NCBI GenBank assembly: GCA_051362555.1
Contig: CM120640.1
Coordinates: 30,585,967-30,649,966 of the forward strand
Origin: Lingula anatina
Lineage: Eukaryota; Animalia; Brachiopoda
Length of the DNA stretch: 64,000 nucleotides
Direction: 5' to 3'
Shown here: positions 1 through 64,000 of the stretch, piece after piece
How the letters are laid out: every line of letters starts with the position of its first letter
Position numbering within the stretch: the first letter of the stretch is position 1
The notes under the pieces: generated by a model
Databases searched by the model: none
What the model was told of the DNA's origin: nothing
What the model saw: only the letters and a program-made list of their open reading frames with translations
Made by a program: the position numbers and the translations under genes

Positions 1-655
1 TCTTTCACTAACTGCTTTTTAAGCTTTTTCATGGTGAGGGTACTCTGAAACAAGAACAATATAACTGAAAGGACTGAAAATTACATTTGAAAAGAAAGAC
101 AAATTTGGTGACTTAATTAAAATAATTAAACGTTAATAATTTTGTCAAATCTGGACCAATATTTCTGAAATTTGAACAAATGATGCTTAACAACAATAAA
201 AATCAGTGATAAGCTGATCAGTTGTCTGTGTCTAATGAAAAGTGTTTTTTTGGACAACATATTTGGGAAAACTGAAAATTACATTGAAAAGACTGGCAAA
301 ACCCAGACCTTAAAATAGTTAAACATTAATAATTTTGTCAAATCTTGTGGAATATTTCTGAAATTTGTACAAATGATGCTTAACAATAATAAAAATCTGT
401 GATAAGCTGATCAGTTGTCTGTTTCTAATGAAAAGTTTTTTTAGGACAATATATTTGCGAAAACCAAAAATTACATTGAAAAGACTGGGAATTCGCAGGA
501 CTTGAAATAGTTAAACGTTAATCATTTTGTCAAATCTAGTCCAATATTTATGAAATTTGTACAAATGATGCTTAACAACAATAAAAATCTGTGATAAGCT
601 GATCAGTTGTCTGTGTCTAATGAAAAGTGTTTTTTGGGACAACATATTTGGGAAA

Positions 656-848
656 ACTGAAAATTACATTGAAAAGACTGGGAAAACCCAGACCTTAAAA
701 TAGTTAAACGTTAATAATTTTGTCAAATCTTGTGGAATATTTCTGAAATTTGTACAAATGATGCTTAACAACAATAAAAATCTGTGATAAGCTGATCAGT
801 TGTCTGTATTGAATGAAAAGTGTTTTTTGGGACAACATATTTGGGAAA
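656..848. repeat. Representative 193-bp satellite monomer
   Basis: Runs from actgaaaattacattg at 656 to the next copy at 849. Contains conserved palindromes aacgtt, atttgtacaaat and ctgatcag, plus A/T tracts. The head segment varies (ggcaaaacccagacc / gggaattcgcaggac / ggcaaatcccaggcc). Confidence 0.95.
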
Positions 849-992
849 ACTGAAAATTACATTGAAAAGACTGGCAAAACCCAGACCTCAAAATAGTTAA
901 ACGTTAATAATTTTGTCAAATCTGGTGGAATATTTCTGAAATTTGTACAAATGATGCTTAACAATAATAAAAATCTGTGATAAGCTGATCAG

Positions 993-1418
993 TTATCTGA
1001 GTCTTTTCTTTTAAGTGTCAAGTGTATGGGAAATTGATCATCAGAAGAGTGAGAATTAACCAAAACAAATATTTCAATATTGCAATGTATTATTTACTCT
1101 GAAAGTAAACAGCAAATGTGATGATTTGAGGTTGTTTGTGTAAGAGGTTGCAAATTACCTATAACTGTCATCTGGAAAACAATATATACCATACAAGAGT
1201 TCTCCTTACTACCTCTGCAAGATGCAGATTAGTCCTTTCTGGAAGGGGTTGTTGTTATCACAATACTCAACAAGGCCCTAAATCTTGCCTATATCATGTA
1301 TTGTACACATGGAGAAGACACAGTGCTACTCTTGGTGGTATCTTTCACTAACTGCTTTTTAAGCTTTTTCATGGTGAGGGTACTCTGAAACAAGAACAAT
1401 ATAACTGAAAGGACTGAA
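993..1418. repeat. Representative spacer (type A); the first ~45 bp are a degenerate monomer end and the remaining ~375 bp are non-satellite
   Basis: Copies start (ttatctgagtc) at about 993, 2333, 5995, 7336, 8484, 9438, 10583, 11537, 14418, 17499, 20381, 23655, 25189, 27684, 29025, 30366, 32093, 33819, 35350, 37076, 38446 (truncated), 39295, 41403, 42553, 43507, 44652, 45606, 46944 and 48328, plus a partial copy at 1-78. Confidence 0.95.
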
Positions 1419-4400
1419 AATTACATTTGAAAAGAAAGACAAATTTGGTGACTTAATTAAAATAATTAAACGTTAATAATTTTGTCAAATCTGGACCAAT
1501 ATTTCTGAAATTTGAACAAATGATGCTTAACAACAATAAAAATCAGTGATAAGCTGATCAGTTGTCTGTGTCTAATGAAAAGTGTTTTTTTGGACAACAT
1601 ATTTGGGAAAACTGAAAATTACATTGAAAAGACTGGCAAAACCCAGACCTTAAAATAGTTAAACATTAATAATTTTGTCAAATCTTGTGGAATATTTCTG
1701 AAATTTGTACAAATGATGCTTAACAATAATAAAAATCTGTGATAAGCTGATCAGTTGTCTGTTTCTAATGAAAAGTTTTTTTAGGACAATATATTTGCGA
1801 AAACCAAAAATTACATTGAAAAGACTGGGAATTCGCAGGACTTGAAATAGTTAAACGTTAATCATTTTGTCAAATCTAGTCCAATATTTATGAAATTTGT
1901 ACAAATGATGCTTAACAACAATAAAAATCTGTGATAAGCTGATCAGTTGTCTGTGTCTAATGAAAAGTGTTTTTTGGGACAACATATTTGGGAAAACTGA
2001 AAATTACATTGAAAAGACTGGGAAAACCCAGACCTTAAAATAGTTAAACGTTAATAATTTTGTCAAATCTTGTGGAATATTTCTGAAATTTGTACAAATG
2101 ATGCTTAACAACAATAAAAATCTGTGATAAGCTGATCAGTTGTCTGTATTGAATGAAAAGTGTTTTTTGGGACAACATATTTGGGAAAACTGAAAATTAC
2201 ATTGAAAAGACTGGCAAAACCCAGACCTCAAAATAGTTAAACGTTAATAATTTTGTCAAATCTGGTGGAATATTTCTGAAATTTGTACAAATGATGCTTA
2301 ACAATAATAAAAATCTGTGATAAGCTGATCAGTTATCTGAGTCTTTTCTTTTAAGTGTCAAGTGTATGGGAAATTGATCATCAGAAGAGTGAGAATTAAC
2401 CAAAACAAATATTTCAATATTGCAATGTATTATTTACTCTGAAAGTAAACAGCAAATGTGATGATTTGAGGTTGTTTGTGTAAGAGGTTGCAAATTACCT
2501 ATAACTGTCATCTGGAAAACAATATATACCATACAAGAGTTCTCCTTACTACCTCTGCAAGATGCAGATTAGTCCTTTCTGGAAGGGGTTGTTGTTATCA
2601 CAATACTCAACAAGGCCCTAAATCTTGCCTATATCATGTATTGTACACATGGAGAAGACACAGTGCTACTCTTGGTGGTATCTTTCACTAACTGCTTTTT
2701 AAGCTTTTTCATGGTGAGGGTACTCTGAAACAAGAACAATATAACTGAAAGGACTGAAAATTACATTTGAAAAGAAAGACAAATTTGGTGACTTAATTAA
2801 AATAATTAAACGTTAATAATTTTGTCAAATCTGGACCAATATTTCTGAAATTTGAACAAATGATGCTTAACAACAATAAAAATCAGTGATAAGCTGATCA
2901 GTTGTCTGTGTCTAATGAAAAGTGTTTTTTTGGACAACATATTTGGAAAAACTGAAAATTACATTGAAAAGACTGGCAAAACCCAGACCTTAAAATAGTT
3001 AAACATTAATAATTTTGTCAAATCTTGTGGAATATTTCTGAAATTTGTACAAATGATGCTTAACAATAATAAAAATCTGTGATAAGCTGATCAGTTGTCT
3101 GTTTCTAATGAAAAGTTTTTTTAGGACAATATATTTGCGAAAACCAAAAATTACATTGAAAAGACTGGGAATTCGCAGGACTTGAAATAGTTAAACGTTA
3201 ATAATTTTGTCAAATTTTGTCCTATATTCCTGAAATTTGTACAAATGATGCTAAACAAAATTAGAAATCTGTGATAAGTTGACCAGTTGTCTGTATTGAA
3301 TGAAAAGTGTTTTTTAGGACAATATATTTGCGAAAAACAAAAATTACATTTGAAAAGAAAGACAAATTTGGTGACTTAATTAAAATAATTAAACGTTAAT
3401 AATTTTGTCAAATCTGGTCCAATATTTCTGAAATTTGAACAAATGATGCTTAACAACAATAAAAATCAGTGCTAAGCTGATCAGTTGTCTGTGTGTAATG
3501 AAAAGTGTTTTTTGGGACAACAAATTTGGGAAAACTGAAAATTACATTGAAACGACTGGCAAATCCCAGGCCTTAAAATAGTTAAACGTTAATAATTTTG
3601 TCAAATTTTGTCCTATATTCCTGAAATTTGTACACATGATGCTTAACAAAAATAGAAATCTGTGATAAGTTGACCAGTTGTCTGTATTGAATGAAAAGTG
3701 TTTTTTAGGACAATATATTTGCGAAAACCAAAAATTACATTGAAAAGACTGGGAATTCGCAGGACTTGAAATAGTTAAACGTTAATAATTTTGTCAAATC
3801 TGGTTCAATATATCTGCAATTTGTACAAATGATGCTTGACAACAATAAAAATTAGTGATAAGCTGATCAGTTGTCTGTGACTAATGAAAAATGTTTTTTT
3901 GGACAACATATTTGGGAAAACTGAAAATTACATTGAAAAGACTGGGAAAACCCAGACCTTAAAATAGTTAAACATTAATAATTTTGTCAAATCTTGTGAA
4001 ATATTTCTGAAATTTGTACAAATAATGCTTAACAACAATAAAAATCTGTGATAAGCTGATCAATTGTCTGTGTCTAATGAAAAGTGTTTTTTTGGACAAC
4101 ATATTTGGGAAAACTGAAAATTACATGAAAAAGACTGGGAATTTGCAGGACTTGAAATAGTTAAACATTAATAATTTTGTCTAATCTAGTCCAATATTTC
4201 TGAAATTTGTGCAAATGATGCTTAACTATAATTAAAATCTGTGAGAAGCTGATCAGTTGTCTGTGTGTAATGAAAAGTGTTTTTTGGGACAATATATTTG
4301 CGAAAACCAAAAATTACATTGAAAAGACTGGGAATTCGCAGGACTTGAAATAGTTAAACGTTAATAATTTTGTCAAATCTGGTTCAATATATCTGAAATT

Positions 4401-7400
4401 TGTACAAATGATGCTTAACAACAATAAAAATCAGTGATAAGCTGATCAGTTGTCTGTATTGAATGAAAAGAGTTTTTTTGGACAACATATTTGGGAAAAC
4501 TGAAAATTACATTGAAAAGACTGGGAAAACCCAGAGCTTAAAATAGTTAAACATTAATAATTTTGTCAAATCTTGTGGAAAATTTCTGAAATTTGTACAA
4601 ATAATGCTTAACAACAATAAAAATCTGTGATAAGCTGATCAGTTGTCTGTGTCTAATGAAAAGTGTTTTTTTGGACAACATATTTGGGAAAACTGAAAAT
4701 TACATGAAAAAGACTGGGAATTTGCAGGACTTGAAATAGTTAAACGTTAATAATTTTGTCTAATCTAGTCCAATATTTCTGAAATTTGTACAAATGATGC
4801 TTAACTATAATTAAAATCTGTGATAAGCTGATCAGTTGTTTGTGTGTAATGAAAAGTGTTTTTTGGGACAACAAATTTGGGAAAACTGAAAATTACATTG
4901 AAAAGACTGGCAAATCCCAGGCCTTAAAATAGTTAAACGTTAATAATTTTGTCAAATTTTGACCTATGTTTCTGAAATTTGTACAAATGATGCTTAACAA
5001 CAATAGAAATCTGTGATAAGCTGATCAGTTGTCTGTATTGAATGAAAAGTGTTTTTTAGGACAATATATTTGGGAAAACCAAAAATTACATTGAAAAGAC
5101 TGGGAATTCGCAGGACTTGAAATAGTTAAACGTTAATCATTTTGTCAAATCTAGTCCAATATTTATGAAATTTGTACAAATGATGCTTAACAACAATAAA
5201 AATCTGTGATAAGCTGATCAGTTGTCTGTGTCTAATGAAAAGTTTTTTTTTTTGGGACAACATATTTGGGAAAACTGAAAATTACATTGAAAAGACAAGC
5301 AAAACCCAGACCTTAAAATAGTTAAACATTAATAATTTTGTCAAATCTTGTGGAATATTTCTGAAATTTGTACAAATGATGCTTAACAGGAATAAAAATC
5401 TGTGATAAGCTGATCAGTTGTCAGTTTCTTATGAAAAGTTTTTTAGGACAATATATTTGCGAAAAACCAAAAATTACATTGAAAAGACTGGCAAATCCCA
5501 GGCCTCAAAATAGTTAAATGTTAATAATTTTGTCAAATCTAGTCCAATATTTCTGAAATTTGTACAAATAATGCTTAACAACAATAAAAGTCTGTGATAA
5601 GCTGATCAGTTGTCTGTGTGTAATGAAAAGTGTTTTTTGGGACAACATATTTGGGAAAACTGAATATTACATTGAAAAGACTGGTAAATCCCAGGCCTTA
5701 AAATAGTTAAACGTTAATAATTTTGTCAAATTTTGTCCTATATTTCTGAAATTTGTACAAATGATGCTTAACAACAATAAAAATCTGAGAAAAGCTGATC
5801 AGTTGTCTGTGTCTAATGAAAAGTGTTTTTTAGGACAATATATTTGTGAAAACCAAAAATTACATTGAAAAGACTGGCAAAACCCAGACCTCAAATAGTT
5901 AAACGTTAATAATTTTGTCAAATCTGGTGGAATATTTCTGAAATTTGTACAAATGATGCTTAACAATAATAAAAATCTGTGATAAGCTGATCAGTTATCT
6001 GAGTCTTTTCTTTTAAGTGTCAAGTGTATGGGAAATTGATCATCAGAAGAGTGAGAATTAACCAAAACAAATATTTCAATATTGCAATGTATTATTTACT
6101 CTGAAAGTAAACAGCAAATGTGATGATTTGAGGTTGTTTGTGTAAGAGGTTGCAAATTACCTATAACTGTCATCTGGAAAACAATATATACCATACAAGA
6201 GTTCTCCTTACTACCTCTGCAAGATGCAGATTAGTCCTTTCTGGAAGGGGTTGTTGTTATCACAATACTCAACAAGGCCCTAAATCTTGCCAAATATCAT
6301 GTATTGTACACATGGAGAAGACACAGTGCTACTCTTTGTAGTATCTTTCACTAACTGCTTTTTAAGCTTTTTCAGGGTGAGGGTACTCTGAAACAAGAAC
6401 AATATAACTGAAAGGACTGAAAATTACATTTGAAAAGAAAGACAAATTTGGTGACTTAATTAAAATAATTAAACGTTAATAATTTTGTCAAATCTGGACC
6501 AATATTTCTGAAATTTGAACAAATGATGCTTAACAACAATAAAAATCAGTGATAAGCTGATCAGTTGTCTGTGTCTAATGAAAAGTGTTTTTTTGGACAA
6601 CATATTTGGGAAAACTGAAAATTACATTGAAAAGACTGGCAAAACCCAGACCTTAAAATAGTTAAACATTAATAATTTTGTCAAATCTTGTGGAATATTT
6701 CTGAAATTTGTACAAATGATGCTTAACAATAATAAAAATCTGTGATAAGCTGATCAGTTGTCTGTTTCTAATGAAAAGTTTTTTTAGGACAATATATTTG
6801 CGAAAACCAAAAATTACATTGAAAAGACTGGGAATTCGCAGGACTTGAAATAGTTAAACGTTAATCATTTTGTCAAATCTAGTCCAATATTTATGAAATT
6901 TGTACAAATGATGCTTAACAACAATAAAAATCTGTGATAAGCTGATCAGTTGTCTGTGTCTAATGAAAAGTGTTTTTTGGGACAACATATTTGGGAAAAC
7001 TGAAAATTACATTGAAAAGACTGGGAAAACCCAGACCTTAAAATAGTTAAACGTTAATAATTTTGTCAAATCTTGTGGAATATTTCTGAAATTTGTACAA
7101 ATGATGCTTAACAACAATAAAAATCTGTGATAAGCTGATCAGTTGTCTGTATTGAATGAAAAGTGTTTTTTGGGACAACATATTTGGGAAAACTGAAAAT
7201 TACATTGAAAAGACTGGCAAAACCCAGACCTCAAAATAGTTAAACGTTAATAATTTTGTCAAATCTGGTGGAATATTTCTGAAATTTGTACAAATGATGC
7301 TTAACAATAATAAAAATCTGTGATAAGCTGATCAGTTATCTGAGTCTTTTCTTTTAAGTGTCAAGTGTATGGGAAATTGATCATCAGAAGAGTGAGAATT

Positions 7401-8289
7401 AACCAAAACAAATATTTCAATATTGCAATGTATTATTTACTCTGAAAGTAAACAGCAAATGTGATGATTTGAGGTTGTTTGTGTAAGAGGTTGCAAATTA
7501 CCTATAACTGTCATCTGGAAAACAATATATACCATACAAGAGTTCTCCTTACTACCTCTGCAAGATGCAGATTAGTCCTTTCTGGAAGGGGTTGTTGTTA
7601 TCACAATACTCAACAAGGCCCTAAATCTTGCCTATATCATGTATTGTACACATGGAGAAGACACAGTGCTACTCTTGGTGGTATCTTTCACTAACTGCTT
7701 TTTAAGCTTTTTCATGGTGAGGGTACTCTGAAACAAGAACAATATAACTGAAAGGACTGAAAATTACATTTGAAAAGAAAGACAAATTTGGTGACTTAAT
7801 TAAAATAATTAAACGTTAATAATTTTGTCAAATCTGGTCCAATATTTCTGAAATTTGAACAAATGATGCTTAACAACTATAAAAATCAGTGATAAGCTGA
7901 TCAGCTGTCTGTGTGTAATGAAAAGTGTTTTTTGGGACAACATATTTGGGAAAACTGAATATTACATTGAAAAGACTGGGAATTCGCAGGACTTGAAATA
8001 GTTAAACGTTAATAATTTTGTCAAATCTAGTCCAATATTTCTGAAATTTGTACAAATAATGCTTAACAACAATAAAAGTCTGTGATAAGCTGATCAGCTG
8101 TCTGTGTGTAATGAAAAGTGTTTTTTGGGACAACATATTTGGGAAAACTGAATATTACATTGAAAAGACTGGGAATTCGCAGGACTTGAAATAGTTAAAC
8201 GTTAATAATTTTGTTAAATCTTGTCCTATATTTCTGAAATTTGTACAAATGATGCTTAACAACAATAGAAATCTGTGATATGCTGATCA

Positions 8290-11200
8290 GTTGTCTGTGT
8301 CTAATGAAAAGTGTTTTTTGGGACAACATATTTGGGAAAACTGAAAATTACATTGAAAAGACTAGCAAAACCCAGGCCTTAAAATAGTTAAACGTTAATA
8401 ATTTTGTCAAATCTTGTCCTATATTTCTGAAATTTGTACAAATGATGCTTAACAATAATAAAAATCTGTGATAAGCTGATCAGTTATCTGAGTCTTTTTC
8501 TTTAAGTGTCAAGTGTATGGGAAATTGATCATCAGAAGAGTGAGAATTAACCAAAACAAATATTTCAATATTGCAATGTATTATTTACTCTGAAAGTAAA
8601 CAGCAAATGTGATGATTTGAGGTTGTTTGTGTAAGAGGTTGCAAATTACCTATAACTGTCATCTGGAAAACAATATTTACCCATACAAGAGTTCTCCCTA
8701 CTACCTCTGCAAGATGCAGATTACTTCTTTTTGGAAGGGGTTGTTGTTATCACAATACTCAACAAGTAAATCTTGCCAAAAATCATGTACTGTACACATG
8801 GAGAAGACACAGTGCTGCTCTTAGTGGTATCTTTAACTGCCTGCTTTTTCAGCATTTTCATGGTGAGGGTACTCTGAAACAAGAACAATATAACTGAAAG
8901 GACTGAAAATTACATTTCAAAAGAATGACAAATTCGGTGACTTAATTAAAATAGTTAAATGTTAACAATTTTGTCAAATCTAGTCCAATATTTCTGAAAT
9001 TTGTACAAATGATGCTTAACAACAATAAAAATCTGTGAAAAGCTGATCAGTTGTCTGTATTGAATGAAAAGTGTTTTTTGGGACAACATAGTTGGGAAAA
9101 CTGAAAATTACATTGAAAAGCCTGGGAATTTGCAGGACTTGAAATAGTTAAACATTAATAATTTTGTCTAATCTAGTCCAATATTTATGAAATTTGTACA
9201 AATGATGCTTAACAACAATAAAAATCTGTGAAAAGCTGATCAATTGTCTGTGTCTAATGAAAACTGTTTTTTTGGGACAATATAGTTGGGAAAACTGAAA
9301 ATCACACTGAAAAGACTGGCAAAACCCAGGCCTTAAAATAGTTAAACATTAATAATTTTGTCAAATCTTGTCCTATATTTCTGAAATTTGTACAAATGAT
9401 GCTTAACAATAATAAAAATCTGTGATAAGCTGATCAGTTATCTGAGTCTTTTTCTTTAAGTGTCAAGTGTATGGGAAATTGATCATCAGAAGAGTGAGAA
9501 TTAACCAAAACAAATATCTCAATATTGCAATGTATTATTTTCTCTGAAAGTAAACAGCAAATGTGATGATTTGAGGTTGTTTGTGTAAGAGGTTGCAAAT
9601 TACCTATAACTGTCATCTGGAAAACAATATATACCCATACAAGAGTTCTCCCTACTACCTCTGCAAGATGCAGATTACTTCTTTCTGGAAGGGGTTGTTG
9701 TTATCACAACACTCAACAAGTAAATCTTGCTAAATATCATGTATTGTACACATGGAGAAGACACAGTGCTGCTCTTAGTGGTATCTTTAACTGCCTGCTT
9801 TTTCAGCATTTTCATGGTTAGGGTACTCTGAAACAAGAACAATATAACTGAAAGGACTGAAAATTACATTTCAAAAGAATGACAAATTCGGTGACTTAAT
9901 TAAAATAGTTAAACGTTAACAATTTTGTCAAATCTAGTCCAATATTTCTGAAATTTGTACAAATGATGCTTAACAACAATTAAAATCTGTGATAAGCTGA
10001 TCAATTGTCTGTGATTAATGAGAGTGTTTTTTGGGACAACATAGTTGGGAAAACTGAAAATTACATTGAAAAGACTGGCAAATCCCAGGCCTTAAAATAG
10101 TTAAACATTAATAATTTTGTCAAATCTTGTCCAATATTTCTGAAATTTGTACAAATGATGCTTAACAACAATAGAAATCTGTGATAAGCTGATCAGTTGT
10201 CTGTATTGAATGGAAAGTGTTTTTTAGGACAATATATTTGCGAAAACCAAAAATTACATTGAAAAGACTGGGAATTCGCAGGACTTCAAATAGTTAAACG
10301 GTAATAATTTTGTCAAATCTAGTCCAATATTTATGAAATTTGTACAAATGATGCTTAACAACAATAAAAATCTGTGAAAAGCTGATCAGTTGTCTGTGTC
10401 TAATGAAAAGTGTTTTTTGGGACAACATATTTGGGAAAACTGAAAATTACATTGAAAAGACTAGCAAAACCCAGGCCTTAAAATAGTTAAACGTTAATAA
10501 TTTTGTCAAATCTTGTCCTATATTTCTGAAATTTGTACAAATGATGCTTAACAATAATAAAAATCTGTGATAAGCTGATCAGTTATCTGAGTCTTTTTTT
10601 TTAAGTGTCAAGTGTATGGGAAATTGATCATCAGAAGAGTGAGAATTAACCAAAACAAATATTTCAATATTGCAATGTATTATTTACTCTGAAAGTAAAC
10701 AGCAAATGTGATGATTTGAGGTTGTTTGTGTAAGAGGTTGCAAATTACCTATAACTGTCATCTGGAAAACAATATTTACCCATACAAGAGTTCTCCCTAC
10801 TACCTCTGCAAGATGCAGATTACTTCTTTTTGGAAGGGGTTGTTGTTATCACAATACTCAACAAGTAAATCTTGCCAAAAATCATGTATTGTACACATGG
10901 AGAAGACACAGTGCTGCTCTTAGTGGTATCTTTAACTGCCTGCTTTTTCAGCATTTTCATGGTGAGGGTACTCTGAAACAAGAACAATATAACTGAAAGG
11001 ACTGAAAATTACATTTCAAAAGAATGACAAATTCGGTGACTTAATTAAAATAGTTAAATGTTAACAATTTTGTCAAATCTAGTCCAATATTTCTGAAATT
11101 TGTACAAATGATGCTTAACAACAATAAAAATCTGTGAAAAGCTGATCAGTTGTCTGTATTGAATGAAAAGTGTTTTTTGGGACAACATAGTTGGGAAAAC

Positions 11201-12875
11201 TGAAAATTACATTGAAAAGCCTGGGAATTTGCAGGACTTGAAATAGTTAAACATTACTAATTTTGTCTAATCTAGTCCAATATTTATGAAATTTGTACAA
11301 ATGATGCTTAACAACAATTAAAATCTGTGAAAAGCTGATCAATTGTCTGTGTCTAATGAAAACTGTTTTTTTGGGACAATATAGTTGGGAAAACTGAAAA
11401 TCACACTGAAAAGACTGGCAAAACCCAGGCCTTAAAATAGTTAAACATTAATAATTTTGTCAAATCTTGTCCTATATTTCTGAAATTTGTACAAATGATG
11501 CTTAACAATAATAAAAATCTGTGATAAGCTGATCAGTTATCTGAGTCTTTTTCTTTAAGTGTCAAGTGTATGGGAAATTGATCATCAGAAGAGTGAGAAT
11601 TAACCAAAACAAATATCTCAATATTGCAATGTATTATTTTCTCTGAAAGTAAACAGCAAATGTGATGATTTGAGGTTGTTTGTGTAAGAGGTTGCAAATT
11701 ACCTATAACTGTCATCTGGAAAACAATATATACCCATACAAGAGTTCTCCCTACTACCTCTGCAAGATGCAGATTACTTCTTTCTGGAAGGGGTTGTTGT
11801 TATCACAACACTCAACAAGTAAATCTTGCTAAATATCATGTATTGTACACATGGAGAAGACACAGTGCTGCTCTTAGTGGTATCTTTAACTGCCTGCTTT
11901 TTCAGCATTTTCATGGTGAGGGTACTCTGAAACAAGAACAATATAACTGAAAGGACTGAAAATTACATTTCAAAAGAATGACAAATTCGGTGACTTAATT
12001 AAAATAGTTAAACGTTAACAATTTTGTCAAATCTAGTCCAATATTTCTGAAATTTGTACAAATGATGCTTAACAACAATTAAAATCTGTGATAAGCTGAT
12101 CAATTGTCTGTGATTAATGAGAGTGTTTTTTGGGACAACATAGTTGGGAAAACTGAAAATTACATTGAAAAGACTGGCAAATCCCAGGCCTTAAAATAGT
12201 TAAACATTAATAATTTTGTCAAATCTTGTCCAATATTTCTGAAATTTGTACAAATGATCCTTAACTATAATTAAAATCTGTGATAAGCTGATCAGTTGTC
12301 TGTGTGTAATGAAAAGTGTTTTTTGGGACAACATATTTGGGAAAACCAAAAATTACATTGAAAAGACTGAGAATTTGCGGGACTTGAAATAGTTAAACGT
12401 TAATAATTTTGTCTAATCTAGTTCAATATTTCTGAAATTTGTACAAATGATGCTTAACAACAATAAAAATCTGTGAAAAGCTGATCAGTTGTCTGTATTG
12501 AATGAAAAGTGTTTTTTAGGACAACATAGTTGGGAAAACTGAAAATTACATTGAAAAGACTGGGAATTCGCAGGACTTGAAATAGTTAAACGGTAATAAT
12601 TTTGTCTAATCTAGTCCAATATTTATGAAGTTTGTACAAATGATGCTTAACAACAATAGAAATCTGTGATAAGCTCATCAGTTGTCTGTGTCTAATGAAA
12701 AGTGTTTTTTGGGACAACATATTTGGGAAAACTGAAAATTACATTGAAAAGACTGGCAAAACCCAGACCTTAAAATAGTTGAACGTTTATAATTTTGTCA
12801 AATCTTGTCCTATATTTCTGAAATTTGTACAAATGATGCTTAACAATAATAAAAATCTGTGATAAGCTGATCAGT
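8290..12875. repeat. 2099-bp higher-order repeat of type-B spacers (B1 + 3 monomers + B2 + 4 monomers), copy block 1
   Basis: ORF-track copies at 8627/10726 and 9434/11533 are each 2099 apart. Type-B diagnostics are aacaagtaaatc, attacttc and ctttaactgcctgc. Confidence 0.9.
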
Positions 12876-15800
12876 TGTCTGTATTGAATGAAAAGTGTTT
12901 TTTAGGACAATATATTTGGGAAAACCAAAAATTACATTGAAAAGACTGGGAATTCGCAGGACTTGAAATAGTTAAACGTTAATCATTTTGTCAAATCTAG
13001 TCCAATATTTATGAAATTTGTACAAATGATGCTTAACAACAATAAAAATCTGTGATAAGCTGATCAGTTGTCTGTGTCTAATGAAAAGTTTTTTTTTGGG
13101 ACAACATATTTGGGAAAACCAAAAATTACATTGAAAAGACAAGCAAAACCCAGACCTTAAAATAGTTAAACATTAATAATTTTGTCAAATCTTGTGGAAT
13201 ATTTCTGAAATTTGTACAAATGATGCTTAACAGGAATAAAAATCTGTGATAAGCTGATCAGTTGTCAGTTTCTTATGAAAAGTTTTTTAGGACAATATAT
13301 TTGCGAAAAACCAAAAATTACATTGAAAAGACTGGCAAATCCCAGGCCTCAAAATAGTTAAATGTTAATAATTTTGTCAAATCTAGTCCAATATTTCTGA
13401 AATTTGTACAAATAATGCTTAACAACAATAAAAGTCTGTGATAAGCTGATCAGCTGTCTGTGTGTAATGAAAAGTGTTTTTTGGGACAACATATTTGGGA
13501 AAACTGAAAATTACATTGAAAAGACTGGCAAAACCCAGACCTTAAAATAGTTAAACATTAATAATTTTGTCAAATCTTGTGGAATATTTCTGAAATTTGT
13601 ACAAATAATGCTTAACAACAATAAAAGTGTGTGATAAGCTGATCAGCTGTCTGTGTGTAATGAAAAGTGTTTTTTGGGACAACATATTTGGGAAAACTGA
13701 ATATTACATTGAAAAGACTGGGAATTCGCAGGACCTGAAATAGTTAAACGTTAATAATTTTGTCAAATCTTGTCCTATATTTCTGAAATTTGTACAAATG
13801 ATGCTTAACAACAATAGAAATCTGTGATAAGCTGATCAGTTGTCTGTATTGAATGAAAAGTGTTTTTTAGGACAATATATTTGCGAAAACCAAAAATTAC
13901 ATTGAAAATACTGGGAATTCGCAGGACTTGAAATAGTTAAACGTTAATAATTTTGTCAAATCTTGTCTTATATTTCTGAAATTTGTACAAATGATGCTTA
14001 ACAACAATAGAAATCTGTGATAAGCTGATCAAATGTCTGTATTGAATGAAAAGTGTTTTTTGGGACAACAAATTTGGGAAAACTGAAAATTACATTGAAA
14101 AGACTGGTAAATCCCAGGCCTTAAAATAGTTAAATGTTAATAATTTTGTCAAATTTTGTCTTATATTTCTGAAATTTGTACAAATGATGCTTAACAAAAA
14201 AAGAAATCTGAGAAAAGCTGATCAGTTGTTTGTATTGAATGAAAAGTGTTTTTTAGGACAATATATTTGTGAAAACCAAAAATTACATTGAAAAGACTGG
14301 CAAAACCCAGACCTCAAATAGTTAAACGTTAATAATTTTGTCAAATCTGGTGGAATATTTCTGAAATTTGTACAAATGATGCTTAACAATAATAAAAATC
14401 TGTGATAAGCTGATCAGTTATCTGAGTCTTTTCTTTTAAGTGTCAAGTGTATGGGAAATTGATCATCAGAAGAGTGAGAATTAACCAAAACAAATATTTC
14501 AATATTGCAATGTATTATTTACTCTGAAAGTAAACAGCAAATGTGATGATTTGAGGTTGTTTGTGTAAGAGGTTGCAAATTACCTATAACTGTCATCTGG
14601 AAAACAATATATACCCATACAAGAGTTCTCCTTACTACCTCTGCAAGATGCAGATTAGTCCTTTCTGGAAGGGGTTGTTGTTATCACAATACTCAACAAG
14701 GCCCTAAATCTTGCCAAATATCATGTATTGTACACATGGAGAAGACACAGTGCTACTCTTTGTGGTATCTTTCACTAACTGCTTTTTAAGCTTTTTCATG
14801 GTGAGGGTACTCTGAAACAAGAACAATATAACTGAAAGGACTGAAAATTACATTTGAAAAGAAAGACAAATTTGGTGACTTAATTAAAATAATTAAACGT
14901 GAATAATTTTGTCAAATCTGGTCCAATATTTCTGAAATTTGAACAAATGATGCTTAACAACTATAAAAATCAGTGATAAGCTGATCAGTTGTCTGTGTCT
15001 AATGAAAAGTGTTTTTTTGGACGACATATTTGGGAAAACTGAAAATTACATTGAAAAGACTGGCAAAACCCAGACCTTAAAATAGTTAAACATTAATAAT
15101 TTTGTCAAATCTTGTGGAATATTCCTGAAATTTGTACAAATGATGCTTAACAATAATAAAAATCTGTGATAAGCTGATCAGTTGTCTGTTTCTAATGAAA
15201 AGTTTTTTTTAGGACAATATATTTGCGAAAACCAAAAATTACATTGAAAATACTGGGAATTCGCAGGACTTGAAATAGTTAAACGTTAATAATTTTGTCA
15301 AATCTGGTTCGATATATCTGCAATTTGTACAAATGATGCTTGACAACAATAAAAATTAGTGATAAGCTGATCAGTTGTCTGTGACTAATGAAAAATGTTT
15401 TTTTGGACAACATATTTGGGAAAACTGAAAATTACATTGAAAAGACTGGGAAAACCCAGACCTTAAAATAGTTAAACATTAATAATTTTGTCAAATCTTG
15501 TGAAATATTTCTGAAATTTGTACAAATAATGCTTAACAACAATAAAAATCTGTGATAAGCTGATCAATTGTCTGTGTCTAATGAAAAGTGTTTTTTTGGA
15601 CAACATATTTGGGAAAACTGAAAATTACATGAAAAAGACTGGGAATTTGCAGGACTTGAAATAGTTAAACATTAATAATTTTGTCTAATCTAGTCCAATA
15701 TTTCTGAAATTTGTGCAAATGATGCTTAACTATAATTAAAATCTGTGAGAAGCTGATCAGTTGTCTGTGTGTAATGAAAAGTGTTTTTTGGGACAATATA

Positions 15801-18800
15801 TTTGCGAAAACCAAAAATTACATTGAAAAGACTGGGAATTCGCAGGACTTGAAATAGTTAAACGTTAATAATTTTGTCAAATCTGGTTCAATATATCTGA
15901 AATTTGTACAAATGATGCTTAACAACAATAAAAATCAGTGATAAGCTGATCAGTTGTCTGTATTGAATGAAAAGAGTTTTTTTGGACAACATATTTGGGA
16001 AAACTGAAAATTACATTGAAAAGACTGGGAAAACCCAGAGCTTAAAATAGTTAAACATTAATAATTTTGTCAAATCTTGTGGAAAATTTCTGAAATTTGT
16101 ACAAATAATGCTTAACAACAATAAAAATCTGTGATAAGCTGATCAGTTGTCTGTGTCTAATGAAAAGTGTTTTTTTGGACAACATATTTGGGAAAACTGA
16201 AAATTACATGAAAAAGACTGGGAATTGCAGGACTTGAAATAGTTAAACATTAATAATTTTGTCTAATCTAGTCCAATATTTCTGAAATTTGTACAAATGA
16301 TGCTTAACTATAATTAAAATCTGTGATAAGCTGATCAGTTGTTTGTGTGTAATGAAAAGTGTTTTTTGGGACAACAAATTTGGGAAAATGAAAATTACAT
16401 TGAAAAGACTGGCAAATCCCAGGCCTTAAAATAGTTAAACGTTAATAATTTTGTCAAATTTTGTCCTATGTTTCTGAAATTTGTACAAATGATGCTTAAC
16501 AACAATAGAAATCTGTGATAAGCTGATCAGTTGTCTGTATTGAATGAAAAGTGTTTTTTAGGACAATATATTTGGGAAAACCAAAAATTACATTGAAAAG
16601 ACTGGGAATTCGCAGGACTTGAAATAGTTAAACGTTAATCATTTTGTCAAATCTAGTCCAATATTTATGAAATTTGTACAAATGATGCTTAACAACAATA
16701 AAAATCTGTGATAAGCTGATCAGTTGTCTGTGTCTAATGAAAAGTTTTCTTTTTTTGGGACAACATATTTGGGAAAACTGAAAATTACATTGAAAAGACA
16801 AGCAAAACCCAGACCTTAAAATAGTTAAACATTAATAATTTTGTCAAATCTTGTGGAATATTTCTGAAATTTGTACAAATGATGCTTAACAGGAATAAAA
16901 ATCTGTGATAAGCTGATCAGTTGTCAGTTTCTTATGAAAAGTTTTTTAGGACAATATATTTGCGAAAAACCAAAAATTACATTAAAAAGACTGGCAAATC
17001 CCAGGCCTCAAAATAGTTAAATGTTAATAATTTTGTCAAATCTAGTCCAATATTTCTGAAATTTGTACAAATAATGCTTAACAACAATAAAAGTCTGTGA
17101 TAAGCTGATCAGCTGTCTGTGTGTAATGAAAAGTGTTTTTTGGGACAACATATTTGGGAAAACTGAATATTACATTGAAAAGACTGGGAATTCGCAGGAC
17201 TTGAAATAGTTAAACGTTAATAATTTTGTCTAATCTAGTCCAATATTTATGAAATTTGTACAAATGATGCTTAACAACAATAAAAATCTGTGAAAAGCTG
17301 ATCAATTGTCTGTGTCTAATGAAAACTGTTTTTTTGGGACAATATAGTTGGGAAAACTGAAAATCACACTGAAAAGACTAGCAAAACCCAGGCCTTAAAA
17401 TAGTTAAACGTTAATAATTTTGTCAAATCTTGTCCTATATTTCTGAAATTTGTACAAATGATGCTTAACAATAATAAAAATCTGTGATAAGCTGATCAGT
17501 TATCTGAGTCTTTTTCTTTAAGTGTCAAGTGTATGGGAAATTGATCATCAGAAGAGTGAGAATTAACCAAAACAAATATCTCAATATTGCAATGTATTAT
17601 TTTCTCTGAAAGTAAACAGCAAATGTGATGATTTGAGGTTGTTTGTGTAAGAGGTTGCAAATTACCTATAACTGTCATCTGGAAAACAATATATACCCAT
17701 ACAAGAGTTCTCCCTACTACCTCTGCAAGATGCAGATTACTTCTTTCTGGAAGGGGTTGTTGTTATCACAACACTCAACAAGTAAATCTTGCTAAATATC
17801 ATGTATTGTACACATGGAGAAGACACAGTGCTGCTCTTAGTGGTATCTTTAACTGCCTGCTTTTTCAGCATTTTCATGGTGAGGGTACTCTGAAACAAGA
17901 ACAATATAACTGAAAGGACTGAAAATTACATTTCAAAAGAATGACAAATTCGGTGACTTAATTAAAATAGTTAAACGTTAACAATTTTGTCAAATCTAGT
18001 CCAATATTTCTGAAATTTGTACAAATGATGCTTAACAACAATTAAAATCTGTGATAAGCTGATCAATTGTCTGTGATTAATGAGAGTGTTTTTTGGGACA
18101 ACAGAGTTGGGAAAACTGAAAATTACATTGAAAAGACTGGCAAATCCCAGGCCTTAAAATAGTTAAACATTAATAATTTTGTCAAATCTTGTCCAATATT
18201 TCTGAAATTTGTACAAATGATCCTTAACTATAATTAAAATCTGTGATAAGCTGATCAGTTGTCTGTGTGTAATGAAAAGTGTTTTTTGGGACAACATATT
18301 TGGGAAAACCAAAAATTACATTGAAAAGACTGAGAATTTGCGGGACTTGAAATAGTTAAACGTTAATAATTTTGTCTAATCTAGTTCAATATTTCTGAAA
18401 TTTGTACAAATGATGCTTAACAACAATAAAAATCTGTGAAAAGCTGATCAGTTGTCTGTATTGAATGAAAAGTGTTTTTTAGGACAACATAGTTGGGAAA
18501 ACTGAAAATTACATTGAAAAGACTGGGAATTCGCAGGACTTGAAATAGTTAAACGGTAATAATTTTGTCTAATCTAGTCCAATATTTATGAAGTTTGTAC
18601 AAATGATGCTTAACAACAATAGAAATCTGTGATAAGCTCATCAGTTGTCTGTGTCTAATGAAAAGTGTTTTTTGGGACAACATATTTGGGAAAACTGAAA
18701 ATTACATTGAAAAGACTGGCAAAACCCAGACCTTAAAATAGTTGAACGTTTATAATTTTGTCAAATCTTGTCCTATATTTCTGAAATTTGTACAAATGAT

Positions 18801-21800
18801 GCTTAACAATAATAAAAATCTGTGATAAGCTGATCAGTTGTCTGTATTGAATGAAAAGTGTTTTTTAGGACAATATATTTGGGAAAACCAAAAATTACAT
18901 TGAAAAGACTGGGAATTCGCAGGACTTGAAATAGTTAAACGTTAATCATTTTGTCAAATCTAGTCCAATATTTATGAAATTTGTACAAATGATGCTTAAC
19001 AACAATAAAAATCTGTGATAAGCTGATCAGTTGTCTGTGTCTAATGAAAAGTTTTTTTTTGGGACAACATATTTGGGAAAACTGAAAATTACATTGAAAA
19101 GACAAGCAAAACCCAGACCTTAAAATAGTTAAACATTAATAATTTTGTCAAATCTTGTGGAATATTTCTGAAATTTGTACAAATGATGCTGAACAGGAAT
19201 AAAAATCTGTGATAAGCTGATCAGTTGTCAGTTTCTTATGAAAAGTTTTTTAGGACAATATATTTGCGAAAAACCAAAAATTACATTGAAAAGACTGGCA
19301 AATCCCAGGCCTCAAAATAGTTAAATGTTAATAATTTTGTCAAATCTAGTCCAATATTTCTGAAATTTGTACAAATAATGCTTAACAACAATAAAAGTCT
19401 GTGATAAGCTGATCAGCTGTCTGTGTGTAATGAAAAGTGTTTTTTGGGACAACATATGTGGGAAAACTGAAAATTACATTGAAAAGACTGGCAAAACCCA
19501 GACCTTAAAATAGTTAAACATTAATAATTTTGTCAAATCTTGTGGAATATTTCTGAAATTTGTACAAATAATGCTTAACAACAATAAAAGTGTGTGATAA
19601 GCTGATCAGCTGTCTGTGTGTAATGAAAAGTGTTTTTTGGGACAACATATTTGGGAAAACTGAATATTACATTGAAAAGACTGGGAATTCGCAGGACCTG
19701 AAATAGTTAAACGTTAATAATTTTGTCAAATCTTGTCCTATATTTCTGAAATTTGTACAAATGATGCTTAACAACAATAGAAATCTGTGATAAGCTGATC
19801 AGTTGTCTGTATTGAATGAAAAGTGTTTTTTAGGACAATATATTTGCGAAAACCAAAAATTACATTGAAAATACTGGGAATTCGCAGGACTTGAAATAGT
19901 TAAACGTTAATAATTTTGTCAAATCTTGTCTTATATTTCTGAAATTTGTACAAATGATGCTTAACAACAATAGAAATCTGTGATAAGCTGATCAAATGTC
20001 TGTATTGAATGAAAAGTGTTTTTTGGGACAACAAATTTGGGAAAACTGAAAATTACATTGAAAAGACTGGTAAATCCCAGGCCTTAAAATAGTTAAATGT
20101 TAATAATTTTGTCAAATTTTGTCTTATATTTCTGAAATTTGTACAAATGATGCTTAACAAAAAAAGAAATCTGAGAAAAGCTGATCAGTTGTTTGTATTG
20201 AATGAAAAGTGTTTTTTAGGACAATATATTTGTGAAAACCAAAAATTACATTGAAAAGACTGGCAAAACCCAGACCTCAAATAGTTAAACGTTAATAATT
20301 TTGTCAAATCTGGTGGAATATTTCTGAAATTTGTACAAATGATGCTTAACAATAATAAAAATCTGTGATAAGCTGATCAGTTATCTGAGTCTTTTCTTTT
20401 AAGTGTCAAGTGTATGGGAAATTGATCATCAGAAGAGTGAGAATTAACCAAAACAAATATTTCAATATTGCAATGTATTATTTACTCTGAAAGTAAACAG
20501 CAAATGTGATGATTTGAGGTTGTTTGTGTAAGAGGTTGCAAATTACCTATAACTGTCATCTGGAAAACAATATATACCCATACAAGAGTTCTCCTTACTA
20601 CCTCTGCAAGATGCAGATTAGTCCTTTCTGGAAGGGGTTGTTGTTATCACAATACTCAACAAGGCCCTAAATCTTGCCAAATATCATGTATTGTACACAT
20701 GGAGAAGACACAGTGCTACTCTTTGTGGTATCTTTCACTAACTGCTTTTTAAGCTTTTTCATGGTGAGGGTACTCTGAAACAAGAACAATATAACTGAAA
20801 GGACTGAAAATTACATTTGAAAAGAAAGACAAATTTGGTGACTTAATTAAAATAATTAAACGTGAATAATTTTGTCAAATCTGGTCCAATATTTCTGAAA
20901 TTTGAACAAATGATGCTTAACAACTATAAAAATCAGTGATAAGCTGATCAGTTGTCTGTGTCTAATGAAAAGTGTTTTTTTGGACGACATATTTGGGAAA
21001 ACTGAAAATTACATTGAAAAGACTGGCAAAACCCAGACCTTAAAATAGTTAAACATTAATAATTTTGTCAAATCTTGTGGAATATTCCTGAAATTTGTAC
21101 AAATGATGCTTAACAATAATAAAAATCTGTGATAAGCTGATCAGTTGTCTGTTTCTAATGAAAAGTTTTTTTTAGGACAATATATTTGCGAAAACCAAAA
21201 ATTACATTGAAAATACTGGGAATTCGCAGGACTTGAAATAGTTAAACGTTAATAATTTTGTCAAATCTGGTTCAATATATCTGCAATTTGTACAAATGAT
21301 GCTTGACAACAATAAAAATTAGTGATAAGCTGATCAGTTGTCTGTGACTAATGAAAAATGTTTTTTTGGACAACATATTTGGGAAAACTGAAAATTACAT
21401 TGAAAAGACTGGGAAAACCCAGACCTTAAAATAGTTAAACATTAATAATTTTGTCAAATCTTGTGAAATATTTCTGAAATTTGTACAAATAATGCTTAAC
21501 AACAATAAAAATCTGTGATAAGCTGATCAATTGTCTGTGTCTAATGAAAAGTGTTTTTTTGGACAACATATTTGGGAAAACTGAAAATTACATGAAAAAG
21601 ACTGGGAATTTGCAGGACTTGAAATAGTTAAACATTAATAATTTTGTCTAATCTAGTCCAATATTTCTGAAATTTTTGCAAATGATGCTTAACTATAATT
21701 AAAATCTGTGAGAAGCTGATCAGTTGTCTGTGTGTAATGAAAAGTGTTTTTTGGGACAATATATTTGCGAAAACCAAAAATTACATTGAAAAGACTGGGA

Positions 21801-23193
21801 ATTCGCAGGACTTGAAATAGTTAAACGTTAATAATTTTGTCAAATCTGGTTCAATATATCTGAAATTTGTACAAATGATGCTTAACAACAATAAAAATCA
21901 GTGATAAGCTGATCAGTTGTCTGTATTGAATGAAAAGAGTTTTTTTGGACAACATATTTGGGAAAACTGAAAATTACATTGAAAAGACTGGGAAAACCCA
22001 GAGCTTAAAATAGTTAAACATTAATAATTTTGTCAAATCTTGTGGAAAATTTCTGAAATTTGTACAAATAATGCTTAACAACAATAAAAATCTGTGATAA
22101 GCTGATCAGTTGTCTGTGTCTAATGAAAAGTGTTTTTTTGGACAACATATTTGGGAAAACTGAAAATTACATGAAAAAGACTGGGAATTGCAGGACTTGA
22201 AATAGTTAAACATTAATAATTTTGTCTAATCTAGTCCAATATTTCTGAAATTTGTACAAATGATGCTTAACTATAATTAAAATCTGTGATAAGCTGATCA
22301 GTTGTTTGTGTGTAATGAAAAGTGTTTTTTGGGACAACAAATTTGGGAAAACTGAAAATTACATTGAAAAGACTGGCAAATCCCAGGCCTTAAAATAGTT
22401 AAACGTTAATAATTTTGTCAAATTTTGTCCTATGTTTCTGAAATTTGTACAAATGATGCTTAACAACAATAGAAATCTGTGATAAGCTGATCAGTTGTCT
22501 GTATTGAATGAAAAGTGTTTTTTAGGACAATATATTTGGGAAAACCAAAAATTACATTGAAAAGACTGGGAATTCGCAGGACTTGAAATAGTTAAACGTT
22601 AATCATTTTGTCAAATCTAGTCCAATATTTATGAAATTTGTACAAATGATGCTTAACAACAATAAAAATCTGTGATAAGCTGATCAGTTGTCTGTGTCTA
22701 ATGAAAAGTTTTCTTTTTTTGGGACAACATATTTGGGAAAACTGAAAATTACATTGAAAAGACAAGCAAAACCCAGACCTTAAAATAGTTAAACATTAAT
22801 AATTTTGTCAAATCTTGTGGAATATTTCTGAAATTTGTACAAATGATGCTTAACAGGAATAAAAATCTGTGATAAGCTGATCAGTTGTCAGTTTCTTATG
22901 AAAAGTTTTTTAGGACAATATATTTGCGAAAAACCAAAAATTACATTAAAAAGACTGGCAAATCCCAGGCCTCAAAATAGTTAAATGTTAATAATTTTGT
23001 CAAATCTAGTCCAATATTTCTGAAATTTGTACAAATAATGCTTAACAACAATAAAAGTCTGTGATAAGCTGATCAGCTGTCTGTGTGTAATGAAAAGTGT
23101 TTTTTGGGACAACATATTTGGGAAAACTGAATATTACATTGAAAAGACTGGGAATTCGCAGGACTTGAAATAGTTAAACGTTAATAATTTTGT
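11265..23193. repeat. Tandem duplication of a 5963-bp block within the array
   Basis: Offsets 11533->17496 and 14418->20381 both equal 5963. Rare variants (gaagtttgtac, aagctcatcag, gttgaacgtttat, aacgtgaataat, ggacgacat, ggaattgcagg) recur at that offset. Confidence 0.9.
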
Positions 23194-26100
23194 CAAATCT
23201 GGTCCAATATTTCTGAAATTTGTACAAATGATGCTTAACAACAATAAAAATCTGTGATATGCTAAGCAGTTGTCTGTGTGTAATGAAAAGTGTTTTTTGG
23301 GACAACAAATTTGGGAAAACTGAAAATTACATTGAAAAGACTGGTAAATCCCAGGCCTTAAAATAGTTAAACGTTAATAATTTTGTCAAATTTTGTCCTA
23401 TATTTCTGAAATTTGTACAAATGATGCTTAACAACAATAAAAATCTGAGAAAAGCTGATCAGTTGTCTGTGTCTAATGAAAAGTGTTTTTTAGGACAATA
23501 TATTTGTGAAAACCAAAAATTACATTGAAAAGACTGGCAAAACCCAGACCTCAAATAGTTAAACGTTAATAATTTTGTCAAATCTGGTGGAATATTTCTG
23601 AAATTTGTACAAATGATGCTTAACAATAATAAAAATCTGTAATAAGCTGATCAGTTATCTGAGTCTTTTCTTTTAAGTGTCAAGTGTATGGGAAATTGAT
23701 CATCAGAAGAGTGAGAATTAACCAAAACAAATATTTCAATATTGCAATGTATTATTTACTCTGAAAATAAACAGCAAATGTGATGATTTGAGGTTGTTTG
23801 TGTAAGAGGTTGCAAATTACCTATAACTGTCATCTGGAAAACAATATATACCATACAAGAGTTCTCCTTACTACCTCTGCAAGATGCAGATTAGTCCTTT
23901 CTGGAAGGGGTTGTTGTTATCACAATACTCAACAAGGCCCTAAATCTTGCCAAATATCATGTATTGTACACATGGAGAAGACACAGTGCTACTCTTTGTG
24001 GTATCTTTCACTAACTGCTTTTTAAGCTTTTTCATGGTGAGGGTACTCTGAAACAAGAACAATATAACTGAAAGGACTGAAAATTACATTTGAAAAGAAA
24101 GACAAATTTGGTGACTTAATTAAAATAATTAAACGTTAATAATTTTGTCAAATCTGGACCAATATTTCTGAAATTTGAACAAATGATGCTTAACAACAAT
24201 AAAAATCAGTGATAAGCTGATCAGTTGTCTGTGTCTAATGAAAAGTGTTTTTTTGGACAACATATTTGGGAAAACTGAAAATTACATTGAAAAGACTGGC
24301 AAAACCCAGACCTTAAAATAGTTAAACATTAATAATTTTGTCAAATCTTGTGGAATATTTCTGAAATTTGTACAAATAATGCTTAACAACAATAAAAGTG
24401 TGTGATAAGCTGATCAGCTGTCTGTGTGTAATGAAAAGTGTTTTTTGGGACAACATATTTGGGAAAACTGAATATTACATTGAAAAGACTGGGAATTCGC
24501 AGGACTTGAAATAGTTAAACGTTAATAATTTTGTCAAATCTTGTCCTATATTTCTGAAATTTGTACAAATGATGCTTAACAACAATACAAATCTGTGATA
24601 AGCTGATCAGTTGTCTGTATTGAATGAAAAGTGTTTTTTAGGACAATATATTTGCGAAAACCAAAAATTACATTGAAAAGACTGGGAATTCGCAGGACTT
24701 GAAATAGTTAAACGTTAATAATTTTGTCAAATCTGGTCCAATATTTCTGAAATTTGTACAAATGATGCTTAACAACAATAAAAATCTGTGATATGCTAAG
24801 CAGTTGTCTGTGTGTAATGAAAAGTGTTTTTTGGGACAACAAATTTGGGAAAACTGAAAATTACATTGAAAAGACTGGTAAATCCCAGGCCTTAAAATAG
24901 TTAAACGTTAATAATTTTGTCAAATTTTGTCCTATATTTCTGAAATTTGTACAAATGATGCTTAACAAAAATAGAAATCTGAGAAAAGCTGATCAGTTGT
25001 TTGTATTGAATGAAAAGTGTTTTTTGGGACAATAAATTTGTGAAAACCAAAAATTACATTGAAAAGACTGGCAAAACCCAGACCTCAAATAGTTAAACGT
25101 TAATAATTTTGTCAAATCTGGTGGAATATTTCTGAAATTTGTACAAATGATGCTTAACAATAATAAAAATCTGTGATTAGCTGATCAGTTATCTGAGTCT
25201 TTTTTTAAGTGTCAAGTGTATGGGAAATTGATCATCAGAAGAGTGAGAATTAACCAAAACAAATATTTCAATATTGCAATGTATTATTTACTCTGAAAGT
25301 AAACAGCAAATGTGATGATTTGAGGTTTTTTGTGTAAGAGGTTGCAAATTACCTATAACTATCATCTGGAAAACAATATATACCCATACAAGAGTTCTCC
25401 TTACTACCTCTGCAAGATGCAGATTAGTCCTTTCTGGAAGGGGTTGTTGTTATCACAATACTCAACAAGGCCCTAAATCTTGCCAAATATCATGTATTGT
25501 ACACATGGAGAAGACACAGTGCTACTCTTGGTGGTATCTTTCACTAACTGCTTTTTAAGCTTTTTCATGGTGAGGGTACTCTGAAACAAGAACAATATAA
25601 CTGAAAGGACTGAAAATTACATTTCAAAAGAAAGACAAATTTGGTGACTTAATTAAAATAATTAAACGTTAATAATTTTGTCAAATCTGGTCCAATATTT
25701 CTGAAATTTGAACAAATGATGCTAAACAACTATAAAAATCAGTGATAAGCTGATCAGTTGTCTGTGTCTAATGAAAAGTGCTTTTTTGGACAACATATTT
25801 GGGAAAATGAAAATTACATTGATAAGACTGGCAAAACCCAGACCTTAAAATAGTTAAACATTAATAATTTTGTCAAATCTTGTGGAATATTCCTGAAATT
25901 TGTACAAATGATGCTTAACAATAATAAAAATCTGTGATAAGCTGATCAGTTGTCTGTTTCTAATGAAAAGTTTTTTTAGGACAATATATTTGCGAAAACC
26001 AAAAATTACATTGAAAATACTGGGAATTCGCAGGACTTGAAATAGTTAAACGTTAATAATTTTGTCAAATCTTGTCTTATATTTCTGAAATTTGTACAAA

Positions 26101-29100
26101 TGATGCTTAACAACAATAGAAATCTGTGATAAGCTGATCAAATGTCTGTATTGAATGAAAAGTGTTTTTTGGGACAACAAATTTGGGAAAACTGAAAATT
26201 ACATTGAAAAGACTGGTAAATCCCAGGCCTTAAAATAGTTAAACGTTAATAATTTTGTCAAATTTTGTCCTATATTTCTGAAATTTGTACAAATGATGCT
26301 TAACAACAATAAAAATCTGTGATAAGCTGATCAATTGTCTGTGTCTAATGAAAAGTGTTTTTTTGGACAACATATTTGGGAAAACTGAAAATTACATGAA
26401 AAAGACTGGGAATTTGCAGGACTTGAAATAGTTAAACATTAATAATTTTGTCTAATCTAGTCCAATATTTCTGAAATTTGTGCAAATGATGCTTAACTAT
26501 AATTAAAATCTGTGAGAAGCCGATCAGTTGTCTGTGTGTAATGAAAAGTGTTTTTTGGGACAATATATTTGCGAAAACCAAAAATTACATTGAAAAGACT
26601 GGGAATTCGCAGGACTTGAAATAGTTAAACGTTAATAATTTTGTCAAATCTGGTTCAATATATCTGAAATTTGTACAAATGATGCTTAACAACAATAAAA
26701 ATCAGTGATAAGCTGATCAGTTGTCTGTATTGAATGAAAAGAGTTTTTTTGGACAACATATTTGGGAAAACTGAAAATTACATTGAAAAGACTGGGAAAA
26801 CCCAGAGCTTAAAATAGTTAAACATTAATAATTTTGTCAAATCTTGTGGAATATTTCTGAAATTTGTACAAATGATGCTTAACAGGAATAAAAATCTGTG
26901 ATAAGCTGATCAGTTGTCAGTTTCTTATGAAAAGTTTTTTAGGACAATATATTTGCGAAAAACCAAAAATTACATTGAAAAGACTGGCAAATCCCAGGCC
27001 TCAAAATAGTTAAATGTTAATAATTTTGTCAAATCTAGTCCAATATTTCTGAAATTTGTACAAATAATGCTTAACTACAATAAAAGTCTGTGATAAGCTG
27101 ATCAGCTGTCTGTGTGTAATGAAAAGTGTTTTTTGGGACAACATATTTGGGAAAACTGAATATTACATTGAAAAGACTGGGAATTCGCAGGACTTGAAAT
27201 AGTTAAACGTTAATAATTTTGTCAAATCTGGTCCAATATTTCTGAAATTTGTACAAATGATGCTTAACAACAATAAAAATCTGTGATATGCTAAGCAGTT
27301 GTCTGTGTGTAATGAAAAGTGTTTTTTGGGACAACAAATTTGGGAAAACTGAAAATTACATTGAAAAGACTGGTAAATCCCAGGCCTTAAAATAGTTAAA
27401 CGTTAATAATTTTGTCAAATTTTGTCCTATATTTCTGAAATTTGTACAAATGATGCTTAACAACAATAAAAATCTGAGAAAAGCTGATCAGTTGTATGTG
27501 TCTAATGAAAAGTGTTTTTTAGGACAATATATTTGTGAAAACCAAAAATTACATTGAAAAGACTGGCAAAACCCAGACCTCAAATAGTTAAACGTTAATA
27601 ATTTTGTCAAATCTGGTGGAATATTTCTGAAATTTGTACAAATGATGCTTAACAATAATAAAAATCTGTGATAAGCTGATCAGTTATCTGAGTCTTTTCT
27701 TTTAAGTGTCAAGTGTATGGGAAATTGATCATCAGAAGAGTGAGAATTAACCAAAACAAATATTTCAATATTGCAATGTATTATTTACTCTGAAAGTAAA
27801 CAGCAAATGTGATGATTTGAGGTTGTTTGTGTAAGAGGTTGCAAATTACCTATAACTGTCATCTGGAAAACAATATATACCATACAAGAGTTCTCCTTAC
27901 TACCTCTGCAAGATGCAGATTAGTCCTTTCTGGAAGGGGTTGTTGTTATCACAATACTCAACAAGGCCCTAAATCTTGCCAAATATCATGTATTGTACAC
28001 ATGGAGAAGACACAGTGCTACTCTTTGTAGTATCTTTCACTAACTGCTTTTTAAGCTTTTTCATGGTGAGGGTACTCTGAAACAAGAACAATATAACTGA
28101 AAGGACTGAAAATTACATTTGAAAAGAAAGACAAATTTGGTGACTTAATTAAAATAATTAAACGTTAATAATTTTGTCAAATCTGGACCAATATTTCTGA
28201 AATTTGAACAAATGATGCTTAACAACAATAAAAATCAGTGATAAGCTGATCAGTCGTCTGTGTCTAATGAAAAGTGTTTTTTTGGACAACATATTTGTGA
28301 AAACCAAAAATTACATTGAAAAGACTGGCAAAACCCAGACCTTAAAATAGTTAAACATTAATAATTTTGTCAAATCTTGTGGAATATTTCTGAAATTTGT
28401 ACAAATGATGCTTAACAATAATAAAAATCTGTGATAAGCTGATCAGTTGTCTGTTTCTAATGAAAAGTTTTTTTAGGACAATATATTTGCGAAAACCAAA
28501 AATTACATTGAAAAGACTGGGAATTCGCAGGACTTGAAATAGTTAAACGTTAATCATTTTGTCAAATCTAGTCCAATATTTATGAAATTTGTACAAATGA
28601 TGCTTAACAACAATAAAAATCTGTGATAAGCTGATCAGTTGTCTGTGTCTAATGAAAAGTGTTTTTTGGGACAACATATTTGGGAAAACTGAAAATTACA
28701 TTGAAAAGACTGGGAAAACCCAGACCTTAAAATAGTTAAACGTTAATAATTTTGTCAAATCTTGTGGAATATTTCTGAAATTTGTACAAATGATGCTTAA
28801 CAACAATAAAAATCTGTGATAAGCTGATCAGTTGTCTGTATTGAATGAAAAGTGTTTTTTGGGACAACATATTTGGGAAAACTGAAAATTACATTGAAAA
28901 GACTGGCAAAACCCAGACCTCAAAATAGTTAAACGTTAATAATTTTGTCAAATCTGGTGGAATATTTCTGAAATTTGTACAAATGATGCTTAACAATAAT
29001 AAAAATCTGTGATAAGCTGATCAGTTATCTGAGTCTTTTCTTTTAAGTGTCAAGTGTATGGGAAATTGATCATCAGAAGAGTGAGAATTAACCAAAACAA

Positions 29101-32100
29101 ATATTTCAATATTGCAATGTATTATTTACTCTGAAAGTAAACAGCAAATGTGATGATTTGAGGTTGTTTGTGTAAGAGGTTGCAAATTACCTATAACTGT
29201 CATCTGGAAAACAATATATACCATACAAGAGTTCTCCTTACTACCTCTGCAAGATGCAGATTAGTCCTTTCTGGAAGGGGTTGTTGTTATCACAATACTC
29301 AACAAGGCCCTAAATCTTGCCAAATATCATGTATTGTACACATGGAGAAGACACAGTGCTACTCTTTGTAGTATCTTTCACTAACTGCTTTTTAAGCTTT
29401 TTCATGGTGAGGGTACTCTGAAACAAGAACAATATAACTGAAAGGACTGAAAATTACATTTGAAAAGAAAGACAAATTTGGTGACTTAATTAAAATAATT
29501 AAACGTTAATAATTTTGTCAAATCTGGACCAATATTTCTGAAATTTGAACAAATGATGCTTAACAACAATAAAAATCAGTGATAAGCTGATCAGTCGTCT
29601 GTGTCTAATGAAAAGTGTTTTTTTGGACAACATATTTGGGAAAACTGAAAATTACATTGAAAAGACTGGCAAAACCCAGACCTTAAAATAGTTAAACATT
29701 AATAATTTTGTCAAATCTTGTGGAATATTTCTGAAATTTGTACAAATGATGCTTAACAATAATAAAAATCTGTGATAAGCTGATCAGTTGTCTGTTTCTA
29801 ATGAAAAGTTTTTTTAGGACAATATATTTGCGAAAACCAAAAATTACATTGAAAAGACTGGGAATTCGCAGGACTTGAAATAGTTAAACGTTAATCATTT
29901 TGTCAAATCTAGTCCAATATTTCTGAAATTTGTACAAATGATGCTTAACAACAATAAAAATCTGTGATAAGCTGATCAGTTGTCTGTGTCTAATGAAAAG
30001 TGTTTTTTGGGACAACATATTTGGGAAAACTGAAAATTACATTGAAAAGACTGGGAAAACCCAGACCTTAAAATAGTTAAACGTTAATAATTTTGTCAAA
30101 TCTTGTGGAATATTTCTGAAATTTGTACAAATGATGCTTAACAACAATAAAAATCTGTGATAAGCTGATCAGTTGTCTGTATTGAATGAAAAGTGTTTTT
30201 TGGGACAACATATTTGGGAAAACTGAAAATTACATTGAAAAGACTGGCAAAACCCAGACCTCAAAATAGTTAAACGTTAATAATTTTGTCAAATCTGGTG
30301 GAATATTTCTGAAATTTGTACAAATGATGCTTAACAATAATAAAAATCTGTGATAAGCTGATCAGTTATCTGAGTCTTTTCTTTTAAGTGTCAAGTGTAT
30401 GGGAAATTGATCATCAGAAGAGTGAGAATTAACCAAAACAAATATTTCAATATTGCAATGTATTATTAACTCTGAAAGTAAACAGCAAATGTGATGATTT
30501 GAGGTTGTTTGTGTAAGAGGTTGCAAATTACCTATAACTGTCATCTGGAAAACATTATATACCCATACAAGAGTTCTCCTTACTACCTCTGCAAGATGCA
30601 GATTAGTCCTTTCTGGAAGGGGTTGTTGTTATCACAATACTCAACAAGGCCCTAAATCTTGCCTATATCATGTATTGTACACATGGAGAAGACACAGTGC
30701 TACTCTTGGTGGTATCTTTCACTAACTGCTTTTTAAGCTTTTTCATGGTGAGGGTACTCTGAAACAAGAACAATATAACTGAAAGGACTGAAAATTACAT
30801 TTGAAAAGAAAGACAAATTTGGTGACTTAATTAAAATAATTAAACGTTAATAATTTTGTCAAATCTGGTCCAATATTTCTGAAATTTGAACAAATGATGC
30901 TTAACAACTATAAAAATCAGTGATAAGCTGATCAGCTGTCTGTGTGTAATGAAAAGTGTTTTTTGGGACAACATATTTGGGAAAACTGAATATTACATTG
31001 AAAAGATTGGGAATTCGCAGGACTTGAAATAGTTAAACGTTAATAATTTTGTCAAATCTAGTCCAATATTTCTGAATTTTGTACAAATAATGCTTAACAA
31101 CAATAAAAGTCTGTGATAAGCTGATCAGCTGTCTGTGTGTAATGAAAAGTGTTTTTTGGGACAACATATTTGGGAAAACTGAATATTACATTGAAAAGAC
31201 TGGGAATTCGCAGGACTTGAAATAGTTAAACGTTAATAATTTTGTTAAATCTTGTCCTATATTTCTGAAATTTGTACAAATGATGCTTAACAACAATAGA
31301 AATCTGTGATAAGCTGATCAGTTGTCTGTGTGTAATGAAAAGTGTTTTTTGGGACAACAAATTTGGGAAAACTGAAAATTACATTGAAAAGACTGGCAAA
31401 TCCCAGGCCTTAAAATAGTTAAACATTAATAATTTTGTCAAATTTTGTCCTATATTTCTGAAATTTGGACAAATGATGCTTAACAAAAATAGAAATCTGT
31501 GATAAGCTGATCAGTTGTATGTATTGAATGAAAAGTGTTTTTTAGGACAATATATTTGCAAAAACCAAAAAATACATTGAAAATACTGGGAATTCGCAGG
31601 ACTTGAAATAGTTAAACGTTAATAATTTATTCAAATCTTGTCTTATATTTCTGAAATTTGTACAAATGATGCTTAACAACAATAGAAATCTGTGATAAGC
31701 TGATCAAATGTCTGTATTGAATGAAAAGTGTTTTTTGGGACAACAAATTTGGGAAAACTGAAAATTACATTGAAAAGACTGGTAAATCCCAGGCCTTAAA
31801 ATAGTTAAACGTTAATAATTTTGTCAAATTTTGTCCTATATTTCTGAAATTTGTACAAATGATGCTTAACAAAAAAAAGAAATCTGAGAAAAGCTGACAG
31901 TTGTTTGTATTGAATGAAAAGTGTTTTTTAGGACAATATATTTGTGAAAACCAAAAATTACATTGAAAAGACTGGCAAAACCCAGACCTCAAATAGTTAA
32001 ACGTTAATAATTTTGTCAAATCTGGTGGAATATTTCTGAAATTTGTACAAATGATGCTTAACAATAATAAAAATCTGTGATAAGCTGATCAGTTATCTGA

Positions 32101-35100
32101 GTCTTTTTCTTTAAGTGTCAAGTGTATGGGAAATTGATCATCAGAAGAGTGAGAATTAACCAAAACAAATATTTCAATATTGCAATGTATTATTTACTCT
32201 GAAAGTAAACAGCAAATGTGATGATTTGAGGTTGTTTGTGTAAGAGGTTGCAAATTACCTATAACTGTCATCTGGAAAACAATATATACCATACAAGAGT
32301 TCTCCTTACTACCTCTGCAAGATGCAGATTAGTCCTTTCTGGAAGGGGTTGTTGTTATCACAATACTCAACAAGGCCCTAAATCTTGCCTATATCATGTA
32401 TTGTACACATGGAGAAGACACAGTGCTACTCTTGGTGGTATCTTTCACTAACTGCTTTTTAAGCTTTTTCATGGTGAGGGTACTCTGAAACAAGAACAAT
32501 ATAACTGAAAGGACTGAAAATTACATTTGAAAAGAAAGACAAATTTGGTGACTTAATTAAAATAATTAAACGTTAATAATTTTGTCAAATCTGGTCCAAT
32601 ATTTCTGAAATTTGAACAAATGATGCTTAACAACTATAAAAATCAGTGATAAGCTGATCAGCTGTCTGTGTGTAATGAAAAGTGTTTTTTGGGACAACAT
32701 ATTTGGGAAAACTGAATATTACATTGAAAAGACTGGGAATTCGCAGGACTTGAAATAGTTAAACGTTAATAATTTTGTCAAATCTAGTCCAATATTTCTG
32801 AAATTTGTACAAATAATGCTTAACAACAATAAAAGTCTGTGATAAGCTGATCAGCTGTCTGTGTGTAATGAAAAGTGTTTTTTGGGACAACATATTTGGG
32901 AAAACTGAATATTACATTGAAAAGACTGGGAATTCGCAGGACTTGAAATAGTTAAACGTTAATAATTTTCTTAAATCTTGTCCTATATTTCTGAAATTTG
33001 TACAAATGATGCTTAACAACAATAGAAATCTGTGATAAGCTGATCAGTTGTCTGTGTGTAATGAAAAGTGTTTTTTGGGACAACAAATTTGGGAAAACTG
33101 AAAATTACATTGAAAAGACTGGCAAATCCCAGGCCTTAAAATAGTTAAACATTAATAATTTTGTCAAATTTTGTCCTATATTTCTGAAATTTGGACAAAT
33201 GATGCTTAACAAAAATAGAAATCTGTGATAAGCTGATCAGTTGTATGTATTGAATGAAAAGTGTTTTTTAGGACAATATATTTGCAAAAACCAAAAAATA
33301 CATTGAAAATACTGGGAATTCGCAGGACTTGAAATAGTTAAACGTTTATAATTTTGTCAAATCTTGTCTTATATTTCTGAAATTTGTACAAATGATGCTT
33401 ATCAACAATAGAAATCGGTGATAAGCTGATCAAATGTCTGTATTGAATAAAAAGTGTTTTTTGGGACAACAAATTTGGGAAAACTGAAAATTACATTGAA
33501 AAGACTAGTAAATCCCAGGCCTTAAAATAGTTAAACGTTAATAATTTTGTCAAATTTTGTCCTATATTTCTGAAATTTGTACAAATGATGCTTAACAAAA
33601 AAAGAAATCTGAGAAAAGCTGATCAGTTGTTTGTATTGAATGAAAAGTGTTTTTTAGGACAATATATTTGTGAAAACCAAAAATTACATTGAAAAGACTG
33701 GCAAAACCCAGACCTCAAATAGTTAAACGTTAATAATTTTGTCAAATCTGGTGGAATATTTCTGAAATTTGTACAAATGATGCTTAACAATAATAAAAAT
33801 CTGTGATTAGCTGATCAGTTATCTGAGTCTTTTCTTTTAAGTGTCAAGTGTATGGGAAATTGATCATCAGAAGAGTGAGAATTAACCAAAACAAATATTT
33901 CAATATTGCAATGTATTATTTACTCTGAAAGTAAACAGCAAATGTGATGATTTGAGGTTGTTTGTGTAAGAGGTTGCAAATTACCTATAACTGTCATCTG
34001 GAAAACAATATATACCCATACAAGAGTTCTCCTTACTACCTCTGCAAGATGCAGATTAGTCCTTTCTGGAAGGGGTTGTTGTTATCACAATACTCAACAA
34101 GGCCCTAAATCTTGCCAAATATCATGTATTGTACACATGGAGAAGACACAGTGCTACTCTTTGTGGTATCTTTCACTAACTGCTTTTTAAGCTTTTTCAT
34201 GGTGAGGGTACTCTGAAACAAGAACAATATAACTGAAAGGACTGAAAATTACATTTGAAAAGAAAGACAAATTTGGTGACTTAATTAAAATAATTAAACG
34301 TTAATAATTTTGTCAAATCTGGTCTAATATTTCTGAAATTTGTACAAATTATGCTTAACAACAATAGAAATCTGTGATAAGCTGATCAGTTGTTTGTATA
34401 GAATGAAAAGTGTTTTAAATATATTTGCGAAAACCAAAAATTACATTGAAAAGACTGGGAATTCGCAGGACTTGAAATAGTTAAACATTAATAATTTTGT
34501 CAAATCAATTCCAATATTTATGAAATTTGTACAAATGATGCTTAACAACAATAAAAATCTGTGATATGCTGATCAGTTGTCTGTGTGTAATAAAAAGTGT
34601 TTTTTGGGACAACAAATTTGGGAAAACTGAAAATTACATTGAAAAGACTGGTAAATCCCAGGCCTTAAAATAGTTAAACGTTAATAATTTTGTCAAATTT
34701 TGTCCTATATTTCTAAAATTTGTACAAATGATGCTTAACAACAATAGAAGTTTGTGATAAGCTGATCAGTTGTCTGTATTGAATGAAAAGTGTTTTTTAA
34801 GACAATGTATTTGCGAAAAACCAAAAATTACATTGAAAAGACTGGGAATTCGCAGGACTTGAAATAGTGAAACGTTAATAATTTTGTCAAATCTAGTCCA
34901 ATATTTATGAAATTTGTACAAATGATGCTTAACAACAATAAAAATCTGTGATAAGCTGATCAGTTGTCTGTGTCTAATGAAAAGTGTTTTTTGGGACAAC
35001 ATATTTGGGAAAACTGAAAATTACATTGAAAAGACTGGGAAAACCCAGACCTTAAAATAGTTAAACGTTAATAATTTTGTCAAATCTTGTGGAATATTTC

Positions 35101-38100
35101 TGAAATTTGTACAAATGATGCTTAACAACAATAAAAATCTGTGATAAGCTGATCAGTTGTCTGTATTGAATGAAAAGTGTTTTTTGGGACAACATATTTG
35201 GGAAAACTGAAAATTACATTGAAAAGACTGGCAAAACCCAGACCTCAAAATAGTTAAACGTTAATAATTTTGTCAAATCTGGTGGAATATTTCTGAAATT
35301 TGTACAAATGATGCTTAACAATAATAAAAATCTGTGATAAGCTGATCAGTTATCTGAGTCTTTTCTTTTAAGTGTCAAGTGTATGGGAAATTGATCATCA
35401 GAAGAGTGAGAATTAACCAAAACAAATATTTCAATATTGCAATGTATTATTTACTCTGAAAGTAAACAGCAAATGTGATGATTTGAGGTTGTTTGTGTAA
35501 GAGGTTGCAAATTACCTATAACTGTCATCTGGAAAACAATATATACCATACAAGAGTTCTCCTTACTACCTCTGCAAGATGCAGATTAGTCCTTTCTGGA
35601 AGGGGTTGTTGTTATCACAATACTCAACAAGGCCCTAAATCTTGCCTATATCATGTATTGTACACATGGAGAAGACACAGTGCTACTCTTGGTGGTATCT
35701 TTCACTAACTGCTTTTTAAGCTTTTTCATGGTAAGGGTACTCTGAAACAAGAACAATATAACTGAAAGGACTGAAAATTACATTTGAAAAGAAAGACAAA
35801 TTTGGTGACTTAATTAAAATAATTAAACGTTAATAATTTTGTCAAATCTGGTCCAATATTTCTGAAATTTGAACAAATGATGCTTAACAACTATAAAAAT
35901 CAGTGATAAGCTGATCAGCTGTCTGTGTGTAATGAAAAGTGTTTTTTGGGACAACATATTTGGGAAAACTGAATATTACATTGAAAAGACTGGGAATTCG
36001 CAGGACTTGAAATAGTTAAACGTTAATAATTTTGTCAAATCTAGTCCAATATTTCTGAAATTTTTACAAATAATGCTTAACAACAATAAAAGTCTGTGAT
36101 AAGCTGATCAGCTGTCTGTGTGTAATGAAAAGTGTTTTTTGGGACAACATATTTGGGAAAACTGAATATTACATTGAAAAGACTGGGAATTCGCAGGACT
36201 TGAAATAGTTAAACGTTAATAATTTTGTTAAATCTTGTCCTATATTTCTGAAATTTGTACAAATGATGCTTAACAACAATAGAAATCTGTGATAAGCTGA
36301 TCAGTTGTCTGTGTGTAATGAAAAGTGTTTTTTGGGACAACAAATTTGGGAAAACTGAAAATTACATTGAAAAGACTGGCAAATCCCAGGCCTTAAAATA
36401 GTTAAACATTAATAATTTTGTCAAATTTTGTCCTATATTTCTGAAATTTGGACAAATGATGCTTAACAAAAATAGAAATCTGTGATAAGCTGATCAGTTG
36501 TATGTATTGAATGAAAAGTGTTTTTTAGGACAATATATTTGCAAAAACCAAAAAATACATTGAAAATACTGGGAATTCGCAGGACTTGAAATAGTTAAAC
36601 GTTAATAATTTTGTCAAATCTTGTCTTATATTTCTGAAATTTGTACAAATGATGCTTAACAACAATAGAAATCTGTGATAAGCTGATCAAATGTCTGTAT
36701 TGAATGAAAAGTGTTTTTTGGGACAACAAATTTGGGAAAACTGAAAATTACATTGAAAAGACTGGTAAATCCCAGGCCTTAAAATAGTTAAACGTTAATA
36801 ATTTTGTCAAATTTTGTCCTATATTTCTGAAATTTGTACAAATGATGCTTAACAAAAAAAGAAATCTGAGAAAAGCTGATCAGTTGTTTGTATTGAATGA
36901 AAAGTGTTTTTTAGGACAATATATTTGTGAAAACCAAAAATTACATTGAAAAGACTGGCAAAACCCAGACCTCAAATAGTTAAACGTTAATAATTTTGTC
37001 AAATCTGGTGGAATATTTCTGAAATTTGTACAAATGATGCTTAACAATAATAAAAATCTGTGATAAGCTGATCAGTTATCTGAGTCTTTTCTTTTAAGTG
37101 TCAAGTGTATGGGAAATTGATCATCAGAAGAGTGAGAATTAACCAAAACAAATATTTCAATATTGCAATGTATTATTTACTCTGAAAGTAAACAGCAAAT
37201 GTGATGATTTGAGGTTGTTTGTGTAAGAGGTTGCAAATTACCTATAACTGTCATCTGGAAAACAATATATACCCATACAAGAGTTCTCCTTACTACCTCT
37301 GCAAGATGCAGATTAGTCCTTTCTGGAAGGGGTTGTTGTTATCACAATACTCAACAAGGCCCTAAATCTTGCCAAATATCATGTATTGTACACATGGAGA
37401 AGACACAGTGCTGCTCTTGGTGGTATCTTTCACTAACTGCTTTTTAAGCTTTTTCATGGTGAGGGTACTCTGAAACAAGAACAATATAACTGAAAGGACT
37501 GAAAATTACATTTGAAAAGAATGACAAATTCGGTGACTTAATTAAAATAATTAAACGTTAATAATTTTGTCAAATCCTAATAATTAAACGTTAATAATTT
37601 TGTCAAATCTGGTCTAATATTTCTGAAATTTGTACAAATTATGCTTAACAACAATAGAAATCTGTGATAAGCTGATCAGTTGTTTGTATAGAATGAAAAG
37701 TGTTTTAAATATATTTGCGAAAACCAAAAATTACATTGAAAAGACTGGGAATTCGCAGGACTTGAAATAGTTAAACATTAATAATTTTGTCAAATCAATT
37801 CCAATATTTATGAAATTTGTACAAATGATGCTTAACAACAATAAAAATCTGTGATATGCTGATCAGTTGTCTGTGTGTAATAAAAAGTGTTTTTTGGGAC
37901 AACAAATTTGGGAAAACTGAAAATTACATTGAAAAGACTGGTAAATCCCAGGCCTTAAAATAGTTAAACGTTAATAATTTTGTCAAATTTTGTCCTATAT
38001 TTCTAAAATTTGTACAAATGATGCTTAACAACAATAGAAGTTTGTGATAAGCTGATCAGTTGTCTGTATTGAATGAAAAGTGTTTTTTAAGACAATGTAT

Positions 38101-41100
38101 TTGTGAAAAACCAAAAATTACATTGAAAAGACTGGGAATTCGCAGGACTTGAAATAGTGAAACGTTAATAATTTTGTCAAATCTAGTCCAATATTTATGA
38201 AATTTGTACAAATGATGCTTAACAACAATAAAAATCTGTGATAAGCTGATCAGTTGTCTGTGTCTAATGAAAAGTGTTTTTTGGGACAACATATTTGGGA
38301 AAACTGAAAATTACATTGAAAAGACTGGGAATTCGCAGGACTTGAAATAGTGAAACGTTAATAATTTTGTCAAATCTGGTGGAATATTTCTGAAATTTGT
38401 ACAAATGATGCTTAACAATAATAAAAATCTGTGATAAGCTGATCAGTTATCTGAGTCTTTTCTTTTAAGTGTCAAGTGTATGGGAAATTGATCATCAGAA
38501 GAGTGAGAATTAACCAAAACAAATATTTCAATATTGCAATGTATTATTTACTCTGAAAGTAAACAGCAAATGTGATGATTTGAGGTTGTTTGTGTAAGAG
38601 GTTGCAAATTACCTAATAATTAAACGTTAATAATTTTGTCAAATCTGGTCTAATATTTCTGAAATTTGTACAAATTATGCTTAACAACAATAGAAATCTG
38701 TGATAAGCTGATCAGTTGTCTGTGTGTAATGAAAAGTGTTTTTTGGGACAACAAATTTGGGAAAACTGAAAATTACATTGAAACGACTGGCAAATCCCAG
38801 GCCTTAAAATAGTTAAACATTAATAATTTTGTCAAATTTTGTCCTATATTTCTGAAATTTGGACAAATGATGCTTAACAAAAATAGAAATCTGTGATAAG
38901 CTGATCAGTTGTATGTATTGAATGAAAAGTGTTTTTTAGGACAATATATTTGCAAAAACCAAAAAATACATTGAAAATACTGGGAATTCGCAGGACTTGA
39001 AATAGTTAAACGTTAATCATTTTGTCAAATCTAGTCCAATATTTATGAAATTTGTACAAATGATGCTTAACAACAATAAAAATCTGTGATAATCTGATCA
39101 GTTGTCTGTGTCTAATGAAAAGTGTTTTTTGGGACAACATATTTGGGAAAACTGAAAATTACATTGAAAAGACTAGCAAAACCCAGGCCTTAAAATAGTT
39201 AAACGTTAATAATTTTGTCAAATCTTGTCCTATATTTCTGAAATTTGTACAAATGATGCTTAACAATAATAAAAATCTGTGATAAGCTGATCAGTTATCT
39301 GAGTCTTTTTCTTTAAGTGTCAAGTGTATGGGAAATTGATCATCAGAAGAGTGAGAATTAACCAAAACAAATATTTCAATATTGCAATGTATTATTTACT
39401 CTGAAAGTAAACAGCAAATGTGATGATTTGAGGTTGTTTGTGTAAGAGGTTGCAAATTACCTATAACTGTCATCTGGAAAACAATATATACCATACAAGA
39501 GTTCTCCTTACTACCTCTGCAAGATGCAGATTAGTCCTTTCTGGAAGGGGTTGTTGTTATCACAATACTCAACAAGGCCCTAAATCTTGCCTATATCATG
39601 TATTGTACACATGGAGAAGACACAGTGCTACTCTTGGTGGTATCTTTCACTAACTGCTTTTTAAGCTTTTTCATGGTTAGGGTACTCTGAAACAAGAACA
39701 ATATAACTGAAAGGACTGAAAATTACATTTGAAAAGAAAGACAAATTTGGTGACTTAATTAAAATAATTAAACGTTAATAATTTTGTCAAATCTGGTCCA
39801 ATATTTCTGAAATTTGAACAAATGATGCTTAACAACTATAAAAATCAGTGATAAGCTGATCAGCTGTCTGTGTGTAATGAAAAGTGTTTTTTGGGACAAC
39901 ATATTTGGGAAAACTGAATATTACATTGAAAAGACTGGGAATTCGCAGGACTTGAAATAGTTAAACGTTAATAATTTTGTCAAATCTAGTCCAATATTTC
40001 TGAAATTTGTACAAATAATGCTTAACAACAATAAAAGTCTGTGATAAGCTGATCAGCTGTCTGTGTGTAATGAAAAGTGTTTTTTGGGACAACATATTTG
40101 GGAAAACTGAATATTACATTGAAAAGACTGGGAATTCGCAGGACTTGAAATAGTTAAACGTTAATAATTTTGTTAAATCTTGTCCTATATTTCTGAAATT
40201 TGTACAAATGATGCTTAACAACAATAGAAATCTGTGATAAGCTGATCAGTTGTCTGTGTGTAATGAAAAGTGTTTTTTGGGACAACAAATTTGGGAAAAC
40301 TGAAAATTACATTGAAAAGACTGGCAAATCCCAGGCCTTAAAATAGTTAAACATTAATAATTTTGTCAAATTTTGTCCTATATTTCTGAAATTTGGACAA
40401 ATGATGCTTAACAAAAATAGAAATCTGTGATAAGCTGATCAGTTGTATGTATTGAATGAAAAGTGTTTTTTAGGACAATATATTTGCAAAAACCAAAAAA
40501 TACATTGAAAATACTGGGAATTCGCAGGACTTGAAATAGTTAAACGTTAATAATTTTGTCAAATCTGGTCTAATATTTCTGAAATTTGTACAAATTATGC
40601 TTAACAACAATAGAAATCTGTGATAAGCTGATCAGTTGTTTGTATAGAATGAAAAGTGTTTTAAATATATTTGCGAAAACCAAAAATTACATTGAAAAGA
40701 CTGGGAATTCGCAGGACTTGAAATAGTTAAACATTAATAATTTTGTCAAATCAATTCCAATATTTATGAAATTTGTACAAATGATGCTTAACAACAATAA
40801 AAATCTGTGATATGCTGATCAGTTGTCTGTGTGTAATAAAAAGTGTTTTTTGGGACAACAAATTTGGGAAAACTGAAAATTACATTGAAAAGACTGGTAA
40901 ATCCCAGGCCTTAAAATAGTTAAACGTTAATAATTTTGTCAAATTTTGTCCTATATTTCTAAAATTTGTACAAATGATGCTTAACAACAATAGAAGTTTG
41001 TGATAAGCTGATCAGTTGTCTGTATTGAATGAAAAGTGTTTTTTAAGACAATGTATTTGTGAAAAACCAAAAATTACATTGAAAAGACTGGGAATTCGCA

Positions 41101-42359
41101 GGACTTGAAATAGTGAAACGTTAATAATTTTGTCAAATCTAGTCCAATATTTATGAAATTTGTACAAATGATGCTTAACAACAATAAAAATCTGTGATAA
41201 GCTGATCAGTTGTCTGTGTCTAATGAAAAGTGTTTTTTGGGACAACATATTTGGGAAAACTGAAAATTACATTGAAAAGACTGGCAAAACCCAGACCTCA
41301 AAATAGTTAAACGTTAATAATTTTGTCAAATCTGGTGGAATATTTCTGAAATTTGTACAAATGATGCTTAACAATAATAAAAATCTGTGATAAGCTGATC
41401 AGTTATCTGAGTCTTTTCTTTTAAGTGTCAAGTGTATGGGAAATTGATCATCAGAAGAGTGAGAATTAACCAAAACAAATATTTCAATATTGCAATGTAT
41501 TATTTACTCTGAAAGTAAACAGCAAATGTGATGATTTGAGGTTGTTTGTGTAAGAGGTTGCAAATTACCTATAACTGTCATCTGGAAAACATTATATACC
41601 CATACAAGAGTTCTCCTTACTACCTCTGCAAGATGCAGATTAGTTCTTTCTGGAAGGGGTTGTTGTTATCACAATACTCAACAAGGCCCTAAATCTTGCC
41701 AAATATCATGTATTGTACACATGGAGAAGACACAGTGCTGCTCTTGGTGGTATCTTTCACTAACTGCTTTTTAAGCTTTTTCATGGTGAGGGTACTCTGA
41801 AACAAGAACAATATAATTGAAAGGACTGAAAATTACATTTGAAAAGAATGACAAATTCGGTGACTTAATTAAAATAATTAAACGTTAATAATTTTGTCAA
41901 ATCTGGTCCAATATTTCTGAAATTTGAACAAATGATGCTTAACAACAATAAAAATCAGTGATAAGCTGATCAGTTGTCTGTGTGTAATGAAAAGTGTTTT
42001 TTGGGACAATAAATTTGGGAAAACTGAAAATTACATTGAAACGACTGGCAAATCCCAGGCCTTAAAATAGTTAAACATTAATAATTTTGTCAAATTTTGT
42101 CCTATATTTCTGAAATTTGGACAAATGATGCTTAACAAAAATAGAAATCTGTGATAAGCTGATCAGTTGTATGTATTGAATGAAAAGTGTTTTTTAGGAC
42201 AATATATTTGCAAAAACCAAAAAATACATTGTAAATACTGGGAATTCGCAGGACTTGAAATAGTTAAACGTTAATCATTTTGTCAAATCTAGTCCAATAT
42301 TTATGAAATTTGTACAAATGATGCTTAACAACAATAAAAATCTGTGATAATCTGATCAG

Positions 42360-45300
42360 TTGTCTGTGTCTAATGAAAAGTGTTTTTTGGGACAACATAT
42401 TTGGGAAAACTGAAAATTACATTGAAAAGACTAGCAAAACCCAGGCCTTAAAATAGTTAAACGTTAATAATTTTGTCAAATCTTGTCCTATATTTCTGAA
42501 ATTTGTACAAATGATGCTTAACAATAATAAAAATCTGTGATAAGCTGATCAGTTATCTGAGTCTTTTTCTTTAAGTGTCAAGTGTATGGGAAATTGATCA
42601 TCAGAAGAGTGAGAATTAACCAAAACAAATATTTCAATATTGCAATGTATTATTTACTCTGAAAGTAAACAGCAAATGTGATGATTTGAGGTTGTTTCTG
42701 TAAGAGGTTGCAAATTACCTATAACTGTCATCTGGAAAACAATATTTACCCATACAAGAGTTCTCCCTACTACCTCTGCAAGATGCAGATTACTTCTTTT
42801 TGGAAGGGGTTGTTGTTATCACAATACTCAACAAGTAAATCTTGCCAAAAATCATGTATTGTACACATGGAGAAGACACAGTGCTGCTCTTAGTGGTATC
42901 TTTAACTGCCTGCTTTTTCAGCATTTTCATGGTGAGGGTACTCTGAAACAAGAACAATATAACTGAAAGGACTGAAAATTACATTTCAAAAGAATGACAA
43001 ATTCGGTGACTTAATTAAAATAGTTAAATGTTAACAATTTTGTCAAATCTAGTCCAATATTTCTGAAATTTGTACAAATGATGCTTAACAACAATAAAAA
43101 TCTGTGAAAAGCTGATCAGTTGTCTGTATTGAATGAAAAGTGTTTTTTGGGACAACATAGTTGGGAAAACTGAAAATTACATTGAAAAGCCTGGGAATTT
43201 GCAGGACTTGAAATAGTTAAACATTAATAATTTTGTCTAATCTAGTCCAATATTTATGAAATTTGTACAAATGATGCTTAACAACAATAAAAATCTGTGA
43301 AAAGCTGATCAATTGTCTGTGTCTAATGAAAACTGTTTTTTTGGGACAATATAGTTGGGAAAACTGAAAATCACACTGAAAAGACTGGCAAAACCCAGGC
43401 CTTAAAATAGTTAAACATTAATAATTTTGTCAAATCTTGTCCTATATTTCTGAAATTTGTACAAATGATGCTTAACAATAATAAAAATCTGTGATAAGCT
43501 GATCAGTTATCTGAGTCTTTTTCTTTAAGTGTCAAGTGTATGGGAAATTGATCATCAGAAGAGTGGGAATTAACCAAAACAAATATCTCAATATTGCAAT
43601 GTATTATTTTCTCTGAAAGTAAACAGCAAATGTGATGATTTGAGGTTGTTTGTGTAAGAGGTTGCAAATTACCTATAACTGTCATCTGGAAAACAATATA
43701 TACCCATACAAGAGTTCTCCCTACTACCTCTGCAAGATGCAGATTACTTCTTTCTGGAAGGGGTTGTTGTTATCACAACACTCAACAAGTAAATCTTGCT
43801 AAATATCATGTATTGTACACATGGAGAAGACACAGTGCTGCTCTTAGTGGTATCTTTAACTGCCTGCTTTTTCAGCATTTTCATGGTTAGGGTACTCTGA
43901 AACAAGAACAATATAACTGAAAAGACTGAAAATTACATTTCAAAAGAATGACAAATTCGGTGACTTAATTAAAATAGTTAAACGTTAACAATTTTGTCAA
44001 ATCTAGTCCAATATTTCTGAAATTTGTACAAATGATGCTTAACAACAATTAAAATCTGTGATAAGCTGATCAATTGTCTGTGATTAATGAGAGTGTTTTT
44101 TGGGACAACATAGTTGGGAAAACTGAAAATTACATTGAAAAGACTGGCAAATCCCAGGCCTTAAAATAGTTAAACATTAATAATTTTGTCAAATCTTGTC
44201 CAATATTTCTGAAATTTGTACAAATGATGCTTAACAACAATAGAAATCTGTGATAAGCTGATCAGTTGTCTGTATTGAATGGAAAGTGTTTTTTAGGACA
44301 ATATATTTGCGAAAACCAAAAATTACATTGAAAAGACTGGGAATTCGCAGGACTTCAAATAGTTAAACGGTAATAATTTTGTCAAATCTAGTCCAATATT
44401 TATGAAATTTGTACAAATGATGCTTAACAACAATAAAAATCTGTGATAAGCTGATCAGTTGTCTGTGTCTAATGAAAAGTGTTTTTTGGGACAACATATT
44501 TGGGAAAACTGAAAATTACATTGAAAAGACTAGCAAAACCCAGGCCTTAAAATAGTTAAACGTTAATAATTTTGTCAAATCTTGTCCTATATTTCTGAAA
44601 TTTGTACAAATGATGCTTAACAATAATAAAAATCTGTGATAAGCTGATCAGTTATCTGAGTCTTTTTCTTTAAGTGTCAAGTGTATGGGAAATTGATCAT
44701 CAGAAGAGTGAGAATTAACCAAAACAAATATTTCAATATTGCAATGTATTATTTACTCTGAAAGTAAACAGCAAATGTGATGATTTGAGGTTGTTTGTGT
44801 AAGAGGTTGCAAATTACCTATAACTGTCATCTGGAAAACAATATTTACCCATACAAGAATTCTCCCTACTACCTCTGCAAGATGCAGATTACTTCTTTTT
44901 GGAAGGGGTTGTTGTTATCACAATACTCAACAAGTAAATCTTGCTAAAAATCATGTATTGTACACATGGAGAAGACACAGTGCTGCTCTTAGTGGTATCT
45001 TTAACTGCCTGCTTTTTCAGCATTTTCATGGTGAGGGTACTCTGAAACAAGAACAATATAACTGAAAGGACTGAAAATTACATTTCAAAAGAATGACAAA
45101 TTCGGTGACTTAATTAAAATAGTTAAATGTTAACAATTTTGTCAAATCTAGTCCAATATTTCTGAAATTTGTACAAATGATGCTTAACAACAATAAAAAT
45201 CTGTGAAAAGCTGATCAGTTGTCTGTATTGAATGAAAAGTGTTTTTTGGGACAACATAGTTGGGAAAACTGAAAATTACATTGAAAAGCCTGGGAATTTG

Positions 45301-46944
45301 CAGGACTTGAAATAGTTAAACATTAATAATTTTGTCTAATCTAGTCCAATATTTATGAAATTTGTACAAATGATGCTTAACAACAATAAAAATCTGTGAA
45401 AAGCTGATCAATTGTCTGTGTCTAATGAAAACTGTTTTTTTGGGACAATATAGTTGGGAAAACTGAAAATCACACTGAAAAGACTGGCAAAACCCAGGCC
45501 TTAAAATAGTTAAACATTAATAATTTTGTCAAATCTTGTCCTATATTTCTGAAATTTGTACAAATGATGCTTAACAATAATAAAAATCTGTGATAAGCTG
45601 ATCAGTTATCTGAGTCTTTTTCTTTAAGTGTCAAGTGTATGGGAAATTGATCATCAGAAGAGTGAGAATTAACCAAAACAAATATCTCAATATTGCAATG
45701 TATTATTTTCTCTGAAAGTAAACAGCAAATGTGATGATTTGAGGTTGTTTGTGTAAGAGGTTGCAAATTACCTATAACTGTCATCTGGAAAACAATATAT
45801 ACCCATACAAGAGTTCTCCCTACTACCTCTGCAAGATGCAGATTACTTCTTTCTGGAAGGGGTTGTTGTTATCACAACACTCAACAAGTAAATCTTGCCA
45901 AATATCATGTATTGTACACATGGAGAAGACACAGTGCTGCTCTTAGTGGTATCTTTAACTGCCTGCTTTTTCAGCATTTTCATGGTGAGGGTACTCTGAA
46001 ACAAGAACAATATAACTGAAAGGACTGAAAATTACATTTCAAAAGAATGACAAATTCGGTGACTTAATTAAAATAGTTAAACGTTAACAATTTTGTCAAA
46101 TCTAGTCCAATATTTCTGAAATTTGTACAAATGATGCTTAACAACATTTAAAATCTGTGATAAGCTGATCAATTGTCTGTGATTAATGAGAGTGTTTTTT
46201 GGGACAACATAGTTGGGAAAACTGAAAATTACATTGAAAAGACTGGCAAATCCCAGGCCTTAAAATAGTTAAACATTAATAATTTTGTCAAATCTTGTCC
46301 AATATTTCTGAAATTTGTACAAATGATCCTTAAATATAATTAAAATCTGTGATAAGCTGATCAGTTGTCTGTGTGTAATGAAAAGTGTTTTTTGGGACAA
46401 CATATTTGGGAAAACCAAAAATTACATTGAAAAGACTGAGAATTTGCGGGACTTGAAATAGTTAAACGTTAATAATTTTGTCTAATCTAGTTCAATATTT
46501 CTGAAATTTGTACAAATGATGCTTAACAACAATAGAAATCTGTGAAAAGCTGATCAGTTGTCTGTATTGAATGAAAAGTGTTTTTTAGGACAACATAGTT
46601 GGGAAAACTGAAAATTACATTGAAAAGACTGGGAATTCGCAGGACTTGAAATAGTTAAACGGTAATAATTTTGTCTAATCTAGTCCAATATTTATGAAGT
46701 TTGTACAAATGATGCTTAACAACAATAGAAATCTGTGATAAGCTCATCAGTTGTCTGTGTCTAATGAAAAGTGTTTTTTGGGACAACATATTTGGGAAAA
46801 CTGAAAATTACATTGAAAAGACTGGCAAAACCCAGACCTTAAAATAGTTGAACGTTTATAATTTTGTCAAATCTTGTCCTATATTTCTGAAATTTGTACA
46901 AATGATGCTTAACAATAATAAAAATCTGTGATTAGCTGATCAGT
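42360..46944. repeat. 2099-bp type-B higher-order repeat, copy block 2 (34,069 bp from block 1)
   Basis: Offsets 9434->43503 and 11533->45602 both equal 34069, and 43503->45602 equals 2099. Diagnostic variants appear in the same order as in block 1. Confidence 0.9.
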
Positions 46945-48495
46945 TATCTGAGTCTTTTTTTAAGTGTCAAGTGTATGGGAAATTGATCATCAGAAGAGTG
47001 AGAATTAACCAAAACAAATATTTCAATATTGCAATGTATTATTTACTCTGAAAGTAAACAGCAAATGTGATGATTTGAGGTTGTTTGTGTAAGAGGTTGC
47101 AAATTACCTATAACTATCATCTGGAAAACAATATATACCCATACAAGAGTTCTCCTTACTACCTCTGCAAGATGCAGATTACTCCTTTCTGGAAGGGGTT
47201 GTTATTATCACAATACTCAACAAGGCCCTAAATCTTGCCTATATCATGTATTGTACACATAGAGAAGACACAGTGCTGCTCTTGGTGGTATCTTTAACTG
47301 CCTGCTTTTTCAGCATTTTCATGGTGAGGGTACTCTGAAACAAGAACAATATAACTGAAAGGACTGAAAATTACATTTGAAAAGAATGACAAATTCAGTG
47401 ACTTAATTAAAATAATTAAACGTTAATAATTTTGTCAAATCTGGTCCAATATTTCTGAAATTTGAACAAATGATGCTTAACAACAATAAAAATCAGTGAT
47501 AAGCTGATCAGTTGTCTGTGTCTAATGAAAAGTGTTTTTTGGGACAACTGAAAATTACATTGAAAAGACCGGCAAATCCTAGGCCTTAAAAAAGTTAAAT
47601 GTTAATAATTTTGTCAAATCTGGTCCAATATTTATGAAATTTGTACAAATGATGCTTAACAACAATAGAAATGTGTGATAAGCTGATCAATTGTCTGTGT
47701 TTAATGAAAAGTGTTTTTTGGGACAACATATTTGGGAAAACTGAAAATTACATTGAAAAGACTGGCAAATCCCAGGCCTCAAAATAGTTAAATGTTAATA
47801 ATTTTGTCAAATCTGGTCCAATATTTATGAAATTTGTACAAATGATGCTTAACAACAATAGAAATGTGTGATAAGCTGATCAATTGTCTGTGTTTAATGA
47901 AAAGTGTTTTTTGGGACAACATATTTGGGAAAACTGAAAATTACATTGAAAAGACTGGCAAATCCCAGGCCTTAAAATAGTTAAACGTTAATAATTTTGT
48001 CAAATCTTGTCCTATATTTCTGAAATTTGTACAAATGATGCTTAACAACAATAGAAATCTGTGATAAGCTGATCAGTTGTCTGTATTGAATGGAAAGTGT
48101 TTTTTAGGACAATATATTTGCGAAAACCAAAAATTACATTGAAAAGACTGGGAATTCGCAGGACTTGAAATAGTTTTGGGAAAACTGAAAATTACATTGA
48201 AAAGACTGGCAAAACCCAGACCTTAAAATAGTTAAACGTTAATAATTTTGTCAAATCTGGTGGAATATTTCTGAAATTTGTACAAATGATGCATAACAAT
48301 AATAAAAATCTGTGATAAGCTGATCAGTTATCTGAGTCTTTTTTTTTTTAAGTGTCAAGTGTATGGGAATTTGATCAACAGAAGAGTGAGGATTAACCAA
48401 AACAAATATTTCAATATTGCAATGTATTATTTACTCTGAAAGTAAACAGCAAATGTGATGATTTGAGGTTGTTTGTGTAAGAGGTTGCAAATTAC

Positions 48496-48719
48496 CTATA
48501 ACTGTCATCTGGAAAACAATATATACGCATACAAGAGTTCTCCTTAGTACCTCTGCAAGATGCAGATTACTCCTTTCTGGAAGGGGTTGTTGTTATCACA
48601 ATACTCAACCGGTAAATCTTGCCAAATATCATGTATTGTACACATGGAGAAGACACAGTGCTGCTCTTGGTGGTATCTTTCACTGCCTGCTTTTTCAGCT
48701 TTTTCATGGTGAGGGTACT
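48496..48719 (-). other. Putative exon in the terminal (source) spacer copy; paralogous cassettes in the other spacers (e.g. 1159-1384)
   Basis: Minus-strand acceptor ttatattgttcttctttcag|AGTACC and donor ATAG|gtaatt; an alternative donor is GAG|gtacta at 48551 (gtagta/gtaagg in type-A copies). Splice motifs only, no transcript data. Confidence 0.4.
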
Positions 48720-49220
48720 CTGAAAGAAGAACAATATAACTGAAAGGACTGAATTTTGTATTTGTGTCTTCCACAACTGGGTGAGATGAAAGGATATTCC
48801 TGCAGCTGCCATTTCCTGTCTATTTCACACATCGGAGTTGTGGTGATTGAACTGTGATAAGTTAAAAATGACCTTGTCTTTTGGAGGCTACTGGACACCA
48901 TTGTGACTGCTGAAACTATCACAATCTCAGACTGATCACAGTTAAATCAACAGAATTCTGTCAAATCTGCTTCGATTATTTGTGGAATTTACACACAAAC
49001 TAACTAAACACAATAACTTTAGAAATCTGGGATAACTATACCAGGTGGCTGTGCCTTATTTTGTGAGGAGTAAGATGGGAGAAGTGCAAAAAAAATTATT
49101 AAATTTTAAAGAAACGCAAAATATGATCACTGTTTTGTTGATCCATAGGGGAAGGATAAGAGACAAATTTTGTGTTACATGGTTTGTAAAACAAAACCAA
49201 GTGTTTATTTTGTGTATTAC

Positions 49221-49383
49221 CTGCAATCAGTTCTGTTCCCATCTTGGAAATGGGTGACCTGAGGGAAGTCATGTCACTACTCCACTTTAGGTCCAATAAA
49301 TTTCATCCCAAATGGACCACATCAAGCAGGCCACTATGTAGACACATGACACTGTACAACAACTGTCAAACTGTGTGTGTGAA
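49221..49383 (-). other. Putative 163-nt exon in the unique flank
   Basis: Strong acceptor tttatctttttttttctag|TTCAC and donor GCAG|gtaata. Stops occur in all three frames across the whole exon, so it would be UTR/non-coding or carry a start codon (ATG at 49272). Confidence 0.45.
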
Positions 49384-49870
49384 CTAGAAAAAAAAAGATA
49401 AACATTCATTAAATATTCAACAATGGCCAACAGTGATTCACAGAACATGTAAATTACAAGGAAAGGGGTGGGATTTAGTTTTTCTTTATTTGCCAGAAGA
49501 CAAGGCTATCCCCAGTGAGGCCACCAGTTGGACAGCCCATGGCATCAAAAGACTATATTTTCAAAAATGGCTGAAGAAATTTTAGGGGAATATATATAAT
49601 GGCAGGTTGGTTAGTCGGTACTGCCTGTGGACAATCTAGCAAATTATCAAAATGTATTTTCTTTCAACAAAATGTCCAGAAAGAGAAGCACATTTTCAGA
49701 AAGAAATTTCTTTAAAGACTGTGAATGTCAAAACCAGTATGTTATTAGTACATACATGTACATGTATATGCATGTATGTCTGAACTGGATGTGGTACTCG
49801 GCGCATGTCAAACATGGCAGCTTCCTCATCTTCATGGTTTTTGTACTTTCAAAACTCAATAAAAAATTGA

Positions 49871-50228
49871 TCCAAAGTTTACCCTTTTGCAGATGATGAC
49901 ACTTAAATATTTTGAATAATGTATGATATTGAGGACTGTGCAAAATTACAGGAGGATATACAAATGAAGTTTACAATTGGACTGAAAACTCACTTCTTAA
50001 GTTGCATCCAGATAAATGTAAATCTAAGCACATTTCTAGCTCTAGGACCTCAGACAATCATGTGTATAAACTTGGTTCCCTAGGAATAGATCCACATCCA
50101 GTCAGCAAAGAAAAGGACATAGGAGTCACCACTGATCATAATCTAACTTTTGACCAACATATGAATGAGAAAATTAACAAAGCAAACATAATTCTTGGTA
50201 CTTTATGCATAACTTTCTCTTACATAGC
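49871..50228 (+). mobile_element. Degenerate non-LTR retrotransposon (CR1/L2-type LINE) reverse-transcriptase fragment
   Basis: Translates with a stop and frameshifts as SKVYPFADDDT*IF...DCAKLQEDI/NEVYNWTENSLLKLHPDKCK...EKDIGVTTDHNLTFDQHMNEKINKANIILG. This matches the FADD catalytic motif and the downstream LQxD..W....L..N..KCK / EKDLGV..D..L.F..HI.....KA..ILG pattern of CR1-group RTs. Confidence 0.9.
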
Positions 50229-50833
50229 AATTAAGGTAAGAATCACTTTTATTATCATCATAGACACCAAAGGGAAACTCTACACTTACATATATAAAAT
50301 TAAAGGAAGGACCTGGGGTTTTTGAAAAAAAAAATTAAAAATTCCATACATTTTCATGTTATTTTTATGGTGAAATTGCTTTAATTTTGGCAAGCTATGA
50401 AAATGAAAATTTGAAAACTAGATCTTTTTTGGATATCATTTTTAAAAAATTAAATTTCCACGATTAGGCCCTCTCCTCTTCTTGATCGGGAGTCCATCGG
50501 AGATATAAAAGTTACCATATTAAGTAATCATATTAATATATTTGTTTACTTTATTATCATTATTATTCATTTACATATTACTTAACAAATATAATGCCCC
50601 ACAATAGCATCGTGGCACCTGCAGTTCCTTTATGTATATATCATACAAATATAATTTACACACTGACATACACTTCACTGTAAATAGCACTTATCACATA
50701 TCTCTCTATCTCTCAAAAGCCCCGCCCAACTGCCGCATTCAACTCTCATGTCTAGCAGAACCAGATCACAACAACAAAGTACTCAACCTTCTGTCATCAA
50801 GAATCGAGGAATGTCTTTCTACTTATATCATAC

Positions 50834-50972
50834 CTTTATGGAAATTTGTAAATATATCTGGTCCTTCATAACGTGTGAGTGTTTCCGCTACGCTGAACTA
50901 CATGTACGTTTGTAGGTCAAAGAAGTAAAAGAAGACACGCAGTGAATACTCGGTCACAACCATATATTATAT
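50834..50972 (-). promoter_or_regulatory. Possible core promoter and first exon (TATA-like box, Inr-like TCACT, donor)
   Basis: On the minus strand, TATAATATAT starts at 50971, TCACT has its A at 50943 (28 nt downstream), and donor AAAG|gtatga lies at 50834. These are short motifs in AT-rich DNA. Confidence 0.25.
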
Positions 50973-51318
50973 TTAGACCGCCTATGTCTTGCTATGCTCT
51001 CAAGTTTTTATATCTTTTGATAATTCATTAAAAAATTGATATAGAATATAATTATTGCATAACTATATATATCTCTCTCTATCTGTTTTTCTTTTCTTTC
51101 ATTTTTTTTATTCAACTTTTCTGGATTTAAGCACTGCTAACACACCGCATTTTAAAGATATTCACATTTATACTTATTAAATTACCTTAAAAAGTAAATT
51201 ACATGCATTTGAATACATGTTAAAGTCATTTGTATGCCTAAAATTCCTGTAAGCTAAACGTAGGGCCTACTTTATTAAAGGGGTATAATGAGATGCACGT
51301 TTATTTTACTGATAGGCT

Positions 51319-51512
51319 CCCAGATAGCATGTCGCCGGTGGGCCGACGTTGGGCCGCCGACTCCAACTACGTCGGCCCACCAGCTACTGTTGCCGGTGGG
51401 CCTACGTTGGCCTGACCATCGGTAGAACGTTGGCCCACCAGCGACATAAAACTTGAGCGGCCCAACGTAGGCCCACAAGCGACAGTAGCTGGTGGGCCGA
51501 CGTAGGTTCACC
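51319..51512. mobile_element. GC-rich palindromic DNA-transposon terminus/MITE remnant (CCCAG-start, CMC/EnSpm-like)
   Basis: Begins cccagatagca. A perfect 24-bp inverted repeat at 51367-51390 / 51482-51505 extends imperfectly inward, with repeated ggccgacgttgg/ggcctacgttgg motifs. The second terminus was not found; the family assignment is inference. Confidence 0.6.
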
Positions 51513-51592
51513 GCTTTTATTATTTTTTTCTTTATTATTCATTAATTAATTGATTTATTAATTTTTTGATAATTATATTATCATTATTATTG

Positions 51593-51595
<3 letters not shown>

Positions 51596-51658
<63 letters not shown>
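51596..51658. repeat. (AT)n microsatellite
   Basis: About 31 uninterrupted AT units. Confidence 0.98.
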
Positions 51659-51662
<4 letters not shown>

Positions 51663-52682
51663 GACAAAACACAATGTGATGTGTCAAGAGTGTTTATTCT
51701 TCTGTAATATTAATGTAGCTACATGTTGTATATTTTGCGCAATGCAATACATGTAGGCCTACTTTCTAACTAACGACGAGGGTCCTATTATATGGGTTGA
51801 GGGGGAGGTTCACGGGAAAAATCATCAAATAACAAATTATAGAGAATACAACTCTATTCATATCTCATCGAAAATGCGAGCCCGGTAAATTGAAAATTAC
51901 GAATGACCGAGCATAATTAGTAGGCCCTACGTTTCACGAACGAGAAGGTATAGGCCTAAAAAGTCACGGGAATGGGATGTTTCAAGAATAACGCTCAATA
52001 TCAAACAAGTAAAAAATGAAGTGCAGCAAAAGACACATCGAATTTTTTAAAAAATATTTTATTATTATTTTTTAATTTTACAAACCGGGAGCCGCCAGTT
52101 ATTTATGTGTGTAAAACATCCCAGGCAATTTCCGAGACATTAGACATCATAATGGCTTCCTGACAAGTTGCGAATTTTCCACTTTAGTAAAAATAAAATA
52201 GATCAATTAGAGTATATGTGAGATGGTACCGGTGCTGTGAGCGAGCGACAGTAAAAAAGTTTTACAATTGAGTCCGTTCTATATGTTTTTGTCCCCGAAT
52301 TTTGATTGTAGATTTTCTTTCCAAATCATTATTGTTATGGAAGAAGGGGGAGCAGCATAAGATCTCAAGATCGAAAGGAGTCCTTGAAGAATGAACAGCT
52401 TTGTTAATAGAAATCACCGCCAAATGTATTGACATTTACTGTTTATATACTCTGCAACACACATCTTACTACCGCAGAAACACTGTATGTTTTAACATAA
52501 ATATTAAAATACCAAAGCGCTATTTTAAGGCCGGTGTGCCAACAATAAATCATACATTTTTTAATTTTATGGTTTACGCTGGTGCATTTTTTTTCTGTCA
52601 CAGACCGATTAAAACATTCCCAAAACAAAATGTCGAAAAAAATGAAACCATGCTCTAGAGACCGAAGAACACTGCCGTCTTC

Positions 52683-53051
52683 ATGGACGAGAAGCCCACC
52701 GCCATCCTTGAAAACGCCAGAATTCAGACTGAGGCAGGCGTGAGATGTCCAAATGAAGAAAAGGTTGTGCTGAAGGAAGTGAAGAACACTGCCTTATCTG
52801 CGGACGAGTTGTCAAACACCGTTTTCGTTGACACTACCGGGGAAGTCATATCTCCAAAACCTGGTTTGATGGACATGGTGGACATGGAGCCACCCAACGA
52901 CATTCTGTTGCCAGCAAAGCCCCATATCCAAAGGGCAAGAAACTCGACAAGAGAAGCTCCACTTCCTTCATTTGGACTCACTGCCTTAATAAAACTTTTT
53001 TACGACCGACGCTTTCTTAGCACTATTGGATATGGTCACTTTACTAAATGA
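52683..53051 (+). other. 122-codon ORF of unknown nature (possible decayed exon or TE-derived ORF)
   Basis: Higher GC than the flanks. An upstream acceptor ttttttttctgtcacag lies at ~52603, an in-frame TAG just precedes the ORF, and there is an internal duplicate KNTAVFMDE / KNTALSADE. No recognisable domain. Confidence 0.25.
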
Positions 53052-54423
53052 TGTGATCATATTTTTACCCCATAGTTACTTTTTCTTAATTTAAAAGGGG
53101 GGGGGGGGGGGGGGGCGGCGGCACTTGTCCCGGGGTCCAACTAGTCCGGGTCTCCCCTATTCTAATTAGTGAAAACTTGTGACGCACACTACACGTTTAG
53201 TGTTAAAAGCGGTTTGTTTGAATGGTAGCAGCAGAAGGAGGGGGCGGGGGAAGGAGGGATATCAAAGAACAAGTCTTTCTTATTTCGTGAGTAGTTTTAC
53301 GTAAATATAATGAAGTCTTTCATTCCATTCTTATATCATTTCTTTAAAATAAAAGTCCTGAATTGAGAGTGTGTTTCGCATGGAGAATTATGCCAATTAA
53401 GTGGAAATCAGTTGGCTAGGATCCCGGTCAGTGCAAACACATGCATGTTTCACTGGATTTTATTCGTTTTGATTTGTGAATGTACGTGTAAGAATAGGAA
53501 GACAAATTTCAATCACACATTTTCTATAAGTCAGTTTGCGCTTCATTCAATAGTCTAAAAAAAAAAAACTCGAATCATTTTCAGTTTTCTGCTTTTACAG
53601 ACTACATGAAGATCTTGAATTCAAGTGTTTATCTTAAAAACATTTAAATTCGGTTAAAATAACTTTTATATTTCTATAACTCATATTTCCGGTGATTCTG
53701 ATTTTTTGTGTCTCTTTCTTAAAATCTCCCAAAAAACTTGTCTGTTTGCCCTTCTGCTAACAACTTCGTTTGGAACGTCATTTCAATTGTGCTGTATCCG
53801 GCCTTGTACGTTACAGAGATGAACATCACTTCCGGCCAGTTTATTACTCAAGGCAAGCTAATTAGCATATAAGAGAAAAATACAGTTTTTTTCTTGGTTT
53901 TGAGTTGCTTACACATTTCCCATTATCATTAAAAACCAATGCCCTTTTATGAAAAAAAACTTTGATAGACACGTTCCATTAATTAATCATATCATTTTAA
54001 AAGACTTTCGTATCACAGAGGTGAATCAAGTCTCCACGTCCAAGTCGTAAAATTGTTAAATAGCGCCGATAACTGCACTTGCTCAAAGTAGGTCGATTGC
54101 CTGTATAAAAATCCCATACGATTATCGATTTTTGTGTATGGACAGTTTTTGAAGAGGCACGCAAGATGAAATTATCGAGATGCTATCAAAATAACTGGGA
54201 CTCTTCTAACCACTTAAATTCAGAGTTTATTAAAACATTTATGGAGTAAAAAACTAGGCAACTTCAACAGGTTTGCAACGTTTAAAAAAATTGCAGACAT
54301 CTAAGTAGAATCAATATTTCATCTATCTCTCCTTAAAATGTTGCAGACCGCGTTAACTGTTTTCCCTGTCGAGAATCGCGGGATATGAACCAAACGATAG
54401 TGTTGAAGGAACGAGGTTGAGTG

Positions 54424-54426
<3 letters not shown>

Positions 54427-54454
<28 letters not shown>
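54427..54454. repeat. (GA)n microsatellite
   Basis: About 14 GA units. Confidence 0.95.
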
Positions 54455-54458
<4 letters not shown>

Positions 54459-54758
54459 ACCCGTCACTATTTCCAATCACGATGGTCTTTAGAGCTAGAT
54501 GCGTGAATATATGCAACTGGAAAAAAATAAAATTTAGAATTCTAACAGTTGAAATAATCTTAAAAACACCAAAAGAAGAAGTAGTTCACTTAAATGTATT
54601 CTTTTTTTATATTGTACTTGTATATTATACGGGTATTACTGCTAATCAACTAAAATTTATCATCATGAGGTAAATGTCCAGTTTTTAAGAAAGAATTCTC
54701 CTTCCCACCCAAACCCTATCTTCTGCCCTTTTCAAATCAAAGAGATAGTGTCTATTTC

Positions 54759-55238
54759 CAGGGCCGTAGCCTGAGCAAAATGCCAGGGGGGGCAGTAAGC
54801 GGAAACAAGGGGGCGAAGCCCCCGAGGGGGGAGGGTGTGGGAGGGGGTGTCCCCCTCCCATGGTGTGGAAAAAATTTTTAAACTGTATGTATAATACTGC
54901 ATTCTGGTGCATTTTAACTGTTATTTATTGCTCAATCAGAAGTCAGAAATTGTGGGTTCATTTTGCCATAAGTACAGTCATTTTTTCAACACAACATGCC
55001 AACTGGACTTTTCGGCATGAACTGAGTTGGCTAAAACAGTACACCTTTGTAAACAGATTGTTGAATGATTGTCTAGTGGCCATGACTGTATTTTCTCACA
55101 GAATTGATACCAACTTTGCAATTATTTTTTTTTTTACCTTTGCGATTATTTATTATTATTATTATTTTTTTTTTGCACCTCAAATCCCAGGGGGGGCAGC
55201 TGCCCCCCCCCCCTGCCCCCCCGGAGGCTACGGCCCTG
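54759..55238. mobile_element. 480-bp non-autonomous DNA transposon (hAT-like MITE) with 5-bp TSD
   Basis: Perfect 14-bp TIR cagggccgtagcct / aggctacggccctg, direct repeat atttc on both sides, and G/C-run subterminal segments. Confidence 0.85.
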
Positions 55239-56360
55239 ATTTCTTTGTTCAAATAGACCGCGTCAATACTCAAGAGTGCACAGTGTCATACAGTGAAAAC
55301 GATGTCATGCTCAGTATGTACATTGTGGATGTACCGGCAAAGAAGGCAGATGTTGTTATAAATCACTGGCCAGACATTTAGAACAAAATTATTTAATCGA
55401 AGATTGGGTAAAATATCAATTGCTAATACATTGACTGGTCGAGCAATGATTCGTATAGTTAACCATGAATAACACAAATTTAAAAATAAGCTACGATTTA
55501 ATACCTCTTGTCTTTCTTTAAACGATAACAACCCTTCGAATGAGACCCATACTTCACAATAAATACACTGTAACCAACTTACAGAAATATAATAAATTCT
55601 TTTAATCACCAAACGGCAGCTATCACAATTATTCTGGAATCTTTGTTTGCCATCGTACCACATGACCTACATAGATGGCTACCCGCTGTAATAATTTCTT
55701 AAGGGATTACTTCAAAATAACCAAACTTTTTATAAAATAACAAAATAAATAAATAATAATAATAATAATAACAACAGAGACTAACTGTGAATGTCGAAAC
55801 GGATTCATTAACCATTGGTAAGTACGGGAAAATTGTCATTTACCCCAGGAAAAGCTACCCCCTACAAGGGCGGTAGATATTGTAGGCAGATTTTCCACCA
55901 GCCAGTTTTAGAACATGACCATATTTAACCAGAGACATTATCTGTGAACATCTAGTGAATACTCAATCAGTATACCTGGTAGAAGGTAAGAAATTTTTTT
56001 TTTGCCACTGAACAAGTAAAACATATTGTGATATGTTTATTGTGTTGCCCAACCGTATCCAGGTTTTGAGCTAAATTTGACAACACCGTTGCTTGGAAGG
56101 GATGGGGGAGGCCGGACGGATGGTCTAAAAAGATATTAAAACATGTTGAAAATTTTCTGAATTTGATTTTGTTGTCGTTGGACCTACGTGGATTTGATTG
56201 ACTCTGCAGCTAAAATGCTAAAATGAAAACAAGCAAATTATTTTTCACCTTGCCTGGGGGGGGGCACAGGGGGGGGCACAGGGGTCTTTGGAAAATATAA
56301 ACTTACTAATTGAGAATTTTTCCCACTTACCATATCATTATCATTCGAATAAAATAAAGT

Positions 56361-56595
56361 CATAGGCGTAGGAGGAGAGGGGCTTGATGGACCCCCCCCC
56401 CTCACTTTTTAACCACTCATTCAAAGGCTTAAGTACAGTTAAAGGGAAGTTCATTTTCTGGTTCTTTTAACCACCAGTTTCACGCACAAATAAAATCAAT
56501 GTATTAGCACAGCTGCTTTTATCAGAAGCTGAGACACCAGTCAAGCGAATCCTTACTACATTAACATAATTTGCTGTTGCCCCCCCTCCACCTTT

Positions 56596-56634
<39 letters not shown>

Positions 56635-56966
56635 TATCTAAAGAAAATTTTATCGCAACTCGCAATGTTATCGCCAAATACCAGTATATCAATGAGCCAC
56701 TGTCGTGTAGTCTACGGTATTTGCCGGTCGATGCAGGTCGATCAAAGAAAGAAAATCCCAAATAGTGTTTTACAAATAATAATAATAATAATAATAATAA
56801 TGTTAAAGATTAATCAGTGAAGGCCTTGGGGAGCCGGACCAGGCTGGAAATAGTGCTGCAATCACTGCCTTCACTAAGACTGCTGAGGAATCGCATTAGA
56901 TATATGCTACCCCCCCCCCCCCCCCCCGGTCCCGTTTCGCCCCACATCCCGGCTCCTACGCCTGTG
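56361..56966. mobile_element. ~606-bp MITE-like element
   Basis: TIR cataggcgtaggag / ctcctacgcctgtg (13/14 match), C-run subtermini, internal (ATTT)n and (AAT)n. No clear TSD. Confidence 0.65.
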
Positions 56967-57882
56967 TATCAAAACTATCGTTGGCTGGTTCGTCTTCTGC
57001 CGGGAGTTGAACAGTTAACGTGGTCAACAAATTTTTAGGGAGAGACAGATGACATAGAGAGGTGTCGTGGTGTCTGCAAAGTGCTACACGGTGAAACTGG
57101 AAATGTGGGTTATTTGTACACTTTTCTGAAAGATTTAAATAGATTCCGAGTACAGCAGCTCTACGCTGTCTTTATATTTTTCTATTAAACTATTACTTCT
57201 CTCTCGTCGGTCTCCCCCTAAACTGTTCCATTCCAGAAAAAATCAATAATGCTATGGGAGAATTGTACAGGCAATTGACCTACATTCTCCACTGCAGTTA
57301 TTGGCGCTAGTTTAACGTTATGAAACCTGATTCACGCCTGTGATGTGAAGGTTTACAATTTATATAAATGAATTAAGTAACAGGGTATGTTGATCAAATG
57401 ATTGGAATTTATGACTGTAATGGGACATTGTTATTTACAAAAATTAAAGAAAATCTGTATACAACTCAAAAACAGAAAAAAAGCATTTTCCTCTTATATG
57501 CAAATTACATTGCCTGTAGTAATATAAGGCTGTCCGGAAGTGATGCTCACATTAGAGATTTCAAATAGTTGTGATCTTGATCACCTAAGCTACCTTAAAT
57601 TTTATTATTTGATGAAAATAATATAGATTTGAATCTACCAAATGTAATTTCGTCCGAGAAATAAAACAATTTTCTTCTTATTATAAATCATTGCTCGAAC
57701 CGTCCTTCGGATGAATTTTATAACAGCTGGAAGGCTGAGTCTGAGTAGGGTTTTTGGACGAGAGCCCCGGTACATGCCTGTAACTACGTATACGTGATAC
57801 CACATCTTAGATATTAATTATCAACTCAATTCCGCATTTGTATAGAATGATCTTGTACTCGGATCAAAAATACCAAGAGAAG

Positions 57883-57930
57883 CCCTTACGAAAAAGTCTT
57901 ATAGGATCCTATAGGACTTTTTCGTTAGGG
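57883..57930. mobile_element. 48-bp palindromic mini-element with 2-bp TSD (CCC...GGG ends, CMC/EnSpm-like)
   Basis: cccttacgaaaaagtcttatagga|tcctataggactttttcgttaggg: arms match 22/24 with no loop, and ag flanks both sides. Confidence 0.7.
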
Positions 57931-58266
57931 AGTGCATAAAAATTCATCGATATTCTTTAGAAAAATAAAATAAGAAAATTAGGAAAATAAAACGGGAAAA
58001 AACGCCCGAAATACCAGGAAAGTATTTTCAAGAAAAGAAAGAATCAACTAAAATTGAACTTTGGGGATCGATCCACCTCCCTAATTGGTAAACCCGTTAC
58101 AGTGGAAATTTTAAGGTAGAGCTAGTAAATGTTTTAGATTTTTTTAAATGAGAAAAATCAGCAAAGAATGAATAGAAAAACATGACAAATAATTTTAAAA
58201 ATAATGCAGAAATTCTGATGTAGTTTGATTATTTGGTAAATGGAAAGACGTGTAGCAAGTGAAAGT

Positions 58267-58760
58267 GGCTACGTACCTATACTCCCCCGCACCGATACTC
58301 CCCCACTTCTTTACATCCCCGCACCGATACTCCCCCGCTTCTTTACATCCCCGCACCGATAATCCCTCGTACCGATACTCCCCCGCTTCTTTACATCCCC
58401 CCACCGATACTCCCCCGCACTGATACTCCCGCGTACCGGATACTCCGCAAAAACACTACTCCCCCAAGACATAGATTCCCTTGGCTTTGTAAACCCCATT
58501 CGTTATTTACAACACTTTCTATAATGCTTTTTTTTTCAAGATGCACCACCCTCTTGGGACCCAGAATTGACTAATTTAATTCAAAATATATTGGGAAAAA
58601 TAAAGAACGTTACACGAAGTCAATCTCAGACTTAGTGTGCAGCTTGACAGTACGTAGGTCAACAGCTTCCTTGTGATTTTTGAGAAATGTTTTTGCAAAA
58701 TTAATTTCGTTCTCCTACTGTACTCAGTAGTTACTGTATATATATTGTACGGCCTTTCAT

Positions 58761-58795
<35 letters not shown>

Positions 58796-59600
58796 TTAAC
58801 TTAAGGCAAAGTTAGTTTTAATCTAAGATAACGCAGCTATGTCTTTTTTTTTTTCAGGCAACGATGAATTCGTAAAATTATTAAGTAATAAAAAAGAAGT
58901 GCTAAAGCGCTTCGTTTTCTGTCTTTTTCCTCCAACCTTCTTTTCTGCTCTTTAAGCTTCTTTCCCTTGTCTTTTGAATCTGAATTAGATTAGAATCTGA
59001 ATTGAGCAAAATTCAAAAATTTTGAAAATTGTTGCACAACGAAATTGTCGAGACACGAGCATGCGTCGTGAGCACGCCTTTTATACTCGCAGTCCCGTCG
59101 TGTTTTCGATTTTGTTCGTTATAGATGTGAGGGCGTGCGCCGTACTCAACACGCAAAGGGCTCTTTCTCCTTCATTTCTTGCGGCGTGCATCTTGGACCA
59201 GGCAAGTCTCACTTGCAAACCAATCGCAAACTCCTTAGAAAGGGAGCAAATTACGCTTGCGGCCTCGCTGTTCGCAGATTATTCGTAGAATCTATTGGAA
59301 ATGTTCAATATCCTCCGTACGTGCTTACATACGTGCGAACTCGAGATTTCGCATAAAGGACTTGCGTGGTACATGAGATTCTGCGCAAAATTTGGATTTA
59401 AACGGGTCGTAGATTTTGATCCACTTACCTAGACTGACCCTAACCTGTATATTTAATGGAGGGTTGACTCTGTTACAGGGGGTTTATCGATGCGGGGATC
59501 TATCGGTGTGGGGTCGTATCGATGTGCATAATGCAAAAATTTACTAAGGGGGAGTATCGGTGCGGGGGAGTAACGGTGCGGGGGAATATCGTCATGACCC
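58267..59600. mobile_element. Foldback/Mutator-like non-autonomous element with tandem-repeat inverted termini
   Basis: The left arm has tandem ccgatactcccccgca / ...cttctttacatccccgca repeats (58278-58465). The right arm has the reverse complement gggggagtatcggtgcgggggagt (59548-59571) and ends ...catgaccc. The candidate 9-bp TSD matches only 5/9. Confidence 0.65.
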
Positions 59601-59639
59601 CGTGACGGCTTGGGGGGTCATTTAAAGGTACTGCAGCCG

Positions 59640-60854
59640 GGGTCCGCCATATAGATAAACGTCCGAATAAAATATTAGTCCCGATAGATACGCCTCTATA
59701 CATACGCGTCTCAACAGATTTACGTCTCGTTAAATTTACGTTCTGATACAATGTAGATCCACCAACAGATTCCTATAAGCCCACGTATCTTTAGATCCAG
59801 GTACTGCTAGATCCATCTATCTGACATCGTACAATCGGCTAAAATGCCGATATCAACTTGAGATACAAGTATGAGGCTTTCGAGTGATAGTCTGACTGCG
59901 AGTACCGACCCACTTAGTGATCTGACTTAATTACAACCTGATATTTATTACCTTCAGGTATGGTAAGCTCTAAAAAGGCGCAAATACCCTTTGAAAACGA
60001 ATTTCACCCGGGTAAACTGCATTTTTCCTGGACTTAATTTTACCAGTCCATTTTTGTTCTAAATCATCAATCCAAACTATCCAAGAGCACTTTTACAATT
60101 AGTTTGAGCTTCTTACGATGTCTTAAGATACTATGATCAGAATTCAAATTCTCCCAGGCCCGTAGCCAGCAAATTCAAAAGGGGGATCTTTTTCTGAAAA
60201 AGTGGACCTTTTACAATGAAATTTATGTGTACCTAGATAAAACTTTTCCCAAAATGGACCTTTTCCTGACAAAAGGGGCGTTTCTTTCGAACCTCCTGAA
60301 ACCCTGCCCCCCGGCTACGGGCCTGATCTCCGAACCTACACATTACTTAAATTATGGCCGCAGCCAATAATTTGCCAATAATTTGCTCGTGTATCTTCCC
60401 CTGGCTTTCGCTACCCTTGCTCGCACAGCCTCCCCCCCCCCCCCCCCCCCCCCCCGTCAAAAAAAAAAAAAAAAAAAAATCCGATAGCAGTGTTGCATTA
60501 CTCTTAGTGATGAGGATGAATTAACGGGAGTGTAAACTTGGCATATAAATAAAAATTATGAGCATTTACGAGAACAAACTTTTTTGAGCAATAGTGTACC
60601 TGTAATAGATCTATCGGTATTTGGACCTAAAAATACGTGGATCTATAGGTATGCGGATTTATAGTACGTGGGTTTATGTGGACGTCGTAACCATAGGAAC
60701 GCAAATATATAGGGCGGTGGTAAAAAATCGGATCTATCGGTATTAAAATCTAAAAAGATATTTTTTTCAGTTTTTCCTTTATCTATCTATCGGTAACGGG
60801 AGTATAGGGACGAATAATATTTTGGGGCTAAATTTTATCCGTACGTACGTACCC
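59640..60854. mobile_element. Mutator-like (MULE) non-autonomous element with 9-bp TSD
   Basis: Direct repeat ctgcagccg at 59631-59639 and 60855-60863; termini gggt...accc. Imperfect TIRs share gataaa, aaaatatta and ccgatagat, and there are inverted subterminal tagatcc / ggatcta repeats. Confidence 0.75.
60155..60325. mobile_element. 171-bp hAT-like MITE nested in the MULE-like element
   Basis: Perfect 13-bp TIR caggcccgtagcc / ggctacgggcctg; flanks ttctcc / atctcc (5/6). Confidence 0.8.
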
Positions 60855-61284
60855 CTGCAGCCGAATTTGAAAAACTAGTAAAGATTTATTGTTGTCTGTT
60901 ATCATCAAATATACTATTTAATTATACAGAATATCTTTCTGCAAAGCACTCCATAAAAGAAAGCATAATCCATTAACTTGGGGGTAATCAAAATATATAA
61001 ATTTGTATATTTTTAATTGGAAAATCTTCTTATTGATATTATTCCATTTAAAAAAAATATTGAGGGATTTTTTTAAATAAAAACTAGAGGATCAGAGAGG
61101 CGATACCGCCTCCGAATATTGTACCACCAGCTGGAGCAAGCGCATTCGTATAGACCCCCACATACACAAAATAAGGGACACAGCCACCAGTCTTTTGCTT
61201 GACAAGCTGTAAAAATGCAATCAACAAGAATTTTCAAAATATGCAAAAATATATATATATAACTTAAAATGGTACAATCAAAGT

Positions 61285-61980
61285 TAAGTTCATCAAAAGG
61301 TAGGTCAAAGGTTAATTTCACAGTAAGATTGCCAGTATATGACTTCCTATTCAAGTTCAATAGTAACTATGGACCTATCTCTGCCAGGTTAGGAGTTAAA
61401 AGAGAAAGAAATTAGCAGAGTTCAGTTCATGGTGAAAAGTAGGTCAAAGGTCAATTTCAAGGTCACATTTAGATTGCCAGTGTATGACTTCCTATTCTAG
61501 TTCAATAGTAACTATGGACCTATCTCTGCCAGTTTTGGATATGAAAGGGAAGCAAAATTTTCAAAGTTCAGTTCATGGTGAAAAGTAGATCAAAGGTCAA
61601 TTTTAAGGTCACATTAAGATTGCCAGTGTATGGCTTCCTATTCAACTTCAATAGTAACTATGGACCTATCTCTGCCAGTTTTGGAGATAAAAGGGAAGCA
61701 AAATTTGCAAAGTTCAGTTCATGGTGAAAAGTAAGTCAAAGGGCAATTTCAAGGTCACATTTAGATTGCCAGTATATGACTTCCTATTCAACTTCAATAG
61801 TAACTATGGACCTCACCTTCATGGTGAAAAGTAGGTCAAAGGTCAATTTCAAGGTCACATTTAGATTGCCAGTATATGATTTCCTATTCAAGTCCAATAG
61901 TAACTATGGACCTATCTCTGCCAGTTTTGGATATTAAAGGGAAGCAAAATATGCAAAGTTTAGTTCATGGTGAAAAGTAG
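61285..61980. repeat. ~146-bp tandem core repeat of the HINE (about 4.7 copies, one internally deleted)
   Basis: gacttcctat-type motif at 61341, 61486, 61632, 61778 and 61878; aggtcaaaggtca motifs. Confidence 0.93.
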
Positions 61981-62186
61981 TCAGGCGGCTCAGTCCAAAT
62001 TTTATCCAGAATTGTGCAAAAGATGATAACAGCATGAAATTTTCCACGATGAATGACCATTGGGTGTTTGTCAACCCCCTGATCCAAAATAGATGAACAC
62101 CCAATGGTTATTCATCGGGGAAAGTTTCATGCTTCTTTCATCTATTGCACAATTCGGGAAAAAATTTGGACTGAGCCACCTGACTA
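61978..62186. mobile_element. 209-bp fully palindromic MITE (TAG...CTA ends, Academ-like) within the HINE
   Basis: tagtcaggcggctcagtccaaat...atttggactgagccacctgacta; the arms pair over ~95 bp around a ~20-bp centre. No TSD seen; the family is inferred from the termini only. Confidence 0.7.
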
Positions 62187-64000
62187 TACCGTACTGCACA
62201 TTTTGCTTTCACCACCAATATGTACCTTTTGATAGCGTAACTCGAAAACCGTTTGGAATACAAAAAACGGAGACCACCTTCAGTGTTGGGCTTTACATGC
62301 TCTACAAAATGCAAAAAAGAATGGGTCTCTAGCATTAACGGTTCCCGAATTAGAGACAGTTTTCAGTTTCGGCATCTTATGGCCGTTACTCCAGTGAAAA
62401 TGCACCGATTGACCCCAAATTCACGGCGATGAAAGATGACCTGAAGGGTAACACTTTCCAATAATATTATTGGTTAAGTCTGTGTGGTGTCTGAATAACA
62501 GGGCAAAAAAAATTTTTTTCATAAAAAATATTATTTTTTTGAAAATTTTGGCCCGTTTGACCTTGAAGTAAAGGTCAAAGGTCAAATCCAATGGCATATT
62601 TGAAATCTACACATATGACTTTTGGAAAGCCGTCTGTAGATATTTTTCCCATAACCCCTTCCGTAGGGTAGATAATTAGCATTTAATTTTGCCATTTTTA
62701 GACAAGGGTGCATTGCAATGAGTGCCACACCCAGACCCCAATACCGGCAAAGCCCAAATTTTACGTGGAACGAGCTGAGATTATAGGTGACCTAAATCCA
62801 AGAGATGGGTACGGGGGCCCTTACCGTCTAGGAGGAGAAGTGGTAACGGTAGCCGTCCGGCGGAGCCGGCAGAACGATCCGGACGAGACCGAAACCATGT
62901 GTACCGCCAGCGCTAACGCTGGTGGTACAATTAAAGTGAAAGGAAAAAGATTAGAGGGAGAAAAAGAGCAACAATTGAACATCCACATTTTCCCCCAAAG
63001 CACCCTTTATTTCAGTAAAATAAGGGAGAACATATATAATAATGGCATGCACACACTCAGAAACAAAAAATACTTTTTGACAAGCATCTAAAAGTCAAAA
63101 TTAATATATCTCATACTTAAAGAACAATACACTAACACTAACAGAACAAATAAAATTTCTAGTACAGCAATATGGTATCAACAGGCCTCTATTCAAACAA
63201 ATAAAAAATACATCAATAGAACAATTTTAATATCCAATTTGCTCCATTTTGAAATTATAAACATAGTGAAGGATTGAATTTGACAAACTGCACTGATATA
63301 ATTTTATTTTCCAATTTTGACTCTTTATTTCACAAGACATGATAACAGATTTACCATCATTTTTATATAATCAACCAACAAAATTGTTAAAATGCAGAAT
63401 TTGTCAAAAGAACACATTTATCAAATATGTTCAATAATGAGACGTTTATGTCTAAGAATTGAACCTGAGGAAAAAACACTTATACAAAAAAAAAAATAAT
63501 AATAAAAAAAAATAATGTTGTAAAAATTATAAAAATAAAGCTGATTTTCAAACTCAGTAAGTTTGTAAGTTTTGTAAATTTGGAATCATATCAACTCCAC
63601 TTGCTACACTGACTGAGCTGTATCATTTCCCCTCACATTTTAAAGTAATTAATATATTCTTTATGTGGTATATGGACTGTGATCTCTGATGACTGGTTGT
63701 CTGCTACCCCATTGGGATGAGTGGGTCACTGGGGCTGGCCATGCCCTGTTTTAGGTTAAGCGTGTTTTTTGGTTTGTTGTAGTCTTCAAAAAAGACAAGA
63801 ACTTTAGACTAATGAATAAAAAAAGAAAATTTCCAGTTATTGAAGCTATTTACTCCATTCTGTGCCACAGAGCTGTCATATGCTAAGTCTGGCATGCTGA
63901 TGGCCACAACCTTTTCTCCATGGAAAGCCAGTTCCTGCAGGTGCCCCAGTCTGAATTCACTCCTCCCCATTCAAATGCAGCTAGGGCCTTGCCCATACTG

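What the first reader, a model, noticed from the sequence alone, without database searches (positions are those of the whole stretch)
1..50972. Candidate transcription unit running into the satellite: ~29 amplified copies of one exon cassette with satellite-filled introns
Seen in sequence, minus strand: a TATA/Inr-like element and donor (50972-50834), a well-bounded exon (49383-49221), then a 501-nt intron and an exon in the terminal spacer (48719-48496). Full-length spacer copies inspected keep the same acceptor (ttgttcttgtttcag|AG) and donor (ATAG|gtaatt). The capture breakpoint falls only ~33 nt upstream of the acceptor, so the polypyrimidine tract travelled with the exon. The intronic LINE fragment is antisense to this model. 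Inference: the array may be a gene body, i.e. a lncRNA or small-RNA precursor with tandemly repeated ~225-nt exons and introns of 3-17 satellite monomers, loosely analogous to satellite-filled giant introns of Drosophila Y-loop genes. It could offer a choice among variant exons. No expression evidence is available here.
Basis: partly seen in the sequence, partly recalled or inferred. Interest (0 to 1): 0.8.

Follow-up and report, generated by a model that had tools for sequence, protein, structure and literature searches.

The report
Satellite array hiding a spliced RNA
A 48-kb satellite array in an animal genome (likely the lamp shell Lingula) holds 28 copies of a small exon cassette with no open reading frame between runs of 193-base repeats, and RNA from diverged copies is spliced at the same sites, so the array is likely the body of a non-coding gene, although this copy itself was not seen expressed.

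Summary
The anatomy is real: 28 complete ~453-bp cassettes alternate with runs of 193-bp monomers. RNA-seq under the same species label contains minus-strand transcripts joined exon-to-exon at the predicted acceptor and donor, plus monomer-monomer and satellite-cassette junction reads. But the reads come from diverged copies, mostly 85-95% alike: at a site fixed in all 28 cassettes, 0 of 196 reads from 7 runs carry the array's allele. Whether these copies are a sister-lineage orthologue or a paralogue is unresolved. CpG loss starting near 50.4-50.8 kb fits an old methylated gene body. Corrections: the upstream donor used is 50788, not 50834; a second 38-nt exon was missed; the terminal 'capture breakpoint' looks like a secondary fusion; introns are only 0.7-3.4 kb. 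All frames are blocked, so it is non-coding. The closest known design is mouse Dxz4, not Y-loop genes. The scan noted a similar spliced macrosatellite in another genome (e1-9585178, unchecked), but no look-alike sequence. Verdict: new variant of a known kind, interest 0.5.

The parts
1..48339 (-). Higher-order tandem array: 193-bp monomers (197 hits of 100 bp or more, mean 91% to one monomer) interrupted by ~453-bp cassettes; units of 954-3663 bp; runs on past the window's left edge; recent block duplications (6.5 kb at 99.2%, 6.4 kb at 97.6%)
48496..48719 (-). Exon A, terminal copy (224 nt; 93-95% to internal cassettes). Acceptor and donor used by homologous RNA; alternative internal donors near 48574 and 48550 in the RNA copies
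   Evidence: (joints 48697->48496 in 21 reads of 4 runs; ->48554 in 8; ->48574 in 6)
41569..41796 (-). Exon A, example internal copy (228 nt). All 28 copies carry a 9-nt tandem duplication and lack a 10-nt piece that holds a donor used in the RNA copies
48398..48435 (-).
   Evidence: table 5c (48697->48398, 2 reads; 48435->48574, 2 reads; thin support)
41797..41868 (-). 72-nt acceptor-side segment of internal cassettes; about 48 nt of it is homologous to the monomer; RNA copies have it too and run on into the monomer
   Evidence: score 56, 0 of 1000 shuffles reach it; depth 6-7 in X2; 4-nt gap at 41865 in 11 of 13 covering reads
41869..42061 (-). Example 193-bp monomer; homologous monomers are transcribed with a strong minus-strand bias in X2 and X3 and as tandem runs
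   Evidence: depth 130 vs 5 in X2, 74 vs 2 in X3 at 41888-41910; joint 42061->41869 in 42 reads
38459..38614 (-). Truncated cassette: acceptor and exon A are missing, break falls at the donor, exon B retained
48766..48827 (-). Piece 'P' of another exon of the same RNA family. In RNA copies it is deeply covered, leaves the window's sequence at 48763-48766, and lies upstream of the 49383 exon; here it abuts the terminal cassette
   Evidence: depth 85-90 in X1, X2; 127 and 136 loose-ended reads; joint 49381->48768 in 8 reads
49221..49383 (-). Upstream exon E2: acceptor supported by homologous RNA; coverage falls off near 49290-49303; the 49221 donor is not among the listed joints
50788..50820 (-). 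3' end of upstream exon E1 with the donor AAG|gttgag that homologous RNA joins to E2
   Evidence: table 5c (49382->50787: 4 reads in X1, 4 in X2) and loose ends at 49379
50834..50972 (-).
49840..50330 (+). Decayed LINE reverse-transcriptase fragment, antisense to the transcript model
1..50440 (.). CpG-depleted domain (o/e 0.23 in the array, 0.17 at 48765-50500, TpG+CpA about 1.4) against 0.86 at 50788-63000

Best explanation
The array is a two-level tandem repeat of an exon cassette with no open reading frame and a 193-bp satellite, diverged copies of which are transcribed and spliced, and this copy is likely the body of a minus-strand non-coding gene whose splicing would skip the satellite runs and string copies of the exon together. 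Shown: the anatomy; splicing of homologous exon copies at the same sites; same-strand transcription of homologous satellite and of both satellite-cassette junctions; no coding frame. Inferred: (1) a unit made of exon A, mini-exon B and their introns was tandemly duplicated by unequal crossing-over; (2) inside its last intron a 193-bp stretch expanded as an internal VNTR, seeded by the roughly 48-nt similarity between the acceptor-side intron and the monomer; (3) whole blocks were re-amplified recently from one founder cassette that carried a 9-nt duplication and had lost one donor; (4) RNA polymerase II enters from an upstream start and the regularly spaced splice sites let the satellite be cut out co-transcriptionally. 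Likely role: a by-product RNA or a cis role in keeping the array in a transcribed, methylated chromatin state, as for macrosatellite RNAs, rather than a sequence-specific product.
For: Exon-to-exon joints at the predicted borders: 48697->48496, with the rest of the exon start as the letters between, in 21 reads from 4 of 4 runs; the same junction as loose ends in X5 (4 and 3 reads). Minus-strand bias over exon A in the runs that look stranded (X1, X2, X3, X4, X5) and over the monomer in X2 and X3. The array's own satellite-cassette junction in RNA (41983->41419, 15 reads in 3 of 4 runs) and monomer-monomer junctions (42 reads in 3 of 4 runs). In X5 exon A depth reaches 19 while the monomer stays at or below 5, although monomers outnumber cassettes 197 to 28 here. 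E1->E2 joint homologous to the single-copy flank (8 reads). CpG o/e 0.17-0.23 from about 50440 leftwards against 0.86 upstream, Fisher p=3e-6; methylated CpGs gather in gene bodies in oyster (PMC4378273, abstract). At least one stop in the best frame of 28 of 28 copies; only 6 of 28 lengths divisible by three. Same layout is known for mouse Dxz4 (PMC3491370, passages).
Against: No read can be assigned to this array's cassettes. At 48675/41752, fixed in 28 of 28 copies, 196 of 196 reads from 7 runs carry another letter. 0 of 1157 reads laid and 5 of 841 are 99% or more alike. At monomer site 41977, fixed in 197 of 197 monomers, 216 of 302 reads differ; the other 86 are not assignable. All copies lack a donor that RNA copies use (0 matches). 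The link from the flank exons into the array (49221->48719) is not among the listed joints. Short reads cannot tie a spliced junction to a satellite-filled intron: one RNA copy type has a 59-nt satellite-free intron (41823->41647, 4 reads in X3), and back-splicing gives the same joint. CpG loss records history, and repeats are methylated too (61-62 kb satellite o/e 0.2). Exon A is more variable among copies than the rest of the cassette (35 of 228 versus 22 of 226 columns, p=0.09), so no sign of constraint on the exon sequence.
Confidence: 0.55

Rival explanations
1. This array is a silent offshoot: a piece of an expressed non-coding gene family was amplified passively with its satellite, its splice sites survive only because the copies are young, and all RNA comes from paralogous loci.
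For: 0 of 196 reads with the array allele in 7 runs; shared lesions in all 28 copies, including loss of a used donor; exon order in the flank differs from the RNA copies and piece P is cut at the array edge; splice-site invariance is within chance (p=0.15); copies are 93-100% alike.
Against: The species label may cover distinct lineages (PMC8146825, section 2.5), so no matching reads would be expected even from an active orthologue; no baseline gene was laid to test this. Flank and array keep acceptors and donors at the homologous used positions. Tissues are unknown and 6-26% of each run was read.
Confidence: 0.3
2. The exon-to-exon joints come from circular RNA or from short satellite-free units, and satellite-bearing units appear only in unspliced read-through or pre-mRNA captured at A-rich stretches.
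For: A 'goes back' joint cannot tell tandem copies from back-splicing; a satellite-free unit exists in X3; unspliced depth in X2 drops from 24 to 6 at the A-run at 41415-41423; the repeated-exon lncRNA FIRRE is mostly circular in differentiating ES cells (PMC5910558, abstract).
Against: Joints occur in poly(A) or oligo-dT libraries (X1, X2, X7, X8); several different exon-start variants and four donor positions are joined; satellite-flanked cassettes in RNA keep an intact acceptor region.
Confidence: 0.1
3. The family is a decayed or partly intact protein-coding gene built of tandem exons (NBPF/Olduvai type), and the cassette was once a 49-codon repeat.
For: The short form of exon A in RNA copies works out to 147 nt, divisible by three, with one stop in one frame (hand reading); another note reports a tandem-exon coding gene in this genome (e1-10624575, unchecked).
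Against: All frames blocked in 28 of 28 copies and, by hand reading of loose ends, in the RNA variants; RNA variants differ by frameshifting indels; 0 hits for frame 1 among 1.84 billion representatives, 0 Pfam families for 13 queries, 0 of 14 candidates for the longest open stretch (weak).
Confidence: 0.07
4. The transcript is a host or precursor for small RNAs (intronic miRNA or snoRNA as in C19MC, or piRNAs).
For: Repeated non-coding exons with a repeated intron unit is the C19MC layout (PMC2691840, passages); single-strand transcription through a repeat is typical of piRNA precursors (recalled, no call).
Against: No Rfam match at gathering score in the array or flank; monomer dimer z=-0.45 and exon A z=-0.37; best 80-nt window folds to -20 kcal/mol without a long hairpin. 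piRNA output could not be tested.
Confidence: 0.08

Closest known systems
Mouse Dxz4 macrosatellite and its spliced lncRNA (PMC3491370; passages read)
   Same: Tandem units whose length varies through an internal VNTR; a one-strand transcript that starts at an exon outside the array and splices to the same short exon (163 nt) in each unit, with skipping; unspliced RNA as well.
   Different: No homology is claimed. Here units are 1-3.7 kb with 2-16 whole copies of a short AT-rich 193-bp monomer (Dxz4: 3.8-5.7 kb, one to three copies of about 900 bp), at least 29 units, two exons per unit, an invertebrate host, and expression shown only for diverged copies. CTCF binding and sex linkage were not testable.
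FIRRE lncRNA with RRD exonic repeats (PMC4820808 passages; PMC5910558 abstract)
   Same: Non-coding locus with one repeat that recurs as exons and other local repeats in introns.
   Different: FIRRE repeats are dispersed among 13-23 exons, not a regular satellite array; RRD has a tested nuclear-retention role, none is known here.
C19MC host gene (PMC2691840 passages)
   Same: Tandemly repeated non-coding exon spliced into ladders.
   Different: Its introns carry miRNA hairpins and Alus; none found here.
Amphioxus 'mirage' minisatellites (PMC3087553 passages)
   Same: Tandem copies that carry splice signals, with concerted evolution and divergent edge copies.
   Different: Mirages copy one exon-intron edge (10-160 bp) in coding genes and do not disturb normal splicing; here whole exons with both sites are repeated and homologous copies are used.
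Drosophila Y-linked gigantic genes (PMC11207136 abstract)
   Same: Repeat-filled introns (the satellite content is recalled, not in the abstract) and a possible need for co-transcriptional splicing.
   Different: Those are genes over 4 Mb with introns above 99% of the span; here introns are 0.7-3.4 kb, the exons themselves are the repeat, and nothing is coded.

Membership tests
Dxz4-type spliced macrosatellite (design) | Kilobase tandem units whose size varies through an internal VNTR | tested here: met
   Units of 954-3663 bp differing by whole 193-bp monomers
Dxz4-type spliced macrosatellite (design) | The same non-coding exon in every unit, spliced unit to unit | tested here: inconclusive
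   Exon in 28 of 29 fully contained cassettes; exon-to-exon joints seen only for diverged copies, 0 of 196 reads with this array's allele
Dxz4-type spliced macrosatellite (design) | Transcript starts at a unique exon outside the array and enters it | tested here: inconclusive
   E1->E2 joint in 8 reads; E2->A joint not listed; no depth at the predicted start
Dxz4-type spliced macrosatellite (design) | Transcription from one strand | tested here: met
   For homologous copies: 130 vs 5 (X2) and 74 vs 2 (X3) over the monomer; X5 monomer reads are few and unbiased
DXZ4/Dxz4 orthologues (descent) | Conserved CTCF site, X-linkage near Pls3 | not testable with these tools
   No genome held; mammalian locus; no homology claimed
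Y-loop gigantic genes | Introns of hundreds of kb to Mb | tested here: not met
   730-3436 nt
Y-loop gigantic genes | Protein-coding exons (recalled) | tested here: not met
   Stops in every frame of 28 of 28 copies
Mirage minisatellites | Repeat unit spans a single exon-intron boundary of a coding gene | tested here: not met
   Unit holds two whole exons; the monomer has no acceptor with a 6-base pyrimidine run
Small-RNA host genes (C19MC type) | A miRNA hairpin or snoRNA in each repeated intron | tested here: not met
   No Rfam match at gathering score; no unusual folding
Small-RNA host genes / piRNA precursors | Small RNAs produced from the locus | not tested
   No small-RNA run was among the 9 listed
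Coding tandem-exon arrays (NBPF type) | Frame-preserving exons with an open frame across copies | tested here: not met
   6 of 28 lengths divisible by three; no stop-free copy; no protein hits

The most novel reading that the evidence does not exclude
A classical short satellite was born inside the intron of a tandemly repeated exon cassette, and the evenly spaced splice sites act as a licence that carries RNA polymerase II through tens of kilobases of satellite. The design has been kept, with splice sites in place, across cryptic Lingula lineages while the exon sequence drifted by about 8-10%, and it yields a modular non-coding RNA whose copy number and exon choice follow the array's expansions.
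Probability: 0.2. Interest if true: 0.75.

Novelty: new variant of a known kind. Interest (0 to 1): 0.5.

Why it matters
If this array is transcribed, it is an invertebrate counterpart of the spliced macrosatellite design described for mouse Dxz4, here with a short AT-rich satellite as the intron filler. It would give a tractable case for two open questions: where satellite monomers come from (here possibly from an intron) and whether splice sites inside satellite arrays are kept to let transcription pass. It also warns that blocks masked as satellite can be gene bodies. If the array is silent, it is an ordinary passive amplification of a non-coding gene fragment.

Tried and rejected
No whole genome is held, so paralogues and the array's far end could not be examined. 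The run search listed no indexed RNA holder; 9 raw-read runs were added by species label; 7 of the 9 were laid, X6 and X9 were not. A 20-nt exon pattern gave 0 matches in metagenome contigs. Coding reading rejected: 0 Pfam families for 13 queries, 0 hits for exon A frame 1 among 1.84 billion proteins (the other two frames were scanned only against Pfam), 0 of 14 candidates for 48547-48819. Small structured RNA rejected as far as Rfam, folding and tRNA scans go. Homology of the monomer to the cassette's other parts was not significant: exon A 256, intron A-B 115, exon B 559, 3' end 137 of 1000 shuffles reached the score, so only the acceptor side supports an intronic origin. Splice-window invariance for both exon pairs gives p=0.03 (2 of 50 versus 55 of 404), but the second pair was added after seeing the data and copies are related, so I do not count it. 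A first allele table was off by one base and was redone; only one search is used for cassette alleles. A search for Lingula methylation data gave only a figure legend without the value. No description of this array turned up in searches for brachiopod + satellite DNA + Lingula (3 papers hold the terms, 2 listed, both on Platynereis), Lingula + chromosome-level + satellite + long non-coding, or satellite DNA + originated from + intron + tandem exon duplication (0 papers); the library lacks most subscription papers, and no supplements were read.
Full report
Setting. The window is animal DNA. Earlier notes on the same genome call it the brachiopod Lingula; I did not test that label, and no whole genome is held. 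Positions 1-48339 are a tandem array; 48340-64000 is unique or transposon-rich sequence.

Anatomy. The array alternates 193-bp monomers with a cassette of about 453 bp. There are 197 monomer hits of 100 bp or more, on average 91% alike to one monomer. Introns from donor to next acceptor are 730-3436 nt, i.e. 2-16 whole monomers and one 117-bp partial. Cassettes are 93-100% alike; the terminal one is the most distant (93-95%). Blocks of 6.5 kb at 99.2% and 6.4 kb at 97.6% identity show recent unequal exchange. The intronic LINE piece is on the + strand.

Chance. Among the 28 copies, 1 of 25 columns in exon A's splice windows varies against 56 of 429 elsewhere (p=0.15). Invariance is what young copies give anyway. 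The TATA-like word is common in this flank (61 on the minus strand).

RNA evidence for the exon type. Nine raw-read runs share the species label; I laid seven. On 48340-51560 at 88% likeness, reads join 48697 back to 48496 with 13 letters between that match the exon start: 21 reads in 4 of 4 runs. This is the predicted donor joined to the predicted acceptor, in copies that lack the window's 9-nt duplication. Other joints use internal donors near 48550 (8 reads) and 48574 (6 reads). Two-read joints use an acceptor at 48435 and a donor at 48398, which border a 38-nt exon B present in every cassette; that support is thin. First mates lie almost all on the + strand in X1, X2 and X4, which with GT-AG on the minus strand means minus-strand RNA; X7 looks unstranded.

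RNA evidence for satellite-bearing units. On one internal cassette plus one monomer (41405-42066, 85% likeness), monomer depth is 130 versus 5 by strand in X2 and 74 versus 2 in X3. Monomer-to-monomer joints occur in 42 reads and the array's own satellite-to-cassette joint (41983->41419) in 15 reads, each in 3 of 4 runs. Unspliced reads cross from the acceptor side into the monomer. In X5 exon depth reaches 19 while the monomer stays at or below 5; in X2 and X3 monomer depth exceeds exon depth about three- to four-fold, less than the 7:1 ratio in this DNA. So the sampled animals carry arrays of the same build and transcribe them on the same strand.

The limit. These reads are not from this array's cassettes. 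At 48675/41752 all 28 copies share one letter and 196 of 196 reads carry another (X1 50, X4 11, X7 35; X2 31, X3 16, X5 11, X8 42; X2's 13 reads left out as a repeat). Of the 32 listed differences checked, 25 are letters absent from all 28 copies. 0 of 1157 reads and 5 of 841 reach 99%. At monomer site 41977, fixed in 197 of 197 monomers, 216 of 302 reads differ; the rest cannot be assigned. Two readings remain: a paralogous array, or the orthologue in another lineage under the same name. Lingula anatina populations are reported to be deeply split, with one suggested as a cryptic species (PMC8146825, abstract and section 2.5). I had no lay left for a baseline gene, so this is open. The tables show only the best-supported rows (40 of 149 and 40 of 385 differences), and 6-26% of each run was read.

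Upstream model. The joint seen is 49382->50787 (4 reads each in X1 and X2), so the donor used is at 50788, not 50834, and there is no depth at 50824-50931. The acceptor at 49383 is supported; coverage of that exon falls off near 49290-49303 and 49221->48719 is not among the listed joints. A piece at 48766-48827 is deeply covered (85-90 in X1, X2), leaves the window's sequence at 48763-48766 in 127 and 136 reads, and is joined upstream of the 49383 exon in 8 reads. Internal cassettes and RNA copies instead have a 72-nt acceptor-side segment that runs into the monomer. I infer that the terminal junction is a secondary fusion of an exon piece to a cassette, not the point from which the cassette was captured.

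Origin of the satellite. About 48 nt of the acceptor-side segment aligns to the monomer (score 56; 0 of 1000 shuffles), while the other cassette parts do not. This fits a monomer that arose from, or recombined with, the cassette's own intron. Direction is not shown.

DNA trace of a gene body. CpG o/e is 0.23 in the array and 0.17 at 48765-50500, with TpG+CpA near 1.4, against 0.86 at 50788-63000; the best change point is 50440 (Fisher p=3e-6; lowest of 103 upstream 1.9-kb windows is 0.43). In oyster, methylation gathers in gene bodies and young repeats (PMC4378273, abstract). The unique flank sharing the depletion, with a boundary just downstream of exon E1, fits a long-transcribed unit. It does not show present activity, and a 146-bp satellite at 61-62 kb is also depleted.

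Coding or not. Every copy has a stop in its best frame and 6 of 28 lengths are divisible by three. By hand reading of the read tables, the RNA variants are also blocked in all frames and differ by frameshifts. Protein searches found nothing. Rfam, tRNA and folding tests found no structured RNA above threshold.

How it most likely works. A non-coding gene's two-exon unit was amplified in tandem, a 193-bp intron stretch expanded within units, and blocks were re-amplified from one founder cassette. Polymerase II would enter from upstream and splicing would remove the satellite runs, giving chains of exon A with optional exon B. Splicing of homologous copies is shown; activity of this copy (0.55) and any role are inferred. 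Exon A is if anything more variable than its introns (35 of 228 versus 22 of 226), so a by-product RNA or a cis chromatin role is likelier than a sequence-specific product. Rivals: silent paralogue (0.3), circles or satellite-free units as the source of the joints (0.1; X3 shows a 59-nt satellite-free intron in 4 reads), small-RNA precursor (0.08), decayed coding array (0.07).

Comparison. Mouse Dxz4 has the same design: units that vary by an internal VNTR and a one-strand transcript that starts outside and splices to the same 163-nt exon in each unit (PMC3491370, passages). FIRRE (PMC4820808 passages; PMC5910558 abstract) and the C19MC host gene (PMC2691840 passages) have repeated non-coding exons. 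Mirages copy only an exon edge (PMC3087553 passages). Y-linked gigantic genes differ by three orders of magnitude in intron size (PMC11207136 abstract). The preprint 10.1101/2024.05.28.596352 (passages) has one mention of satellites, in a figure legend; its supplements are closed and could bear on repeat annotation. It works like Dxz4 but is not a member by descent. No description of this array was found.

Verdict. Observation confirmed; interpretation partly supported, with real RNA backing at the family level and none yet for this locus. New variant of a known kind; interest 0.5.

Noticed in passing
window 42380-42475 (+), and the same part of other monomers: Weak full-length Rfam match to U6 snRNA across about half of the monomer, antisense to the transcript: 22.6 bits against a gathering score of 44; E 0.0015 on a chosen 310-bp stretch but 0.23 over the whole array. 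It may be chance in AT-rich DNA or a trace of a decayed U6 copy in the monomer's ancestry.
   Followed up: partly
window 52683-53045 (+): Open frame of about 120 codons with no Pfam family and no hit among longer proteins (0 of 252 candidates); weak 73% similarity over 56 bp to 63905-63958 on the other strand (E 0.72).
   Followed up: partly
window 63001-64000: CpG o/e 0.08, likely the edge of another methylated gene body.
   Followed up: no
window 61278-61983 and 61978-62186: A second small satellite (146-bp unit, about 3-5 copies, CpG-poor) next to a 209-bp inverted-repeat element.
   Followed up: no
window 51329-51506: Nested palindromic, CpG-rich element (MITE-like) just upstream of the proposed start.
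   Followed up: no
window 58272-58446 and 59477-59591: 16-bp-unit minisatellites in inverted orientation about 1.1 kb apart, like the ends of a transposon.
   Followed up: no
window 38459-38614: A deletion removed exon A and its acceptor with the break right at the donor, at a short TTAT similarity with the monomer end.
   Followed up: partly
window 48340-48764 versus RNA: RNA copies show several other unit types: monomer joined into exon B (42066->41517, 6 reads) and a unit with a 59-nt intron, so the family is structurally very fluid.
   Followed up: no
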